Assembly: GCA_963667035.1 (NCBI GenBank)
Contig: OY762964.1
Location: 2,592,001 to 2,656,000 of the forward strand
Origin: Candidatus Cloacimonadales bacterium
GTDB taxonomy: Bacteria > Cloacimonadota > Cloacimonadia > Cloacimonadales > JAFGVF01
Direction: 5' to 3'
Length of the DNA: 64,000 nucleotides
Shown: piece after piece, positions 1 to 64,000 of the stretch
Layout of the letters: each line of letters opens with the position of its first letter
How positions within the stretch are numbered: position 1 is the stretch's first letter
Notes under the pieces: generated by a model
What the model was told of the DNA's origin: nothing
Databases searched by the model: none
What the model saw: only the letters and a program-made list of their open reading frames with translations
Made by a program: the position numbers and the translations under genes

Positions 1-282
1 ATCAAGCTCTTCAATTCGTTTCACAAGTAAGCTCACATACTCTCTGTTCTCGATAATAACTGCAAACTCCTGATAACTCTTTGAATCGAAAATAAGCTCC
101 ATAACAGGAAGGGCAACATACATAGCAGAGCTGGTAATCCCATGTAGAGGTTTCAAAGACTCAATTGTCATAATTGCTGCCGGAGTCAGTTTTCTTTCCA
201 CAAAGAAACGTGCGGCTTTATCAATCAGCATCAGAGCTCTTTCTCTTGGTACTTCTACAATGTAGCTTTCTTCGTTTAGCAT
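1..282 (-). CDS. Hypothetical protein, 3' end truncated by the window edge
   Basis: Manual translation from ATG at 282: MLNEESYIVEVPRERALMLIDKAARFFVERKLTPAAIMTIESLKPLHG..., open to position 1. The start overlaps the comF stop. Confidence 0.7.
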   Translation of the reverse strand, partial: MLNEESYIVEVPRERALMLIDKAARFFVERKLTPAAIMTIESLKPLHGITSSAMYVALPVMELIFDSKSYQEFAVIIENREYVSLLVKRIEELD

Positions 283-995
283 ACCTTTCCTACTGTTAAT
301 ACATATACTCTTTTAGGGTTACAATGATTAACGATATTGCAAACCTCTTTCATTGTTGATCCCGAAGTATAAATATCATCCAGAATCACAATATTCTTAT
401 CTTTTATAATCTCGGGCTTTCTTACACTGAAAGCACCTTTGACATTATCAGCTCTATCCGAATGCTCGACTTTTGATTGTTTTACGGTTGCTCTATCTCT
501 TTTCAAAACCGAACCGTCGTACATCCAGTTCTGCAATCGAGCCAATCGTTTCGCAATTAAGGCTGCTTGATTAAAGCCTCTTTCTTTCAGTCTCACTCTA
601 TGCAATGGTATCGGTAAAATCAAGTTTGCATCCGTAAAAATCTTATTTCTATTTAACCATTCGGAAGCTCTTAAAGCCAAGAAATCAGCAATTCTTCTCT
701 TGCTATCGTATTTCAGACTGTGAATCATACTTCTCAGACAGTCTCTATAGGCATATATTGCCTGTGCCTCAGTCCAAGGCACTTCCGGTTTACCACATTC
801 GAAGCATTCACCTCGAATCAGTTTCTTCCCACAATATGGACAAAGATTAGGCTCTAAGAAATACAGTTTATCAAGACACTTCGCACAGAGATATTCTCCG
901 GCAGTATCGATTCGTTCTCCGCAATGCTGACAGACAGGTGGGAATAGCAAGTTAAATCTACTCGATTCTCCTATCTTTCTCAGCGAGGAAAACAA
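276..995 (-). CDS. comF: ComF family protein (double zinc ribbon + phosphoribosyltransferase-like domain)
   Basis: CxxC pairs (CQHC, CAKC, CPYC, CFEC), PIPLH..R..ERGFNQA, and PRTase motif ILDDIYTSGST. Confidence 0.9.
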   Translation of the reverse strand: MFSSLRKIGESSRFNLLFPPVCQHCGERIDTAGEYLCAKCLDKLYFLEPNLCPYCGKKLIRGECFECGKPEVPWTEAQAIYAYRDCLRSMIHSLKYDSKRRIADFLALRASEWLNRNKIFTDANLILPIPLHRVRLKERGFNQAALIAKRLARLQNWMYDGSVLKRDRATVKQSKVEHSDRADNVKGAFSVRKPEIIKDKNIVILDDIYTSGSTMKEVCNIVNHCNPKRVYVLTVGKVC

Positions 996-1004
996 AGCAA
1001 ATAC

Positions 1005-1694
1005 CTAAAGTCCCAAGAATTTCTCTATAGATTCAAAGATAATTTTTCCGTCACGACTAGGTACGACATCTTCAGCCGCTCTTTCAGGGTGAGGCATCAT
1101 TCCAAGAACGTTACGATTTATATTACATATCCCTGCTATATTATCAATAGCACCATTAGGATTGGATTCTTCATTAACATTGCCTGATTCGTCACAATAA
1201 CGGAACAGAATTTGGTTATTATCTTGAAGACTTTTTAATCCGGTTTCATCAATAAAGTAGTTTCCCTCTTTATGAGCTATCGGAATATCAAGAACCTGCT
1301 CTTTTGTGCAGGCATTTGTGAATGGAGAGTCAAGAGTTTCCACTCTAATAGTTTGGTGCTTACAGATGAATTCAAGGTCTCTGTTCTGCATTAAAGCTCC
1401 GGGAAGCAGCCCTGTTTCGGTAAGTATCTGAAAACCGTTACAAACACCAATTACAAGCCCACCGTTGTTAGCAAACTTTATCACTTCTTGAATGATAGGT
1501 GAATGCTTGGCTATCGCTCCGCAACGGAGATAATCACCATAAGAGAATCCACCGGGGAGAAATACCATATCCGGATTTTTTAGCTGAGTATCCTTATGCC
1601 AAACATACTCTACCTGATGGCCCCTAATCTTGCTGATATGAAAAGCATCACCGTCGCAATTGGAGCCGGGAAACATTATAACATTGATTCTCAT
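1005..1694 (-). CDS. purQ: Phosphoribosylformylglycinamidine synthase glutaminase subunit PurQ
   Basis: FPGSNCD, PGGFSYGDYLRCGA, GVCNGFQIL, GMMPHPER. Confidence 0.97.
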   Translation of the reverse strand: MRINVIMFPGSNCDGDAFHISKIRGHQVEYVWHKDTQLKNPDMVFLPGGFSYGDYLRCGAIAKHSPIIQEVIKFANNGGLVIGVCNGFQILTETGLLPGALMQNRDLEFICKHQTIRVETLDSPFTNACTKEQVLDIPIAHKEGNYFIDETGLKSLQDNNQILFRYCDESGNVNEESNPNGAIDNIAGICNINRNVLGMMPHPERAAEDVVPSRDGKIIFESIEKFLGL

Positions 1695-1697
1695 TGT

Positions 1698-1949
1698 TTA
1701 CTTACCTGTTTCAAGTTCGTAATAATATGTTTCGGTATTAGGATTTGCCAGAACTTTGTCACAAATCTTTTCCAATTCAGCTTTTACTTCGTTCTCGTTG
1801 TCATTCTCAAATTTGATTTCTATGAATTTACTCACACGAACTTCGTTCACACCTTTGTGTCCCAGACTGTGTAATGTATTCATTACAACTTTGCCCTGAG
1901 GGTCAAGAACGCTTGGTTTCAGGGTAATATAAACTTTAGCTTTAATCAT
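1698..1949 (-). CDS. purS: FGAM synthase subunit PurS
   Basis: 83 aa, VLDPQG and LANP motifs, adjacent to purQ. Confidence 0.95.
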   Translation of the reverse strand: MIKAKVYITLKPSVLDPQGKVVMNTLHSLGHKGVNEVRVSKFIEIKFENDNENEVKAELEKICDKVLANPNTETYYYELETGK

Positions 1950-2320
1950 TGTTCCTCTTCATTGTGATAATTATTCAGTTTCCCAAATTATAGACTATAT
2001 AATTACCGTCAATTGAAATTAATCAATCTGCTTTAAAAACAATGGATTAGAGTTTCTTTTAATAATTGGTATTTTCTCAACTTGCTCTTATTGACTATTT
2101 CCTAAAACGACAAACATAAAACCACGTAAAAACAAGTTCAATTTATACGGATTTGATTCCATCACCATCCGAACTTTAGGATTATGTCTTTTATAATAGT
2201 AAGAGCATAATTAATAATCTTACTCAATTTGCCATACACCCTAATATAATAGTTAACGTATACAGTGCGATTTTCAACAACTTACGCTATTTTTATCTCT
2301 TCTATTTCGCTATTCAACAA

Positions 2321-2430
2321 CGCACGATGTTCGCACTGTGCAGGCACTGTGATCTCAGTATCCACCCACTGAAACACTGGGTTAGCAGTGCTTGAGCAGT
2401 GCGAGCACAGTGGGAAAACAGAGCTTTGGT
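2321..2430. repeat. 11-bp-phased inverted array (CACTG units then CAGTG units)
   Basis: cgcacgatgtt|cgcactgtgca|ggcactgtgat|...|actgggttagc|agtgcttgagc|agtgcgagcac|agtgggaaaac. GC-rich island in an AT-rich spacer. Confidence 0.6.
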
Positions 2431-2460
2431 AATTAGCTTAAAGTATGTCAGGGGAATAGC

Positions 2461-3924
2461 CTATTTATTCTTAAGGGATTTCATTAAAGGATATAGCTTT
2501 CTGAATACTAAGTACTTGTTCCTATAGAAGGCTGCTTTATCTTGAATAGGTAAATAGACTTCTTTATCTTTAACAATAGAATCGCATGCAGATGTAACAT
2601 CAGGATATTCTCCACAGCCTACAGAAGCAAGAATAGCAGCACCAAAAGCAGGACCCTCGGATACTTCTATAGTTGCTATCTTAAGATTGAAAATATTAGC
2701 AATCAATTGATTCCACACCCTACTTTTGGAACCACCGCCACTTATTCTAATCTTATCAATCGCAATCTTCATACTTTTAAGAATCTCAAGAGAATCCCTA
2801 AGAGCAAACGCTACTCCTTCCATTACGGCTTTACTCATATCGGCAGAATCATTGTTTATACCTATTCCAATAAATGCACCCTTAGCTGTAGGGTCGTTAT
2901 GGGGAGTACGTTCTCCTATCAGATAAGGTAAAAATAAAAGTTCCTCTGAGTCTTGAGATACTTCAATGTCCTGATTAATTCTCTCATAATCATTACACTT
3001 CAAGACATCCTCAACCCACCATTTGAGAGCTCCTGCAGCTGAAAGCATGACTCCCATCTGGTGAAACATCCCATTCGCATGTGCAAAAGAATGAAGTCTG
3101 TTGCCTTTATCAATTATACAGTTATCCGTTGGTGCAAAAACAACTCCGGAAGTTCCTAGTGCAACAGAAACAACGCCCTCTCTAACAGCTCCGGTTCCTA
3201 TAGCTCCAACAGCCTGGTCTCCCCCACCAATGATAATATTTGTATTAGCAGGAATGCTTAGTTCATCTGCAATATCTACTTTGACCGTACCTATTACCTC
3301 AAAGGATTCAAACAATTCCGGAAGCTGATTCTTTGTAACACCAACCAGCTTTAGCATCTCGTCCGACCATGTTTTATTCTTTACATCCAGAAGCAATGTC
3401 CCGGAAGCATCGGAATAATCTGTAGCAAACACTCCGGAAAGCTTGAAAGCAATATAATCTTTAGGAAGCATTATTTTACTGATACGTTTAAAGTTATCGG
3501 GTTCGTTATCTCTCAGCCATAGAATTTTGGGAGCAGTAAATCCGGTTAAGGCAATGTTCCCTGTATAATCGGATATATATTCTTTTCCAATACCTAGATT
3601 TAAATAGTTGCATTCAATGACAGTTCGTTGATCACACCATAAAATAGCGGGACGTATAACCCTATCATCAGAATCAAGAGCAACCAATCCATGCATTTGT
3701 CCACTAAAACTAATACCCTTAAGATTACTCAAATCATGCTTGCGAACTAAATCTTTAATCACTGATTTTGTAGCTTTCCACCAATCATCCGGATTCTGTT
3801 CAGCCCAATTTGGTTTCGGGAAACTAAGCTCATAACCCTCCGTACAAGTATCAATAATAGTTCCGTCCGCTTTCATTAAAAGAGCTTTAACAGATGAAGT
3901 GCCAATATCAATCCCTAAATACAT
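2461..3924 (-). CDS. xylB: Xylulokinase
   Basis: FGGY kinase motifs GIDIGTSSVK, SGQMHGLV, RPAILWCDQR, GGGDQA, PYLIGERTPH; downstream of xylA. Confidence 0.95.
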   Translation of the reverse strand: MYLGIDIGTSSVKALLMKADGTIIDTCTEGYELSFPKPNWAEQNPDDWWKATKSVIKDLVRKHDLSNLKGISFSGQMHGLVALDSDDRVIRPAILWCDQRTVIECNYLNLGIGKEYISDYTGNIALTGFTAPKILWLRDNEPDNFKRISKIMLPKDYIAFKLSGVFATDYSDASGTLLLDVKNKTWSDEMLKLVGVTKNQLPELFESFEVIGTVKVDIADELSIPANTNIIIGGGDQAVGAIGTGAVREGVVSVALGTSGVVFAPTDNCIIDKGNRLHSFAHANGMFHQMGVMLSAAGALKWWVEDVLKCNDYERINQDIEVSQDSEELLFLPYLIGERTPHNDPTAKGAFIGIGINNDSADMSKAVMEGVAFALRDSLEILKSMKIAIDKIRISGGGSKSRVWNQLIANIFNLKIATIEVSEGPAFGAAILASVGCGEYPDVTSACDSIVKDKEVYLPIQDKAAFYRNKYLVFRKLYPLMKSLKNK

Positions 3925-3933
3925 TTTTGTCCC

Positions 3934-5250
3934 TTAAATATCATAGATATATTGATTTAATATGCTTTCCAGCATCTCCTGTCGACCTGATTCAATTCTC
4001 CTCACTCCATACTTAAGAGCATGTTCTTCTAATTCCTTAAATGATGTGTTACCTGATTTGATTTTAGCACCTATACCATTCTCGTAAGAAGCATAGCGTT
4101 TAGCCTTAAAACTTTCAAAGACATTATCTTCAATCAACTTAGCAGCAACTCTAAGTCCTTTGGCAAAAGTATCCATGCCGACAATATAAGCATAGAATAA
4201 GTCAATAGGCTCAAAAGAACCACGTCTTACTTTAGCATCAAAGTTGAGTCCTCCGGTAGTAAAACCACCTGCCAACAAAACTTCATACATTGCTAAAGTC
4301 GCATCGTAGATATCTGTCGGGAATTGGTCGGTATCCCATCCCAGAAGCATATCACCTCGGTTAGCGTCTATGCTACCAAGAGCACCATTGATACGACAGA
4401 AAGCCAGTTCATGCTGGAAGCTATGACCGGCAAGAGTTGCATGATTAGCCTCAATGTTAAGCTTGAATTTATCTTGAAGATTATACTTTCTTAAAAAGCC
4501 CAAGACGGTTGCAGCATCGAAATCATACTGATGTTTAGTTGGTTCTTTAGGTTTAGGTTCTATATAGAACTGTCCCTTAAAACCGATCTCTTCAGCATAA
4601 TTCACAGCTAAATGCAAGAATTTGGCAAGATTATCCAATTCAAGTCCCATATCAGTATTCAAAAGAGTTTCATAACCTTCTCTTCCACCCCAAAAAACAT
4701 AGCCGGCACCATTAAGTCTATGAGTTATCTCCATCGCTTTCTTGACTTGAGCGGCAGCATAAGCAAAGACATCCGCCTCACAGTTTGTCCCTGCACCATG
4801 CATAAATCTCGGATGTCCAAAAGCATTGGTTGTGCCCCATAACAGTTTTATTCCCGTTCTTTTCATCTCTTCTTCAATAACGGGAATAATCTCATCCAGA
4901 ATAGCATTTGTTTCTGCTAAATTCTTACCTTCCGGAGCAATGTCTCTATCGTGAAAGCAAAAATACTCTAGTCCTAACTTCTGCATAAATTCAAAGGCAA
5001 CTTTAACTCTAACCTTTGCTCTTTCTATATCATTATCAGTTTCATCCCACGGACGAAGAGCTGTTCCCTCTCCAAAAGGGTCAGTCCCTGTTCCTGTAAT
5101 TGTATGCCAATAAGACATAGCAAACTTCAAATGCTCCCTCATTGTTTTGCCTAATATGATTTCATCAGCATTGTAATGTTTGAATGCTAAAGGATTCTTT
5201 GAAGTTTTACCTTCGTATTTAATATTGTCAATATCGGGAAAATACTGCAT
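3934..5250 (-). CDS. xylA: Xylose isomerase (class II)
   Basis: [38 protein letters not shown]. Start moved to ATG 5250 (MQYFPD) with AAGGA RBS. Confidence 0.97.
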
Positions 5251-5398
5251 AAAATATTCCTTTAAAATGTTTACAGCAAAAGTCAAGAAACCGGGACAAA
5301 ATGTAAAGATAAAAATGACTACATTTGCTGGCTTTTTATGCATTTACTAATAATAGTAATATGAATAATAAACATTTTATAGATATGCTAGAAATTGA

Positions 5399-5427
5399 TT
5401 GACACATTTGTTTAAGAACAGCATCCT
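5399..5427 (+). promoter_or_regulatory. Candidate sigma70 promoter for the 1820-aa surface protein
   Basis: TTGACA-N17-CATCCT. Confidence 0.4.
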
Positions 5428-5536
5428 TGAATTGGTTAGTTAGAATTGTAAGAGTATAAACTATGCATAGGGAGATTCAAATTTTTTGAAATTATGCATT
5501 CAATCGCAACCATTTCTGATTTCTTAGGAGGATCTT

Positions 5537-8500
5537 ATGAGTAAGAAATTGCTAGCCATATTATTAGCAACTTTATTCATTTTTAGTTTATTAGCTGATG
5601 GTACTAATACAAGTACCGGAGCCCCCCAAATAACGGAGTTTCCATATTCTGACACTGGAAATTTATCTGACAATACAGACGAGAACACTGCAAGAGGAAG
5701 AGATGAGTGGTGGACACTCACAACTTCCATAGACCTGACAAATCTTGATATTCATCCAGTTTATAGTGGCTGGGATGGCTATCTATTTATTTATGATTCA
5801 AATTTAACTCTGTTAGCTTCCAATGATGACGGTCCGGCAGGAGAAGATGATTCTCGAGTCATAATGAATCTCGAAGCCGGAGAAACAATCTATATTTGCG
5901 TAGATGAATATGAAGCAAGTACTGAAGATCATCCATTTACATTAAATGTTAGTTCGGATCAAACAGGATTGTTTTACGACCCAAGCGCTCCGGAAAGTAT
6001 CCAGAATTTCTCTCCTGAAACAGCATCTCTTGATGTTGAGTTGCTACCAACATTAACATGGGATTTTGGAGCTAACACCGAAACTTATGATTTCTATTTA
6101 GACACCGTAGACCCACCTGTAAATCAAGTAGTAACTAATGCAACAGCTGGGACAAGCGGTAGCTATACACCCGATATTAATCTTGATGGTACAACAACTT
6201 ATTACTGGAAAATTGTAAGCAAAAATACTCAGAGTACAATTACAATTGATGCTACCGGCAATTTTTATACTACGATAAGTGAAGGTACTATTCAGATTGG
6301 GGATGGAACTCTTGTCGGGCAACATGTTCCAATAGAGCCTTATTTCGGCTACTCATATAGTCAGTCTATTTATCTGCAAAGTGAAATTGATGTTGCAGGA
6401 AGCAGAATAGAAAGAGTTTCATATCAATATAATTTATATAATAATCTACCCAACTGTGATGAGTGGATAATTTACATGGCTCATACATCTGAAAATGAGT
6501 TCACTAGCACGAGTGATTGGACCCCTATTGAGGACTTCCAAGTGGTTTATTCGGGACATCTTCCTCCAATTGGACCCGATGGCTGGATTGTTTTTGACCT
6601 AACATTCCCTTTCATGTATAATAATGTAGATAATTTAATCATTGCTGTTGAAGAGAATCAAGCAAGCTTTGGTTCAGATAATGAAGAGTTCTTTGCCGAG
6701 GCAACTACTAACTCCAGAAGTATTGTTTATTACAATGACTCTACTAATCCAGATCCAATATCGCCACCTACGGCATCAAACATTTTAAGTTCAATTCCTA
6801 ACACCAGATTAGAGTTTGCTGAAATTACCGAACCAGCTCACCTAAGTGTTAGCACCAATGAAATAGATTTTGGCTATTGTTTTGTAGACTCATCAACAGA
6901 TGCTATAACTATAACAATTCAAAACGTAGGTTTAGGAACTCTGAATATTGCTTCAGCTGTCCTTAATGACACTACTAACTTCAGTTTGGTTGATGAGAAT
7001 ACTTATCCCCTCTCATTAGGCTCATCTGAAGATTCATCGTTTAATATTGCTTTTGCTCCGACTCAATCGGGAGATATTGAAGGAGAAATCACCATCACAG
7101 ATGATGCTACCAGACAAACAACAACTATTTCTCTTAGTGGTTCAGGATTAGGTTCAAGTATAACCAACTATCCTTATGTACAAACATTTACCCAGGATAC
7201 TGTCCCAATTGAATGGACAATTAATCCTGAAGAGGATAGTTGGATTGTTGGTGATAACAACTTTGGTGGCTATGGTGCAACATCAGAAGCAACCGGAGAC
7301 GGTGGTAATTATATTGGAGTAGATGACTCAACTCCAGATGTGTCTCCTGCTCATCTTTATTCACCTGATTTTGACTTTACTAATGTATCAAATCCCGTAC
7401 TCAATTTCAAGTATTGGATTGGTAACGGTTCAAGCAATAACACTTCGGAACTTCATGTTGATGTAATTGTTGAAGGTAATACAACTACTGATTTAGTAGT
7501 ATTAACTGATAATGATGGAGCAACCGAATGGACGACCTATGAAATCTCTCTTGCTGATTATACAAATCAAATTGTTAAGTTAGATTTTAGAGCCTTAGAA
7601 ACAATCGACAATTTCTATGGAGATATCTGTTTAGACGATATCACCGTTTATGATAACTCCGTTCCTCCACCACCAACTACTCTTGTAGCTCCTATTGATC
7701 AAGAAACAGATGTCCCTATGACAGGAACACTAGAGTGGAATAGTACTCAAGGAGCAACCGGTTATAAAGTATCAATCGGTACTGACAACCCTCCAACTAA
7801 CTTTGTTAACGGTATTGATGTTGAAGATGCATTATCTTATGACTATTCAGGTCTTGCTGCCGGTACTGTCTATTACTGGCAAATTACACCTTATAATCCT
7901 ATTGGAGACGCAGTAAACTGTCCTGCATGGTCTTTTACTACATTCAATGATGTACCTTTAGCTACAACTCTAATAGCTCCGACAAATGCCGCAACTGCAG
8001 TTTCAGAGCTTCCAACTCTTTCTTGGAATCCTGCAACGAACTATCCGGATGGATACAAACTCTACCTAGGAACTGATAATCCTCCAACAGATGTTTATAA
8101 TGGAATGGATTTAGGTTTTGTAACAACCTACAATATCACAGCACCACTCCAATATGAGACAACATATTACTGGCAGATTGTTCCTTATAACATTGTTGGA
8201 GACGCTACAAACTGCCCTATATGGTCATTCACAACAAATCCTAATCAAAATAGCGGTGGTAACGGAACTTTATATGGAGGTTATTATTATGCAAATAGTA
8301 CTGCCGGAGGAAATGGACTTGGGCATCAACCTAGATTTGAATGGGTAGAAATATCAGGAACACCTACCACCTTAAATGGAACAAATAATTCTTCAGGAAG
8401 CTATGATGACGGATATTGGACAGTGCCAATTGGTTTCACTTTCAATTTCTTTGGAAACGACTATACTCAGGTATCAATATGTTCAAACGGTACTTTACAG

Positions 8501-10999
8501 TTCTCTAATTATAGTTCTAGTCATGTTGCACATACCGGTTTAGCGATACCAAATAGTACTGCTCCAAATGATTTAATAGCATTCTTAGCTATGGACTCAG
8601 ATCCAGAAGATATCCCATCAACACTGACTTATGGTGCAGATGATGAAGGTAATTTCGTTTATACCGCTCTAATGTTTAATGATTTTAATGATCTCGCAGA
8701 GTACATAGATGTTCAGGTTATCCTTTATCAGAGTGGAAGAATTAAAATTCAATATCGTAACTATGTTAACACTAATGGAGATATAGATTCAAACTCCATT
8801 ATCGGAGATACTTGTATAGGAATTGAGAATGCTGACGGAACAATAGGACAACAATATAGAAACAATGGAGTTGGAGGTCCTATTATCGATGAAATGGCAT
8901 TATGTTATGCTATGACACCAGGAGACCTTTCTGACGGGAGCAACGGTTTATTGATGCCTTCCGAGATAGAATTTGATGTTGTAACTGTAGATGATGATTC
9001 TGATGCCTTCCAGTTTAGAATGCGTAACTTTACTGATAGTACTATAGTTATTGCTAATCAACCAAGTCTTTCAGGAGACAATTCCGATCAGTTCGAAATT
9101 ACTGATAACAATACTTATCCTTTAAGCATTGATGAAGGTTCTGAAGCTACATTTGACATAGTTTTCTCTCCTACATCCGTGGGACATAAAACTGCTACAT
9201 TAACTATAGTTGATGATTTTGTACCTGAAGAAGAAATTCGCAATACCTATGAAATTCCGCTTCATGGTTATGGATTTGTTCAAGATTCAAATGACTCGTC
9301 ATCACAAGCAGTTGAATTTGCTTTATACGATGCCAATGTTGAGGGATATGTTGGAATAATCCAGCCTGAAACGGATATTGATTGGTATGTATTCTGGCAA
9401 ACATCTCCTGCTGAGCTTAATATTCATACTGAACACGTTAACGATTCAACTGTGGATTTGGCTGCTTTCCTTTACGGACCATACGATGATGTTAATGAAA
9501 CGATTGATGAAACATCTTCAATAGCCTTCGATGATAATAGTTGGACAGATTCGATTAATCCACACATTGTGTATAATGTACCCAACAGCACTGATGCTTC
9601 AGGATTTTATTATCTTAGAATAGCCAGGAGTGAGTATTCGCCTGCTACTGATCAGATAATAAGTTCAGTAAATAAGAAAATTTCTAATAATCCTAGGAAG
9701 AAAACCTTAACTTCTACAATCAGTAAAAGCAAAGTAGCAGATGCTCAGATTGCAGAACAAATACCGGAACCAGATCAGCCAACAACCCGTTGGAATACTG
9801 GTGACTATACTCTATGGATTTCGACAGATAATCCTGTCGAGCCAACCGGATTCGATTCACCTACAAATCTAACTTATAATATTAATTACCAAGGTATAAA
9901 CTTAGTTTGGGGTGCTCCTGTTCCTGAAACAAGACAACTTGAAGGTTATAATGTTTATCGTGATGATACAGTAATTAATACTGAACCTGTTGTATCTTTA
10001 TTCTATCTTGACACCACACCAACAATTGATGTAACTTATGAATATAAGATAACTGCACTTTACTCAGCACCTGCAGGAGAATCAGAAGCATGTGACTCCG
10101 TAATGGTAACATTTATCGGAGTTGATCCACCAATCATTGCAGAAAGTTTCGAAACATATGAAGACTTTGCAACAGAAATGCAGTATTGGACAATGCTTGA
10201 TGTCGACGAAGAAGAAACAGTCAGCTTTACTAATGGGATTACCTTCCCGGGTGATAACGACCCAATGTCGTTTATAATATTCAATCCAAGCAGTACAACT
10301 CCTCCACTACAATTTGCTGATGCATATAGTGGAGATAAATATGCAGCTTGTTTCTCTAATTACTCAAATGCTAACAATGACTGGCTAATCACTCCTCAGA
10401 TTCAGTTAACGGAAGCTTCAGCATATCTTGACTTCAAAGCACGTTCATATACTACTCAATTTGGTCCTGAACTTCTTGTAGTTGCCATCTCGGATGGAGG
10501 AAACTCACCGGAAGATTTTACAATAATTTCAGGTGATAATCCTCTTGAAATTCCACTAAACTGGAATTCTTACCACTATAACCTTGATGATTACGCTAAC
10601 CAAGTTATAAGAGTTGCATTCAGATGTGTATCAGAACAGACATTCTTCCTTATGATTGATGATGTTCAAATCATGAACGACGGAGCTGAAGTTAGTGCTG
10701 ATAATCCTGTTGTTATCCCTGATAAAACAGCTTTATGCAGTAACTATCCGAATCCTTTCAACCCTGAAACTACAATTAGTTTTGACCTTAAGGAGAATTC
10801 TCCTGTTACAATAGATATCTTTAATATCAAAGGCCAGAGAATTGCCAGAGTTGCAGAAGGAGACTACGAAGCAGGAAGTCATAGTATCGTATGGAAAGGT
10901 ACAGACAGAAACGGTAAACAAGTATCCAGTGGTGTATACTTCTATAAAATGAAATCAGGATCTTACGTTAAATCCAAGAAGATGATTTTAATGAAGTAA
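5537..10999 (+). CDS. Large modular secreted/surface protein: PPC-like, FN3/SusE-like repeats, ASH/choice-of-anchor-D Ig, MAM-like, cleaved-adhesin (choice-of-anchor J) and FlgD-Ig/T9SS-type C-terminal domain
   Basis: Signal peptide; AGGAGG RBS; repeats GYKxYLGTDNPP..YYWQIxPYN..GDA.NCP.WSFTT; NNDWLITPQI; C-terminal NYPNPFNPETTISF...SSGVYFYKM...KKMILMK. Confidence 0.85.
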   Translation: MSKKLLAILLATLFIFSLLADGTNTSTGAPQITEFPYSDTGNLSDNTDENTARGRDEWWTLTTSIDLTNLDIHPVYSGWDGYLFIYDSNLTLLASNDDGPAGEDDSRVIMNLEAGETIYICVDEYEASTEDHPFTLNVSSDQTGLFYDPSAPESIQNFSPETASLDVELLPTLTWDFGANTETYDFYLDTVDPPVNQVVTNATAGTSGSYTPDINLDGTTTYYWKIVSKNTQSTITIDATGNFYTTISEGTIQIGDGTLVGQHVPIEPYFGYSYSQSIYLQSEIDVAGSRIERVSYQYNLYNNLPNCDEWIIYMAHTSENEFTSTSDWTPIEDFQVVYSGHLPPIGPDGWIVFDLTFPFMYNNVDNLIIAVEENQASFGSDNEEFFAEATTNSRSIVYYNDSTNPDPISPPTASNILSSIPNTRLEFAEITEPAHLSVSTNEIDFGYCFVDSSTDAITITIQNVGLGTLNIASAVLNDTTNFSLVDENTYPLSLGSSEDSSFNIAFAPTQSGDIEGEITITDDATRQTTTISLSGSGLGSSITNYPYVQTFTQDTVPIEWTINPEEDSWIVGDNNFGGYGATSEATGDGGNYIGVDDSTPDVSPAHLYSPDFDFTNVSNPVLNFKYWIGNGSSNNTSELHVDVIVEGNTTTDLVVLTDNDGATEWTTYEISLADYTNQIVKLDFRALETIDNFYGDICLDDITVYDNSVPPPPTTLVAPIDQETDVPMTGTLEWNSTQGATGYKVSIGTDNPPTNFVNGIDVEDALSYDYSGLAAGTVYYWQITPYNPIGDAVNCPAWSFTTFNDVPLATTLIAPTNAATAVSELPTLSWNPATNYPDGYKLYLGTDNPPTDVYNGMDLGFVTTYNITAPLQYETTYYWQIVPYNIVGDATNCPIWSFTTNPNQNSGGNGTLYGGYYYANSTAGGNGLGHQPRFEWVEISGTPTTLNGTNNSSGSYDDGYWTVPIGFTFNFFGNDYTQVSICSNGTLQFSNYSSSHVAHTGLAIPNSTAPNDLIAFLAMDSDPEDIPSTLTYGADDEGNFVYTALMFNDFNDLAEYIDVQVILYQSGRIKIQYRNYVNTNGDIDSNSIIGDTCIGIENADGTIGQQYRNNGVGGPIIDEMALCYAMTPGDLSDGSNGLLMPSEIEFDVVTVDDDSDAFQFRMRNFTDSTIVIANQPSLSGDNSDQFEITDNNTYPLSIDEGSEATFDIVFSPTSVGHKTATLTIVDDFVPEEEIRNTYEIPLHGYGFVQDSNDSSSQAVEFALYDANVEGYVGIIQPETDIDWYVFWQTSPAELNIHTEHVNDSTVDLAAFLYGPYDDVNETIDETSSIAFDDNSWTDSINPHIVYNVPNSTDASGFYYLRIARSEYSPATDQIISSVNKKISNNPRKKTLTSTISKSKVADAQIAEQIPEPDQPTTRWNTGDYTLWISTDNPVEPTGFDSPTNLTYNINYQGINLVWGAPVPETRQLEGYNVYRDDTVINTEPVVSLFYLDTTPTIDVTYEYKITALYSAPAGESEACDSVMVTFIGVDPPIIAESFETYEDFATEMQYWTMLDVDEEETVSFTNGITFPGDNDPMSFIIFNPSSTTPPLQFADAYSGDKYAACFSNYSNANNDWLITPQIQLTEASAYLDFKARSYTTQFGPELLVVAISDGGNSPEDFTIISGDNPLEIPLNWNSYHYNLDDYANQVIRVAFRCVSEQTFFLMIDDVQIMNDGAEVSADNPVVIPDKTALCSNYPNPFNPETTISFDLKENSPVTIDIFNIKGQRIARVAEGDYEAGSHSIVWKGTDRNGKQVSSGVYFYKMKSGSYVKSKKMILMK

Positions 11000-11021
11000 C
11001 TAGATAATAGATCCATTCTAG

Positions 11022-11050
11022 AAACCTCCTCGATATCGAGGAGGTTTTTT
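11022..11050 (+). terminator. Rho-independent terminator
   Basis: AAACCTCCTCGAT-ATCGAGGAGGTTT palindrome followed by a T run. Confidence 0.85.
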
Positions 11051-11071
11051 CTATCATAACAAAACAAATTG

Positions 11072-11100
11072 TTGGCAATTTCCTATAATATCACTATAAT
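11072..11100 (+). promoter_or_regulatory. Sigma70 promoter for the DUF1801-VOC operon
   Basis: TTGGCA-N17-TATAAT, then AGGAGG RBS. Confidence 0.65.
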
Positions 11101-11123
11101 ATTCCCACCATAGGAGGAAACAA

Positions 11124-11534
11124 ATGGCTGAAATTAAAACTAGAGCTAATGATAATAATGTTATTGATTTCATAGAATCAGTAGAATCGGAACAAAAGAA
11201 AAAAGATTCATATAGATTGCTTGAAATCATGAAAAAGCTTAGTGGTGTTGAGCCAAAGATGTGGGGAAAAAGTATTATAGGTTTTGGTGACATACATCTC
11301 AAATACGAAAGTGGAAGAGAAGTTGACTGGTTTAAGGTTGGTTTCTCTCCCAGGAAAAATGCAATCTCCTTCTATTCCTTACAATATTACGACGAGCAAT
11401 CAGATTTACTAAAGAGGCTTGGAAAGCATAAGCATGGTAAATCTTGTATATATATTAATAAATTTTCAGACATCAATGAAGATGTCCTAGAAGAGTTAAT
11501 TAACAACAGTTTAGCTTTTAAGGGAAGTTTATGA
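11124..11534 (+). CDS. DUF1801 (YdhG-like) protein
   Basis: PKMWGKSIIGFG..H.KYESGRE.DWF.VGFSPRK, LGKHKHGKSCIYI. Confidence 0.85.
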   Translation: MAEIKTRANDNNVIDFIESVESEQKKKDSYRLLEIMKKLSGVEPKMWGKSIIGFGDIHLKYESGREVDWFKVGFSPRKNAISFYSLQYYDEQSDLLKRLGKHKHGKSCIYINKFSDINEDVLEELINNSLAFKGSL

Positions 11535-11932
11535 AAAACCTTTTCCCTTATCTAATGTTTAATGGAAACGCAGAAGAAGCTATGAATTTCTATAAGGACT
11601 GTTTCAATGGTAAAATCCTTGGAATCGAGCGTTACCAAAATTCTCCGGTAGATGTACCGGAAGAATTCAAGCAAAAGGTAATGCACATGACTTTGGAGTT
11701 ACAAAACGGAACAATTATGGCTTCTGATTCTTATGATAAAGTCGAAGCAACAAGTACAAAGATACAGTTCTGTGTTAATTTCGAGAATCTGGCAGAAATG
11801 AAAGATGCTTATGATAAAATGCTTATCAAAGGCAAACAGACCATGAGAATAGAGCCTCAATTCTGGGGCGACTACATGGGAGCAATAAGAGATAATTTTG
11901 GGATTAACTGGATGTTTATTTGTCCTCAATAA
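11531..11932 (+). CDS. VOC/glyoxalase family protein (PhnB-like)
   Basis: PYLMFNGNAEEAMNFYK, VMHMTL, QFWGDYMG.IRDNFGINWM. Confidence 0.85.
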   Translation: MKNLFPYLMFNGNAEEAMNFYKDCFNGKILGIERYQNSPVDVPEEFKQKVMHMTLELQNGTIMASDSYDKVEATSTKIQFCVNFENLAEMKDAYDKMLIKGKQTMRIEPQFWGDYMGAIRDNFGINWMFICPQ

Positions 11933-11961
11933 CGTAAATACAATCCTCTTGCCATATAGCA

Positions 11962-11991
11962 AAAGAGACGCTTCAACAAAAGCGTCTCTTT
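11962..11991. terminator. Bidirectional terminator between convergent genes
   Basis: AAAGAGACGCTT-caacaa-AAGCGTCTCTTT. Confidence 0.75.
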
Positions 11992-12002
11992 CTATTTATC
12001 TA

Positions 12003-12521
12003 TTACATTTTAAATACTATTCCCAGTATGCCGCCGGATATTATCAGCCATATTGGATTTATCTTGGTTTTCAGCATCACAACTAATGCTATTAAAAATA
12101 AAACAATTGATACCAAATTAACAAGAGATGACCTAGCGAGTATTAAGGCGGCAGCTCCTATTAATCCTACTGTAGTTGGTCTTAGCACACTAAAGATCGT
12201 CTTTATAACTCCGGCTTCAGCAAACTTCATCCAAAGCATTGCTACAATTGAGATAAATATAAAAGGAGGAAGTATCATTCCGGTGGAAGCAGCTAATGCT
12301 CCTGTTATACCTCCCATTTTATAACCAACAAAAGTACAGGCATTAATTGCTATTGGGCCCGGAGTCATCTGAGATAATGATACCATATCGATGAATTCGG
12401 GTTGGGTCATCCAACCCTTACCAACAACTTCTGATTTGATAAGAGGAAGCATGGCGTATCCACCGCCAAAACTGAACATACCTATTTTTAAGGAAGTAAG
12501 AAAGAGTTGCCAATATATCAT
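12003..12521 (-). CDS. chrA: Short-chain chromate transporter (ChrA family), second subunit
   Basis: FSFGGGYAMLPLI, SQMTPGPIAIN; hydrophobic. Confidence 0.9.
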   Translation of the reverse strand: MIYWQLFLTSLKIGMFSFGGGYAMLPLIKSEVVGKGWMTQPEFIDMVSLSQMTPGPIAINACTFVGYKMGGITGALAASTGMILPPFIFISIVAMLWMKFAEAGVIKTIFSVLRPTTVGLIGAAALILARSSLVNLVSIVLFLIALVVMLKTKINPIWLIISGGILGIVFKM

Positions 12522-13051
12522 TTACGACCTCTAAATAGTTGTAAGGAAACCCCAAAAACAATTGCTCCTAGAATTACGTATATGGGTGATACTTGTAAGA
12601 AAGAAACAAGTATGAAAGAGACAGCTCCGAAAGCCAATCCATATAGTTTTTGCTTTTTTGCCATTTTGATAACAGCAGACACAATTAATGCAGTTACAAT
12701 AGGTCTAATACCTACGAAGGCATGAGCCAGAACTTCGGTTCCATATACTATTTTGAAGAGCGAAGCAATGGCCGTCATTATTATTATAGAAGGAAGTATT
12801 GCTCCTAAGGTTGTAACAATAGAACCGGGAAACTTCTTCAATCGGTAACCGGTAAGAACAGCTATATTAACAGCTATGGGACCGGGAGCGGATTGAGCTA
12901 GTGCCGTGCTATTTAAAAAATCATCTTCTGAAAGCCAATTATGCTTATCAACAACTTCATGCTGAATTAGAGGGAGCATAGCATAGCCACCACCAATAGT
13001 AAATGCTCCAATTCTAAAAAACGTAATAAAGAGATTTGCGTATATATTCAT
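12518..13051 (-). CDS. chrA: Short-chain chromate transporter (ChrA family), first subunit
   Basis: FTIGGGYAMLPLI, AQSAPGPIAVN; 4-bp overlap with its partner. Confidence 0.9.
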   Translation of the reverse strand: MNIYANLFITFFRIGAFTIGGGYAMLPLIQHEVVDKHNWLSEDDFLNSTALAQSAPGPIAVNIAVLTGYRLKKFPGSIVTTLGAILPSIIIMTAIASLFKIVYGTEVLAHAFVGIRPIVTALIVSAVIKMAKKQKLYGLAFGAVSFILVSFLQVSPIYVILGAIVFGVSLQLFRGRK

Positions 13052-13054
13052 ATA

Positions 13055-14101
13055 TTATCGAATTATCCCTCCCCCAATCAAAACCTCATCTCTATAGAAT
13101 ACTGCTGATTGACCGGGAGTAACTGCTTTCTTTGGTTCTGTTATACATACTTCAGTTACAGTGCCTTTATCAGATAATGAAGAAACTCCTACAGGTGAAC
13201 TGTTATAGCGAATCTGTACTTTTAAATCGGATAAATCCTCAGGCATATTCCCAAACCAGTTTGTATCTGTTATATAAAACTTATCTTCCAATAAATCATC
13301 CGGATTATCAGTAACAATCACACGATTTTTTCTTACATCAAGTTTCAGGACAAAGAGCGGAGCAGACCATGGAGTATTTAAACCTTTACGTTGTCCAATA
13401 GTATAAAGTGGCAAGCCGTTGTGTTGTCCAATAACTTGTCCGTTAGGGAGAACGATATCACCGGATTTCATATCGATTGCTTTAACAATAAAGTCCTGAT
13501 ATTTTCTCGGTATAAAACAAATCTCCTGACTGTCCTTCTTCGATGCTACAGGTATTCCTGTTTCAATAGCTATCCTTCTAATCTCGTTCTTAGTCATACA
13601 TCCTACGGGAAACAATGTTCTTGCCAACTGTTCTTGTGAGAGTCTCCAAAGCATGTAAGTCTGATCTTTACCTTTATCAATACCCTCTTTCAGATACAAA
13701 ACACCTTCATTATCTATTATTCTAGCGTAGTGACCGGTTGCAATTTTCTCAACTCCAAATTCATCTATGGCATCAAGGAAAGCTCCCCACTTAATAGTCG
13801 GGTTACAAAGTGTGCATGGATTGGGAGTTCTACCGTTTTTGTATTCATCCACAAACTGTTTAATAACAATCTCATCAAACACATCTTTTAAATCAATCAC
13901 ATGATGTTCTATCCCGAGAAAATCTGCAACTATCCTAGCATCTCGGATGGCTTGTTCTATTCCACTATTCTCATCATACTCAAATCTTTGATCATCAAAT
14001 TGCCTCATAGTAAAACCGACAATTTCATGTCCGCTGTTCAGTAGCAATTTAGCTGCGACTGAGCTATCAACACCACCACTCATTGCAACTGCTATTCTCA
14101 T
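13055..14101 (-). CDS. mnmA: tRNA 2-thiouridylase MnmA
   Basis: AMSGGVDSSVAA, GRTPNPC..CN, ATGHYAR, KDQTY, DSQEICF, YTIGQRKG, TPGQSAVFY. Confidence 0.97.
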   Translation of the reverse strand: MRIAVAMSGGVDSSVAAKLLLNSGHEIVGFTMRQFDDQRFEYDENSGIEQAIRDARIVADFLGIEHHVIDLKDVFDEIVIKQFVDEYKNGRTPNPCTLCNPTIKWGAFLDAIDEFGVEKIATGHYARIIDNEGVLYLKEGIDKGKDQTYMLWRLSQEQLARTLFPVGCMTKNEIRRIAIETGIPVASKKDSQEICFIPRKYQDFIVKAIDMKSGDIVLPNGQVIGQHNGLPLYTIGQRKGLNTPWSAPLFVLKLDVRKNRVIVTDNPDDLLEDKFYITDTNWFGNMPEDLSDLKVQIRYNSSPVGVSSLSDKGTVTEVCITEPKKAVTPGQSAVFYRDEVLIGGGIIR

Positions 14102-14134
14102 AATAAATCCTAATCAATCCTGTTTGTAATACGG

Positions 14135-15388
14135 CTATGAAGAGATTCTCTCAATATCTGCTCCAATAGCCTTTAGTTTAGTCTCAATGTGATCATATCC
14201 TCTATCAATATGATAAATACGTGCTATTTCTGTTTCGCCTTCAGCAGCAAGTCCTGCTAAAACTAAAGCAGCACTTGCTCTAAGGTCTGTAGCCATAACA
14301 GGAGCTCCGCTTAGATTCTTAACTCCGTTAATCAGTGCTACTTTGTTTTGTATTCTAATATCTGCTTGTAATCGGTTTAATTCTGCTACGTGCATAAATC
14401 TATCGGGGAAAACCCTATCTTCTACGGAACAAGAACCTTTTGCAAGGCACATATAAGCTAGGAATTGTGCTTGTAAATCAGTTGGGAAAGCAGGATAAGG
14501 ATTAGCTATCAAATTAACGGGTTTAACAACCTCTGCAGGTATTAAGGTTATATTGTTACCATTGATCTCAAATTTGCAACCGGCTTTCTTCATTTTATCA
14601 ATAAGGCTTTGAATATAACTGACAATACAATTCTCAACTGTTATCTTACTTTTGGTAATAGCTCCGGCAAGAAGGAATGTTCCTGCTTCAATCCTATCCG
14701 GTATCATGTCAGCTCCGACCGGAAATAGTTCCTTTACACCTTCAATAACCAAATGAGTGGTTCCAATTCCTGAAATTCTTCCTCCCATTTTGTTAAGGAA
14801 GTCTGCGGTTGCTACAACTTCCGGTTCAGCAGCAGCATTATATATATTTGTAGTACCTTCTGCTTTAACAGCAGCCATCATTGCATTGATTGTAGCTCCA
14901 ACACTGACTTTTTCAAAACTAATGTCTGCACCTACAAGTTTATCAGCTTTAGCATATATGTATCCGTGCTTTATTTCTATTGTTGCACCTAACTGTTCCA
15001 TTGCCATTAAATGTAAATCAACAGGTCTGGTTCCTATTGCACAACCTCCGGGAAAGGAGACTTTTGCTTCTCCTAATCTTGCTAAAAGGGGACCAAGTAC
15101 CCAAACAGAAGCTCTCATTTTACTAACCAATTCGTAAGGAGCTTCAGGATAGCACACATCCTTTGCGTCTATTTTCAAGGTTTCGTCATTATACTCTACT
15201 CTAGCTCCAATTACTCTGAGTAAATGAGCCATAGATTTTATATCATTCAATTTAGGAACATTTGTTAAAACAGATCGACCCTCAGCTAATAGAGTTGCTG
15301 CCATTATAGGTAAAACTGCATTTTTAGCACCGCTTACTTTAATTGTTCCATTAAGTTTTTTCCCACCCCTGATGATAAACTTATCCAT
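14135..15388 (-). CDS. murA: UDP-N-acetylglucosamine 1-carboxyvinyltransferase
   Basis: SGAKNAVLP, MRAS, PGGCAIGTRPVDLH, PDRIEAGT, FPTDLQAQ, TDLRASA, HIDRGY. Start moved to ATG 15388. Confidence 0.97.
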   Translation of the reverse strand: MDKFIIRGGKKLNGTIKVSGAKNAVLPIMAATLLAEGRSVLTNVPKLNDIKSMAHLLRVIGARVEYNDETLKIDAKDVCYPEAPYELVSKMRASVWVLGPLLARLGEAKVSFPGGCAIGTRPVDLHLMAMEQLGATIEIKHGYIYAKADKLVGADISFEKVSVGATINAMMAAVKAEGTTNIYNAAAEPEVVATADFLNKMGGRISGIGTTHLVIEGVKELFPVGADMIPDRIEAGTFLLAGAITKSKITVENCIVSYIQSLIDKMKKAGCKFEINGNNITLIPAEVVKPVNLIANPYPAFPTDLQAQFLAYMCLAKGSCSVEDRVFPDRFMHVAELNRLQADIRIQNKVALINGVKNLSGAPVMATDLRASAALVLAGLAAEGETEIARIYHIDRGYDHIETKLKAIGADIERISS

Positions 15389-15398
15389 TATACATCCT

Positions 15399-16262
15399 TT
15401 ATAGCAATTTAAATAAATCAAAATCTTCATCTACATGATTGATTCTAATATATCTATCCTTATCACATAAATCCTGAAAAATGTCAATATCTGTAAATCC
15501 ATTCTTTTCGGCAAGCTTCACAATGTCCAATGCTTGTTCTTCTCCAATCTCAAAGTAAATCACTCCTGAATCCGAGAGGTAATCTCGTGATTTTTCAATA
15601 ATCCTGTCATAGAATAACAATCCGCTTTCTTCTGCCAATAAAGCATTTTCAGGTTCATAATCCCTTACTTCCATAGGTAATTCGTCATAATCGGATTTCT
15701 TAATATAAGGAGGATTAGAAACTATAAGATCAAATCCGGACTCATCAATTGGAAAAAGGTCTGCAACACAAAAAGTGATTTCAACATGATTAATCTCGGC
15801 ATTCTTTTTAGCAATATTAATGGCTTCTTTCGAAATATCGGTTGCGTAAACACTAGCTCCAGGATACAATTTCTTAAGTGAAATTGCAATAGCTCCGGAA
15901 CCTGTTCCAATATCCAATATCTTTCCGGGTTGCAAGGAATCATTCTTAATATAATCAACGAGTAATTCTGTTTCCGGTCTTGGTATCAAAACTTCAGGTG
16001 TTACAATGATATGATAATCAAGAAACTCTGTGTAACCGATTATGTATTGAATAGGTTCATGTTTCGCTCGACGTTCTATATACTCAAAGAATAACTTCTC
16101 TTTATCGGGAAAGATTGGGTCAAAACAATGAGAGTGCAATTCCAGTCGTTTAATACCGACAACATGCTCAAGTAATAATTCCGCTTCAAGAAACGGGTTA
16201 TCGGTTTTGGCCTCTTCAAGTTTACTAATACCAATATTCAGTGTTTCAATAATATTTTGCAT
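15399..16262 (-). CDS. prmC: Release factor glutamine methyltransferase PrmC/HemK
   Basis: EPIQYIIG, VLIPRPETE, LDIGTGSGAIA, VSNPPYI. Confidence 0.95.
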   Translation of the reverse strand: MQNIIETLNIGISKLEEAKTDNPFLEAELLLEHVVGIKRLELHSHCFDPIFPDKEKLFFEYIERRAKHEPIQYIIGYTEFLDYHIIVTPEVLIPRPETELLVDYIKNDSLQPGKILDIGTGSGAIAISLKKLYPGASVYATDISKEAINIAKKNAEINHVEITFCVADLFPIDESGFDLIVSNPPYIKKSDYDELPMEVRDYEPENALLAEESGLLFYDRIIEKSRDYLSDSGVIYFEIGEEQALDIVKLAEKNGFTDIDIFQDLCDKDRYIRINHVDEDFDLFKLL

Positions 16263-16452
16263 AAGAAATCAGAATCAAAATCCTATATTATTGGCAAGAG
16301 TTTTTATATGTTTTAATTGCAAAAGAATTGTCTCCCCCCTATTTCTATCCAATATTGTAAACACAAAATTTAGTTTCGTTTTCCCATTCTCAATACAGGA
16401 TACTTTTAAGGGTTACCTCCCAATATTTAGGACGATGTAAGGGCGATGTAAT

Positions 16453-16654
16453 CACTCCTTTTGCTCGTCCACCAACCACAGGTTTCTCTCGGGTTAGTCG
16501 CCCGTTGGTCTCCCGTTGCTCTCCCGTTGCTCGCAACGAGATAGAAACCGGAGAAAAATGGGAGAAAAATTCCCGACAAATCGGTAATTGGAAGTATTCC
16601 AGAAGGGCAATAAAAAGAAGAAATTATTGATAAGATTATAGATGGGAGTAAAAA
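16453..16654 (+). repeat. Dispersed 11-bp-phased palindromic element, copy A
   Basis: ttagtcgcccg|ttggtctcccg|ttgctctcccg|ttgctcgcaac|gagatagaaac|cggagaaaaat|gggagaaaaat. Homologous to 41560-41751 (inverted) and 60195-60346. Confidence 0.85.
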
Positions 16655-16710
16655 CAGATTTTAGGAAGATGTGTTTGAATCATATTCGAGATTATGTTAA
16701 TGATATAAGA

Positions 16711-16738
16711 AAGCCTGCTGAAATTAATCAACAGGCTT
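16711..16738 (-). terminator. Terminator downstream of the BNR/LTD protein gene
   Basis: AAGCCTGCTGA-aattaa-TCAACAGGCTT hairpin with adjacent A/T runs. Confidence 0.65.
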
Positions 16739-16767
16739 ATTTTTATGTATGCGATTTATTGTGCGAA

Positions 16768-19700
16768 TTACTTCATAAGTATCATTTTCTTTGACGATGA
16801 ATAATCTTGAGTATCAAGTCTGTAGAAATAGATACCTGAGGCGACACTAGAGCCATTATCAGAAGTACCATTCCATACAACACTATGATTACCCTGTGAG
16901 AGAGAAGTATTCAAAAGAGTTCTGACTTTCTGACCTTTAAGGTTGAAAATAGTTAACTGAACATCTCCTCTTTCTTTAAGACTGAAGTTAATGTTAGTTT
17001 CCGGGTTGAATGGATTCGGATAGTTTCCTTTGAGCATTGTAACGTTAACAACTGAGTGTTGGTTATCGTTAGCTGAAGCAAAATCCAAATCATTCATGTC
17101 TCTTGAAACTATAAAGTCACCTTCACTTCTTGTAGCCAGAATACCAATAATATCACCTTGTTCTACGGGAACAGGCATTCCAATATAGTTTACATCATAG
17201 AAATTTGTTCTGAAATCGAAAGAGTTAGTTCCATCAGAGAAAGGATATACTGTTCCGTTTTCAAAGTTACCGGTAGCATTTGTGAAATTAACATTATTGA
17301 TTCTTACAAGACGAGCTTCATAAGCCTCAAAGTCACTTGTTATATCACCAATAGTAGCAACAACAGGATCAACTGAATTTCCACTTGATGATGTAGCGAC
17401 ATCTGAAGTTGGTATAAATTGAAGCATACCGTCATATTCGCTTAAATAACCGACAAGGTTAGTAATACCATCCCCAACGGCAAAAGTAGAAGTTAAAACA
17501 CCATTATTGTCGTCTATAAGGACAGCACCGGTAGCATCCTGTATGAATTTTTGATTACGGAAGTCCTGCATAAAGGAAATGACAACTTCTCCGGTAACTA
17601 CAAAGTCACTGGCTTGACCAAATAATGCACGCATTGAAGCAATATCACTAACTTGAGCTGTTCCACCGTTTTCACTGTTCTCTTCTCCCGGTGTTCCACC
17701 GTCAGCAGCACTTGCTTGCCAACTGGTAGGAAGATCATTGTTCATTGAAGGATCGATAAGTTCAAGTGAAGGTCCAACACCATCAGCCTGAGCTGGCCAA
17801 CCATCAGTATCTGAATAAGCAACCGAGTCTACCAAAGTCATATTTGAATCGTAAAGATAGATAGTCTCACCACTGTTGCCAAGATTCCATGTATTAATAG
17901 CAAGAGCATCGAAATCAGGAGTAAATGGGAACGGTACAGCTTGCTCATCGTGGTCTATTGCTATTGTATAGAATCCGTGAGCCGTGATTGTTTGACTATC
18001 AGGTAATATTAACAAGTCATGATCCGGATTACCATCTAACATTGACCAACCACTGATACTGATATCAGTATCTGTAGTGTTATATAACTCAATCCATTCA
18101 TTATCAAAACTGGCAGAATTATACATAATCTCGTTAATTATAATATCCGGAGCAGGAGTATCGTCAACAACCATATCCCAATCTAATGTAGCTTGCTGCT
18201 CAGCTTGGATTGTTACATCTGCTGTTTGTGAGAAATAACCGTTAGCCAAACAAGTAACAGAGTAGTCACCTGCAAGCATATTCTCTAGCAAATATGAACC
18301 ATCAGCACCTGAAGTTGTGGAATAGTTACCTGTCTGGATAATTGCATCCTGAATTGGATTGCCTGTGTTAACATCAGTTACTAACCCTGCTAATGTACCA
18401 TATACATTACCGCTTGAAGGAGTAAAATCACTTAAAGCTCTAGCACAAATCTGGATAGTACCGTTATATTCAAAAGCAACAGCAACAATATCCATTGGAT
18501 CATTAGGTATAGTTGTGTCTATATAATCTACATCATAAAACTGGGTTCTGAAAACACATGATGCTGACCCGTCTGAAACATTATAGTTTGCACCTGAAGC
18601 AAAAGTACCTCCTGCATCAGCAAACAGAACATTGTTAACTTGGATTAACTCAGACTCATAAGAATCAAAGTTTGCAGATAAATCAGCTATAGAAATCTGG
18701 GCTGGAGTAATAGAATTTCCAGAGGAAATTGGAGCTCCCGGGTCAGCAGAAGGTATTAACTGTGTTAATCCATTATAATCGGAAAGATTGCCCATTAAGC
18801 CTGAAATTTCATCTCCTATTACATAAGCTGATGATATAACTCCGCTATTATCATCAATAAGTATTCCACCGGTTGCATCTTGGATATACTTTTGATTTCT
18901 ATATGATTGAGCAAAACTTACTATTGCAGAGCCTGTGTATTCATAAATAGTCTCGTCCTGCATTCCCAATCTTAAATCAGCGATTGTTGAAACCTGAATT
19001 ATTGAAGGGAAGTTGTATAAGGCTGATGTAATGATACTTGGGTTCATCCCATCACAATAAGCTCTTGCTCTAACTGTTGTTGTTGCAGTGATATTAATAG
19101 GTGTAGTGAATTGAGTACTGTTTTCGTCAGGATCAGTACCGTCAGTTGTATAATATACCACAGCACCGTCGGTAGCAGAAGATATAGTAACATTTACCGG
19201 ATCAGTAAATATTCCGGCTGCAGGATCAAAAGTAGGCATAGCACAAGTAGGCTCTCCTGAACCACCTGTAAATGTATGCATACCTAAATCGTCAAAGTAG
19301 TTAGCTTGCATAACAATCCATTGAGAATCATCTGTGCTACTTCCTGCACTAAGAGCCCAATTAGTTGTTCCTTCTCCTACAACAGGTTTACGAATTAATG
19401 TATGATTAATAGTTCCAGCTGTTTCACCTGCCACTGCCCAGGAAGTGCCCGGATCTTCTCCTTGAACACCAATGACATCAATCAATACTCCATTATGGAA
19501 TAAACCTAATGCATCATCACCATTAAAGTATGTGATACTGCTTGTTGCATCTGCAATAGCAAGAATAGGAGCATCCGAACTTCCATTAGCAATAACAAAC
19601 ACATCATTATGTGCAAGCATTGAGTCACCTGTGTAAGTGTTGTTCCAATCTCCACCATTTGAAGCTAACTTCACTTCATACTCAGATAAATCTACAGAAG

Positions 19701-21699
19701 CACCTGTTCCATTAAATATTTCGACAACCTTATTGTTACCACCATCACCTTCAACATATTCAGAGAAGAACAGTTCAGTAGCAAAATTCTCGTTGCCACC
19801 ACCAAGTTCTTCAAAATATGCTACCTGGTTCTCACCTATAGCAACAGCAAAATCATCATTACCTGCGATGTAAGTCATACGTACAGGATTAAAGGTAGTT
19901 TGTGGAAGAGTTTCTTGTGCCCAAGATTGACCGTTGTTAGTTGATTTAAGAATTGCCCAGTCAGTGCCATAGTTTCCTGCAATAGCACTATATCCTGCTG
20001 CATAAATATCACCTTCGGATGTTGCAAAAAGATGATTAACCTCATCGGTTGCCGATTCAGTTGATGCAGACCAATCGGAAGCACTGCTTCCACCATTTGA
20101 TGTATAATAGATATCACCATCGGCAGTAGTAATGATGCCTTCATTACTGCTAACAAAAAGAACATCTTTAATATCTGCTGTTCCTACAGTAATTGAAGTC
20201 CAGTTTACTCCACCATCGGTTGTTCTATAAAGAACTCCATCCTCTCCACCAAGAACAATGTTATTTTCATCGAAAATATGAACTCCATAGAGCTTAATGG
20301 AACTATTAATGCCACTATTTGCCATAACTGTCCAATTGGAACCACCGTCTGTAGTTTTTACATTCAAGTTTCCAGGACCAAAAGCAAAACCTACGTTATC
20401 ATTGATAAAATCAATTTCATAGTAACCAAGCGTACTTGATACACCTGCTATTTGTTGTGGAGTCCAGTTTGCACCGGCATCAGTGGTATGATAAATAACG
20501 CCATCTGTTCTACCTGAAACCCAACCTTCCATAGAATCCTTAAAATAACAAGAGTATAGAGTTCTAAGATTAGTGCCGGCCATTGGTGGGATGTATTCTC
20601 TTTCTAAGGTGTTTCCACCATCAGATGTTTTGATAAAGAATCCTTTATCACCAGCTCCAAACCAATGAGCACTATCAACAATAGACATGGAGTATAAATC
20701 AACTGCTGTTGTTGTTAACTCATCCCAGTTAGCTCCATTACTTGATCTAATAACTGAGCCATACCAACCAACAGCAAACAGTTCACCATTGCTATCATAA
20801 TCAACATTCTGTAAGTGGTAATTATAATCTGTATCTAATAATTGAGTTGTTGTCCAAGTATTATCTGTGTAGACAACTGTTCCATTCCAACCTATAGCAT
20901 ATCCTTCTGAACCATCCATAACAGCATCATACATTCTTGGTTCTCCTGAACCACCTGCTGTAGGATGATGAGTCCATGTCTGACCATTATCCGGACTGAA
21001 ACCTACATAACCATCATCTCCAAGCAAGATAACACTATCACCATATTGAACTACATTATAGAGAGTGGGATTGCCTGTTATAGTAAGATTAACAATTTGC
21101 CAATTCGCACCAAAGTCGGTAGTTTTAAGAACCTTTGATTGATCAGGAGAGCCATTATTACAAGTTATATATCCTGTACCTGTAGTATCCATGGACATTC
21201 CATACAACCAATCTGTTAAACCTGATGTCTGAGTAGTCCAAGTTTGACCAAAATCACTTGAATATACTATATATCCGTCATCACCTGCTGCCCAGATTTT
21301 TCCATCAGCATGATAAACTACTGTTTCAAGATCCACACCATTAACTAATGTTGCAACTTGTGAAGCAGTTGTCCAGTTTTGACCACCATCGGTTGTCAAT
21401 ATCAGAAGACCGTCTTCTCCTACAATAACACCGTTATTACTATTAATGAAATCTATATCGTTACCATCAATATAAGTACCTGTAGATTCATTATAGAGTG
21501 GTGAAGGTAAAAATTGGAATGATCCACCATTATTACCTGAATAACCTAAAGCTCCGTCTGAGCCTGTAAACCAAACTTCGTTTCCAATAATCTCAAGACC
21601 ATAGATATTAGCCGGGAACTCAGCTTGTCTGACAAGATCCCAAGCAAACATTGAAGAAATGAGAGCAAATAAACACAATAACACAATAAATCGTTTCAT
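16768..21699 (-). CDS. Secreted modular protein: YCF48/BNR beta-propeller repeats, two lamin-tail domains, chitobiase-C/Fn3-associated domain, two OB-fold-like repeats, carboxypeptidase-regulatory-like domain, FlgD-Ig/T9SS-type C-terminal domain
   Basis: Many TxDGGxNW Asp-boxes; LFFSEYVEG..NNKVVEIFNGTG; IIINEIMYN..EWIELYN; YYTTDGTDP; two QKxIQDATG.ILIDDN..V repeats; NYPNPFNPET. Start at ATG 21699 with GGAGG RBS. Confidence 0.85.
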   Translation of the reverse strand: MKRFIVLLCLFALISSMFAWDLVRQAEFPANIYGLEIIGNEVWFTGSDGALGYSGNNGGSFQFLPSPLYNESTGTYIDGNDIDFINSNNGVIVGEDGLLILTTDGGQNWTTASQVATLVNGVDLETVVYHADGKIWAAGDDGYIVYSSDFGQTWTTQTSGLTDWLYGMSMDTTGTGYITCNNGSPDQSKVLKTTDFGANWQIVNLTITGNPTLYNVVQYGDSVILLGDDGYVGFSPDNGQTWTHHPTAGGSGEPRMYDAVMDGSEGYAIGWNGTVVYTDNTWTTTQLLDTDYNYHLQNVDYDSNGELFAVGWYGSVIRSSNGANWDELTTTAVDLYSMSIVDSAHWFGAGDKGFFIKTSDGGNTLEREYIPPMAGTNLRTLYSCYFKDSMEGWVSGRTDGVIYHTTDAGANWTPQQIAGVSSTLGYYEIDFINDNVGFAFGPGNLNVKTTDGGSNWTVMANSGINSSIKLYGVHIFDENNIVLGGEDGVLYRTTDGGVNWTSITVGTADIKDVLFVSSNEGIITTADGDIYYTSNGGSSASDWSASTESATDEVNHLFATSEGDIYAAGYSAIAGNYGTDWAILKSTNNGQSWAQETLPQTTFNPVRMTYIAGNDDFAVAIGENQVAYFEELGGGNENFATELFFSEYVEGDGGNNKVVEIFNGTGASVDLSEYEVKLASNGGDWNNTYTGDSMLAHNDVFVIANGSSDAPILAIADATSSITYFNGDDALGLFHNGVLIDVIGVQGEDPGTSWAVAGETAGTINHTLIRKPVVGEGTTNWALSAGSSTDDSQWIVMQANYFDDLGMHTFTGGSGEPTCAMPTFDPAAGIFTDPVNVTISSATDGAVVYYTTDGTDPDENSTQFTTPINITATTTVRARAYCDGMNPSIITSALYNFPSIIQVSTIADLRLGMQDETIYEYTGSAIVSFAQSYRNQKYIQDATGGILIDDNSGVISSAYVIGDEISGLMGNLSDYNGLTQLIPSADPGAPISSGNSITPAQISIADLSANFDSYESELIQVNNVLFADAGGTFASGANYNVSDGSASCVFRTQFYDVDYIDTTIPNDPMDIVAVAFEYNGTIQICARALSDFTPSSGNVYGTLAGLVTDVNTGNPIQDAIIQTGNYSTTSGADGSYLLENMLAGDYSVTCLANGYFSQTADVTIQAEQQATLDWDMVVDDTPAPDIIINEIMYNSASFDNEWIELYNTTDTDISISGWSMLDGNPDHDLLILPDSQTITAHGFYTIAIDHDEQAVPFPFTPDFDALAINTWNLGNSGETIYLYDSNMTLVDSVAYSDTDGWPAQADGVGPSLELIDPSMNNDLPTSWQASAADGGTPGEENSENGGTAQVSDIASMRALFGQASDFVVTGEVVISFMQDFRNQKFIQDATGAVLIDDNNGVLTSTFAVGDGITNLVGYLSEYDGMLQFIPTSDVATSSSGNSVDPVVATIGDITSDFEAYEARLVRINNVNFTNATGNFENGTVYPFSDGTNSFDFRTNFYDVNYIGMPVPVEQGDIIGILATRSEGDFIVSRDMNDLDFASANDNQHSVVNVTMLKGNYPNPFNPETNINFSLKERGDVQLTIFNLKGQKVRTLLNTSLSQGNHSVVWNGTSDNGSSVASGIYFYRLDTQDYSSSKKMILMK

Positions 21700-21824
21700 T
21701 ACTGCCTCCATAAGTTTTACTTTATATATGTTCGCAACATTCAATATTAAAACACAGGATTAATATGCAAGCAAAAAAAATTGGAAATAGTATTATTAAC
21801 GACTTCTTAAAACTGGTAATAATT

Positions 21825-21848
21825 AAAAAAGCCCCTCGATTGAGGGGC
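21825..21848 (-). terminator. Rho-independent terminator ending the pil operon
   Basis: GCCCCTCA-atc-GAGGGGC followed by T6 on the minus strand. Confidence 0.8.
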
Positions 21849-21869
21849 AATATTTAAGCTGTATAGCTT

Positions 21870-23123
21870 CTATCTGAGTCCTTGTGACATGGCTTGACCT
21901 AAGTCGAACACAGGTAGATAAACAACAATAACCAATGTTCCAACTACTGCAGCCATTAACACAATAAGTAATGGTTCAATAAGAGAAGTAAGTCTCTCAA
22001 TAACCGAGTCAACTAACTTATCATAGAATTCAGCAGCTTTTTTAAGCAGTTTATCCATATCACCGGTTTCTTCACCAGTAGCAGTAAGCTGTAATAAAGT
22101 AGAAGGGAAAGCACCGGTTTTTCTAAAAGCACCGGCAACACTATATCCTTCTTTAACCATGATTCTGGAGCGTCTAACTGCAGACTCAACAACAGCGTTT
22201 TGTACAACATTCTCTGTTAACTCTAATACTTCCATGATTGGAACACCAGCAGTCATAAGAATAGAGAAAGTTCTAGCAAACTTACTCATAATACTGTTTT
22301 GAAGTAATGATCCAATAACAGGAATTTTTAGGAGTACGGAATCAATAATGAATCTTCCTCGGTCAGTCAAGCTTACTAAGAACACTCCAGCTATTACACC
22401 AAAAATCATCAGAATTGAGATAAAGATATTAGCTCTTATCCAATCAGATATATTTATAGCAACAACAGTAGGTCCTGGAAGTGAAGCATTGAAGTTTGAA
22501 TAAACTTCTGCAAACTTAGGAATAATCCAAACAAACATACCCCAAGCAACTATGAAAAGGAAAATAACAATGAAGATTGGGTAAGTCATAGCAGACATAA
22601 CCTTAGTTCTTGTATCTTCCATCTTCTCATAATAATCAGCAAGTTCAGAAAGAATAGTATGAAGAGTACCGGAAACTTCACCAGCTTTCACCAGAGATAC
22701 AAACAGCGGTTGGAATACACCGGGGTGCTGTTCCATAGCTTCTGAAAGAGAAAAACCTTTCTTAATATCATCTGATATTTTATGGAGAACCTTCTTAAAC
22801 TTCTTATTCTTTTCTTCTTTTTCAAGGTCTTGTATAGACTTCTCAATGGTAAGACCTGCTGATATCATTGTTGATAACTGTCGAGTAAAGAATACAATAG
22901 TTTTAAGAGAGACACCTGTTTTCCATTTATAGAAAGTCAGCATCAATTTGTCAAACATAGATAGTTTACCTTTAAATGCACCTTCAGAGGCACTTTTAAT
23001 GGTAATGATTGTACTTCCTTCTTTGCTTAACTTATCAACTGCTTCATCCATGGTGTTAGCTTTAATCACACCTTCTGTGCGAGCTCCCTTGGCATCTTTT
23101 ATAGTATATTGAAATGCAGGCAT
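21870..23123 (-). CDS. pilC: Type IV pilus platform protein PilC (T2SSF family)
   Basis: FTRQLSTMISAGL, LVKAGEVSGTL, AMTYP, GEETGDMD, LIEPLL. Confidence 0.93.
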   Translation of the reverse strand: MPAFQYTIKDAKGARTEGVIKANTMDEAVDKLSKEGSTIITIKSASEGAFKGKLSMFDKLMLTFYKWKTGVSLKTIVFFTRQLSTMISAGLTIEKSIQDLEKEEKNKKFKKVLHKISDDIKKGFSLSEAMEQHPGVFQPLFVSLVKAGEVSGTLHTILSELADYYEKMEDTRTKVMSAMTYPIFIVIFLFIVAWGMFVWIIPKFAEVYSNFNASLPGPTVVAINISDWIRANIFISILMIFGVIAGVFLVSLTDRGRFIIDSVLLKIPVIGSLLQNSIMSKFARTFSILMTAGVPIMEVLELTENVVQNAVVESAVRRSRIMVKEGYSVAGAFRKTGAFPSTLLQLTATGEETGDMDKLLKKAAEFYDKLVDSVIERLTSLIEPLLIVLMAAVVGTLVIVVYLPVFDLGQAMSQGLR

Positions 23124-23143
23124 AATCTTACCTTTTTTCTTTA

Positions 23144-24853
23144 TTAATCATCAATAACTGTCATCTTGATTACTTCGCGAATTGTAGTTATCCCGCGTTT
23201 CATCTTGCTGACGGCAGCATCATGAAGTGTTCTCATACCTTTCTTGATTGCTAAATCTCTTATCTGATCCTGACTTGCTCCGTCAAAAATTAACTGACGT
23301 ATATCAGTATCAACTCTGAGTAGCTCAAAAATACCTGTACGACCAGAATAACCTGTGTTATCGCAATGTACGCAACCTGCACCGATTTTGAATTTGTACT
23401 CTGACAAATCTTCGCCTTCAAGACCAGCCTCAATAATTTCCTGTTCTGTTGGTGTATAATCGGTTTCACAGTGTTTGCAGACTTTTCTCATAAGTCTTTG
23501 AGCCATAACTAGACATAATGATGATCCAACCAAGAATGGTTTAATACCTATGTCAATTAAACGAGTCACTGTAGCTGGTGCATCATTAGCATGCAATGTT
23601 GAGAAAACAAGGTGACCGGTTAATGAGAACTTAATAGCGATATCAGCAGTTTCTTGGTCACGAATCTCACCAAGAAGAACTATATCAGGGTCTTGACGCA
23701 TCACAGATCTAAGTGCAGCCCCGAAAGTAAGACCAATCTGGGCCTTTGTCTCAATCTGACACACACCTTCAAGTCTATATTCAACAGGATCTTCAACAGT
23801 AACAATGTTGTTTTCTACTGAATATATAGTCTTCAAAGCAGCATGCAATGATGTTGATTTACCACTACCGGTAGGACCTGAAACAATGATAATTCCATAA
23901 GGTCTTTTGATAACCCTTTTGAATATTTCCATATCCTCTTCTTCAAAACCAAGAGTTGCAAGTTTGAATCCAAACTCACCTTTATCAAGAAGACGCATAA
24001 CAACTTTTTCACCTAAAACAGTAGGTGTCAAAGATACACGAACATCCATGCTCTTCATTTGAGTTTTAAGGGATATCTGACCATCCTGAGGAAGTCTTCT
24101 TTCTGCGATATTAAGCTTTGACATAACTTTAATGAGTGAAACAATACCGGAATGCATACCGATTGGTGGATTCATTACTTCACGTAATGAACCATCAATA
24201 CGGAAACGTACACGAGTATGCTTTGTCATGGGCTCAATATGAATATCAGTAGCCCCTGATTTTATAGCTTCAGTAAAAATTAAATTAGTAAGTTTTACTA
24301 CCGGTGCATCTGCATCCTTGCCACCTTCAATTGATATTTCGTTTTGATCTTCATCAACTTGAACGAAATCATAATTTCCAACAGCACTTTCTACTTCTGA
24401 GGTAGTTCTGATACTCTTATAATACTTTTCCAAAGCATCACTGAGAGTTGAGTCTCCAATAAGAATAGGTTTAATATTCATACCGGTTACTTTCTTTAAA
24501 CTATCCAGAACTTCGATATCTTCAGGGTCTGTCATTGCAACGATTAGACCATCAGGGTCTTCTCTAAAAGCAAGAACTCTTTTTTCGTATGCAAAAGCCT
24601 CTGGAATAACACCAACAGTTTTTACATCCAATTCAAGAAGCTGGTTTTCATCAACAACTGGATATTCCAGTTGCTGACTGAGTGCTTTCATTAATGCTTC
24701 TTCCTTAAGATATCCAAGTTTTATTAATGTTTCACCTATTTTTAGTCCGAAATTATTCTGCTTTATAAGGGCTTCTTTAAGTTCCTCATCTGTAATTGCT
24801 TGATTGTGAATTAACACCTCACCCAATCTAGCAAATTGTGGGTTAAAAGCCAT
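23144..24853 (-). CDS. pilB: Type IV pilus assembly ATPase PilB with MshEN-like N-terminus
   Basis: RLGEVLI...KIGETLIKLG; DIHIEP; AERRLPQDG; GPTGSGKST; EDPVEY; RQDPD; TGHLVFSTLHAND; Zn CxxC pairs. Confidence 0.93.
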   Translation of the reverse strand: MAFNPQFARLGEVLIHNQAITDEELKEALIKQNNFGLKIGETLIKLGYLKEEALMKALSQQLEYPVVDENQLLELDVKTVGVIPEAFAYEKRVLAFREDPDGLIVAMTDPEDIEVLDSLKKVTGMNIKPILIGDSTLSDALEKYYKSIRTTSEVESAVGNYDFVQVDEDQNEISIEGGKDADAPVVKLTNLIFTEAIKSGATDIHIEPMTKHTRVRFRIDGSLREVMNPPIGMHSGIVSLIKVMSKLNIAERRLPQDGQISLKTQMKSMDVRVSLTPTVLGEKVVMRLLDKGEFGFKLATLGFEEEDMEIFKRVIKRPYGIIIVSGPTGSGKSTSLHAALKTIYSVENNIVTVEDPVEYRLEGVCQIETKAQIGLTFGAALRSVMRQDPDIVLLGEIRDQETADIAIKFSLTGHLVFSTLHANDAPATVTRLIDIGIKPFLVGSSLCLVMAQRLMRKVCKHCETDYTPTEQEIIEAGLEGEDLSEYKFKIGAGCVHCDNTGYSGRTGIFELLRVDTDIRQLIFDGASQDQIRDLAIKKGMRTLHDAAVSKMKRGITTIREVIKMTVIDD

Positions 24854-24873
24854 ATTACATTCCTTTTTTTATT

Positions 24874-24908
24874 ATCAAGCGGGGTAAATAAATCTTACCC
24901 CACTTGAT
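24874..24908. other. Intra-operon stem-loop between the Ig-repeat lipoprotein gene and pilB
   Basis: ATCAAGCGGGGTAA-ataaatc-TTACCCCACTTGAT. No U-tract on the minus strand, so possibly an mRNA-stability element. Confidence 0.55.
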
Positions 24909-24919
24909 TTGTTTATAAA

Positions 24920-27900
24920 TTAGTTTGGTAAGGCAGCGTCAGTACTATAGTTATAAACCATAACCTGTGTAGTAGTTGTTGCAGCTGTACCTAGTAATCT
25001 GAAGGTAATCTGAGCCGGAGTTTGTCCAGGTGTAAAAGTTTGTATATCATATGGTCTAATTTCATATGCATTCAAAGCCCACCAGAATTCGGCCACGCCA
25101 TGCTCATAGTTTCCTTCTTGATTTAGCCAGAAGTTTGTTACATCAACATCAGCTCCATCATTTTCAGGATCATTTATTGGGACAAATTCATCAAGTGTTC
25201 TAGGACCAAATGACCCTCCATCCCAAGGTGAATTTTGAGCACCAGCATTAACAAATATACCTCTGTCAGCCACTGCAGTAATAAAAGCACCATCAATAGG
25301 ATTACCTTGTCCATCGGAGAGTTTAACCTTACACAAAGATGCCACTGATAACCATTGATAACCCGCACCTGTTGCTGGATTCTCTGGCCAGAATTCAAGT
25401 TCACCAGGCATGGCTACTGCTTCAATCTGAGGAGAATTAAGAGGTAATTGAAGAGTACTTTCTCCAGTAACTATTTCACCATCTGCTCCAACAGTAGCTG
25501 CAATAACAGTTACATTATCAAATGTATTAGTTCCATGGTATGTAAGAGTAGTATATGCAATACCTGCTAAAGAGTCACCTTCTATACTTTCATTTCCAAC
25601 ATAAGCTTCAGCAACAATACTTGCAGCAACATCAGCAGGACGTTGTAATGAGAAGGATACACTTGTTCCAAAATCTACAGGGTTACCCCAGTGATCTTTA
25701 ACATTAGCACCAGCTATAATTCTCCAAATACCACCACCCATTTCATCTCCAGTATCAAAGTCGCCAATAAATGGTTCAATAACCTCTGGAGGACCTGCAT
25801 GAATTACTATGTTAGATTTGCGAGCATAAATAGCTCCATCAAGAGCTGCTGCTGCATCGTTTATATATGTATTATGAGCTATTTTAGTAGAAACAAGTAC
25901 ACTTAGGATACCTGATTCATCACCTGCATTCACAGATACCTGAGCTATGCCACCACTTGATGTTACTTGAACAGGATCTTCATCCCAGCCAAAATTCTCA
26001 TTATTCAAGTTTGCACCACTAGGAACATCAGAATTTCTTAACCAGAAATAGAGAACTGTTGGATTATTCAAGAGGTTACCATTAATATCTTTTAAATTAA
26101 CACTCAGAATTGCAGATTCCTGTCCACCAGTTCCTGCAACATTAATGTCAATTTGGGTATCAGTAGTAAATGATATTGAATAAAGTTCATCTGAAGTAAC
26201 TGTAAACACAAACTGTGACTGTAAAGTATCTTGATTTGCAGAAATAGTCATATTAGCAATACCAGCCTGAAGACCAGGAGTAAAATTGACCTTTGCAATA
26301 CCGTTTGCATTTGAGTTTCTTATAATCTCTTCATCTTGAGATTCGAAAGTTCCGAGATCAGTTAAGAATTTAACTGCAGCTCCAGGACACATATTATTAT
26401 ATGCATCTTTTACTTTTGTTTGAATCTCAATATCATAAGGGCTATTTACAGGACATTCATCTGTTGTATCTTGAATAGCACCTGAATCTTTATCTTTTAG
26501 GTAAGAAGTAATTTCTAAAACTGCGGGTCTACCGTTTTTAACTGTAAACTGATGAGATACAGGATCTACACCAAATATTGATGCAGTAACAGTACCGACA
26601 TCTGCTCTAAGTCCAGTATTTAAAACTATAGAAGCAGTACCATTTGAAGTAGGTACAGTGATAGCATTTCCTAACACATTTTCAGAATCATCTTCAAAAC
26701 TACCTAAAGTTGTTGAAAATGCGACTAAGGTATTGTCAGAAACATCATCACCATTAGTGTATTTAGCAGAAGCGGTTATTACAACAGTTTGAGCTACTCT
26801 AAATTCATCGGCTATAGCACTAAGAAAAAGAGATTCAACCGGTGGAACTTTCTTAACTTTAACAATAACAGAATCTCTTGAAGTTGATATTACTACATCT
26901 TCATTAACTTCTGAGTATGATTTAACAACTGCTTCGACCTTAGCATCAAGTTCATTTAAATCGTCTTTTAGACAGTTATCATCCCAAAATGCTGTAGTTG
27001 CAACACCTGAGCTGTCAGTAGTAATTTGTCCAATAATTCTACCATTATTAGTTTTAAATCTAACTGGAACTCCAGATGCAGCATAATCTTCATTGTCTTT
27101 AACAACAACTCTGATATTTGAGAAAGTGATATTATTATCTGAATAGATTTCACCTGGTGTTGCTGTTATAGAATCTATTCTATAAGTTGAAGCAATACTC
27201 TCAATAGTGAAGGTTTTCTTCTGTTGATAGTTACCAACTCTAATGTATATGTTACATTCACCTGATTCATTTCCGGTATTCAATGTAAGAGTTGCACTTC
27301 CATTTTGAGTTAATACCATTACAGAATCACCTAAAGCACCATTAGTAGTATTCTCAAAGAATCCCTTATCAGTTCTATAAGTTAAAACTGTGTTATCAGG
27401 AACATTCTCACCTTGAGAATCTTTTGCAGTAGATTTAATATTAACTTTTTCGTTAATAAACGGATTAGTTACTGCAACTTCTTGGTTATCGATAGTTTTC
27501 GTAATGTCTACTTTAATGTTAGCAACATCAGGAACTTCAACTATCTTCACATTTATACTAGCTTCGTCAACTACTACTGTGTTTTCTTCATTATCTACTG
27601 TTGGAGAAGTAACATAAGCAGTTACCGTAGCCATTCCATAATTACTGTCATCATAAAAAGTTGCTGTTGCTACGCCGTACTCATCTGTGGTAGAACTTGC
27701 AATAAGTTTACCGAGATCTTTCTTAAAAAAGACTGTAGCTCCAACTACTGGATCATTATCTTCATCTTCAACATAAACTGATATATCTGCGAAAGTACGA
27801 CCACCATCAAGGTAAATTGAATCAGCAGTTGTAGTAATACGCACAATCTTCATCATAGTTGCTGGTTCATTAGAGGGCTCAACAGGTGAGCGATCATCGC

Positions 27901-27964
27901 AGCCAACAAATAATAAAGCAGTCAAAAGAAGAAGAGCTGATAATATTATTTTATACTTATTCAT
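24920..27964 (-). CDS. Lipoprotein with tandem invasin/intimin-type (Big_1-like) Ig domains, inside the pil operon
   Basis: Lipobox LFVGC; repeats V.D...NPV.G..V.F.T..G.....TTD..GVAT. Likely start MNKYK at 27964 (alternative 27976). Confidence 0.75.
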   Translation of the reverse strand: MNKYKIILSALLLLTALLFVGCDDRSPVEPSNEPATMMKIVRITTTADSIYLDGGRTFADISVYVEDEDNDPVVGATVFFKKDLGKLIASSTTDEYGVATATFYDDSNYGMATVTAYVTSPTVDNEENTVVVDEASINVKIVEVPDVANIKVDITKTIDNQEVAVTNPFINEKVNIKSTAKDSQGENVPDNTVLTYRTDKGFFENTTNGALGDSVMVLTQNGSATLTLNTGNESGECNIYIRVGNYQQKKTFTIESIASTYRIDSITATPGEIYSDNNITFSNIRVVVKDNEDYAASGVPVRFKTNNGRIIGQITTDSSGVATTAFWDDNCLKDDLNELDAKVEAVVKSYSEVNEDVVISTSRDSVIVKVKKVPPVESLFLSAIADEFRVAQTVVITASAKYTNGDDVSDNTLVAFSTTLGSFEDDSENVLGNAITVPTSNGTASIVLNTGLRADVGTVTASIFGVDPVSHQFTVKNGRPAVLEITSYLKDKDSGAIQDTTDECPVNSPYDIEIQTKVKDAYNNMCPGAAVKFLTDLGTFESQDEEIIRNSNANGIAKVNFTPGLQAGIANMTISANQDTLQSQFVFTVTSDELYSISFTTDTQIDINVAGTGGQESAILSVNLKDINGNLLNNPTVLYFWLRNSDVPSGANLNNENFGWDEDPVQVTSSGGIAQVSVNAGDESGILSVLVSTKIAHNTYINDAAAALDGAIYARKSNIVIHAGPPEVIEPFIGDFDTGDEMGGGIWRIIAGANVKDHWGNPVDFGTSVSFSLQRPADVAASIVAEAYVGNESIEGDSLAGIAYTTLTYHGTNTFDNVTVIAATVGADGEIVTGESTLQLPLNSPQIEAVAMPGELEFWPENPATGAGYQWLSVASLCKVKLSDGQGNPIDGAFITAVADRGIFVNAGAQNSPWDGGSFGPRTLDEFVPINDPENDGADVDVTNFWLNQEGNYEHGVAEFWWALNAYEIRPYDIQTFTPGQTPAQITFRLLGTAATTTTQVMVYNYSTDAALPN

Positions 27965-27981
27965 ATCAAACCCCATAAAGT

Positions 27982-29394
27982 TTAGTTTTCTTCATCTTCG
28001 AACTTAATCAACCGATTTCCCATTCTTTCGTCTAACTGAATTTCTCTTTGCTCTTCATTGAGGTCAACGATTCTAGGTGTAATCTCAATAACAAGGTCAG
28101 TATTGGTAATGATTTCATCACGATGCTGGAAAAGTTTACCAATAAAAGGAATGTCTCCAAGTAATGGAAGCTTATTAGTGCTTTGTGAAATATTAGATGT
28201 TAATAATCCACCAACAATAATTTTCTTTCCACTTGGAACAGTTACGGTTGAATTTATTTTTCTAACTTTTGATCTTGGAACATATCCGCCAACTAATTCA
28301 GTAACTGAACTTACTTCAGGACTTAAAGTTGTAGTTATGTCTCCATCTTTATTAACGGTTGGTTTTACTTTCAGCTTTATACCGACTTCTTCTTTCTCAA
28401 CTTGGACTTCTTTGTCACTATTTAACACAACATAAGGCACTACTTCACCAATATGTATGTCAGCTTCTTCACCATTAAGTGCTGTTAAGCGTGTATCGGT
28501 TAACATTTTTGCAGCATTATTTTCCATTAACCAATCAATTGTAACATCGAATGCATAAAGTTGACGACTGAAGTGTCCAAAATCATCCCAACTTTCCATT
28601 CTTTCAAAATACTGCTCTTCTGGAAGAACTTCAAAAGTTGTTGGATCACCATGCGGTAAGGCACCTGTTTCATCAGTATAACTATAAGGTAAGCCTGTAC
28701 CATCAGCACTGCGTGTATCTTCGGCAAAAATAGTTGTTAAATGATTGAGTTTTGACCAGTCGATACCATATTTTTTGGAATCTTCTATAGAAACTTCAAT
28801 CATTCTTACTCTAATTTCGATCTGTTGCTGTTCTGTGTCTAACTCTTTAATTCTTTCAATGATTTCATTGAAAGTCTGAGGGTTACAACGAACTAAAAGG
28901 GCATTTTGTCCTTCTACAGCAACGATTTCACCAGGCATATCTTTAAATGCTGCCTGAATTTTAGCTGCTTCAACATAATTTAAATAGATGGTGTAGCTTC
29001 TCTCTCCAGCTTCTTCTTGGATTTTCTGCTTATCACCAACTAAGAAAGTGTTTTCGCCAATTACTCTGTAAGTAAGACCAACTGATTTTGAAACAAGCTC
29101 AACAGCTTGTTCGATTGGTACATCTTTAAGATGTACGGTAATTTGAGAGAACTGATCACCCTCTCCAGGTTTTTCATCTCCCTTAGAATCTACTGCCAGA
29201 ACTATGTTGCAACCACTCATTTTTGAGAGAGCAGTCAACACAGAAGACAGCGTTGCATCGTCTGTATCTATTGTAACTTTCTTATTAAGCATCTCTGATT
29301 CAGTGAATGTTACTGCAAACAGAGCACTAACACTAATCATTAAGAAAGTTACTATTAAGATAATCATTTTACGAGAAAAAATCGAAAGTTTCAT
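27982..29394 (-). CDS. pilQ: Type IV pilus secretin PilQ (short form)
   Basis: ITVHLKDVPIEQA, QIEIRVRMIEV..GIDWS, GIKLKVKPTV, PLLGDIPFIGKLFQ, VIEITPRIV. Confidence 0.9.
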   Translation of the reverse strand: MKLSIFSRKMIILIVTFLMISVSALFAVTFTESEMLNKKVTIDTDDATLSSVLTALSKMSGCNIVLAVDSKGDEKPGEGDQFSQITVHLKDVPIEQAVELVSKSVGLTYRVIGENTFLVGDKQKIQEEAGERSYTIYLNYVEAAKIQAAFKDMPGEIVAVEGQNALLVRCNPQTFNEIIERIKELDTEQQQIEIRVRMIEVSIEDSKKYGIDWSKLNHLTTIFAEDTRSADGTGLPYSYTDETGALPHGDPTTFEVLPEEQYFERMESWDDFGHFSRQLYAFDVTIDWLMENNAAKMLTDTRLTALNGEEADIHIGEVVPYVVLNSDKEVQVEKEEVGIKLKVKPTVNKDGDITTTLSPEVSSVTELVGGYVPRSKVRKINSTVTVPSGKKIIVGGLLTSNISQSTNKLPLLGDIPFIGKLFQHRDEIITNTDLVIEITPRIVDLNEEQREIQLDERMGNRLIKFEDEEN

Positions 29395-29409
29395 AATTTC
29401 TCCTATTCT

Positions 29410-29946
29410 TTACCAGTTATATTCAGGTGCTTTATCTTGTTGGATTTCTATAGGTTTAGGTGGGATAGGCTGTTTTACCATTTCCTTTGTTTCACCATTC
29501 TTAGTATAGACTACTTTACCATCTTTGATTTCAATAATCTTTCTACCTTTAACTTCATCTCCAACGCCATAATAATGAGTCTCTCCATCGTGTGCAATTA
29601 TAGCCATACTATTTCCATCTTCGTCAATTGAAGTGCCGGCAAGTCTAATCATTCTTTTAACTTGATCTTGCCATATCTTAAGCATATCTCGTTTGTCTTG
29701 GACAATCAAATCCTGCTTTAGCGGATCTTTTTGAACATTAAACGTAAAAAGCTTTCTATCTGAGATGGATTGTTCGATGGATTGGATTTGTGCCATTAAT
29801 TCCCCATCAAGTTTTTGCTCTTTATACTTTGAGTCTTTTGGGACTTCTTCTACTGTCTTATAGGAAGTGACATTCAGAAAGACAAAAACAATGATTGCGA
29901 TAAATGTTAATGTAATCGCAAAATCTTTTAAATATCTGAATTCCAT
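29410..29946 (-). CDS. PilP/GspC-like alignment protein with N-terminal TM helix and no lipobox
   Basis: KDPL then IRLAGT.....MAII..GETHYYGVGDEVKGRKIIEI; lies between pilO and pilQ. Confidence 0.7.
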   Translation of the reverse strand: MEFRYLKDFAITLTFIAIIVFVFLNVTSYKTVEEVPKDSKYKEQKLDGELMAQIQSIEQSISDRKLFTFNVQKDPLKQDLIVQDKRDMLKIWQDQVKRMIRLAGTSIDEDGNSMAIIAHDGETHYYGVGDEVKGRKIIEIKDGKVVYTKNGETKEMVKQPIPPKPIEIQQDKAPEYNW

Positions 29947-30500
29947 TATGCCTCCTTAAGGACCTTAAAGACAGACAGTTCTATAGAAACTGTGTACATT
30001 GTAGCTTGACCGTCTGATTGTACTTTTGTCTTATCATATATAGGCTTAACTTCTAAATAAGTAATCTTTATTATATGATCAAGACTTTCAAGTTTAGATA
30101 AAAATCTTCCCATTTGGATGTAATTACACTGAAGCTCCATTGTATAATTTTGTTCCACAAGATTAGCTCTTGTAAATACTTCCTTCGGGAAAATGTTACT
30201 AACAGAAATCTTATAGCTATCAGCTAAAGCAGCTAAATCTTTCACAAATTTGTTTGTTTCTTCAGTTTCAAACTTCTTTGTTTTTGTTAAGCTGTTCTGA
30301 ATTATTCTGGAGAATTCACTTAACTCTTCATTCATAATCTTAGCACTATTAAGTTTCTCTTGAGCAACTTTAATTTTTTTATCAACTCTTTTAATCTCTT
30401 TAAGCTCATTGTTAATCATCGAGCTTCTTAGAGAAATAAAACCGGCAACAAACAGAGCAATCACGATAAGGAAAATAAGGTACTTTTGTCTCATATTCAT
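29946..30500 (-). CDS. pilO: Type IV pilus PilO
   Basis: N-terminal TM, coiled coil, Y.QMGRFLSKLESL.HII ferredoxin-like segment; synteny. Confidence 0.75.
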   Translation of the reverse strand: MNMRQKYLIFLIVIALFVAGFISLRSSMINNELKEIKRVDKKIKVAQEKLNSAKIMNEELSEFSRIIQNSLTKTKKFETEETNKFVKDLAALADSYKISVSNIFPKEVFTRANLVEQNYTMELQCNYIQMGRFLSKLESLDHIIKITYLEVKPIYDKTKVQSDGQATMYTVSIELSVFKVLKEA

Positions 30501-30511
30501 AATGTTACTCC

Positions 30512-31102
30512 TTATCTTCTTTTACGTTTCGAATAATCTTTGCCAACCGCATCAACTTGGAACCTCAAAATATCAGTATCCTTCTCTCTGTCTCTTGTGG
30601 ATTTAACAAATTTGATATCAGGGAAATCAGTACTAATCTGCTTGTTTTCTTTCAAACTTGTAATGAAAGAATCAATAAGATCAAACTCCTTCTCATTTCT
30701 ATCAATCTTTGTTATTCCATAAAGACTTAATGTCCCTCTTTTAAAAGAGAAATGAGTTATTGCAATTCGCTTTTCAGTTTGCTCAGCTAATGCTACTAGT
30801 TTTTTAGCCCAGAATACTCTTTCATTGAATATTTGAGCCAACCTATCTAGGTCATTACTTGATAAATAGTCACCACTGGTTTTATACGATTCTATTTGCT
30901 TATTAATGTCTGATAACAAATCTTTTCTGTTTTGTACTTTTTGTTGTAAGTTCTTTTGTAAGTATATAACAAAGCCAAACATTAACAAGGATCCTATAAT
31001 GAATATTAAGAGAAATGTTGTGAAAACTTTTCTTTCATTCTCTTGTTGTAACCGCAACTCACCATACTTATTCAGGTTAATTTTGAAATAAAATTGTTCC
31101 AT
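30512..31102 (-). CDS. pilN: Type IV pilus PilN
   Basis: KINLN PilM-binding motif, TM helix, coiled coil; synteny. Confidence 0.75.
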   Translation of the reverse strand: MEQFYFKINLNKYGELRLQQENERKVFTTFLLIFIIGSLLMFGFVIYLQKNLQQKVQNRKDLLSDINKQIESYKTSGDYLSSNDLDRLAQIFNERVFWAKKLVALAEQTEKRIAITHFSFKRGTLSLYGITKIDRNEKEFDLIDSFITSLKENKQISTDFPDIKFVKSTRDREKDTDILRFQVDAVGKDYSKRKRR

Positions 31103-31111
31103 AACTTCTCC

Positions 31112-32182
31112 TTACTCAGCTCTCATGGCAAGTCCGATCGCAAGACTTAATTGAGGATCTTGTTTATCTTTAAGTTTCTCAGGCATCTCTAAACCTACAA
31201 ATGGATCAAACACTTCTGTAGGAATATTTACTTTTGATTCGATATATTCAGGTAAACCTTTAAGCTTTGCAGATCCACCCATTAAGATAATTTTGCGGTA
31301 ATCACTGTTTCCAGCATCTTTTACATAGTATCTTAATGATCTTCGAACTTCTTCAACAATCTGCTCATGGGTAGATTTCTCTGAAATATCTAGTAATGAG
31401 ATTGACTGAGTATCCTCGTCAGAATCACCAGATCCAATACCATTCTCAAATTTGTATTCTTCAGCTTCATCAAAAGCAATATCTTTTTTGCGCATAATAT
31501 CTTTAGTGAAATTCATTCCACCAAGATTAATGTCACGGGCAAAATATTTTGATTTTGGGCCAAAGATAACAAGATTAGTTCTGTGTGCACCAATATTTAA
31601 AATGATATAAACGCCATCCTCTACCATTGTATTTAAGGCAAAACTATTGGCTACTGCTAATGGGTCTACGTCCACCATATTAGCAACTAAGCCGGCTTGT
31701 CCTAAAATATTTGTATGAGTTTGTACCATATCCTTGGTTGAAGCTGCTAACAATATATTCATATTATTAGTGTTTTCTTCAATATTAAGGACTTGATAAT
31801 CTAGCACCATTTCATTACCGGAAATCGGTATATGTTTCTTTGCTTCAAAGAATAGTGCTGATTCCAACTCTTCGTCAGGTAGGAATATTGTCTTAATCTG
31901 CTTAATACTGATATCGTCACCACCAATTGATGAAACAACGTGTTTCATTTTTCTTGGTTTAAGCTTTAAAGTTTTAAGCATTTCAGAAATTACCGGACCA
32001 AACCGATCATTCCTTAAATCAGATAAGATATATTCAATTCCCTGGGGAACTGTAGGTCTTATCTCATAGTTGAGAAGCTTAAAACCGTTATGGATTCTCT
32101 TGAGGTGAACCATTTTCACACTATGGCTACCGATATCAATTCCAAGAGACTCTTTAAATTTAACGGTTTTCTTTTTTTTCAT
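31112..32182 (-). CDS. pilM: Type IV pilus PilM (actin-like)
   Basis: GIDIGSHSVK, EAKKHIP, LDYQ, LNIGAHRT, ILMGGSAKLKGL, AIGLAMR. Confidence 0.92.
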   Translation of the reverse strand: MKKKKTVKFKESLGIDIGSHSVKMVHLKRIHNGFKLLNYEIRPTVPQGIEYILSDLRNDRFGPVISEMLKTLKLKPRKMKHVVSSIGGDDISIKQIKTIFLPDEELESALFFEAKKHIPISGNEMVLDYQVLNIEENTNNMNILLAASTKDMVQTHTNILGQAGLVANMVDVDPLAVANSFALNTMVEDGVYIILNIGAHRTNLVIFGPKSKYFARDINLGGMNFTKDIMRKKDIAFDEAEEYKFENGIGSGDSDEDTQSISLLDISEKSTHEQIVEEVRRSLRYYVKDAGNSDYRKIILMGGSAKLKGLPEYIESKVNIPTEVFDPFVGLEMPEKLKDKQDPQLSLAIGLAMRAE

Positions 32183-32207
32183 ATTGCCTCTTTAATCTTA
32201 AATAATA

Positions 32208-34172
32208 TTAGAATGATGAAGGAGGTCTCTTGAATCTTGCCGATTCAGCGTCGAACGGACTTAAACCTCTTTCTACATGAACACTAGGATAATTAGGTGG
32301 TTGATATGATTCGAATCTGGTATCGAACATATAGACTTTATCATATCCTTCACCGGAAGTTGGACAATCGCCACCGTATTGAGCTACATTGTCGATATTT
32401 TGATTATCAAAACGCCAAATACCCTGCTGTCTATTTGCATTATCAAAGTTAGACCTGTGGACATAGCCGCGTCTTCTTTGAGCAACAGAACCAAATAGAT
32501 ATATGGATCCTCGATCACCAGCCATTGATGTTGTAGTGGCGTTTAACTCCGGGTATAACGGATTATAGAATGGATAATCCAAATCCCCGGGCCAGGAATT
32601 AGCCTCCCTTGTAGGACCATAATCAATTATATATCCATAGTCTGTAGGTTGGTAACCTAAAGCCGGGATATATGACATACCAACTAAATCCGGATATGGT
32701 ATTTCCTGTTGAGTAAAAACAGTATCCATCTCTGGATCATATATAGAAAATAGATTACCATTATTATATGCATTATAAATCACATCTGGATGTGTAGAGA
32801 AATGTGGGTGCATATATTCAAATGTAAACACCCCATCATAATTCGGATTACCATCACCATCTCCCAAGGCACAAAGAGCTGCATATATGTATATATCATC
32901 ACTATTAGGATGACGTCTTGGATATACACCATCTACGGCACTCTCCATTAAGTCGGGCATCCCATATTTGATAACTATATTTTTCTCAGAAACGATACCG
33001 ACATAATCATTACGGTTCAATGTAAGTGGATCATCTGGTTTATCCCCAATCGCAGTTCCATCTAAAAGGATACTTCCGGCAAGGAATAAAGTATCTGAAC
33101 AAGCCCAGGTTTGGGATCCTGCAAATCTTCCTTCAAGCCATAACTGAGGTCCATCAATCATGACAGAGCTCCCTGACGGACAAGTGGGCGAAAATGATGA
33201 CCAAATCGTATCCTTTATCGTTACATGATTAACTGCCGTTCTATCTCTAACCAGCTGAAACGGCCACTCAGTACCTTCATAATCCGTCCAAGTACCTGGA
33301 TCAGGAACTAGATTAATCATAGAATCAACATAAGCAGTTATATATCCTTGGTACCCTTGTGTTGAAGCACCCTGAGAGTTAACATATAATATTTGGCAAT
33401 TCAGGTCTAGAGTGGTTCCAAATGCTCGAATTTCATCTGCTGTAGGATTGAAAACTAATTCACCAGCATTTTCTTCATATCCATCTCTGAATATCTGATC
33501 CATTGGACCTGCTGAATTCAACCATTCAATCTCACCAGAAGTCGAAACGTGACCGAAGAAACATGGCCAAGCTCCGTTATATTCGTTGTTACCACCATTT
33601 TGTATAACTATACTACTATTACTATGAATACGTCCATAGATAACGTCATTTCCCCAAAATCTCACACTAGTATCATTGGTAGACATTTCGTTATCAGTAA
33701 AGTAGTGATATCCGGCAAATGACATTTGTTCAAGATCCCATTCACCATATTTCTTTATACTAGATTCGTTTCTAGGAGTAAGGAAGCCACCTAACGCTCC
33801 CCTTTTCCCTCTAACGAGACTCTGAACTATACTACCAGATGCAACTGCGTGATCGCCTGCATTATATTCTGATTTAGGAACAAGCTTACTCTTCATGTAG
33901 TAGCTTCTTCTCATATTCTTTGAACTAATTTGAACTCTTTTTTCAGGAAAACTAAGAGTTCCTTGGTAATTAACACTTCTTTTAACATACAAGCCTCTGT
34001 CTAATTCTGATCTTAGAAGATGTAGTTCCTGTAAAGCGTCATACTGTTGAGAATAGGTAGCTGTATCCATGCTAGACATAACTGCCATTGCTATACTAGA
34101 AAGTACAGCTATTATAGCAACTACTATCGCAAGTGACAAGCTTCCATTCTGGTCAAGAATTCTTCTTTTCAT
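32208..34172 (-). CDS. Large PilX-like minor pilin, putative tip protein
   Basis: NG|SLSLAIVVAIIAVL class III leader without Glu5; about 600-aa C-terminal region; follows PilV- and PilW-like genes. Confidence 0.7.
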   Translation of the reverse strand: MKRRILDQNGSLSLAIVVAIIAVLSSIAMAVMSSMDTATYSQQYDALQELHLLRSELDRGLYVKRSVNYQGTLSFPEKRVQISSKNMRRSYYMKSKLVPKSEYNAGDHAVASGSIVQSLVRGKRGALGGFLTPRNESSIKKYGEWDLEQMSFAGYHYFTDNEMSTNDTSVRFWGNDVIYGRIHSNSSIVIQNGGNNEYNGAWPCFFGHVSTSGEIEWLNSAGPMDQIFRDGYEENAGELVFNPTADEIRAFGTTLDLNCQILYVNSQGASTQGYQGYITAYVDSMINLVPDPGTWTDYEGTEWPFQLVRDRTAVNHVTIKDTIWSSFSPTCPSGSSVMIDGPQLWLEGRFAGSQTWACSDTLFLAGSILLDGTAIGDKPDDPLTLNRNDYVGIVSEKNIVIKYGMPDLMESAVDGVYPRRHPNSDDIYIYAALCALGDGDGNPNYDGVFTFEYMHPHFSTHPDVIYNAYNNGNLFSIYDPEMDTVFTQQEIPYPDLVGMSYIPALGYQPTDYGYIIDYGPTREANSWPGDLDYPFYNPLYPELNATTTSMAGDRGSIYLFGSVAQRRRGYVHRSNFDNANRQQGIWRFDNQNIDNVAQYGGDCPTSGEGYDKVYMFDTRFESYQPPNYPSVHVERGLSPFDAESARFKRPPSSF

Positions 34173-34184
34173 GGTTACTTCCTT

Positions 34185-34838
34185 TTACTCATTAGCCCCA
34201 GAGTTATCACTTTCTGTGTTTTCTTGTTTGTTAATTATCGTTGTCATAGCAGTCTTATATCTTACAGGAAAGACTTTACCTTTATACCTCAACTCTGCTT
34301 CAAGAACTATTTCAATTAGCCTTGCAGGGTTTAACTGATAAATAGCTGTGTTAGCTTGATTTAGCATTGTTACACTAAAATTAGTAACAAAGATTCTATT
34401 ATCATACTTCCCCGGAAACAAAATTATCGGAGAAGGAGGCCCAACAGATTGATAAAGGTAGGTACCTTTTATCTTTCCGTCATCAAGGTAGTATTCTGAA
34501 AAATCAAAATACCCCCCCTGTTGTATTGAAGGTACTACTCTAACACCCCTACCTTCAGCACTGCTAAATCCTCTTGTTATCCTCAGCTCGTTAGCACTGG
34601 CAACTCCATAAAAATAAGTCTCAGAACCTGATCCTAGAGGTAAACCATATTTAATGGTATCAAGAGTATTAAAGGCTTCTTGATACAAATAAGTCCTTAA
34701 TCTGTATTCTTCATATTTATTGAAAAATGCGATTATGGCCCAGATGGCTCCAACGGTAACAATAACGGATATAAGCATGGAAGCAGCAAGTTCTGATATT
34801 GTGAATCCATTCTCAGATTTAAAATAATACTTTTTCAT
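34185..34838 (-). CDS. Minor pilin, PilW-like
   Basis: NG|FTISELAASMLISVIV prepilin motif. Confidence 0.8.
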   Translation of the reverse strand: MKKYYFKSENGFTISELAASMLISVIVTVGAIWAIIAFFNKYEEYRLRTYLYQEAFNTLDTIKYGLPLGSGSETYFYGVASANELRITRGFSSAEGRGVRVVPSIQQGGYFDFSEYYLDDGKIKGTYLYQSVGPPSPIILFPGKYDNRIFVTNFSVTMLNQANTAIYQLNPARLIEIVLEAELRYKGKVFPVRYKTAMTTIINKQENTESDNSGANE

Positions 34839-34847
34839 CTTATCCGC

Positions 34848-35267
34848 CTATTCTCTATAAAAATCTTCTCGTAAGACAATTTCTCGTTGTTCTCCACCTG
34901 CACGTTCCGTCCACTGAACACTTATTTCTATCGCAGTATATGGGATGTTTTGAAGAACGATATCCGGCGGAACAATAGCTAATTTCTCATAATGCATTGT
35001 TCCATCAATTCTAATAGGTCCTTGATCGTCTATAAGCACCGTTTTATCCTGGAAGGGTGATAGTTGTTTTCCATAGGTATTATATGAGAATCTTTGTTTA
35101 TCAAGCTCACCCGCAGCATGCCATAAAGCAACGCGGTCATGATAGTTTCTCATTATATTCCTTTCAACATATACAATCCCAACGTATAGAGCTATAGAAG
35201 CAATCACCACTATAATTGCTGAAGCTATTACTTCTGCTAGTGTGAATCCGTTTTCGTTCTTATACAT
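34848..35267 (-). CDS. Minor pilin, PilV-like
   Basis: NG|FTLAEVIASAIIVVIA; C-terminal IEISVQW. Confidence 0.8.
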   Translation of the reverse strand: MYKNENGFTLAEVIASAIIVVIASIALYVGIVYVERNIMRNYHDRVALWHAAGELDKQRFSYNTYGKQLSPFQDKTVLIDDQGPIRIDGTMHYEKLAIVPPDIVLQNIPYTAIEISVQWTERAGGEQREIVLREDFYRE

Positions 35268-35280
35268 ATCTTTTCTTTAT

Positions 35281-36336
35281 TTAGAAGCCTACGCCAGTGG
35301 CGAACATCTTCTTGTTATCAGCAATCTGCTCTGCAAGCTGGCGATCAACATAACCGTTCATAACCAAGTTATACAGAGATTGATCTTTGGTCTGCATACC
35401 TTCCTTCGTTCCGGATTGAATAACAGATGGTATCTGATATGTCTTCTCTTCACGAATAAGATTTCGTACAGCAGAGTTTGCAATCATTATCTCAAGTGCA
35501 GGGATACGAGCCTTTCCATCCTTTGTAGGGAGGAGAGTCTGAGATATAACTGCCTCAAGAGATTCAGACAACATTGATCTAACCTGTTGCTGTTGTTCTT
35601 TAGGGAACATGTCAATAATACGGTCGATTGATTTTGTTGCACTTCCTGTATGAAGAGTTGCAAACACAAGGTGACCGGTTTCAGCTGCGGTTAAAGCAAG
35701 CGAAACAGTTTCAAGATCACGCATCTCACCCACAAGTATTACATCAGGGTCTTCACGGAGAGCCGAACGCAATGCTGCGGTAAAAGACCAAGTATCATGA
35801 CCTAATTCCCTTTGGTTAATTAATGAGCCCTTACTTCTATGTACAAACTCAATTGGATCTTCGATTGTGATAATATGACAAGCTTTCTTGTCATTAATGT
35901 GGTCAATCATCGTTGCCAAAGTAGTTGACTTACCACTTCCGGTAGGTCCTGTCACCAGGATTAATCCCTTTTCTTTGTAACAAAGTTTTCTCATTGACTC
36001 CGGAATATGGAGTTCTTCGAAACCTTTAATTTCATTAGGAATTACACGGAAGGCTGCAGCCAAACCATTGATCTGATGAAACGCATTAACACGGAATCTT
36101 ACGTCGTTTGAAAGTTTACAAGAAAAGTCGAATTCCAAGTTTTTCTTGAACAAAGCTTTCTGTGCATCTGTCATTACTCCAAATATCAGATGAGCAATTT
36201 CTTCATCCGATAATTGAGGAATGTTTAGACGCTTCATGATTCCGTTTACACGAACCATCGGATGAGAACCCGCACTTATGTGAAGGTCTGAAGCCCCGGC
36301 GTCAGATGTAAACTTCAGTAATTCTTGAATCGTCAA
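35281..36336 (-). CDS. pilT: Type IV pilus retraction ATPase PilT
   Basis: ASDLH, RFRVNAF, GPTGSGKSTT, ALREDPD, AAETGHLVFATLHT, AVRNLIRE; TTG start with GGAGG RBS. Confidence 0.96.
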   Translation of the reverse strand: MTIQELLKFTSDAGASDLHISAGSHPMVRVNGIMKRLNIPQLSDEEIAHLIFGVMTDAQKALFKKNLEFDFSCKLSNDVRFRVNAFHQINGLAAAFRVIPNEIKGFEELHIPESMRKLCYKEKGLILVTGPTGSGKSTTLATMIDHINDKKACHIITIEDPIEFVHRSKGSLINQRELGHDTWSFTAALRSALREDPDVILVGEMRDLETVSLALTAAETGHLVFATLHTGSATKSIDRIIDMFPKEQQQQVRSMLSESLEAVISQTLLPTKDGKARIPALEIMIANSAVRNLIREEKTYQIPSVIQSGTKEGMQTKDQSLYNLVMNGYVDRQLAEQIADNKKMFATGVGF

Positions 36337-36404
36337 TTTTTCCTCCAGTAGACACCCTAACTACGGGTATCTGGTTTCAGTCAATAATCTGCTAAAATGC
36401 TAGA

Positions 36405-36836
36405 TTATTCTTGTCCGCCGGAATCGATGTCTGTCCACTCATCAATACCATAGCCATGATAAGCAGCTTCATCTTCGTCATACCATACCTGCTTGCCTTC
36501 GCCTGCAGGGAAATCAGCTGTAGAAGTAGCAAGATACTTCTTAGGTGGATTTCCAACTACTTCGAAATCCCAGTTAGTTGTTGTACCTTTACCAAGTTTA
36601 GCTTCGTCCATTGCATCTTCAATTGTGAAGTCATCTGTTGTTCCATAGTTTTGTAATCTGATGTCAAAAGCGTTTCTGATAGCTCTTAAAGCTGTCTGAG
36701 CTTCTGTTGATCTTGATTTCTCAACATAACGCATATAGCGTGGAACTGCAAACGCTGCAAGGATAGCAACGATGATAACAACAACAAGGATTTCAATAAG
36801 AGTAAATCCTTTCTGATTCTTAAGGTAACGTGACAT
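36405..36836 (-). CDS. pilA: Major type IVa pilin
   Basis: QKG|FTLIEILVVVIIVAILAAFAVPRY; AGGAGG RBS; first gene of the cluster. Confidence 0.9.
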   Translation of the reverse strand: MSRYLKNQKGFTLIEILVVVIIVAILAAFAVPRYMRYVEKSRSTEAQTALRAIRNAFDIRLQNYGTTDDFTIEDAMDEAKLGKGTTTNWDFEVVGNPPKKYLATSTADFPAGEGKQVWYDEDEAAYHGYGIDEWTDIDSGGQE

Positions 36837-36878
36837 GGTTTCCTCCTGTCTTTAGATTTTGATACGTATTTTATGTTT

Positions 36879-36894
36879 TGCACATTTCATGCCA
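36879..36894 (-). promoter_or_regulatory. Sigma54 (-24/-12) promoter of pilA
   Basis: Minus strand TGGCATGAAATGTGCA = GG-N10-GC, about 45 bp upstream of the ATG. Confidence 0.7.
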
Positions 36895-37272
36895 AAAACA
36901 CACTTTTTACTCATTATTTACATTTGGATAATAAAACGATAGTGCTTTATAAAGTCAAATAAAAATTTGCTACTTTCCTCTCTTTTACTTTTTTCGCTTA
37001 TTCTGAGTCACACTATACTTATTCTTTATATACTTAAAAGTCATAACTTTAGCTAACTAACAAATCAATTTCAGCTTCTTTCAATATTGAGCTTTCTCAT
37101 TAATTATTAGTTAGTTAGCAAATAATATCTATCAATTCGCAACTACCTACGATCTTTCATTTATCAGTCTCTAGTTAAATAGTCCGGAAAATGCCGACTA
37201 TTCTCTAATTTCTTTGCTTACTAACAGATTGTTAACTTTGTTACTCACATTATAACTAAGTATGCAATCAGC

Positions 37273-37947
37273 TTATTTGACTTGTATAATGAAGGTTTTG
37301 GCTATTACACTTGTACCATTCTCATTATACGGTTCTACACTCCAGTAATATTCTACCCCGGATTTTACTTCAATCTCATACTCAGTTTCACTTATGTCAG
37401 CAATTTCTGTCATATAGTTAGAATTTACGCCAAGGTATAGTTTATATCCTGTTGCTCTATCAATATTCTCCCATTTTAACAGCACTACCCCTGCCTCTAC
37501 TTCAGTTTCAGACAATAATGAACTAATTACAGGAGCTGGAGGTGCATTTTCTGTTGAAAGAATAACCAAATCTTTATAATATATAAAGCTAGTCTCTAGT
37601 TCAGTCTCTTGAGTCACATGGGCAATAGCTCCTGTCTTTAGATTCAAAATTAGTACATGAATTGTCTCAGTTTTCCCCATAGGAATTTGGAAATCAGAAG
37701 TCTGAATCTGGATAACAGATTCATTTCTATCTTCCATAATAAAGTATTTTGAGCCATTTGACGAGTTATTAGTCAAGATATCTCCAGGTGAGCTCTCCTT
37801 CCAAGCTTCCCAATAAAGTTCATCTTCTTTAATTGGTGAAAACTCACTTGTTTGACATCTTACAAGCACTGAGAATGGTATAGAATTAGGGATACACATC
37901 ATTATATTCGAAATTCCTAAAATTAACAGTATTGTAAATAATTTCAT
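37273..37947 (-). CDS. Secreted protein: N-terminal domain paralogous to 38759..40375 plus one FN3-like domain
   Basis: Signal peptide; L.W...ATGYKLYLG...YYWSVEPYNENG. Confidence 0.7.
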   Translation of the reverse strand: MKLFTILLILGISNIMMCIPNSIPFSVLVRCQTSEFSPIKEDELYWEAWKESSPGDILTNNSSNGSKYFIMEDRNESVIQIQTSDFQIPMGKTETIHVLILNLKTGAIAHVTQETELETSFIYYKDLVILSTENAPPAPVISSLLSETEVEAGVVLLKWENIDRATGYKLYLGVNSNYMTEIADISETEYEIEVKSGVEYYWSVEPYNENGTSVIAKTFIIQVK

Positions 37948-37948
37948 G

Positions 37949-38698
37949 TTATACCTTTTCTGCTATAATTATTAGTCTATCACTACTACCAGTGAATAGA
38001 TTCAAGTTAAAGTCACCATATATGTTTTCAATTTTAAATCCGCAAAGTTCCAACATATCTTGCATTTTGTTTACAGTTACTTCTTTCAATTTTAAAGTAT
38101 GCAAAAATAATTTTTCTTCAGTATTCTTTATAACATATCTATCATTCCATGTAGTTATTTTAGTATCGCTGTCAACAAAGTGACTTGTATACATCTCAAC
38201 TTTACATTCAAATTTAGGATGAAATTCTTCATACAGCTTTATTTCAGTCTGAATAATCGGTATGCTGCAGATATATGGATCTAAATCGAAAGCAATATGA
38301 CCACCCGATTTTATGATATTCTTCATATTATTCAGTGCTTTCATTTGCTCTTCTCTAGTCAATAAGTATTGGAACGTTGTATATGTAACAATACAGAATT
38401 CGTAGCTCCTATTATCAGTGTAGTCAAGCATATCACCGACACAAGAAGTTAATCCGTTAGTTTGTTGTACTTCCATTCTGCTAATAAATGTCTCGGATTT
38501 ATCAATTGCTTTAACAACACAACCGTTCTCTGCAAGAAATTTGGATATTCTGCCGGTTCCGGCTCCAAATTCAATAACATTTTTACCGTAACGCTTGCAA
38601 AGTGTCAACCACATTCGTTTGTCATTATCCTGCTCTTTATTTAGTAGCGATAATTCCCAATCATAGAAATCAACAAAATCATCCCAATTTGTTTCCAC
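37949..38698 (-). CDS. Class I SAM-dependent methyltransferase
   Basis: VIEFGAGTGR motif I, AIDKS, VGDM, IYGDF; GTG start with GGAG RBS. Confidence 0.85.
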   Translation of the reverse strand: METNWDDFVDFYDWELSLLNKEQDNDKRMWLTLCKRYGKNVIEFGAGTGRISKFLAENGCVVKAIDKSETFISRMEVQQTNGLTSCVGDMLDYTDNRSYEFCIVTYTTFQYLLTREEQMKALNNMKNIIKSGGHIAFDLDPYICSIPIIQTEIKLYEEFHPKFECKVEMYTSHFVDSDTKITTWNDRYVIKNTEEKLFLHTLKLKEVTVNKMQDMLELCGFKIENIYGDFNLNLFTGSSDRLIIIAEKV

Positions 38699-38714
38699 TC
38701 ATTCTCCAATATGT

Positions 38715-38740
38715 AAAAAAGGGCAGGTAAACCTGCCCTT
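38715..38740 (-). terminator. Rho-independent terminator
   Basis: AAGGGCAGGT-tt-ACCTGCCCTT followed by a T run on the minus strand. Confidence 0.8.
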
Positions 38741-38758
38741 AATATATTCATTTTAACC

Positions 38759-40375
38759 TTATTTTACAACAACAACTTTCTTTGTTTGTGTATTAGAAGG
38801 TGATGAGAGTCTGAAGAAATAGATACCGCTTCCACAAACTTTACCGTTATCGTTTGTACGATCCCAATTAATTCTAGTGCTTTCATGAGCTGTAAAACTT
38901 CTTACAGCCTGACCAAGAATATTGTATACGGTAACATTAGCAACTTCACCATCTTTAACGGCAAGTTCAAGATTAGTTGAATTTGTAAATGGATTAGGAT
39001 AAGCATTACCTAATATTGTGCGTACAACAGGAACAAACTCTTCTTCTTTAAGTTCAATAGAAACCGGACCATGATAGCTTATGTTTCCATCAATTGCAAC
39101 TGTCTGTAACCAATAAGTATAAACCATATTAGTATCAAGTTCTTTATTATCGTTAACTCTATAAGAATGAGGACCCATAGCGTTTTGTGAGCCTATTTTA
39201 ACAGCAGAATCGATATCTGAGTTATCTGATCTTAAAACGTTGAACAATAATACATCTGTTTCTGTTGCAGTTTCCCAAGAAATATCTACAGAACCTTTAT
39301 CCATACCAATAGCTAAGTTAAGAGGTCTAGCAAATTCTACGTTTGTATTGGGGTCATTATCTTGGTAGATAACAAACTGCTCAGTAGACCTACCGGCTGT
39401 AAATGTCCAAGTAAAAGTAACTTTACCAGCTACATAATCAAAGACTGCTCCAGGGATAATACCTGAACCGATATGAGCAACAACACCATCAGTAGGAACT
39501 GTATTATTTAAAACAATAGTCAGTTCAATAGCGGCATTGATTGTTATATTGTATTGTTCGTTAAAAACATCTTCCGGATCTAATGGATAACCTGAACCAT
39601 CACCCATGTCAACTGTAGGAGCCGGTGTTCCTTCAGGAATATCACCTTCAAAATCAACACCATCACCCGGATTATGATATGGTACAGTTGTGAAAGACCA
39701 TACAGGACATTCGACTGCATCACCTTCGCCATTGAAAGGAACAACCTGCCAGTAATATGTTTTTTCATAATCAAGGGCAGGGTTGAAAGTTGTTTCAACT
39801 TGGTTAGCAATTTCTTCAACTGGTGGATTCTCTGTTCCGAAATATACTTTGTAACCTGTAGCACCCGGTGCTACATTCCAGCTAAGTTCTACATCAATTG
39901 CTGCATCAGCAGTTGCATCAGCTGGTGCAACCAATGTTGTTGGGTCTGGAACTGGGGTTACCCCGGCAATCATTGTGATAGGATTAGGAACTCCTGTCCA
40001 ATATTGGAAACCTTCAGCAGCGCCAGTTATAGTTTCAGTGATTTCTAAGTAATCACCTGTTGAAATCTGCTCAACACGAATATCTACAACATGACCGGCA
40101 GCCCATGGAGTATCCCAACCTGCACATTGAATGTTTAATGCAGAAAAACCGTAACCGTTCAAATCTTCATTATAATTTGTTCCGCCAAGATGCTCATCAC
40201 TTAATATTTCAGTTGGGAATTCAGCGGTTCTAACTGCAGACCAAGTAATATCTGCTTGAGGAACTGTTGCTCCTTCAGAGTTTACGAATCCAACCATAAT
40301 TGTATAAGGTTGTGCGAAAACAACGCCTACAAGACCAATTAATAAAAATAATGATATAAGAATTTTTTTCATCAT
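38759..40375 (-). CDS. Secreted protein with FN3/SusE-like module and FlgD-Ig/T9SS-type C-terminal domain
   Basis: Signal peptide; GYKVYFGTENPP..YYWQVVPFN; WETATETD..FNVLRS; NAYPNPF...YNILGQ..SGIYFFRL. Confidence 0.8.
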   Translation of the reverse strand: MMKKILISLFLLIGLVGVVFAQPYTIMVGFVNSEGATVPQADITWSAVRTAEFPTEILSDEHLGGTNYNEDLNGYGFSALNIQCAGWDTPWAAGHVVDIRVEQISTGDYLEITETITGAAEGFQYWTGVPNPITMIAGVTPVPDPTTLVAPADATADAAIDVELSWNVAPGATGYKVYFGTENPPVEEIANQVETTFNPALDYEKTYYWQVVPFNGEGDAVECPVWSFTTVPYHNPGDGVDFEGDIPEGTPAPTVDMGDGSGYPLDPEDVFNEQYNITINAAIELTIVLNNTVPTDGVVAHIGSGIIPGAVFDYVAGKVTFTWTFTAGRSTEQFVIYQDNDPNTNVEFARPLNLAIGMDKGSVDISWETATETDVLLFNVLRSDNSDIDSAVKIGSQNAMGPHSYRVNDNKELDTNMVYTYWLQTVAIDGNISYHGPVSIELKEEEFVPVVRTILGNAYPNPFTNSTNLELAVKDGEVANVTVYNILGQAVRSFTAHESTRINWDRTNDNGKVCGSGIYFFRLSSPSNTQTKKVVVVK

Positions 40376-40385
40376 TTACCTCTTT

Positions 40386-41054
40386 TTACTTTATAGTTCT
40401 TCCAAATGCTCTTCCATGTGAAGATTGGAAATTACTATTACTATTTATCATTGTCCTGACTTCAGGAGCAGGCCATGTAGAAGCAGTAGTGACATTAACC
40501 ATAAAAGGCATAGCAATATCAGTATCAAATGAACCACTCCAACCAAACATACCAGTTACATATTGATTCCAAGATTGACTTGAAGCATTCCAACTAGAAA
40601 TAGATGTTGCACCGATTTCATCACCTACAGTGCTAGAGAGTAAAAGGTCAGATCTATCTAATGGAATCATAACCAGATTTGATCCAACTTCCAAATTGTA
40701 ATTTGGTTGAGTTATCATAGAACCTGCACAATAGAAAGTACCAGCAGCAGTAACATTCAGCATTATACCCATTCCATCGGCTAATGTAAATGAACCACTC
40801 CAACCAAACATACCGGTTACATATTGATTCCAAGATTGACTTGAAGCATCCCAATTAGAAATAGATGTTGCACCAATAGCATCACCAAGATCACTACTAG
40901 TTGCATATCCAGACTGCATTGGAAGTGCAATTAAATTACTACCCGCATACAAGTCGTATTTAACATAACCGACTGTTTCGCTGGGGTCTGATTCAACAGC
41001 AATGAGAAAAGTTACAGCTAATAACAATATTAGCGGTATTATTACTTTCTTCAT
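40386..41054 (-). CDS. Small secreted protein with two 87-aa internal repeats (GSNLIALP/GSNLVMIP) and a basic tail
   Basis: Signal peptide; AGGAGG RBS; IGATSISxWxASSQSWNQYVTGMFGWSGSF occurs twice. Confidence 0.8.
   Translation of the reverse strand: MKKVIIPLILLLAVTFLIAVESDPSETVGYVKYDLYAGSNLIALPMQSGYATSSDLGDAIGATSISNWDASSQSWNQYVTGMFGWSGSFTLADGMGIMLNVTAAGTFYCAGSMITQPNYNLEVGSNLVMIPLDRSDLLLSSTVGDEIGATSISSWNASSQSWNQYVTGMFGWSGSFDTDIAMPFMVNVTTASTWPAPEVRTMINSNSNFQSSHGRAFGRTIK
40527..40874. repeat. Intragenic direct repeat, 87 bp x2 (40527-40613 and 40788-40874)
   Basis: 84/87 identical by manual alignment; 261-bp spacing. Confidence 0.85.
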
Positions 41055-41120
41055 AATTCCTCCTAAAATTATTTAAGACCTTACCAAAAACATCCTTATT
41101 TTACACATTCCCACGTTCCC

Positions 41121-41149
41121 ATAATGTTGAGTAATCAAATGTATGTCAA
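41121..41149 (-). promoter_or_regulatory. Candidate sigma70 promoter
   Basis: TTGACA-N17-CATTAT on the minus strand upstream of the 41054 gene. Confidence 0.55.
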
Positions 41150-41559
41150 ATAGTTTTTCTTTTTTCCTCTATTTAATTGATATGTTAATATTATGCGAAC
41201 TTCCTTTAACCACTAAATTTCAATCAGTTACAGCTATTCCCACATTGCTTTTGATACTAATGCCTCATTCCCTTTATCATTTTCCACCAGTATGTTACAA
41301 GATTTTTACACTTTTTTGTATTTTCTTTGTTTTTCTAATTACATATCGGTTTTAAATTAGATTCGGTTATGTCCATATATGAATTATTACTAGCAACATA
41401 TTTCTAATCATTTCTGAAGGGTCTGTTGTTCGATCTTGTAAAAGTTTCTATAAAACTCTATCCATATCGCTCTTTTTTGATTCACTATTCATGTGTTTGA
41501 ACCTCCTTTTCATTGTCTATAATGTGCTTAATCGCATTGTGAGGTTTTCACACTTTTCT

Positions 41560-41751
41560 TTTTACTCCCCCAATCAATAATTTCTTCTTTTTGCTTCCAT
41601 TCTGGTATACTTCCAACTACCGATTTCTCGTAAGTTTTTCTCTCATTTCTCTCTCGTTTCTCTCCCGTTGCGAGCAACGGGAGACCAACGGGAGAGCAAC
41701 GGGAGACTAACCCGAGAGAAACCCCAGGTTGGTGGACGTGCAAAATGAGTG
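41560..41751 (-). repeat. Dispersed 11-bp-phased palindromic element, copy B (inverted)
   Basis: Reverse complement aligns with copy A over about 190 bp, including the tail ..aaaaagaagaaattattgat..gggagtaaaaa. Confidence 0.85.
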
Positions 41752-41933
41752 AATTAAGAGACAAAAATAGGAGAGAAATAGGAAGGAATAGGAAATTGAT
41801 AAAATGAATTTAGGACAGAATCCGTTGGGTGCATCCCAGTGTAACAATTCAGGTTAAAAGAAAACAGTTTCGAGATGCATCTTAACTCTTTATAGAGTGC
41901 TTGATTATGATACTTAGCTAAATAATCTAGATG

Positions 41934-42839
41934 CTAACTATTCTCATTTATCATCTTTAAGTATTGTCTACTTTCTTCAAGATGCGGATTAATCTTAATT
42001 GCTGTATTAAAGCAGCTCTCAGCTTCCCCTATTCTTCCAAGCTTAAAGAGGCATATTCCCTTTAGATTGAATGCTTTCGCCAAATCTCTGTCCCAACTGA
42101 AGCTTTGGAGCATAAATGTTTTATCATATTGCAACAAATCCTCTTCAGAAACTCCTTTATCCAATTGACTCTTAAGCACCGCCTGTGTTTCAGGCTTATC
42201 ATCTAATGTATAGTAGTCTCTTTTCAGCATACCCATATAGCGAGATACAAAATCCATTCTGTAATCAATACCTTCTGAAACAATAGTTAACGCTTTTTCA
42301 TAATTTTCGAGCTCCAAAAAGATGCTTGCAGCTCTAAAAGAAGCATAATCAGGCTCAGGGGAAACCTCTGAAGATTTAAGGTAAAATTCAGCTGTTTTCG
42401 ATTTGTCACCCATCTTTTTATATACTTCCGCTATGTTTAAATAATTCAGATGGGCTTGTTCAGGATACTTGTCAGCTAGTTTTGACAGTATATTCAAGGC
42501 TTTATTATAATGCCCAAGTTCTCTATGTGCCAAGGCAATATTGCCAATCGCATCTTTTATTTCAGGATCAATGCTTAGCACCTTGGCATAAAGATTTATA
42601 GCAGGAACAAACTTCCTATCTTTCAAGAGTAAATCAGCTTGTTCTTTTAGTGATAAAGCTTCTTCTTCCCTACCTTTAGATCCGACGTCTTTAAGCCACT
42701 GCGGTTGTAGCAAAGTAAGAATACCAAAGATTATAAGAACAACCCAAACACCAAAGATAGCCCCGGGAGTAATATAATCAAAAGCAAGCCTTTTTCTCTT
42801 ATCTCTCTTATTCGGTTGTATGGATGATAAAAAGAACAT
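41934..42839 (-). CDS. Membrane-anchored tetratricopeptide repeat protein
   Basis: N-terminal TM; TPR-like repeats (AINLYAKVLSIDP..DAIGNIALAHRELG; AFNLKGICLFKLGRIGEAESCFNTAIKINP). Confidence 0.8.
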   Translation of the reverse strand: MFFLSSIQPNKRDKRKRLAFDYITPGAIFGVWVVLIIFGILTLLQPQWLKDVGSKGREEEALSLKEQADLLLKDRKFVPAINLYAKVLSIDPEIKDAIGNIALAHRELGHYNKALNILSKLADKYPEQAHLNYLNIAEVYKKMGDKSKTAEFYLKSSEVSPEPDYASFRAASIFLELENYEKALTIVSEGIDYRMDFVSRYMGMLKRDYYTLDDKPETQAVLKSQLDKGVSEEDLLQYDKTFMLQSFSWDRDLAKAFNLKGICLFKLGRIGEAESCFNTAIKINPHLEESRQYLKMINENS

Positions 42840-44037
42840 TTTTCCCCTCTTTAGTTAGTCTATTAAACAATGCCACAGCTCTATCGTTTTTCAATCTGAA
42901 TACTTGTATTCCTGTCAGTGAATGCTCATTATAGACAAAATCCCACTCTTTGAAGTTCTCAATCACACCTCGAGCACCTTTACCATTAGCTCCGGCACCG
43001 AGAATCAAGATATCAGGTTTCATCTCAAAAATAGTGTTTAAATCTCTCGCATTGAACGATGATTTCTTATCAACCGGTCTGAATGTCCCATTAGGGAATA
43101 TCATGACATCGTAAAACGGTATAACGAAGCCTTTATAGATAGTAAGACCATTGGAAATATGAGTTATACCCTTATCTTTATTAAAAAAGAAGAATACACT
43201 CTGTCCGATTATCAAGGCTATTAACAGACCCAGGAAAAGTCTTTTGAAAAACTTGATTCTACTAAAATGGAAAACTATAAAGAATAGTACAAAACCTAGG
43301 ATAGTAAGCCCTATTATCCTCATCCAGTAAATCTTATCTGTGAATAAAGAGCTATTCAGAAGTAAGAAGAATACGAATACTGCCTGTAACAAAAGCATAC
43401 TAAGCGGGGAAGAAGAATAATCTTTCAGCTTCTCCTGCCTAAACTTCCAACCATTCTTAGCTATCTCTCCATGCTCAATCATAAAGAATACAAATGTGAG
43501 TCCAATGATTGCTCCCCACCCATCTTTTCCGATGTCTGATATGTCAAATATCCTACTTGAGATAAATACTTGAGCAAATTCATCAAATATAGAAGCACAT
43601 AAAGCCATTATGAAAGTCCATTTTATCACTTGGACATCAGTTGCTCCTCTCTCTCTGAACAATCTGAAAGCAATAAAAGCAAAAATCCCATAGGCAAAAT
43701 AGTGCCAATTGAACTGTAACTCATAGAAAGCATGATTAAAATAATAGTCTGATAGCTTCTGCCCTATACCAAATAGGATTATGATAACTCCCAACACTCC
43801 CCAACGCCACAAATCCATCTTCTTTCTAACGCTTATAAGCAGTGTAAGAAGGAGTATTACAGCTATTACAAGTACATTGGGTATAAAGTACTCTCCTACA
43901 TTGAATCCTGACCTTGATAAGTCACCTATGGCTCTTTGCAGATAGTTCTGTAGCATTAAAAAAGGTGTTAATACTAACAAGGCAATGTATAGCACCATTT
44001 GCCATAACTTAGAAAAAAATAAACTCTCTTTATTCAT
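42808..44037 (-). CDS. Multi-TM VanZ-like protein fused to a C-terminal Mth938/DUF498-like domain
   Basis: HYFAYG..SIFDEFAQVFISSRIFDISDI (VanZ); DVMIFPNG..KPDILILGAG..GIQV..AVALFNRL..GKNVLFIIHTT (Mth938-like). Confidence 0.7.
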   Translation of the reverse strand: MNKESLFFSKLWQMVLYIALLVLTPFLMLQNYLQRAIGDLSRSGFNVGEYFIPNVLVIAVILLLTLLISVRKKMDLWRWGVLGVIIILFGIGQKLSDYYFNHAFYELQFNWHYFAYGIFAFIAFRLFRERGATDVQVIKWTFIMALCASIFDEFAQVFISSRIFDISDIGKDGWGAIIGLTFVFFMIEHGEIAKNGWKFRQEKLKDYSSSPLSMLLLQAVFVFFLLLNSSLFTDKIYWMRIIGLTILGFVLFFIVFHFSRIKFFKRLFLGLLIALIIGQSVFFFFNKDKGITHISNGLTIYKGFVIPFYDVMIFPNGTFRPVDKKSSFNARDLNTIFEMKPDILILGAGANGKGARGVIENFKEWDFVYNEHSLTGIQVFRLKNDRAVALFNRLTKEGKNVLFIIHTTE

Positions 44038-44134
44038 CTGTTTCCCCTTGTGAAATAATCTGTTTAGCAGAATGTTTTAAGTCAAGAGATAAATTCGGAT
44101 ATTTATGAAGCATAAATAGTTAGTGTTTATTGCT

Positions 44135-44162
44135 AAAATGGCGACCGGTAGGTCGCCATTTT
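44135..44162 (-). terminator. Terminator after surface paralog 1
   Basis: AAAATGGCGACC-N4-GGTCGCCATTTT. A second hairpin TCCGGAACT..AGTTCCGGA lies at 44197-44227. Confidence 0.8.
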
Positions 44163-44236
44163 TGGTAGTTAGGGAGATCATTTATGAGAAAACATCTCCG
44201 GAACTGCCCCCTAACAGTAGTTCCGGATAATAATGA

Positions 44237-47200
44237 TTATTTCTTCTTATTAACTTTAAGCTCAGGTTTGTGTTCTTTATATTCTGCCCATCTTAAACTT
44301 CTCAGATTTGTTCTTTGACTTAGACTGAATACAGGAGCTGCAACACGTACAGGAGCTTCGTCAGTTGCTGTCACTTTTACGAAGTAATGATTACCGGGAA
44401 GTAAAGATGCATCCATAGTAGCTGAGTTTGTTGGCCATGAACTTAGATAAGTTAACTCATTAGCTTCAAATTCCGGTGTTTCTTCTACATATACTTTGTA
44501 AAGTGTAGCACCGGAAACAGCATCCCATGTTAGATTCATTAAACTACCGTCATATGATAATGAAATGTTTGCAGGTATATCTAGTGGTATTGGAGGTTCA
44601 ACCAAATCTTCTACTGAAGTAGCAAAAGCTATTGCCAGGTCATTTGATATAGGACCGCCTACACCGTTGTTTCTGTATTGGATACCAATTGTTCCGTCAG
44701 CATTCTCTATACCGATACAGGCATCGCCGGCAATTGATTCAACACCTGAATCACCGTTAGGATTTAAATAGTTCTGATATTGTATTTTTATCCTTCCGCT
44801 AGGATAAAGTATTACTTGAACATCAATGTATTCATTTAAATCACTGTAATCGTTGTACATCATTGCAGTATAAACAAAGTTGCCGGCTACATCATTTCCA
44901 TAGTATAGTACCGATGGTATATCTTCAGGATCTGAGTCCATGGATGCAAATGCTATTACATCATTAGGTCCGGAAGAATTAGGAATAACCAAATTCTCAT
45001 GATTTTGCCAGCCTGAGTCAACTGTGCCAAACTGAATTGTTCCGTTAGAACAGATAGACAACTCGGTATAATCATTACCAAAGTAATTGAAAGTAAATCC
45101 AATAGGAACATTCTGTGCAGAAGCATCATCTCCAAGTGAAATTACAGTACCGGTTTCACTGATATCTACCCACTCAAAGGTAGGTTGATAGCCTAAAGCA
45201 CTACCTTCATCAGTATTATTAGCAAAGTAGTAACCATCATAAAGTGTACCGTCTCCACCATAGTTAGGATTAGATAAAGTAGTGTAACTATAACTAGCTT
45301 CCGGTGCAGGGCCTTCACCATTCTGATTATAACCTGTTACATACCAGTAATATGTTGTATCATAATCAAGAGGAGATGTAAGAACCACACCTGTATAGTC
45401 GCCAACATCTGTTTGGATAAATTCTTCATTATCCAAGCTTACGTACAAGTAATAACCTGAAGCCCAACTGTCAGCATTCCACTGGAATGTAGTGTATTCA
45501 CTTATACCGGTAGCAAGATTTTCCGGTGTAGTCAAAACAATCTCTTCAGGAGTGTTTGCATAAGTAGTAAAACTCCATACAGGACATTCAGTTGCATTAC
45601 CATTTGCATTGTAAGGGATTACTTGCCAATAATGTGTAACGCCACCGGCCAAATCAGTAACATCATAGGTTAAATCTGTGCCATTATCATTCATGCTAAG
45701 AATATTTGTTGGTGGATTATCTGTACCGAAATTCAAATAGTACCCATCAGCGAAGTTAGCAGAATTCCACTCAATAGTTAATGCAAATTCTTGATCAATA
45801 GCCCCGTCAGCAGGTGATACTGCTGTTGTAGCTGCAGGAGGTGTAGCTACTGTTGTAAAGCTCCATACAGAAGCTCCACTGGCATCACCGTTAGCATTGT
45901 AAGGTACTACTTGCCAATAATATGTAACGCCACCGACTAAACCACTATAATTATAAGTAGTTGCATCATCTTGGTTAACCCCATTTAGAATATTTGTTGG
46001 TGGATTGTCTGAACCAAAATACAATTTATAGCCGTCGGCATACAAAACACTATTCCATTCAAGTGTTCCTACTGCAAGCTGATCAACAGCCTCATCGGCA
46101 GGTGATACGAGTGTAGTAACTGCTGGAGGTGTAGTGTTATCAAAAATGTAGATGTCATCTATTGCGATATCTCCAAGATAGCTGGTTGATTCCATACCTC
46201 TAAAGTCTAAAGATACGGTTTGTCCTGCATATTCCGAAAGATTCACCAAACCCATCATCCATTCAGATTGTCCTTCAGGAGATGCAATAGTTACTACGGA
46301 TTCATCAGTTGTTTCACCATTAATAACATCTATATGCAATTCAGTAGTATTAGCATTCTTTCCAATCCAATAGTAGAAAGTAAAAACCGGATTTGTCAAA
46401 CTACTCAAATTGAAAGTAGGTGTATATAGATGAGCAGGAATTACGTTAGGATCTGAATCATCAAGGAACATCATATATCCGCTATTACCTGTATGCTCAG
46501 AAGATGCTGTATAATCATAAGACGTACCTTGATAAGTTTGCCAACCATTATTGCTTGAATCAGGATTACCTACCCATTCAAGTGGAAATTCAGCAGTGTC
46601 AAAAGACTGTGTATAAGGGAAAGCTGCAATAATGGGATCAAATCCTTCACCTTGTACCGGAATATTATGAGTTTCTCTCGTAACATTGTCAACAATCACA
46701 ATATTGTCGCTGACAATTCCTTCAGAAACAGGTTGGAAAGTAACTTCAAATGAAGCAGATTGAGTCGGTGCAAGAGTTAATGGATATGAATTACTATCAT
46801 TTATCGAGAAGTAAGTTCCTGTTGCCATTGCAATCGGATTATTAATTACCAAGTCTGCTCCACCATTATTAGTAATAGTAAACATTTGAGCATCACTTTG
46901 TATATTGATGTAACTCATTCCAAAATCTTTGGATTCTGGATTTATTGAGAACTCAGGTATTTCAGGAATATCACCGAACAGTATTCTAATATTCGGAATC
47001 GAAGTTCTAAGATAGGATGCAGTCGGAGGACCTGTTGGATCTGGATTAGTTGAATCACTTCTATAAATTAGAGAACGACTTTCCTCAACTGTTGTACAGA
47101 AGAATTCATCTGAATTAGTTTCGCAATTTGTTTGATTTTCATCAATGGCAATAACTAAATTATCAGTATTATTATAATTGAAAGGCATATCCAAATTTAA

Positions 47201-48268
47201 CTCAATCCAACAATCTTCTGTTGGATAAGGGTCTAGGGTCACAGAAGCAACTTGCATCAAGTTATCGACTGAAATCCAATCAGTTGTTGAGGCAAACTCT
47301 GTTAAATTGGTATGTCCCATATAGATAACCCACTGAGTTGAATGTTCAAGATCACTATAACCATTGTAATGATACCAAATTTTCTCTATTCTTCTGCTCT
47401 CGACATTTACCTCACTTTGAAGATAGATGCTTTGAGAATATGAATAGCCATAATATGGCTCGATGGGGAGACCTTCGCCTACAACACTTCCATTACCAAT
47501 AGCAATAACATCTGGACCCAAAGGAGTAGAGAATGAATAAACAGGAGATTCAGCTTGTAGTCTTACTACAGTATTCTTTGAAATCACTTTCCAGTAATAT
47601 GTTGTTGTATAAGCTAGTCTTCCCGGAGAATAGTTACCAGCTTCTCCGGCAGTAGCATTATCTATAACCAAATTAGTTGGTGGATTATCTGTACCAAAAT
47701 ATAAGTCATAAGTCTCAGTATTAGCACCAAAAGTCCATGATATTGAAGTGTTTGTTGGCAAATCAAGAGCACCATCTGCAGGTGAAATATTTGAGATTAC
47801 TTCAGGTGTACTAGGGTCTTCGATTACAGCACTCATATCGATTTGATAAGCACCTTCAGAATCATCCCATCCTTCCACAACTATGTAATAATCAGTATTA
47901 GCATCAAGGGCTAAATCTAATAATGAAGAAGTATTATTAGGAAGACTAGAGCCATCCGGGTAATATCCATCATCATTAGACCAAAGCTGAGTAGTTTGAT
48001 CTGCAGCATAAACACGCAAGTATGTGTCAAAACTTGAATTATCAAGTAATATATCAAGATCAAGAATTGCGAATGGTGAATTAATCACATAGAATGCATC
48101 TGCACTAGCATTATCAATAGTATTTGTTAATGTAGTTGTATCCCCAGTGTCGGTATAGGGAAAGTCAGTATTTGTAATCGGGACAGCAGTAGCAAAAGTA
48201 TCTCCCCCAATAGCAAACAATCCTAAAACCAAAACAAATAACATAAGGGTCAATATACTTTTTTTCAT
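44237..48268 (-). CDS. Large secreted surface protein, tandem paralog 1 (PPC-like, FN3/SusE-like repeats, ASH-Ig, MAM-like, terminal FN3 and basic tail)
   Basis: Signal peptide; modules shared with 5537..10999; no PNPF C-terminal domain. Confidence 0.85.
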   Translation of the reverse strand: MKKSILTLMLFVLVLGLFAIGGDTFATAVPITNTDFPYTDTGDTTTLTNTIDNASADAFYVINSPFAILDLDILLDNSSFDTYLRVYAADQTTQLWSNDDGYYPDGSSLPNNTSSLLDLALDANTDYYIVVEGWDDSEGAYQIDMSAVIEDPSTPEVISNISPADGALDLPTNTSISWTFGANTETYDLYFGTDNPPTNLVIDNATAGEAGNYSPGRLAYTTTYYWKVISKNTVVRLQAESPVYSFSTPLGPDVIAIGNGSVVGEGLPIEPYYGYSYSQSIYLQSEVNVESRRIEKIWYHYNGYSDLEHSTQWVIYMGHTNLTEFASTTDWISVDNLMQVASVTLDPYPTEDCWIELNLDMPFNYNNTDNLVIAIDENQTNCETNSDEFFCTTVEESRSLIYRSDSTNPDPTGPPTASYLRTSIPNIRILFGDIPEIPEFSINPESKDFGMSYINIQSDAQMFTITNNGGADLVINNPIAMATGTYFSINDSNSYPLTLAPTQSASFEVTFQPVSEGIVSDNIVIVDNVTRETHNIPVQGEGFDPIIAAFPYTQSFDTAEFPLEWVGNPDSSNNGWQTYQGTSYDYTASSEHTGNSGYMMFLDDSDPNVIPAHLYTPTFNLSSLTNPVFTFYYWIGKNANTTELHIDVINGETTDESVVTIASPEGQSEWMMGLVNLSEYAGQTVSLDFRGMESTSYLGDIAIDDIYIFDNTTPPAVTTLVSPADEAVDQLAVGTLEWNSVLYADGYKLYFGSDNPPTNILNGVNQDDATTYNYSGLVGGVTYYWQVVPYNANGDASGASVWSFTTVATPPAATTAVSPADGAIDQEFALTIEWNSANFADGYYLNFGTDNPPTNILSMNDNGTDLTYDVTDLAGGVTHYWQVIPYNANGNATECPVWSFTTYANTPEEIVLTTPENLATGISEYTTFQWNADSWASGYYLYVSLDNEEFIQTDVGDYTGVVLTSPLDYDTTYYWYVTGYNQNGEGPAPEASYSYTTLSNPNYGGDGTLYDGYYFANNTDEGSALGYQPTFEWVDISETGTVISLGDDASAQNVPIGFTFNYFGNDYTELSICSNGTIQFGTVDSGWQNHENLVIPNSSGPNDVIAFASMDSDPEDIPSVLYYGNDVAGNFVYTAMMYNDYSDLNEYIDVQVILYPSGRIKIQYQNYLNPNGDSGVESIAGDACIGIENADGTIGIQYRNNGVGGPISNDLAIAFATSVEDLVEPPIPLDIPANISLSYDGSLMNLTWDAVSGATLYKVYVEETPEFEANELTYLSSWPTNSATMDASLLPGNHYFVKVTATDEAPVRVAAPVFSLSQRTNLRSLRWAEYKEHKPELKVNKKK

Positions 48269-48414
48269 AATTGGATAACTCCATATATATTGTTGTTTAG
48301 TATTAATTTGTTTGAAAAGCTATTTATGAATACAAAACTCTCGTTTCGTATTCTGAATAGAATTCGAATATTCTCCTTGTTGTCCTGGTGCATTTCCTTT
48401 TACACCACCCCTTT

Positions 48415-48496
48415 AGATAATCCTTTCATTGTTTCTTAGAGCTTTGTGGTTATGTGGATGTGTTTTGGTGTGTTCAGCTCTTCAAAACAACTATCT
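48415..48496 (-). ncRNA. Putative structured leader element (stem enclosing a C/A-rich loop), copy 1
   Basis: AGAUAGU..UUGUUUU-GA-AGAGCU [..CCAAAACACAUCCACAUAACCACAA] AGCUCU-AA-GAAACAA..AUUAUCU. Confidence 0.45.
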
Positions 48497-48772
48497 CAGA
48501 TCATTTTTTGTTTCCGGTATTTTATTTCTTCCGGTACGAAATTTCCTTCTTTTTACTGTACTTCAGCCACATTTGTCCTACCTCCTGTGGACCAAAATAC
48601 ATTGATACAACGCAAATTTGGTTTAATATCAATTTCCTTGTCAAGAGTTTTTTGAATTCACTAATTGCTAAAAAGATTATTTTGATTCTGTAAAATGCTT
48701 AGATTATTGAGTAGATTTAAATTATGAATTTGTTTCAATAAGTGTTTTTATTATTGTTTCTTTACCATTAAC

Positions 48773-48803
48773 AAAAAAAGACGACTCCTTACGAAGTCGT
48801 CTT
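48773..48803 (-). terminator. Terminator after paralog 2
   Basis: AAGACGACT..AGTCGTCTT followed by a T run on the minus strand. Confidence 0.8.
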
Positions 48804-48824
48804 GATTTTCTGATAGATTTATGT

Positions 48825-51800
48825 TTATTTAACTATCTTTTTACCCAATTCCGGTTTAGGCTCAATGTATTCTATCCATCTTAAGTTTCTGAGATTTACT
48901 CTTTGACTAATACTGAATACAGGAGCTGCAACACGTACAGGAGCTTCGTCAGTTGCTGTCACTTTTACGAAGTAATGATTACCGGGAAGTAAAGATGCAT
49001 CCATAGTAGCTGAGTTTGTTGGCCATGAACTTAGATAAGTTAACTCATTAGCTTCAAATTCCGGTGTTTCTTCTACATATACTTTGTAAAGTGTAGCACC
49101 GGAAACAGCATCCCATGTTAGATTCATTAAACTACCGTCATATGATAATGAAATGTTTGCAGGTATATCTAGTGGTGTTGGAGGTTCAACTAATTCTTCT
49201 ACTGAAGTAGCAAAAGCTATTGCCAAGTCATTTGATATAGGACCACCTACACCGTTGTTTCTGTATTGGATACCAATTGTTCCGTCAGCATTCTCTATAC
49301 CGATACAGGCATCGCCGGCAATTGATACAACACCTGAATCACCGTTAGGATTTAAATAGTTCTGATATTGTATTTTTATCCTTCCGCTAGGATAAAGTAT
49401 TACTTGAACATCAATGTATTCATTTAAATCACCGTAATCATTGTACATCATTGCAGTATAAACAAAGTTGCCGGCTGCATCATTTCCATAGTATAGTACC
49501 GATGGTATATCTTCAGGATTTGAGTCCATGGATGCAAATGCTATTACATCATTAGGTACGGAAGAATTAGGAATAGCTAAATTCTCATGATTTTGCCAGT
49601 TTGTGTCAACTGTACCAAACTGAATTGTTCCGTTAGAACAGATAGACAACTCGGTATAATCATTACCAAAGTAATTGAAAGTAAATCCAATAGGAACATT
49701 CTGTGCAGAAGCATCATCTCCAAGTGAAATTACAGTACCGGTTTCACTGATATCTACCCACTCAAAGGTAGGTTGATAACCTAAAGCACTACCATTAACA
49801 GTACTATTGGCAAAGTAGTAACCATCATAAAGTGTACCGTCTCCACCAAAGTTAGGATTTGCCAGAGTTGTGAAGCTATATGTTGCAACAGGTGCAGGTC
49901 CTTCACCATTACTATTATAGCCGGTTACATACCAATAATATGTTGTGTTATAATCAAGAGGTGATGTAAGAATCACACCTGTATAATTACCAACATCTGT
50001 TTGGATAAAGTCTTCATTATCCAAACTTACATACAAATAATAACCGGTAGCCCAACTGTCTGCATCCCACTGGAATGTAGTGTATTCACTTATACCTGTA
50101 GCAAGATTTTCCGGTGCAGTCATAACAATCTCTTCAGGAGTACTTCCATACGTAGTAAAACTCCATACAGGGCAATCAGTTGCATTACCGTTTACATTGT
50201 AAGGAATTACTTGCCAATAATATGTTATCCCGCCAGCTAAATCACTATAATTATAAGTAGTTGCGTCATCTTGATCAACTCCATCTAGAATATTTGTTGG
50301 AGGATTATCTGAACCAAAACTCAAATAATAACCATCAGCAAAAGGCACACTATTCCATTCAAGGGTTCCTGCTGAAAGCTGATCAACAGATTCATCGGCA
50401 GGTGATACTAGTGTAGTAACTGCTGGAGGTATAGTGTTATCAAAAATGTAGATGTCATCTATTGTGATATCTCCATAGAAACTTGTTGATTCCATAGCTC
50501 TAAAGTCTAAAGATACGGTTTGTCCCGCATATTCCGTGAGATTCACAAAACCCATCATCCATTCAGATTGTCCTTCAGGAGATGCAAAAGTTGCTACGGA
50601 TTCATCAGTTGTTTCACCATTCACAACATCTATATGCAATTCAGTAGTATTAGCATTCTTTCCAATCCAATAGTAGAAAGTAAGAACCGGATTTGTCAAA
50701 CTACTGAAATTGAAAGTAGGTGTATATAGATGAGCAGGAATTACGTTAGGATCTGAATCATCAAGGAACATCATATATCCGCTATTACCTGTATGCTCAG
50801 AAGATGCTGCATAATCATAAGACAAACCTTGATAAGTTTGCCAACCATTATTGTTTGAATCAGGATTTCCTACCCATTCAAGTGGAAACTCAGCAGTGTC
50901 AAAAGACTGTGTATAAGGAAAATCTGCAATAATGGGATCAAATCCTTCACCTTGTACCGGAATATTATGAGTTTCTCTCGTAACATTGTCAACAATCACA
51001 ATATTGTCGCTGACAATTCCTTCAGAAACAGGTTGGAAAATAACTTCAAATGAAGCAGATTGAGTCGGTGCAAGAGTTAATGGATATGAATTACTATCAT
51101 TTATCGAGAAGTAAGTTCCGGTTTCCATTGCAACCTGATTGTTAATAACCAAGTCTGCTCCACCATTATTAATAATAGTAAAAGAGTGAGCATCACTTAG
51201 ACTATTAATATAGGTCATACCGAAATCATAAGAGTCAGGATTTATTGAGAACTCAGGTAGTTCAGGAACATCACCAAACTGAATCCTAATATTTGGGATA
51301 GAAGTTCTCAGATAAGATGCAGTCGGAGGTTCTGTTGGATCAGGATTGTTTGAATCACTTCTATACATAATTGAACGACTTTCCTCAACTGTTGTGCAGA
51401 AGAATTCATCTGTACTTGACTCACAACCTGTTTGATTCTCTTCAACAGCAATAACTAAGTTATCAGTATTGTTATAACTGAAAGGTGAATCCAAGTTAAA
51501 CTCAATCCAACCATCATCTGTTGGATAAGGATCTAGTGCCACTGAAGCGACTTGCGTCAAGTTATCGATTGGAATCCAGTCTGATGTAGAGGCAAACTCT
51601 GTTAAATTGGTATGACCCATATAGATAACCCACTGAGTTGAATGTTCAAGATCAGTAGAGCCATTGTAGTGATACCAAATTTTCTCTATTCTTCTGCTCT
51701 CGACATTTACCTCACTTTGAAGATAGATACTCTGAGAATATGAATAGTAATAAAATGGTTCGATGGGGAGACCTTGGTCTACAACACTACCATTACCAAT

Positions 51801-52916
51801 AGCAATAACATCGCTACCAAGATTTGTAGTAAAATTGAATAAACTCTCTGTTCCAATAGAGCTAATCTCATTTTTAGCAACTACTTTCCAATAATATGTT
51901 GTAGCATTAGAAAGTCTACCCGGTATATAAGTTCCACTTGCACCGGCTATTCCATCAGTTATAACTTGAGCAACTGGAGGATTAACTGTATCAAAATATA
52001 AATCATATGTTTCAGTATTTACACCAAAATCCCAAGTTAAAGTTGTTCCAATACTTACATTCATTGCATTATCATCAGGGCTTGGTGATGTTGCTAATCC
52101 GGGTGTTAAATCAATAGTTGTGAAACTATAAACCTGGTTGTTTGTATCTTCACTAACTGAATTCTTAGAAACAACCTTCCAATAATAGGTAGTATTATCT
52201 AACAAATTACTACTAGGTGTATAAGAACCAACTGAAGCTGTACCATCAGTCACAACCTGAACAACAGGTGGATTAACTGTATCAAAATATAAATCATATG
52301 TTTCAGTATTTGCCCCAAAATCCCAAGTTATACTTGTTGTAATTGGTTGATTTATTGAGTCATCTAACGGACTTACATTTGATATTAATTGAGGAGATAA
52401 TGCGTCTATATATATCTCCGGTCCTACGATTTCATCAAGAAGTGTTGGATAACCATAATCATCGATTGCTCTAAATCGAATGTATGCATTGTTTGTTTGT
52501 GCATAGGTTTCAAGATTGTAAGTATGCGACTCATATTCTTCTGCATTTAGTAAGTGATCAATTTCTATCCAAGTCTCTGTACCATCAGTAGAAATCTCAA
52601 TGTATAATTCATTCTGATCTTCAGACCAATCAGCTGCTTTATACCAGAAACTCAATTCATCTGTTTCACTAGCTGTTAAGTCTAATCTAGGGGTTATCAA
52701 AACACCTTCTGAGCCACGATTAGATGTGCCATTGAATCCAGCAGCATGATAACCGGTATAAAAATTAGTGCTTTGTACCCAAGCATGACCTGAAATTATT
52801 GTATTTTCCCAATCTTGTGGAGGGAATCCGTTTTCAAACCCTTCGTTTAATTGCACAGCAAAGATTGAAGTTGCAATCAGAAAAAGAATGGAAACAATTA
52901 ATGTTAATCTTTTCAT
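48825..52916 (-). CDS. Large secreted surface protein, tandem paralog 2 (cleaved-adhesin-like N-terminus, FN3/SusE-like repeats, ASH-Ig, MAM-like, terminal FN3 and basic tail)
   Basis: EGFENGFPPQDW..LITPRLDL; middle and C-terminal blocks near-identical to paralog 1; N-terminus resembles paralog 3. Confidence 0.85.
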   Translation of the reverse strand: MKRLTLIVSILFLIATSIFAVQLNEGFENGFPPQDWENTIISGHAWVQSTNFYTGYHAAGFNGTSNRGSEGVLITPRLDLTASETDELSFWYKAADWSEDQNELYIEISTDGTETWIEIDHLLNAEEYESHTYNLETYAQTNNAYIRFRAIDDYGYPTLLDEIVGPEIYIDALSPQLISNVSPLDDSINQPITTSITWDFGANTETYDLYFDTVNPPVVQVVTDGTASVGSYTPSSNLLDNTTYYWKVVSKNSVSEDTNNQVYSFTTIDLTPGLATSPSPDDNAMNVSIGTTLTWDFGVNTETYDLYFDTVNPPVAQVITDGIAGASGTYIPGRLSNATTYYWKVVAKNEISSIGTESLFNFTTNLGSDVIAIGNGSVVDQGLPIEPFYYYSYSQSIYLQSEVNVESRRIEKIWYHYNGSTDLEHSTQWVIYMGHTNLTEFASTSDWIPIDNLTQVASVALDPYPTDDGWIEFNLDSPFSYNNTDNLVIAVEENQTGCESSTDEFFCTTVEESRSIMYRSDSNNPDPTEPPTASYLRTSIPNIRIQFGDVPELPEFSINPDSYDFGMTYINSLSDAHSFTIINNGGADLVINNQVAMETGTYFSINDSNSYPLTLAPTQSASFEVIFQPVSEGIVSDNIVIVDNVTRETHNIPVQGEGFDPIIADFPYTQSFDTAEFPLEWVGNPDSNNNGWQTYQGLSYDYAASSEHTGNSGYMMFLDDSDPNVIPAHLYTPTFNFSSLTNPVLTFYYWIGKNANTTELHIDVVNGETTDESVATFASPEGQSEWMMGFVNLTEYAGQTVSLDFRAMESTSFYGDITIDDIYIFDNTIPPAVTTLVSPADESVDQLSAGTLEWNSVPFADGYYLSFGSDNPPTNILDGVDQDDATTYNYSDLAGGITYYWQVIPYNVNGNATDCPVWSFTTYGSTPEEIVMTAPENLATGISEYTTFQWDADSWATGYYLYVSLDNEDFIQTDVGNYTGVILTSPLDYNTTYYWYVTGYNSNGEGPAPVATYSFTTLANPNFGGDGTLYDGYYFANSTVNGSALGYQPTFEWVDISETGTVISLGDDASAQNVPIGFTFNYFGNDYTELSICSNGTIQFGTVDTNWQNHENLAIPNSSVPNDVIAFASMDSNPEDIPSVLYYGNDAAGNFVYTAMMYNDYGDLNEYIDVQVILYPSGRIKIQYQNYLNPNGDSGVVSIAGDACIGIENADGTIGIQYRNNGVGGPISNDLAIAFATSVEELVEPPTPLDIPANISLSYDGSLMNLTWDAVSGATLYKVYVEETPEFEANELTYLSSWPTNSATMDASLLPGNHYFVKVTATDEAPVRVAAPVFSISQRVNLRNLRWIEYIEPKPELGKKIVK

Positions 52917-53051
52917 TTGTGAATAACTCCATAATTAATAATAATTAAAGAAGTTGAAATAAATAGTTGAACGCTTCTCCGTACTACACCTTTATCTCAT
53001 ATCTCCTTGTAACTGCGGTACATCAATAAAGATATACCAATCTTGCAATTT

Positions 53052-53126
53052 ATCTGAAGGTGTCGGTGAATCTTGTGGGTTGTGGATGTGTTTGGATTAT
53101 TTTTCCCCCTGACAACCTAAACAGAT
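53052..53126 (-). ncRNA. Putative structured leader element, copy 2
   Basis: AUCUG..AGGUUGUC..GGAA [..CCAAACACAUCCACAACCCACAAGA] UUCACC-GACACCU..CAGAU. Confidence 0.45.
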
Positions 53127-53310
53127 CTTATTCAATGGGAAACATAATTTTATAAATTTGTGCATCTCCTACCATGTTAATACACAAAATATATCTCCCA
53201 TACTAAATAGAGTTTTGATTATCCTATAAAATAATGTCAAGACATTTTTTTCTTTATCTATTATTAAAGCAATATGAATGTGTAATATACTCTTGCAAAT
53301 GAGTATGCAC

Positions 53311-53342
53311 AAAAAAAAGACGACCCCTTGCGAAGCCGTCTT
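53311..53342 (-). terminator. Terminator after paralog 3 (homologous to 48773-48803)
   Basis: AAGACGGC..GTCGTCTT followed by a T run on the minus strand. Confidence 0.75.
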
Positions 53343-53365
53343 AGTTGTAGGTTTATCTTTTTTTC

Positions 53366-56300
53366 TTATTTTTCTTTTTTCAGATTCTCTTCAAGCTTTG
53401 GTTCTTTATATTCCATCCAGCTTAGATTTCTGAGATTTGTTTTTTGACTTAATCTAGAAGAAGGTGCTCCTATGGGAGCAGGAACTTCTTCATCTGTTGC
53501 GGTAACTTTTACGAAATAGTGACTACCAGTAAATAAAGATACATCCATAGATGCAGAATTTGTAGACCATGAACTTAAATAAGTTAACTCATTAGCCTCA
53601 AATTCAGGTGTTTCTTCTGCATACACTTTGTAAAGAGTAGCACCTGATACTGCATCCCATGTTAGGTTCATAACACTACCGTCATAAGAAATAGAAACAT
53701 TTTCCGGAGTTGTTATAAGTCCGGCAGGTTCTGCAAGTCCTTCGAGACTACTAGAATAGGCAATTGCCATATTCTCTAACATCGGTCCACCTTCGCCATT
53801 GTTTCTATATTGTATACCAACTGTTCCATCTGCATTCTCGATACCTATACATGCATCTCCTGGTATTGAAAGACTTCCGGTATCATCGTAAAGATTCACA
53901 TAGTTCCTATATTGAACCTTGATTCTACCGTTAGGGTAAAGAATAACCTGCATATCCATGTATTCATCATAATCATCGTAATCATTCCACATTTCTACAG
54001 TGTAAACAAAATTGCCATTGGCGTCATTCCCATAATAGCAATTTGATGGAATATCAGTTGTATGCATATCCATTGCAGAAATCGCAATTACATCATTTGG
54101 AGTAGATGCATTAGGAATTGTCATATTAGATCCTGTCGAGGTAGCAGGATTAGAGAACATTACATATCCATTTGTTCCAAGGTAAATCTGAGTATAGTCA
54201 TTACCAAAGTAATTGAACGTAAATCCTATATCAACTGTAGCATAACCATCATCAGCACTTGTATATGATGGAGAAGTACCTGTTTCACTTATATCAACCC
54301 AACCAAAAGAAGGTTGATATCCTAATCCATTTCCACCGGCAGTACTATTAGCGAAATAGTAACCACCATACAATACTCCATCACCACCGTAATTTGGATC
54401 TGATTGAGTTGTGAAACTAAATGTGTTAGTCGGAGCAGGGCTTTCACCATTAGGATTATAACCTGTTACATACCAGTAGTAAGTTGTTTCATAATCTAAA
54501 GGAGAAGTCAACGTAACACCGGTAATATCACCAACATCAGTCTGGGTAAAATTCTCGTTATCCAAACTTACATACAGATAATAGCCATCAGCCCAGCTAT
54601 CACTGTTCCACCTAAATGTTGTATATCCATCTACATTGGTTGCTGCATCAGTAGGTGTAGTCATTGTGATTTCTTCCGGAGCATTGCCATAAGTTGTGAA
54701 ACTCCATACCGGGCATTCATTAGTATTACCATTTGCATTATAAGGAACTACTTGCCAATAATATGTAGTACCACCATTTAAGTTAGTAGCATTATAGGTT
54801 AAGTTAATACCATTATCTTGCATATTAAGAATATTAGTAGGTGGATTATCAGTACCTAAATTCAAATAGTAACCGTCTGCAAATGCAACTGTATCCCATT
54901 CAAGTGTTATTTCAAACGGTTGTTCAATAGCTGCATCAGAAGGAGAAACCAGTGTTGATGTTGCTGGAGGATTGGTATTATCAAATACGTGAACATCATC
55001 CAAACAAATATCACTATTGTAATCGGATCCGGTTATTGCTCTAAAACGTACTCTAACCTCATCTCCATAACCGCTTAACAAGAAACTATGCAAGAACCAT
55101 CCTGTGCCTTGATTACCAGAAATAGCAGGAGCTACATCTTCATTCCAAGCAGTTCCATCCCATATATCAAAATGTAACTCACCCATTGTACTACCATACA
55201 TGTTATAATAGAATGAGAATGTAGGATTAGTTAATGATTCAATATTGAAAACAGGTGTAAGTAAATCAAATCTCTCATTTGGATGACTTGTAGCTTCTGT
55301 AAAGATAAACAAGCCATCTCCGGAAGTATGGTCACCAGATGTCGGGCCTGTCGATGAAGAAGGTGTTGAATCACTGATAGTCCAGTCACTATCATCTTCT
55401 GTACCTTGTTCCCATGGAACTGTAAGTTCTCCGCCATTTTCAAAATCTTCGTCATAAGGATATGAAGAAATTACCGGATCAAAACCTTCTCCTTGAACAG
55501 GAATACTGTGCGTTAATCTAGTGATATTATCAACAATCACAATATTATCATTGAAAACTCCTACAGAACTAGGACTAAATGTCACTTCAAATGTTACATT
55601 ATCAGTAGGAGCTATTGTGATAGGGTAACTATTATTATCGGTAACATTGAAGTTTGCTCCGTTTTCCATAGCTATCGGATCATTAATAATTAAATCCGCT
55701 CCACCATTATTAGAAATTGTAAATGTTGGTGCATCGCTAGAAGTGTTAATGTAAGTAATTCCAAAATCATAAGAATCCGGATTTATGAAGAACTCAGGTT
55801 GCTCCGGAAGTTCTCCGAATTTCATTCTAATGTTTGGAATATAATTATATATCCCGGCAGCTACCGGAGGAGCTACAGGATCAGGATTTGTGTTATCATT
55901 CCTATACATTATTGAGCGACTTCCTGTAACTGAAGAACAATAAAACTCATCACTACTTGTTTCATAACCGGATTGATTATCTTCAACTGCAATAACTAAG
56001 TTATCAACATTGTTATAAACAAACGGTGTATCTAATGCAAACTCAATCCAGCCCTCTTCAGTAGGATACGGATCTAAAGTTACAGAAGCAACTTGCAATA
56101 AGTTATCAATTGATATCCAATCAGTATTAGTAGCAAACTCAGTCAAGCTTGTGTGACCCATATAGATTACCCACTCACTGGTGTTGTCAAGATCACTAGA
56201 GCCATTATAATAGTACCAAATCTTTTCTATTCTCTGGTTTGCAAAATCAATTTCACTTTGCAGATAGATACTTTGTGAGTATGAATATCCAAAGAATGGA

Positions 56301-57457
56301 TCAACAGGGAGACCTTTATCAGTGATAGTACCAGTTCCAATGCCAACCATATCAGGACTCAATGCTGTTGTAAAGCTGAATGAATTCTCAGTTGTTCTAA
56401 CAGTATTTGAATTCTTGGAAACAACTTTCCAGTAATATGTAGTATCATAAGCGAGTCTACCCGGATTATAGTTTCCAGTGCCACTACAGATTCCATCTGT
56501 AACAACTTGATTAACCGGAGGATAAACTGTATCATAATATAGATCATATGATTCCGCATTTTCTCCGAAACTCCATGAAATTGAGGTGCCTATGCTTTCA
56601 CTAAGTGCACCATCTTCAGGACTAAGTCCGAATATATCTGCAGGTAACCAATCTTTTGTTGTAAAACTATATACTGGATTAATAGTATCATCTCTAACAG
56701 AATTCTTACAAACAACCTTCCAGTAGTATGTCGTGTCGTCATTTATAATACCACTTGGAGTGTAAGCTCCAATAGAAGCAACACCATCTGTTACAACTTG
56801 AATCAATGGAGGATTCACCGTATCTAAATACAAATCATAAGTTTCTGTGTTTACTCCAAAGTCCCAAGTTATTGTCGGTGTAACGGATTGATTAGCTGAT
56901 TCGTTTTCCGGACTTATGTTTTCAATGTATCCTGGAGCTAATGGATCGATATAGATTTCAGAAGCTACAACATCATCAAGAAGTGTTGGATAACCATAAT
57001 CATCAATTGCTCTAAATCTAATATATGTGGTGTTTGTTTGTGTATAAGTTTCTAGATTGTAAGTGTGTGATTCGAAATCTTCTGCATTTAATAAATGGGC
57101 GATTTCTATCCAATTCTCTGCACCATCAGTGGAAATCTCTACATAAAGTTCATTCTGATCACTGGACCATATTGGCGCTTTATACCAGAAACTCAGTTCA
57201 TCTGCTTCACTTACAGTTAAATCTAATCTCGGTGTTAAAAGGACGCCTTCAGAGCCACGATTAATTGTACCCATGAATTGGGCTGAATAGGAACCGGTAT
57301 TAGCACTAGTTCCTTGAATCCATGCATGACCCGTGACTATATTGTTCTCCCAATCCCGAGGAGGGAAATCGTTTTCGAATCCTTCTGTTAACTGCAAAGC
57401 AAAGATTGAAGTTGCAATAAGAAAAAGAATGAAAACAGTTAATGTTAATCTTTTCAT
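53366..57457 (-). CDS. Large secreted surface protein, tandem paralog 3 (contains a clear MAM domain)
   Basis: DDSDW..TPSSSTGPTSGDHTSGDG.FIFTEA..FSFYYNMYGSTMG.L..GNQG..W..DICLDDV; same terminal FN3 and basic tail. Confidence 0.85.
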   Translation of the reverse strand: MKRLTLTVFILFLIATSIFALQLTEGFENDFPPRDWENNIVTGHAWIQGTSANTGSYSAQFMGTINRGSEGVLLTPRLDLTVSEADELSFWYKAPIWSSDQNELYVEISTDGAENWIEIAHLLNAEDFESHTYNLETYTQTNTTYIRFRAIDDYGYPTLLDDVVASEIYIDPLAPGYIENISPENESANQSVTPTITWDFGVNTETYDLYLDTVNPPLIQVVTDGVASIGAYTPSGIINDDTTYYWKVVCKNSVRDDTINPVYSFTTKDWLPADIFGLSPEDGALSESIGTSISWSFGENAESYDLYYDTVYPPVNQVVTDGICSGTGNYNPGRLAYDTTYYWKVVSKNSNTVRTTENSFSFTTALSPDMVGIGTGTITDKGLPVDPFFGYSYSQSIYLQSEIDFANQRIEKIWYYYNGSSDLDNTSEWVIYMGHTSLTEFATNTDWISIDNLLQVASVTLDPYPTEEGWIEFALDTPFVYNNVDNLVIAVEDNQSGYETSSDEFYCSSVTGSRSIMYRNDNTNPDPVAPPVAAGIYNYIPNIRMKFGELPEQPEFFINPDSYDFGITYINTSSDAPTFTISNNGGADLIINDPIAMENGANFNVTDNNSYPITIAPTDNVTFEVTFSPSSVGVFNDNIVIVDNITRLTHSIPVQGEGFDPVISSYPYDEDFENGGELTVPWEQGTEDDSDWTISDSTPSSSTGPTSGDHTSGDGLFIFTEATSHPNERFDLLTPVFNIESLTNPTFSFYYNMYGSTMGELHFDIWDGTAWNEDVAPAISGNQGTGWFLHSFLLSGYGDEVRVRFRAITGSDYNSDICLDDVHVFDNTNPPATSTLVSPSDAAIEQPFEITLEWDTVAFADGYYLNLGTDNPPTNILNMQDNGINLTYNATNLNGGTTYYWQVVPYNANGNTNECPVWSFTTYGNAPEEITMTTPTDAATNVDGYTTFRWNSDSWADGYYLYVSLDNENFTQTDVGDITGVTLTSPLDYETTYYWYVTGYNPNGESPAPTNTFSFTTQSDPNYGGDGVLYGGYYFANSTAGGNGLGYQPSFGWVDISETGTSPSYTSADDGYATVDIGFTFNYFGNDYTQIYLGTNGYVMFSNPATSTGSNMTIPNASTPNDVIAISAMDMHTTDIPSNCYYGNDANGNFVYTVEMWNDYDDYDEYMDMQVILYPNGRIKVQYRNYVNLYDDTGSLSIPGDACIGIENADGTVGIQYRNNGEGGPMLENMAIAYSSSLEGLAEPAGLITTPENVSISYDGSVMNLTWDAVSGATLYKVYAEETPEFEANELTYLSSWSTNSASMDVSLFTGSHYFVKVTATDEEVPAPIGAPSSRLSQKTNLRNLSWMEYKEPKLEENLKKEK

Positions 57458-57593
57458 TTGTGAAAAACTCCCTAATAATTAATAATTAAAGAAGTTGAAA
57501 TAAATTGTTGAATAATCTCCGCAACTACACTTTTTATCTCAAATCTCCTCGTAACTACAGCATATCTATTTAGATATACCAATCCTGTACTTT

Positions 57594-57667
57594 ATCTGAA
57601 TGTGTCGGCGAATCTTGTGGGTTGTGGATGTGTTTGGAATTACATTCTCCCGACTACCAAAACAGAT
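57594..57667 (-). ncRNA. Putative structured leader element, copy 3
   Basis: AUCUG..GUCGG..GAAU [..CCAAACACAUCCACAACCCACAAG] AUUC-G-CCGAC..CAGAU. Confidence 0.45.
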
Positions 57668-57859
57668 CAATATTAATGGGAAAGATTAAATCTAAAATGC
57701 ATTAGCGTATTCCTACCAAGTAAATACACAGAAAACATCTCCCATACCAATCTAAACATTGTCAATCGAGTGTAATAGTGTCAAGGAATTTTTACTTTAT
57801 CTATCATTATAAATAATTGAATGTGTATAATTAGACTCCAAATGGGCATCTAGTTATTG

Positions 57860-57888
57860 AAAAAAGCCGGATTTAAAAGTCCGGCTTT
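57860..57888 (-). terminator. Terminator after the Spy/CpxP gene
   Basis: AAAGCCGGA..TCCGGCTTT hairpin with a T run on the minus strand. Confidence 0.8.
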
Positions 57889-57918
57889 GCTTTATATTCT
57901 CAATTCTAAGAGAGAGGG

Positions 57919-58473
57919 TTATTTACATCCGCCCATATTCATTTTATGCATTCTACCGTTAGGGAATGTCTTTATTGTTTCTTTAACTTCATTCTTTTGG
58001 TCGTCTGTTAGCTTATTATAGATGCTTTGAATCATCTTAATTCTGCTTTCATGCATTTTACCTTTTGCATTATTAATCTGCTCTGAAACTTTAAGAGCTT
58101 TGTTGAAGTCTGCATTCTTCATGTAGTTGTGCATATCAATTTCAAGGTTTTCAATTTCAGCTTTCTTGAGATTAGCTTCTTTTCTGTGATTTTCCTTAAT
58201 TAATGTAATGTCATCTTCCTGAGCATCTGTTAAGTCGAGTTTATAGATAGCCATCATCATTCCGTCACCATGCATTCCTTTGCCACAAGCATTGTGCTTC
58301 ATGCCTTGACCTTTCATTCCTTCGTGCCTCATTCCAAAACCTTCACCTCTCATTTCACCTTTACCCATCCTGCAATCGTCGTCTTTCATCATTCCGTTTC
58401 TGTGCAGTCCTTGAGCAAATACCGAGGCAACTAACATTGTTGCTATTGCTAATACTAATACTATCTTTTTCAT
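57919..58473 (-). CDS. Spy/CpxP family periplasmic chaperone
   Basis: Signal peptide, Met/Gly/His-rich N-terminus, two LTxxQ motifs (LTDAQ, LTDDQ). Confidence 0.85.
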   Translation of the reverse strand: MKKIVLVLAIATMLVASVFAQGLHRNGMMKDDDCRMGKGEMRGEGFGMRHEGMKGQGMKHNACGKGMHGDGMMMAIYKLDLTDAQEDDITLIKENHRKEANLKKAEIENLEIDMHNYMKNADFNKALKVSEQINNAKGKMHESRIKMIQSIYNKLTDDQKNEVKETIKTFPNGRMHKMNMGGCK

Positions 58474-58958
58474 TTTTCACTCCTTTCTTTTGGTCTCCTA
58501 TGCGGATACCTTTTATCAATGTGCCCATCAAAGGCATCTCTGTATTTTTTTGTTTCCTCAATTGAGGATGATTTTCTTATTTCTATAAGTTTACTTGAAA
58601 AGCTTTCACTTAAGACCTGTGATCTATCTGACATCATAGTTTTAAGAGAATCCAGTTTTGTATAGGATGGATTATCTTTCATTAACTCTTGAAAGAACTG
58701 TTTCTTCAAACCCTCAATCGTGCAGATATTATCTTTAATCTCTGTACTCATGAGCTTCTTCTTCATTTCATGAGGCAATCTATGTTCCGGTCCTCGAGGT
58801 CCTTTGAAATTTCTTACAGGAGGTCTTTCAAAAGGACGAGGAAAAGGACGTCCATCATACTTGGCAATCTGAATACCTCTAAAGATAAATGATGATATAA
58901 ACGCCAGATTAAATACTAATGATATAATCAAGAGGATATGATACTTTTTACTTATCAT
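58470..58958 (-). CDS. Periplasmic heavy-metal sensor / ZraP-like protein
   Basis: ISLVFNLAFI TM motif, Pro-rich linker, helical domain. Start moved to ATG 58958 with GGAG RBS. Confidence 0.6.
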   Translation of the reverse strand: MISKKYHILLIISLVFNLAFISSFIFRGIQIAKYDGRPFPRPFERPPVRNFKGPRGPEHRLPHEMKKKLMSTEIKDNICTIEGLKKQFFQELMKDNPSYTKLDSLKTMMSDRSQVLSESFSSKLIEIRKSSSIEETKKYRDAFDGHIDKRYPHRRPKERSEK

Positions 58959-58959
58959 T

Positions 58960-59361
58960 TTAATCTCCCAGCATTGAACTATACAAGAAAGTATTTTCAA
59001 CCGTATCGAGTGCAGACACATCGGTTGCACCAATTGACGCTGTTGACCAAAAAGCCGTGAAAATACCAAGGTAGAGGGATAGTGCTACTGCAGCTCCATA
59101 AGTTATAAACTTAAGATTAAATCCACGTCTTGTTTTTTCATCCATAGCTCGGGCTTCTGCCATAATCCTGACTGACAAATAATCAGGAGCTTCTACATCC
59201 GGAGTTGATTGCATGATTGAATCCAGTAATTCAGCTTTCTTGACTTCCGCTCGACACAGAGGGCATGCCTGAAGGTGAGTTTCATAACTCAATCTTTCTT
59301 CTCTGTCCATCTCGTTAGCAAGATATCTGTTTACTTTCTTATAGTTGTTTTTGCAATTCAT
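58960..59361 (-). CDS. Zinc-binding anti-sigma factor (zf-HC2)
   Basis: MNC...HLQACPLC (HxxxCxxC) followed by a TM helix; overlaps the ECF sigma stop. Confidence 0.85.
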   Translation of the reverse strand: MNCKNNYKKVNRYLANEMDREERLSYETHLQACPLCRAEVKKAELLDSIMQSTPDVEAPDYLSVRIMAEARAMDEKTRRGFNLKFITYGAAVALSLYLGIFTAFWSTASIGATDVSALDTVENTFLYSSMLGD

Positions 59362-59876
59362 TTTAAAACTCCTTCAATCATATTGACATTGGAAACTTCA
59401 ATTTCCTTCTCAATAATTTTTCTTAACCTCTTTTTTGCTCTTACAAGCTTGGATTCCAAGGCTTTAACAGAGCATCCAAGAGTATCCGCCATCTCTTTAT
59501 AACTGAGCTTTTGGTAATATTGTAATTCAATCAACATTGCCACTTTGGGCGGTAACTTTACTATAGCTTTTTTCACAACATCCATATAGATGTATTCTTC
59601 TTCCGATGGAGCATATATATTATCAATGACAAAATCCGGTGCAGACGTAATTTTCTTCTTTTTGTTCAAATAATTAATCGCTTGATTTCTAGCGGCTCTG
59701 TATAGATATGCAAGTTCTTTCCCATCTTCCACATCATCCATCTTCGCATAGAATTTCAAGAATACACTTTGAGTCAAATCCTCTGCATCTTCTTTTTGTC
59801 TTACAAACTTCAGAAGATAATTAAACAATCTCGTCTGATTATCTCTCACTACTTTTTCGAATAACTCTTTTTTCAT
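59358..59876 (-). CDS. ECF RNA polymerase sigma factor
   Basis: DAEDLTQSVFLK, YLYRAARN (region 2); LSYKEMADTLG..S.L.RAKKRLR (region 4). Confidence 0.92.
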   Translation of the reverse strand: MKKELFEKVVRDNQTRLFNYLLKFVRQKEDAEDLTQSVFLKFYAKMDDVEDGKELAYLYRAARNQAINYLNKKKKITSAPDFVIDNIYAPSEEEYIYMDVVKKAIVKLPPKVAMLIELQYYQKLSYKEMADTLGCSVKALESKLVRAKKRLRKIIEKEIEVSNVNMIEGVLK

Positions 59877-59945
59877 ATACGCTCCGTCTATATTGACAGC
59901 TAAAATTAAATTCCCTTCATTTTTTATATATTATTCCTCATATTA

Positions 59946-60189
59946 CTATTTACAAAGTAATTGTACCGTCCTTATCATGCAATCCTTTAATCCGGCATCG
60001 AAGAGTAGAGAGCCTTCTTTGTTGTAAATAGTTCTTGCTCGGGAGATAGTTAGGACTCCATCCTCGATCTCTTTAACTACTTTGCGTTTAAATACTTCAC
60101 TATAACATAATGCTGTTTTCTGTTTCATTTTCTATAAACCTTTACTCTCTCTCATTTCTTAATGTGTCTACTTTATTTAGGACGATATA
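59946..60189 (-). mobile_element. IS3-family remnant (truncated OrfA HTH plus left-IR-like end)
   Basis: YSEVFKRKVVKEIEDG.LTISRAR..Y (HTH_Tnp_1-like); IR-like TATATCGTCCTAAATAAAGTAGACACA at 60189-60163; no OrfB. Confidence 0.6.
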
Positions 60190-60194
60190 TTGGT

Positions 60195-60346
60195 TCCTTT
60201 TACTCGACCTCTAACCACAGGTTTATCTCGGGTTAGTCTCCCGTTGCCCTCCCGTTGGTCTCCCGTTGCTCGCAACGAGATAGAAACGGGAGAAAAATGA
60301 GACAGAAACTTGTGAAAATTCTCCGGTTGGTGGACGAGTAGAAGGA
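60195..60346 (+). repeat. Dispersed 11-bp-phased palindromic element, copy C, with 22-bp terminal inverted repeats
   Basis: Left TCCTTTTACTCGACCTCTAACC versus reverse complement of right end TCCTTCTACTCGTCCACCAACC; same core as copies A and B. Confidence 0.85.
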
Positions 60347-60699
60347 TGCAAAATAGATTGTGAGGAATATTCTGAAGTGAGCATTTAAGCGAAAAATAGT
60401 TAAAGAAATACTACATAGCGGATTATGAAGTTTAGTCAGTGAATAATCTTAGAAATTAAGATGGGATAAATAAAGATATGGTTAAATATTATCCGATAAG
60501 TATACAGCAATTACTTACATAATGGCATAAAAAGCAATTAAATATGCCTTTCAAGCTAGATTTCAACCCCAACAATTCTCTTGACATCAATGCTAAGCAG
60601 AAGTAATTAGAATAAACTCAGGGGTGAGTGTGATGGTATTTCTTGTGATAAGCAGAAAACAGATATCAGTCACAGCATTATATTGCATATAGGAGAAAC

Positions 60700-62148
60700 A
60701 TGAGAATAAAGATTAAAGAGGATAACGTACTGATATTCATACAGATGCTCATCATGATAGTAGCGGCTATTTTTTTCTCCTATAAAACAAGCCCAATTAT
60801 TAATAAATTCTTTTTTGCAATTTGTACAGCTCTATTTTTGTTCACTAAAAAGAATAACTATTTCTGGATATTCTTCACATTGCTGTTATTGGATCAATTC
60901 GGAGGCTTTTTCAGACAGGGTTATTATGAGTCTGATTTCGGTATACCAAGATTTAGACTGATAAGTGGATTTACTTTTGATTATTACGATATTTTTATAA
61001 TTATCTGTTTTGTAAAGGCCCAGACTTGGAGACATCTTAACATCGCTAAGTTTATCGGTTCCATAAAAGTGCTAATTTTCTATTTTATAATGCTGTATGT
61101 CCTGTCTGTCTCGATTGGAATGTCCTTAGATAAACATACAACAATGATGAGAATTATCTTCTTCTTTAGTAGTTTCTTATCATTCCAAGTGCTGATGGAT
61201 GAAAAGCAATTAGAAAAATTAGTAGCATTGGCACATAACTTTATGCCTATTGTATTGTTATTGCAGATATTTACTCTTGTGATGGGTAAATCGCCTTACA
61301 ATATGGTGATGGGTAGTGATCATGTTTTTGATTGGGATAATGCCGGTTTAGGCGGATATAGAGTTATCTATTCCGGTTTCTTAAATCTATTTAGTTATAT
61401 CACTTCGATATTTTTGTATAGATTGAAAGATAAAAACTTTAGTCAGGATAAGTTACTTTTAGTAATGTTAACTTGCTATATGTCAATACTTTTAACAGCT
61501 ACAAGAGGTTGGATTATATCCTATTCTTTCCTAATGCTCTATTTCTTCTTCTCAGAGTTGAGATTAAGATCCTCAAATAAACTTAGATATCTGCTTGTTG
61601 TTCCTATTTTCTTTATTATCTTACTGCAAATGTTCCCAATTCTTCAAACTCAGATAGAGTTGTCATTTAACAGGTTTCTCACAATTAGAGACATTGCAGG
61701 GGGTGATTTAACAGCCGGAGGAACTCTAAGTAGATTAACTGATAGAAGTGCTCCTGTTATGGATAAGTTCATGGAAAGTCCGATAATCGGATTTGGTTTC
61801 TCTAATCAGTATTTCGATAATGCTGACCAACATGTAGGGAATCAATCTCTACTTTTAAATGTGGGTGTAGTAGGATTCATCTTCTTCATAATGCTGATTT
61901 TAGAGATTTTATATATATTGAGTAAAACTCAGAGAAGATACTACTATGAACCTGATAAGAGGTCTGCCTTAAATGCCCTAAAGGTTAGTATAGTCTCTAT
62001 TTTGTTAATTCATTCAAGTTCAACTCAATTGTTGGGTTTTCATGTATTGCAGCATCAAAAGAAATTTATATTAATTACAGCAATAATAGTAGCTTTAATA
62101 CTGAAGAAATTCAGAATAAATCAAAAACAACAACAAATAAATATTTAG
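60700..62148 (+). CDS. O-antigen polymerase/ligase family (Wzy/WaaL-like) membrane protein
   Basis: Many TM helices, LLTATRG, PIIGFGF...HVG...L..VGVVG; precedes sugar-nucleotide genes. Confidence 0.75.
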   Translation: MRIKIKEDNVLIFIQMLIMIVAAIFFSYKTSPIINKFFFAICTALFLFTKKNNYFWIFFTLLLLDQFGGFFRQGYYESDFGIPRFRLISGFTFDYYDIFIIICFVKAQTWRHLNIAKFIGSIKVLIFYFIMLYVLSVSIGMSLDKHTTMMRIIFFFSSFLSFQVLMDEKQLEKLVALAHNFMPIVLLLQIFTLVMGKSPYNMVMGSDHVFDWDNAGLGGYRVIYSGFLNLFSYITSIFLYRLKDKNFSQDKLLLVMLTCYMSILLTATRGWIISYSFLMLYFFFSELRLRSSNKLRYLLVVPIFFIILLQMFPILQTQIELSFNRFLTIRDIAGGDLTAGGTLSRLTDRSAPVMDKFMESPIIGFGFSNQYFDNADQHVGNQSLLLNVGVVGFIFFIMLILEILYILSKTQRRYYYEPDKRSALNALKVSIVSILLIHSSSTQLLGFHVLQHQKKFILITAIIVALILKKFRINQKQQQINI

Positions 62149-62157
62149 GATAAGACG

Positions 62158-63306
62158 ATGAAGAAAGCAATAATTACGGGTGTTACAGGTCAAGATGGAG
62201 CGTATTTATCAGAGTTACTACTAAGCAAGGGATATATAGTCCATGGATTAAAGCGTAGAGCATCTCTGTTTAATACACAAAGAATTGATCATCTTTTCAA
62301 GGTAAATCGAGAAGAGCAGAATAAGTTTATGTATTATTATTGTGATCTTACTGACTCAACAAATCTGATACGTTTAATCCAGGAAATTCAACCTGATGAA
62401 ATATACAATCTTGCAGCTATGTCTCACGTAAAAGTGTCTTTTGATACTCCTGAATATACTGCAAATGCTGATGGAATTGGAACATTAAGAATATTGGAAG
62501 CTGTTAGAATTCTTGGTTTGGAAAACAAAACAAGAATATATCAGGCTTCGACCAGTGAGCTTTTTGGTAAAGTTCAAGAAATACCACAAAAAGAAACAAC
62601 TCCTTTCTACCCTCGTTCTCCCTACGGTTGTGCCAAGATGTATGCTTACTGGATTACCGTTAATTATAGAGAAGCTTATAATATGTATGCTTGTAATGGT
62701 ATTCTATTTAATCACGAATCACCCTTAAGAGGTGAGACCTTTGTTACCAGAAAGATAACAAGAGCCGTTGCAAATATCGCTTTGGGTATTCAACATAAAC
62801 TCTACCTAGGTAACTTAAATGCAAAACGTGATTGGGGTCATGCCAAAGACTATGTTGAAGCGATGTATTTAATGCTTCAGCAAGATACACCTGAAGATTT
62901 CGTGATTTCAACCGGGGTTACAACTCCCGTACGTGATTTTGTTAAAATGGCTTTTGCCAGAATAGGGGTAAATCTACGTTTCAAAGGCGAAGGATTGGAG
63001 GAAGTTGGTATTATTGATACGATTGATAACGATATATTCTTCTCTAAGGTTGGAATTAGCCCCGATAGTCTGTCAATCGGGCAAACAATCGTTGAAGTTG
63101 AACCATATTATTTCAGACCTACTGAAGTGGAATTGCTTATAGGAGATTCAACCAAAGCAAGAGAAAAACTCGGTTGGAAACCTAAATATGACTTGGAAAG
63201 CTTAGTAAATGAAATGGTTGATCATGATATGAGGCTGATAAAACAAGATACTTATTTGAAGAAAGGTGGATTCCACATTTCTCCTCAGATGGAGGATATT
63301 TTTTAA
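62158..63306 (+). CDS. gmd: GDP-mannose 4,6-dehydratase
   Basis: [66 protein letters not shown]. Confidence 0.97.
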
Positions 63307-63346
63307 GCAATATGTACCCATTATTGAGTTCTAAACGGAGGAAGTA

Positions 63347-63871
63347 ATGTCATTTGATGCAAAAGTCATTAATTCAAAGGTGTTTAAAGAAGTAAAAATA
63401 TTTGAGCCGTCAGTTGGAAGAGACTCAAGAGGAACTATTTTTACAACTTACGACCATAAGATATACGATAAATATATACCTGAAAACTTATCTTTTGTTC
63501 ATGATAAGTTCTCAGAATCTAAGCAGAATGTGCTTAGGGGATTACATGGAGATGCCAAATCTTGGAAACTTGTGTCATGTATTCATGGAGAAATATTTCA
63601 GGTTATAGTTGATATGCGGCCGGACTCTCCAACTTATCTGCAATGGGAGTCGTGGATAGTTAATGATGTTAATAAGCATCAAATTCTCATACCACAAGGT
63701 TTTCTGAATGGGTATTACGTCATGAGTGAGAAAGTTGTTTATCATTATAAATATGCTTATGCAGGAGAATATTTGGATGTAAAAGACCAGATGGTTGTGA
63801 AGTGGGATGACGAAAGAATAAATATAAAATGGCCTTGTCAGAACCCGATTCTGAGTGGAAGGGATAAATAG
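63347..63871 (+). CDS. rmlC: dTDP-4-dehydrorhamnose 3,5-epimerase family protein
   Basis: DSRG, S.S...VLRGLH, KLVSC..G....VIVDMRPDSPTY, IPQGF.NG, W.D..I.I.WP. Confidence 0.85.
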   Translation: MSFDAKVINSKVFKEVKIFEPSVGRDSRGTIFTTYDHKIYDKYIPENLSFVHDKFSESKQNVLRGLHGDAKSWKLVSCIHGEIFQVIVDMRPDSPTYLQWESWIVNDVNKHQILIPQGFLNGYYVMSEKVVYHYKYAYAGEYLDVKDQMVVKWDDERINIKWPCQNPILSGRDK

Positions 63872-63879
63872 GAGTTGTT

Positions 63880-64000
63880 ATGAAAAGAGACAAACAAATA
63901 GGTGTTGGTGGAATTGCCTTAGATAAAGAAGAAAAGAGATATTTGAACGAAGTAATCGAGAGCAATAGATTGTCCTATGGTCCAATGACTAAGAAGTTTG
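63880..64000 (+). CDS. Probable DegT/DnrJ/EryC1/StrS aminotransferase, 5' fragment
   Basis: MKRDKQIGVGGIALDKEEKRYLNEVIESNRLSYGPMTKKF after an AGGAG RBS; runs off the window. Confidence 0.65.
   Translation, partial: MKRDKQIGVGGIALDKEEKRYLNEVIESNRLSYGPMTKKF

Follow-up and report, generated by a model that had tools for sequence, protein, structure and literature searches.

In the window, as the whole analysed stretch of 64,000 nucleotides of DNA from a Candidatus Cloacimonadales bacterium is called here, three large tandem paralogs end in an FN3 domain that stops one strand short, and the locus raises the question of what supplies the missing strand G. The original prediction assigned this role to a small secreted protein encoded nearby, which was proposed to donate its N-terminal strand to the incomplete domain. 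This idea is well supported, purely by computation (fused forms, co-location, and a complex model), and it appears probable that a naturally split FN3 domain forms a non-covalent joint between the large paralogs and a 222-aa protein. The data on which this reading rests are sequence anatomy, homology to fused forms, conservation, gene order across genomes, and structure models.

Terminal FN3 Domains of the Large Paralogs

The large proteins, designated here as acceptors, and their relative in the window have the following features:
44237..48268, minus strand: acceptor ("socket") P0002, 1343 aa, with signal peptide, MAM, Ig-like/choice-of-anchor D, and FN3-like repeats and no T9SS tail
44360..44584, minus strand: P0002 terminal FN3, strands A-F only, residues 1229-1303, delimited by Pfam fn3, alignment with fused forms, and FN3 fold
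44240..44359, minus strand: P0002 tail, residues 1304-1343, with Pro/Arg linker, W-x-EY-x-E-[PH]-K motif, and basic end
48825..52916, minus strand: acceptor P0003, 1363 aa, with terminal FN3 A-F at 48948-49172 and tail at 48828-48947
53366..57457, minus strand: acceptor P0004, 1363 aa, with terminal FN3 A-F at 53492-53713 and tail at 53369-53491
5537..10999, plus strand: relative P0005, 1820 aa, with complete FN3, choice-of-anchor J, and T9SS sorting domain

As originally described, the terminal FN3 of P0002-P0004 stops after strand F ("..HYFVKVTATD") and runs into a Pro/Arg-rich basic tail of 40-41 residues, while the complete FN3 of P0005 goes on with "YEYKITALYSAPAGESEACDSVMV". The last domain of P0002 covers positions 5-70 of the 84 positions of the Pfam fn3 profile (residues 1234-1303; 21.7 bits at a cut-off of 25), P0003 and P0004 gave no fn3 (PF00041) row at E<=0.01, and the full 84-position PF00041 match is not reached by the terminal domain of the paralogs. 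In a Foldseek comparison the model of the last 120 residues matches solved FN3 domains with a probability of 1.00, five chains having E<=0.001. The missing PNPF C-terminal domain was also borne out, as P0005 has a Por_Secre_tail/FlgD_ig match at residues 1737-1817, assigned in addition to T9SS type A by NCBIfam, and the three paralogs have none. The ending of P0005 is the ordinary, unsplit way for such a protein to end. By Pfam and NCBIfam the T9SS C-terminal sorting domain (TIGR04183 / PF18962) is absent from P0001-P0004, and no ORF of at least 25 aa in the gaps 3' of the paralogs looks like a remnant of it.

Strands A-F of the terminal domain are confidently modelled, and a seventh strand comes either from the protein's own tail (monomer) or from P0001 (complex model). 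In the AF2 monomer of the last 120 residues the tail residues 100-108 (RSLRWAEYK) form this strand, and it is covered by the Foldseek alignments to FN3 chains, which span about 106-108 columns. On these grounds the FN3 of the paralogs could be complete in cis, with a long FG insertion followed by the tail L-R-W-x-E-Y as the seventh strand and with P0001 functionally unrelated, and the W-x-EY-x-E motif is indeed kept in all genus-level relatives. We regard such self-completion, which would have contradicted the original prediction, as improbable. The monomer suggests it weakly, since strand 100-108 has a pLDDT of about 56 and the model, obtained from a 4-row alignment, has a pLDDT of 67.1 with three of five models failing near 30; moreover, the tail sequence is not a canonical G strand and is displaced in the complex model with P0001. 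The tail motif W-x-EY-x-E-[PH]-K is genus-specific (His in P0002; Pro in P0003, P0004, and P0006), and the full tail of P0002 type was found in the same genus only, whereas in other genera the tail of the orthologous acceptors is only 2-8 residues long. For example, in genus g2 the ends extend just 7-8 residues beyond strand F ("..MKFFKIEASTDAFTPAK"), not enough to form their own G strand. Nor does self-completion account for the conserved orphan G strand of P0001.

The Small Secreted Protein

The features of the proposed strand donor are as follows:
40386..41054, minus strand: donor ("plug") gene P0001, 222 aa, with signal peptide, orphan FN3 G strand, two-repeat domain, and basic tail
40998..41054, minus strand: predicted Sec signal peptide of P0001, residues 1-19, with MKK, a hydrophobic stretch, and LIA
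40956..40997, minus strand: putative donor strand of P0001, residues 20-33 (VESDPSETVGYVKY), homolog of the FN3 FG-loop end and G strand
40467..40970, minus strand: two-repeat domain of P0001, residues 29-196, with two ~90-aa repeats and GxNLIxLP .. W .. W motifs

The sequence of P0001 starts with MKKVIIPLILLLAVTFLIA, continued after the predicted cleavage by VESDPSETVGYVKY. The signal peptide, of which residues 5-18 are helical in the AF2 model, ends in LIA before VES and has no lipobox cysteine; cleavage after Ala19 would agree with the -3/-1 rule and with the 94% conservation of this residue. The placement of the mature N-terminus in the original prediction was accurate (residues 20-31 map to 40997-40962), as was that of an R-preceded basic tail, since P0001 ends with "..HGRAFGRTIK". 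The donor strand runs on into the first strand of the two-repeat domain.

In 48 stand-alone homologs of P0001 the mean frequency of the top residue is 0.79 for residues 19-33, 0.45 for the domain (34-196), and 0.22 for the tail, and residues 19-29 hold 5 of the 12 columns conserved at 90% or more. Thus, in a family with overall identity of about 35% the N-terminal 10-residue stretch is the best-conserved part. The AF2 monomer (pLDDT 91.9) has no secondary structure at residues 19-28, block 21-30 falls to a pLDDT of 74, and the domain begins with strand 29-35; residues 20-28 are coil in the model and are not buried in the protein's own domain, where burial would have refuted the original prediction.

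The family is unnamed and has no Pfam or NCBIfam model, and P0001 itself matches no Pfam or NCBIfam family. Its members combine a signal peptide, A-x-ES-x-PS-x-VVGY, two GxNLIxLP..W..W repeats, "WP", and a short basic tail, all of which are present in P0001. The search for homologs gave 438 representatives at E<=0.001; among the 150 listed most are stand-alone proteins of about 200-240 aa, and in many others the domain lies within larger proteins. No PDB match to the two-repeat fold was obtained by Foldseek at E<=0.001, and according to the model the two-repeat domain would be a fold without a clear solved relative. An RCK_C-like relation was considered and rejected, the best VIA-align Z of 4.7 over 68 aligned residues being within the noise range of the tool. 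No Pfam family unites the 30 nearest Atlas neighbours; all three of those shown bear the name "hypothetical protein."

Single-Chain Relatives

Chains that combine FN3 with GxNLIxLP repeats were sought and found. In these fused relatives a complete FN3 (A-G) runs straight into the two-repeat domain, which is directly preceded by "..YFYxVTAxxG-xESxPSxxVGY..". For example, the residues aligned to P0001 17-33 in one such protein follow the FN3 strand F as "..MFYRVIAVSG-IVESVPSEVVGYVKY". The likeness of the P0001 N-terminus to an FN3 G strand, proposed originally by eye, is thus beyond chance, since the stretch aligned to it in fused homologs follows strand F in the same chain. In a joint alignment the window paralogs and 16 giant proteins of relatives stop at the place where the fused forms enter the G strand. 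In the fused relatives an "X" domain often comes after the two-repeat domain, together with a T9SS sorting domain.

Fused and split forms coexist among the P0001 homologs, and some donors lie far from any acceptor. Both facts would be expected if the split were a remnant of gene fission and the two parts did not interact today; the donor would then keep its G residues for its own folding or signal-peptide processing, and truncated FN3 ends would be tolerated. This explanation is considered very improbable: if the N-terminal 10-mer served no purpose, it would not be the best-conserved part of so divergent a family, it lies outside the folded domain in the AF2 model, and the G-less end recurs in giant intact ORFs of many genomes.

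Modelling of the Complex

Reassembly of a split domain from two chains is supported by modelling of the terminal FN3 of P0002 with P0001. The ipSAE was 0.89 in three runs, the best of 3 controls being 0.01, and the mark thereby passed is reached by 116 of 157 solved complexes and by 2 of 215 mismatched pairs; as a model result the pass speaks for likeness to a whole FN3 and is not proof that the chains bind. The runs share at least 68% of contacts with a partner pLDDT of at least 87. The modelled interface is formed by residues 64-76 (GNHYFVKVTATDE, strand F) and 1-11 (strand A) of the acceptor piece and by donor residues 20-33, which occupy the G-strand position and run antiparallel to strand F, as in ordinary FN3. 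Since FN3 F-G pairing is abundant in solved structures, the complex model may just rebuild a well-known fold.

Gene Order and Co-Occurrence

In the window the donor gene P0001 and the paralogs are not adjacent, being separated by two unrelated genes and an 880-bp gap. In a first sample, taken from relatives, 13 of 20 upstream stretches contain, within 20 kb, an ORF of 500-2860 aa that ends 5-42 residues after strand F, and in five cases this giant ORF lies 68-140 bp before the donor; no acceptor was seen in the fetched stretch at 6 of the 20 donor loci. The HMM used for counting acceptors was built partly from the first sample, which makes the first-sample count circular. In a second sample, with loci found by DNA pattern, a same-strand giant with a G-less FN3 end is present in 15 of the 19 loci with full 10 kb upstream and absent from 4; after removal of the two genomes used for building the HMM, 13 of 17 loci have an upstream acceptor. 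Donor and G-less giants are thus strongly co-located across genomes, and the two outcomes that would together have refuted the original prediction, absence of fused homologs and absence of co-occurrence, were not observed.

In this genome P0001 has no second homolog; of the five ORFs matched by the motif regex, no other carries the motif directly behind a signal peptide. On the acceptor side, 12 ORFs with a C-terminal G-less FN3 are found, including the three of the window.

Genomes without a Recognisable Donor

A member of the P0001 family is present in 27 of 41 related genomes. Families f6, f8, f11, and f12 have many G-less FN3 ends and no P0001-family protein in a search at E<=1e-5. Among the loci read in such genomes, G-less FN3 ends were confirmed at about 17 in G018, at 7/7 in G034, G039, and G021, at 4/4 in G035, and at 3/5 in G016. 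In G018 the P0001-family alignment profile gave no donor at E<=1, the pattern A-x-E-S-x-P-S gave 2 matches, neither at an ORF start, and the pattern E-S-x-P-S-x-x-V gave no donor in the 30 loci read of 48 matches. The latter candidates were rejected: matches in FN3 context are internal G strands of complete FN3 domains, one match follows a signal peptide but is not donor-like, and the rest are short non-genic frames. The 1.5-kb flanks read at acceptor loci in donor-less genomes contain no donor-like ORF, and the X-domain profile found there only proteins of 163-177 aa composed of a signal peptide plus X, without G strand or T9SS tail.

These genomes, together with the ratio of 12 acceptors to one donor, leave some room for a different role of the G-less end, namely, a C-terminal sorting or docking signal for another strand-supplying partner (beta-augmentation), for example, an outer-membrane or secretion component, with P0001 as one of several donors or pairing with its neighbour's product only. 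We judge this unlikely, because the G-strand motif of P0001 is strongly constrained, the donor adjoins acceptors far above chance expectation, the complex model passes with controls near zero, and an alternative donor was found in no genome examined.

P0157 and the T9SS Context

The proposed joint of P0001 with the paralogs probably has a third component, encoded directly after the donor:
38759..40375, minus strand: probable third component P0157, 538 aa, with signal peptide, "X" domain, FN3-like domains, and T9SS type A sorting domain
40028-40306, minus strand: N-terminal "X" domain of P0157, about residues 24-116, recognized by homology to fused relatives
38768-39001, minus strand: T9SS type A sorting domain of P0157, residues 459-536, by Pfam and NCBIfam

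P0157 starts 10 nt after the donor gene. This order is general: a same-strand gene starts -20 to +163 bp after the donor at 29 of 30 loci, the PNPF motif lies within the last 95 aa of the downstream gene at 27 of 30, and Pfam detected Por_Secre_tail in all 10 sampled downstream genes, including one missed by the regex, giving a T9SS-tailed gene adjoining the donor at 28 of 30 loci. By hhalign, the N-terminal domain of the downstream gene is homologous to what follows the two-repeat domain in 30 fused relatives (95.1%, E 3.2e-8, 85 columns). BLASTP of P0157 against fused relatives recovered little in the X region (weak local hits at E 0.004 and 0.024, single comparisons), so that this homology became visible only by profile comparison. 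The genome encodes a T9SS, with PorU at 615.5 bits (cut-off 420) and 129 Por_Secre_tail matches.

Binding of the donor to P0157 is suggested by gene order and by homology to the fused forms; against it, the cut between the two lies in a linker and not inside a domain. Since fused relatives have the order two-repeat-X-T9SS and an X...T9SS gene comes right after the donor, the adaptor probably ties the tail-less giants to a P0157-type base protein, T9SS-secreted and surface-attached.

Proposed Mechanism

From the above we infer signal-peptide cleavage, actual binding, attachment of the donor to the T9SS protein encoded after it, and a cellular role, as follows. The large paralogs would be exported by Sec, and their FN3 sandwich A-F, having no G, would leave a groove open beside strand F. 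The 222-aa P0001 would be exported separately, and cleavage of its signal peptide would free the first ~10 residues (VESDPSETVG), which would take the place of the missing G strand, antiparallel to strand F; the two-repeat domain would then pack on the rebuilt FN3. The resulting complex would have the architecture of the single-chain relatives, that is, cargo, complete FN3, and two-repeat domain. As one donor faces 12 G-less FN3 ends in this genome, P0001 would act as a shared adaptor serving many acceptors, which fits the role first suggested for it.

More tentatively, and with rather low confidence, a three-part display may be imagined, in which the adaptor rebuilds the FN3 of a dozen giants and docks them via its two-repeat domain on one T9SS-secreted, surface-anchored base whose gene adjoins its own. 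The T9SS signal would then be provided in trans for interchangeable adhesin-like cargos, and the W-x-EY tail would be a temporary self-cap until the donor arrives.

Comparison with Known Systems

In chaperone-usher pili (Pap/Fim, Caf1) an Ig-like sandwich without G strand has its groove filled by the N-terminal extension of another subunit, which gives a very stable non-covalent joint. An acceptor with an Ig-like fold lacking strand G and a donor with an N-terminal extension occur in the present case as well, as an analogy of mechanism and not as sequence homology. In contrast to these pili, no usher (PF00577) was detected in this genome at E<=0.001 (the control was positive in E. coli), no polymer of like subunits is proposed but a 1:1 joint of a giant multidomain protein with a small adaptor, and the fold is FN3, with the donor antiparallel to F as in ordinary FN3 and with no sequence kinship to pilins.

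Type V pili (FimA/Mfa) of Bacteroidota, in the wider FCB group, consist of secreted subunits joined by strand complementation, and their hosts also have T9SS. Their pilins are made as lipoprotein precursors, mature by proteolytic processing, and donate strands from the C-terminus, whereas P0001 has no lipobox cysteine, would donate its N-terminus, and would form no polymer. The T9SS type A sorting domain (TIGR04183 / PF18962) is an alternative ending of the same kind of large surface protein, found on P0005 and P0157; unlike T9SS type A cargo, the paralogs and the donor have no sorting domain, and any T9SS dependence would be in trans via P0157.

Donor-strand complementation and exchange of the chaperone-usher kind are also described in passages of a bioRxiv preprint on the CPR "Pam" pili (PMC13278184), according to which the FnIII-containing PamR is predicted to tether another protein by an extra N-terminal beta-strand in a truncated Ig-like domain. 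In that system (PMC13278184), which belongs to a monoderm, the acceptor is a pilin, its filament is built by donor-strand exchange, and the chaperones are anchored in the membrane, while in the present case the split domain is FN3 itself and the giant adhesin-like acceptors belong to a diderm, in a T9SS context. Piggyback export, in which a protein without targeting signal is carried by a partner that has one, is known from peroxisomes and Tat (PMC9251779); the passages of this source that apply piggyback transport to these two systems do not concern T9SS. Unlike Tat or peroxisomal piggyback, the coupling here would be a rebuilt domain and not an enzyme-complex interface. In the literature outside subscription journals no description of a split FN3 or of such joining of surface proteins was found.

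Strand complementation, known as the glue of pili, would here connect unrelated, separately exported surface proteins, and the connector would be an ordinary FN3 that is cut between strands F and G. If the binding is true, it explains how large surface proteins of Cloacimonadota without known sorting signal are held or exported, possibly by a trans-acting route to T9SS. Members of the Cloacimonadota abound in anaerobic digesters, a setting in which the degradation of polymers makes surface enzymes and adhesins important. Two uncharacterised domain families, two-repeat and X, are named, each with a testable role, and true binding would also provide a natural, genetically encoded pair of a 10-residue tag and a catcher of about 75 residues.

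Giant paralogs with an incomplete terminal FN3 domain

Strand complementation between the small secreted protein P0001 and three tandem giant paralogs (P0002, P0003 and P0004) is probable, and the strand donation proposed in the original prediction, which started from a real observation, is the best explanation. Every gene of the finding lies on the minus strand of a single-contig 3.1 Mb genome (G000), where the window spans C1:2592001-2656000 with a G+C content of 36%; the genome encodes the T9SS sortase PorU (615.5 bits, cut-off 420) and has 129 Por_Secre_tail matches. The paralogs are:

P0002, 1343 aa, minus strand: signal-peptide-like N-terminus, MAM, Ig-like/choice-of-anchor D, FN3-like repeats
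P0003, 1363 aa, minus strand: same set of domains
P0004, 1363 aa, minus strand: same set of domains

The T9SS sorting domain was found in none of the three paralogs and is present in their relative P0005 (5537-10999) and in P0157 (38759-40375), the gene directly after P0001; a remnant of the domain was looked for downstream of the paralogs and none was found. The C-terminal part of the paralogs reads '..NLTWDAVSGATLYKVY..HYFVKVTATD' and is followed by a tail of 40-41 residues, and Pfam fn3 matches the terminal domain at profile positions 5-70 of 84 only. The earlier description of these proteins as lacking the PNPF C-terminal domain and halting after the FN3 F strand was correct in coordinates and strings. 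Foldseek recognized the C-terminus of P0002 (last 120 residues, modelled from a 4-row alignment, pLDDT 67.1) as FN3 with probability 1.00; the model has six confident strands and a seventh built from tail residues 100-108 at pLDDT ~56, and 3 of the 5 models of this monomer failed.

The tails (44240-44359, 48828-48947 and 53369-53491) share the motif (L/Y)R..(R/S/G)(W/F)xEYxE(P/H)xP and a lysine-rich end. The full W-x-EY-x-E tail is confined to the same genus (three copies in G000, two each in G001 and G003, a partial one in G002, and the metagenome relative P0006) and is absent from every other genus searched. Its function may be to cover the open groove of the FN3 domain before the donor comes in, or something different.

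The candidate donor protein and its N-terminal strand

The candidate donor is encoded between the paralogs and P0157:

40386-41054, minus strand: P0001, signal peptide, VESDPSETVGYVKY, two ~90-residue repeats, basic tail

The search of 1.84 billion representatives gave 438 relatives of P0001 at E<=0.001. Among the 150 listed, most are stand-alone proteins of about 200-240 aa, and in many others the domain lies within proteins of 340-2000 aa, including the chains with FN3 and GxNLIxLP domains fused that had been suggested as a check. In the longer relatives the match begins at P0001 residue ~17-21 with the FN3 F strand and FG loop just before it, as at the junctions '..SRMFYRVIAVSG|IVESVPSEVVGYVKY' and '..TNYFYAVTATGTG|GESDPSNRVGVFHY'. 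Because the F strand and FG loop precede the aligned stretch there, the mature N-terminus of P0001 is homologous to the G strand of an FN3 domain, and the P0001 chain lacks the accompanying strands A-F, which bears out the resemblance noticed originally. On the acceptor side, the joint alignment showed that the paralogs of the window, like 16 giant proteins from relatives, halt where the fused forms continue 'xESxPSxxV'.

The most conserved part of 48 stand-alone homologs is residues 19-33, with a mean top-residue frequency of 0.79 (0.45 in the domain and 0.22 in the tail), where A19, S22, S25, V28 and G29 are each at least 94% conserved. Modelled with AF2 from a 48-row alignment (pLDDT 91.9, pTM 0.79), the fold of P0001 begins at strand 29-35, and residues 19-28 are without secondary structure. 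For the two-repeat fold neither a clear solved relative nor a family name was found.

Model of the donor-acceptor complex

The last 115 residues of P0002 (20-row alignment) were modelled together with P0001 residues 20-222 (48-row alignment). Each of the three runs gave a donor-acceptor ipSAE of 0.89, and the controls gave 0.01, 0.00 and 0.00; of the reference pairs, 116 of 157 solved complexes and 2 of 215 mismatched ones attain this mark. As FN3 folds are so familiar, the score shows the likeness of the two chains to one FN3 and not binding. Contact agreement between runs was at least 68% and partner pLDDT at least 87. Donor residues 20-33 touch acceptor residues 64-76 (GNHYFVKVTATDE) in antiparallel orientation, with acceptor residue 72 facing donor 22-25, 68 facing 27-29 and 66 facing 29-32, and also touch acceptor residues 1-11 (strand A). 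The donor strand is thus predicted to occupy the G-strand position of the acceptor FN3, as the proposed modelling check anticipated; the acceptor's own tail takes no part in the contact, and the FN3 is also touched by portions of the two-repeat domain.

Gene order in related genomes

A P0001 homolog is present, usually as a single copy, in 27 of 41 related genomes. In a first sample of 20 genomes, with 20 kb upstream of the donor (less at contig ends), 13 had an ORF of 500-2860 aa ending 5-42 residues past the FN3 F strand, a count that is partly circular since the counting HMM was built from the same sequences. The acceptor-to-donor gap is 68-140 bp in four genomes (G036, G025, G013 and G031), and in genus g2 (G004, G009, G006 and G008) just 7-8 residues follow strand F ('..MKFFKIEASTDAFTPAK').

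A second sample of 37 loci was obtained by searching species genomes with the peptide pattern ES[DEA]PS[EDA]VVGY; 35 carry the label Cloacimonadota, Cloacimonetes, Cloacimonas or Cloacimonadales and two 'uncultured bacterium'. Where the full 10 kb upstream was available, a same-strand G-less-end ORF lay upstream of the donor at 15 of 19 loci (13 of 17 once two genomes that had contributed to the HMM are removed), a favourable outcome of the co-occurrence check suggested originally, and such an ORF was seen at two more loci with shorter flanks. The match at L033 is a complete small FN3 lying downstream and was left out of the count.

Nine further ORFs of G000 outside the window (158-2506 aa) end 0-47 residues past the FN3 F strand with no T9SS tail:

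102614-106180
638072-641320
799854-800330
805304-809563
1001592-1004330
2367911-2372008
2688218-2695738
2758812-2762201
2998674-3005036

With the three in the window this makes 12 G-less ends in 3.1 Mb, or 12 candidate sockets per one plug, with a single ORF in G000 whose signal peptide leads straight into the G-strand motif; by arithmetic, such an end is expected by chance in ~4% of random 10-kb stretches.

A probable third partner and the divided architecture

The gene following the donor is:

38759-40375, minus strand: P0157, starting 10 nt past P0001; signal peptide, N-terminal domain (X), FN3-like domains, T9SS sorting domain

Sequence beyond the donor was available at 30 loci; at 29 of them a gene on the same strand begins -20 to +163 bp past the donor, and the PNPF motif occurs within the last 95 residues encoded by 27 of these 29 genes; Por_Secre_tail was above the Pfam cut-off in 10/10 sampled downstream proteins, including one (L056) missed by the regex. 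The N-terminal 190-residue profile of 30 downstream proteins matched the post-two-repeat profile of 30 fused relatives (hhalign probability 95.1%, E 3.2e-8, 85 columns). Ten of the 24 longer P0001 relatives scanned carry a C-terminal Por_Secre_tail, and three of the ten (P0025, P0028 and P0035) consist of signal peptide, ESAPS.., two-repeat domain, X and T9SS tail.

Read from these downstream-gene, profile and fused-relative data, the single-chain architecture is cargo, FN3, two-repeat domain, X and T9SS tail. In Cloacimonadota it is divided between three genes, those for the acceptor, the donor and the X..T9SS tail protein, one cut falling inside FN3, between strands F and G, and the second in a linker. 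That P0001 acts as adaptor for a base protein anchored through T9SS is a tentative and rather doubtful suggestion.

Incomplete ends in genomes without the donor

In 14 genomes without a P0001 homolog the loci found with the acceptor profile were read. Seven (G017, G020, G022, G027, G030, G033 and G038) have internal or complete FN3 domains only at these loci. ORFs ending 1-29 residues past strand F were found in G018 (~17 loci), G034 (7/7), G039 (7/7), G035 (4/4), G021 (7/7 read, 43 matches), G016 (3/5) and G023 (1/3); these donor-less G-less C-termini are loci among L070-L132 (G018, G034, G039, G021, G035 and G016). The A2 profile, made from the P0001-family alignment, found no two-repeat protein at E<=1 in G018, G034, G039 or G021, and pattern searches found no donor in G018. 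Small proteins made up solely of a signal peptide and the X domain occur in G018 and G034; those of family f8 (163-177 aa), with no G strand and no T9SS tail, are:

L173, 1432-1923, minus strand
L174, 1423-1956, minus strand

Either another donor exists in the donor-less genomes or the G-less end works there with a different partner. It is mainly because of these ends that confidence in strand complementation between P0001 and the paralogs is not higher.

Relation to known systems

Donor-strand complementation in chaperone-usher pili is the same mechanism as proposed here; unlike those pili, no polymer is involved, P0001 and the paralogs are without sequence relation to pilins, and no usher was found in G000. 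The nearest published case found is that of the CPR 'Pam' pili, where a preprint predicts that an extra N-terminal strand of an FnIII-like protein enters a truncated pilin domain (PMC13278184). Piggyback or hitchhiker export is described for peroxisomes and Tat (PMC9251779). Full-text literature search found no description of split FN3 or of this system.

Neighbouring genes

A 224-aa secreted protein (37273-37947) has a C-terminal complete FN3-like domain ('..YYWSVEPYNENGTSVIAKTFIIQVK') and a homolog at the matching place in L033; as a G-less end it was a false positive of the 'short distance to C-terminus' criterion, its own G strand being present. Genes of a minus-strand run at 21870-36336 have, as judged by eye, ends resembling those of type II secretion or type IV pilus components (PilB, PilC, PilT, PilM-like and pseudopilin-like N-termini), and some link to the split-FN3 system is conceivable.

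The interval from the paralogs to the donor (41934-44037) encodes two proteins, one with TPR repeats and a membrane segment at its N-terminus and the other a VanZ/DUF498 membrane protein, a pair found at the same position in G001 and G003 and absent there in other genera; the 880-bp stretch from the TPR gene to the donor gene (41055-41933) has no ORF >78 aa. Upstream of the paralogs (57919-59876) lie a secreted LTXXQ-motif protein (Pfam) and two further genes, one anti-sigma factor-like and one ECF sigma factor-like as judged by eye. This gene set, which may be a regulator of the cluster, stands upstream of the paralogs in G001 too (L013).

Follow-up and report, generated by a model that had tools for sequence, protein, structure and literature searches.

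A conserved C/A-rich loop in the untranslated leaders of three tandem surface-protein paralogs: a candidate structured cis-regulatory RNA

The window, the entire 64,000-nt stretch of DNA analysed here, comes from an uncultured anaerobe and carries on its minus strand three tandem surface-protein paralogs, whose products of 1343-1363 aa are secreted and adhesin-like and contain MAM, Ig-like, FN3-like and choice-of-anchor D/J domains. The paralogs are mosaic as well as tandem, with clear signs of past recombination, and an ECF sigma/anti-sigma operon adjoins the cluster in genomes G000 and G001. Each paralog is a separate unit bounded by terminators.

44237..57457, minus strand: the three ORFs taken as the regulated genes, paralog 1 (44237-48268), paralog 2 (48825-52916) and paralog 3 (53366-57457).
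48778..48803, minus strand: intrinsic terminator of paralog 2, in which a T run comes after an 11-pair stem on the minus strand; upstream limit of the paralog 1 unit.
53317..53342, minus strand: intrinsic terminator that follows paralog 3 and bounds the paralog 2 unit on its upstream side.
57863..57888, minus strand: terminator hairpin after an LTXXQ/Spy-like gene, the hairpin predicted on the plus strand with its T run on the minus strand; upstream limit of the paralog 3 unit.

A first-pass annotation had reported a long leader of ~330-380 nt between a TTGACA box and the ATG of each paralog, and the measured distances of 376, 324 and 327 nt in leaders 1, 2 and 3, respectively, bear this out. 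A -10-like nAAAtT, read by eye, lies 17-18 nt downstream of TTGACA. As the TTGACA-N17/18-nAAAtT pattern is conserved among the leaders, the start site is placed upstream of the motif described below; transcription would run through the motif and, given this start site, the transcribed leader would be roughly 290-340 nt long.

48639..48644, minus strand: TTGACA of leader 1, a -35-like box with an A tract in front of it; TTGACA is invariant in 7/7 leaders.
53235..53240, minus strand: the invariant TTGACA of leader 2.
57779..57784, minus strand: the invariant TTGACA of leader 3, with a second TTGACA at 57760-57765.
48266..48282, minus strand: the real SD of paralog 1, GGAG (48279-48282), and its ATG (48266-48268), read from the sequence.
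52914..52930, minus strand: the real SD of paralog 2, GGAG (52927-52930), and its ATG (52914-52916), likewise.
57455..57471, minus strand: the real SD of paralog 3, GGAG (57468-57471), and its ATG (57455-57457), likewise.

Several familiar types of leader do not fit this arrangement. No conserved uORF is present in the leaders, where only 3-codon mini-frames follow AAGGAG in leaders 2 and 3, and the absence of any shared upstream ORF rules against a leader-peptide attenuator. The three window leaders contain no intrinsic terminator, the terminator-like sites being those of the preceding genes, and a transcription-terminating riboswitch or attenuator is rejected on the lack of such a terminator downstream of the core. 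Similarly, an antitermination leader of the RfaH/UpxY/LoaP type would be served by a specialised NusG paralog, and a PF02357 search of the genome returned a single match, a NusG of housekeeping size.

All three leaders carry the previously noted C/A-rich motif at 48444-48468, 53073-53095 and 57615-57637, on the minus strand, which is the mRNA sense. It occupies the loop of a stem, P1.

48444..48475, minus strand: P1 loop of leader 1, 32 nt with 1 G; motif at 48444-48468 with ACAUCCACA and CCACA; predicted unpaired probability 1.00.
53073..53103, minus strand: P1 loop of leader 2, 31 nt with 0 G; motif at 53073-53095; predicted unpaired probability 0.64.
57615..57644, minus strand: P1 loop of leader 3, 30 nt with 1 G; motif at 57615-57637; predicted unpaired probability 0.92.

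A covariance model of the region detects seven copies in 3 species of one genus, each lying ahead of a signal-peptide gene and in that gene's orientation. In these copies the P1 loop is 30-36 nt long with 0-2 G and 11-13 C, and it contains two or three CCACA-type words, arranged as ACAUCCACA, 3 to 5 variable nt and CCACA. Both ACAUCCACA and CCACA are invariant in 7/7 copies and account for 14 of the 36 invariant columns among the 137 of the core alignment. The starts of the two fixed CCACA words are 7, 8 or 9 nt apart, a variation in spacing more in keeping with flexible RNA than with a phased operator on DNA. The 3.1-Mb genome has 3 matches to the pattern AACACATCCACAN{1,4}CCACAA, each of them on the gene strand, and 0 to its reversed control. 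With a fixed gap and up to 3 mismatches, 3 matches are found in the window compared with 0.06 expected, two of them exact (leaders 2 and 3); the third, at 3002-3021, has 3 mismatches and is taken as chance. Comparable C/A-rich 22-mers are rare, numbering 17 in the genome, 8 of which, including these 3, lie outside long ORFs. The motif follows the orientation of its gene in 3/3 cases in this genome and 7/7 overall, ~160-180 nt upstream of the ATG and >140 nt downstream of the -35 box. In folds of whole leaders it is predicted to be unpaired with a probability of 0.64-1.00, against 0.40-0.51 leader-wide, and no position-conserved pairing partner for the loop is found inside the leader, which fits recognition in trans.

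The loop is part of a core of ~125-130 nt located ~110-150 nt into each leader, in which a closing helix P0 (GAUCU/GGAUU or AUCU/AGAU) is followed by the two-part stem P1 with its loop, hairpin P2 and an SD-like A(C/U)(A/G)AGGAG. A further hairpin, A, precedes the core.

48373..48502, minus strand: leader 1 core; P0 48498-48502/48419-48423, P1a 48484-48489/48432-48437, P1b 48476-48480/48439-48443, P2 48400-48407/48386-48393, ACAAGGAG 48373-48380; covariance model 133.9 and 128.7 bits.
53003..53127, minus strand: leader 2 core; P0 53123-53127/53051-53054, P1a 53109-53114/53061-53066, P2 53032-53039/53016-53023, ACAAGGAG 53003-53010; covariance model 111.2 and 109.1 bits.
57545..57668, minus strand: leader 3 core; P0 57664-57668/57593-57596, P1a 57650-57655/57603-57608, P2 57574-57581/57558-57565, ACGAGGAG 57545-57552; covariance model 100.5 and 99.9 bits.
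48557..48601, minus strand: hairpin A of leader 1, with GGAGGUAGGAC in the loop; MFE -16.6 kcal/mol, z -3.73, 0/200 shuffles as good.
53157..53188, minus strand: hairpin A of leader 2, stem GUGUAU/AUGCAC plus an extension, with GGUAGGAG in the loop; -11.4 kcal/mol, z -3.10.
57705..57729, minus strand: hairpin A of leader 3, stem GUGUAU/AUACGC, with UUGGUAGGA; -10.5 kcal/mol, z -1.99.

The recurrence of an upstream GUAGGA hairpin, also noted earlier, extends from 3/3 window leaders to 7/7 overall, with GUAGGA in or beside the hairpin A loop of every copy and partly paired in 2. SD-like words accompany both elements, AGGAGG in the hairpin A loop of some copies and AAGGAG after P2. The stems enclosing the motif are present and differ in sequence as the first-pass annotation had stated, but those of leaders 2 and 3 are homologous to each other because these two leaders are 83% identical. 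The earlier impression that leader 1 could not be aligned to the others beyond the motif does not hold, as the leaders also share GAUCUG, GAU(U/A)A and AGGAG without variation and have the second hairpin in common; identity between leader 1 and leaders 2 and 3 is 57-58% over the whole leader.

Double-sided, compensatory changes occur in 9/24 model pairs and 87.8% of 156 cells pair, compared with 34-49% for slid partners, values counted on an alignment fitted to the model and comprising only 7 sequences, which represent two subtypes and 3 species of one genus. The observed values were matched by 0/500 shuffles on 4 of 5 measures and by 4/500 on the fifth, a test that related sequences may pass with no structure at all. 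For P0 covariation is uninformative, 4/5 pairs never varying. Thermodynamic folding of the 7 full leaders placed P1 and P2 in the MFE structure of 6/7, leader 2 departing from the others in its loop region, and P0 in that of 5/7. G-U pairs make up 22/137 paired cells; the preference for the mRNA strand that they had been taken to indicate is seen in 6/7 copies, in which the sense strand folds better by 0.8-7.5 kcal/mol, but is reversed by 0.7 kcal/mol in the seventh. The covarying stems, predicted unpaired loop and gene orientation support the RNA structure proposed at first, in a leader that may be cis-regulatory; the accompanying suggestion of a UTR-derived RNA is not borne out, as no terminator or processing signal that would mark a separate RNA was found following the core.

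Distribution of the element is narrow. No copies were detected outside the genus in the genomes searched, which covered the family, the order and a 151-genome sample of the phylum. The seven copies form two subtypes, between which whole leaders are 57-61% identical. The motif is missing from further members of this protein family whose SD is equally good. An eighth, diverged copy (G003, contig C249, L201 at about 3005-3150) retains the topology (z -3.1) and a C/A-rich loop, with different stem letters and the exact words lost; thus strict reading of the sequence is not universal. A search of both strands of 44000-60000 against Rfam 15 (E up to 5) gave 4 weak matches, none of them in a leader, which scored 17-26 bits where the gathering scores are 40-100; at the locus of the eighth copy nothing relevant was found. 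The leaders therefore match no Rfam family.

The favoured model, built from sequence and given an even chance, is a genus-restricted cis-regulatory leader whose loop, left single-stranded, would be the landing site of a sequence-reading trans factor. The C/A-rich loop itself is probably a docking site for a putative regulator. Weighing against the model are the inconsistent expression platform, the failure to find a complementary partner of at least 10 nt beyond chance in the genome, and the loss of the exact words from the eighth copy. The reader would most likely be an RNA-binding protein and less likely a G/U-rich sRNA seed; the genome encodes one RRM protein as well as KhpA-type KH proteins. 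As in CsrA/RsmA leaders, a short invariant word is presented in a hairpin loop on variable stems, with several sites per leader, and GGA-containing loop words occur here as well, GUAGGA in hairpin A of 7/7 copies with more AGGA words following. However, the dominant word is GGA in those leaders and CCACA-type here, and no site overlapping the real SD is conserved. A CsrA/RsmA-regulated leader is rejected despite its GGA loop words, as PF02599 has 0 matches in this 98.2% complete genome, in a search whose control matched 3/14 known genomes.

Enterobacterial targets of GcvB likewise carry a G-free, C/A-rich single strand in envelope and transport mRNA leaders (PMC3879156), an element proposed there to be both an enhancer and an sRNA landing site. 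The enterobacterial element lies beside or just upstream of the SD and is Hfq-dependent, whereas the element here is ~160-180 nt upstream, in a 30-36-nt hairpin loop. Hfq was not found in this genome, and all genome-wide complements of at least 10 nt lie inside long ORFs at chance frequency, seeds of 6-8 nt falling below the search length. A target of the Hfq/GcvB type is therefore rejected, lacking Hfq, an sRNA candidate with a complement of at least 10 nt and proximity to the ribosome-binding site. Bacteroides, also devoid of Hfq and CsrA, offers an analogy: its RRM protein RbpB binds single-stranded RNA regions (PMC11697453, PMC13370968); predicted targets of the partner sRNAs FopS and GibS are enriched in outer-membrane protein mRNAs (PMC11697453). 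The system of Bacteroides thetaiotaomicron resembles the present one in belonging to a related lineage without Hfq or CsrA, with one RRM protein in this genome, but FopS is a family in Rfam and the leaders have no Rfam match. The link is one of analogy only.

Alternatively, the loop could be a rut-like loading site for Rho and the leader a Rho-dependent attenuator before a 4-kb gene, with structure or a bound factor deciding the outcome. Rho is encoded in the genome, the loop is a C-rich, G-poor tract (11-13 C and 0-2 G in 30-36 nt), no conserved uORF interrupts the long, untranslated leaders (324-376 nt from TTGACA to ATG), and the lack of an intrinsic terminator means that any attenuation would need to be factor-dependent. 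The rut sites are usually 60-80 nt long and degenerate in sequence, whereas the G-free tract is only ~30 nt, stem-enclosed and fixed at 14 letters, features which point to a sequence-specific reader and make this alternative unlikely.

There is a slighter chance that the loop acts without any factor as a translation enhancer or ribosome standby platform, its unstructured A/C-rich RNA capturing 30S via S1 in the manner of ACA-type enhancers, with an sRNA as a possible silencer. It is rich in ACA words, predicted to be single-stranded and accompanied by the SD-like AGGAGG (hairpin A) and AAGGAG (after P2); C/A-rich and ACA 5' UTR elements are published as enhancers and GcvB targets (PMC3879156) and a standby model exists in the literature (PMC5934652). 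Its position ~160-180 nt upstream of the start codon is nonetheless far beyond those published cases, sister paralogs with an equally good SD do without it, and composition would suffice for an enhancer, leaving 14 invariant letters unneeded. Equally doubtful is a relic without present function, a duplicated leader similar through recent ancestry or gene conversion. Every copy belongs to one recombining paralog cluster of one genus, the motif has already decayed in the G003 copy on contig C249, and other paralogs dispense with it. Against this, flanks between subtypes are near background (57-61%, A/T-rich) while 14 loop letters are invariant in 3 species, compensatory changes preserve the stems, and it is unlikely that conversion would be confined to a ~20-nt tract in each of the copies.

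A riboswitch that senses a metabolite or ion, in which the P0/P1/P2 junction would join with the large loop to make the pocket, is very improbable. The multi-helix core with covarying stems and invariant junction letters (GAUCUG, GAU, AGGAG) would suit it, and in the 3/7 leaders of type 2 the upstream AAGGAG is predicted to rival the real SD for a CUUC/UUCC partner. This competition between pseudo-SD, anti-SD and SD is absent from the 4/7 leaders of type 1, so the expression platform is inconsistent across leaders, none of which has an intrinsic terminator; conservation clusters in a single long unpaired loop, not in junctions, and the element is confined to one genus and one surface-protein gene family with no metabolic link or Rfam match. 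A DNA-level operator, or a recombination or phase-variation site common to the tandem paralogs, on which the stems would be incidental, has scarcely any likelihood: direct TGTGG repeats on the complement, the recombined mosaic paralogs, the ECF sigma/anti-sigma operon adjoining in G000 and G001 and an invariant GATC within P0 are offset by covarying stems, a single orientation throughout, a position >140 nt downstream of the -35 box, a repeat spacing varying from 7 to 9 nt out of helical phase and, weakly, on contigs only, sequences across the leaders identical to the window with no joints at the motif.

In the favoured reading, that of a landing pad for a trans factor, the leader RNA would fold hairpin A first, displaying GUAGGA, and the three-helix core of P0, P1 and P2 would form next, P1 keeping the almost G-free loop of 30-36 nt open. 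A trans factor would read the CCACA-type words in the loop, and the output of the 4-kb mRNA would depend on its occupancy, by way of translation, stability or premature termination.

We examined the leaders, the untranslated regions between a TTGACA box and the ATG, of the three tandem surface-protein genes of the window, paralogs 1 to 3.

44237-48268, minus strand: paralog 1 gene, 1343 aa
48825-52916, minus strand: paralog 2 gene, 1363 aa
53366-57457, minus strand: paralog 3 gene, 1363 aa

A first-pass annotation had proposed that the leaders share a C/A-rich loop motif in the mRNA sense, at 48444-48468, 53073-53095 and 57615-57637, and the motif is present there, in this sense, in all three. 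The genome (3.1 Mb) contains the pattern AACACATCCACAN{1,4}CCACAA three times, in each case on the gene strand, and lacks the reversed control pattern. An alignment and covariance model, for which orthologous leaders of G001 and G003, two further species of the genus, were used, recovers seven copies, three in the genome of the window (G000) and two in each of the others, with a common core of ~125-135 nt. The core begins with the 5' strand of the closing helix, P0, a GAUCUG element pairing as GAUCU/GGAUU in the four type-1 leaders and as AUCU/AGAU in the three type-2 leaders. This is followed by the two-part stem P1a/P1b with its loop, a short junction with the 3' strand of P0, the second hairpin, P2, of eight pairs and an SD-like word, A(C/U)(A/G)AGGAG. 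The P1 loop, 30-36 nt in length with zero to two G, carries two fixed CCACA words whose start-to-start distance is 7, 8 or 9 nt, varying by copy, and a third CCA-type word, 5' of these two, shifts in position between copies. Thirty-six of the 137 alignment columns are invariant, the runs being GATCTG, ACATCCACA, CCACA, GAT and AGGAG. The following features lie within the window leaders.

48498-48502, 53123-53127 and 57664-57668, minus strand: P0 5' strand with invariant GATC (AGATCT in five of seven copies)
52992-53000, minus strand: three-codon mini-frame of leader 2 (AUG AGA UAA)
57534-57542, minus strand: three-codon mini-frame of leader 3 (UUG AGA UAA)

The mini-frames begin 2 nt past a conserved AAGGAG/GAGGAG and are not conserved in the remaining five leaders; no conserved uORF was found, leaders 2 and 3 having just this one three-codon frame after AAGGAG.

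Within the reach of sequence analysis, covariation and predicted folds support the proposal of a structured RNA with a single-stranded loop. Standard pairs fill 87.8% of 156 cells in the seven-sequence alignment, compared with 34-49% after a shift of the 3' partners by 1-3 columns, and the observed value was equalled by none of 500 shuffles on four of five measures and by 4/500 on the fifth. The covariation anticipated among homologues was observed as double-sided changes in nine of 24 pairs (four in P1a, two in P1b and three in P2), a count taken from related sequences in an alignment fitted to the model. P0 hardly varies, with four of its five pairs invariant. Thermodynamic folding of whole leaders places P1 and P2 in the MFE structure of six of the seven copies and P0 in five, the loop region being folded differently in the MFE of leader 2. 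The predicted mean unpaired probability of the motif in these folds is 0.64-1.00 vs 0.40-0.51 leader-wide. The suggestion that G-U pairs favour the mRNA strand also held, as such pairs account for 22 of the 137 paired cells and, in six of seven copies, folding is better for the sense than for the antisense strand. Similarly, the upstream hairpin said to recur in the three leaders, here hairpin A, was found in all seven, with GUAGGA in or beside its loop and z-scores of -0.5 to -3.7. Its stems covary between copies (CCACA/UGUGG, AACA/UGUU, GCGG/CUGC, UAGGUAA/UUAUCUA, GUGUAU/AUGCAC, GUGUAU/AUACGC and GAUGUAU/AUACAUC). Kissing between GUAGGA and the CCACA loop was rejected because at most 3-4 pairs are possible, as judged by eye.

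A further copy was detected in G003.

Contig C249, locus L201, ~2813-3173: leader of the third G003 paralog in a tandem locus, an eighth, diverged copy

The covariance model misses this leader, which folds as P0/P1a/P1b/loop/P2 with different stem letters (z -3.1) and a C/A-rich loop. The motif is altered, with ACCCACA in place of AUCCACA and no second CCACA. This copy adds covariation and shows that not every leader of this fold has the exact words.

The paralog products are adhesin-like and secreted and carry MAM, Ig-like and choice-of-anchor D/J domains, and a PDB sequence search with paralog 1 returned MAM and FN3 relatives and nothing else. The intrinsic terminator of the preceding gene sits ahead of each paralog (3/3), and an A-tract with a TTGACA box is located 376, 324 and 327 nt 5' of the ATG of paralogs 1, 2 and 3, respectively. 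A consensus sigma-70 scan found no minus-strand promoter in any of the three window leaders because the -10 box is non-canonical; profiling the surroundings of CTTGACA across the genome to define this box yielded too faint a signal, since most genomic sites are coding. The leader-bearing genes of G000 and G001 occupy one common locus, flanked by an ECF-sigma/anti-sigma/unknown/LTXXQ (Spy-like) operon and a VanZ/DUF498 gene. The operon lies directly 5' of paralog 3 in the window.

57919-59876, minus strand: four-gene operon encoding an ECF sigma, a zinc-finger-type anti-sigma, a 199-aa protein and an LTXXQ/Spy-like periplasmic protein

The 199-aa protein has no family match. The ECF-to-LTXXQ gene order also occurs 5' of the leader-bearing genes in G001 (locus L186) and not in G003 or in a relative, G002, and the ECF/VanZ neighbourhood is not kept beside the LTXXQ homologues of G002, G003 or the sister genera.

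The paralogs are mosaics (window 44237-57457; loci L033 and L038). Paralogs 1 and 2 share 87% identity across their last 534 aa with differing N-termini, and paralogs 2 and 3 share 62% over their full length. Between species, leader subtypes are found in new combinations with types of N-terminal domain, G001_b combining a type-2 leader with a type-1 N-terminus. Combined, the mosaic genes and reshuffled leaders point to recombination within the cluster. Contigs of one sample, from three runs, match the window leaders without differences and with no joint at the motif, a comparison confined to contigs.

Searches of 61 genomes of the genus, family and order with one covariance model of the core (R1) gave matches only in G000, G001 and G003, the same three that a second model (R2) recovered among 12 genomes of the family. 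R2 found no copy in the one remaining species of the genus, the fourth, whose assembly is 83% complete in 450 contigs, or in eight genomes of two sister genera, and among 151 genomes sampled across the phylum (53 genera), a set without G003, it matched only G000 and G001. A weak G001 match (E 0.2) was discounted as lying inside a coding region. The motif pattern with two mismatches gave mostly chance matches across the 61 genomes; in metagenome contigs the strict pattern matched no stretch and an anchor search with the LTXXQ protein no relative. A looser pattern matched at least 119 stretches in genome contigs, and none of the 80 loci tested matched the model credibly (best E 0.36). Paralog 1 shares its N-terminal domain with a very large family of secreted proteins of 1000-2400 aa, with 25 matching segments in G000, 44 in G001 and 15-25 per sister-genus genome, within which the leader is carried only by genes of this one locus type. 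Five other paralogs whose full upstream region is readable have TTGACA ~110-190 nt 5' of the start and no motif, the sequence of a sixth ending 36 nt 5' of the gene; with filters off, R2 returned nothing below E = 1 at 22 loci of other paralogs. By these searches the element is restricted to one genus, in seven to eight copies. Elsewhere in G000, Rfam Acido-Lenti-1 (RF01687) matches three times at C1 ~785,700-787,300 (locus L203; 41, 36.7 and 30.9 bits, gathering score 37), within direct repeats of 137-250 nt arranged in tandem, and a C-rich tract and a hairpin come after each match. The single CCCCT cluster of this genome is a CRISPR-like array of ~36-nt repeats, seven full copies and a partial first, at C1 ~397,960-398,420.

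The arrangement is consistent with a cis-acting structured leader in which the P1 stem would expose a sequence-specific single strand. No intrinsic terminator lies inside any of the three window leaders, and neither a specialised NusG nor CsrA or Hfq was found in the genome. Competition of pseudo-SD, anti-SD and SD is predicted for the three leaders of type 2 and not for the four of type 1. No trans-encoded complement was identified, as complements of at least 10 nt, the leaders' own antisense aside, all fall within long ORFs and are at or below chance in number, and a loop-to-leader duplex scan gave no partner at a conserved position. P1 may display the C/A-rich loop to a trans-acting reader of RNA sequence, because the words are invariant with flexible spacing, the large loop sits on varying stems and an internal partner is lacking. 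A protein reader is favoured and a short-seed sRNA is less likely. Candidates in the genome are a single RRM protein, encoded at ~872.3 kb, and KH proteins of the KhpA type, KhpA being encoded at ~2,344.9 kb. Bacteroides likewise lacks Hfq and CsrA and, according to one report, has an RRM protein, RbpB, that binds single-stranded regions and whose sRNA partners have predicted targets enriched in outer-membrane protein mRNAs (PMC11697453). Tentatively, the CCACA loop and GUAGGA hairpin could be the receptor of a new sequence-specific RNA regulator, an RRM/KH protein or short-seed sRNA, that would co-ordinate the expression of the tandem variable surface-adhesin paralogs or make it mutually exclusive.

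The loop might instead load Rho, which is encoded in the genome; however, the shortness of the tract and its too exact conservation make this reading unlikely. An ACA-type enhancer (PMC3879156) or standby platform that acts without a factor is quite improbable. A non-functional relic, set beside the double-sided changes in P1 and P2, has a similarly small chance. The leaders match no Rfam family, in agreement with the first-pass annotation, which recognised no known riboswitch. A metabolite riboswitch is very improbable, as is a DNA site, given a motif found on one strand.

Leader hairpins displaying a recognition word are a well-known general kind of element. The element is a credible new candidate RNA motif, its word, fold and lineage being described neither in Rfam nor in the literature searched on Cloacimonadota/Cloacimonetes RNA motifs or CA-rich leaders. 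General importance is limited by the narrow range, one genus and seven to eight copies. If real, the element would be an uncatalogued structured leader for RNA family collections and would mark a small regulon of large surface proteins, its core providing a defined RNA of ~130 nt, with 14 invariant letters as a signature, to serve as bait for the regulator. The receptor reading, if true, would make it a new riboregulatory module and no variant of catalogued ones. Cloacimonadota are abundant, uncultured fermenters of anaerobic digesters in which, to our knowledge, post-transcriptional control is uncharted, and the element, if real, would offer a first handle on it.
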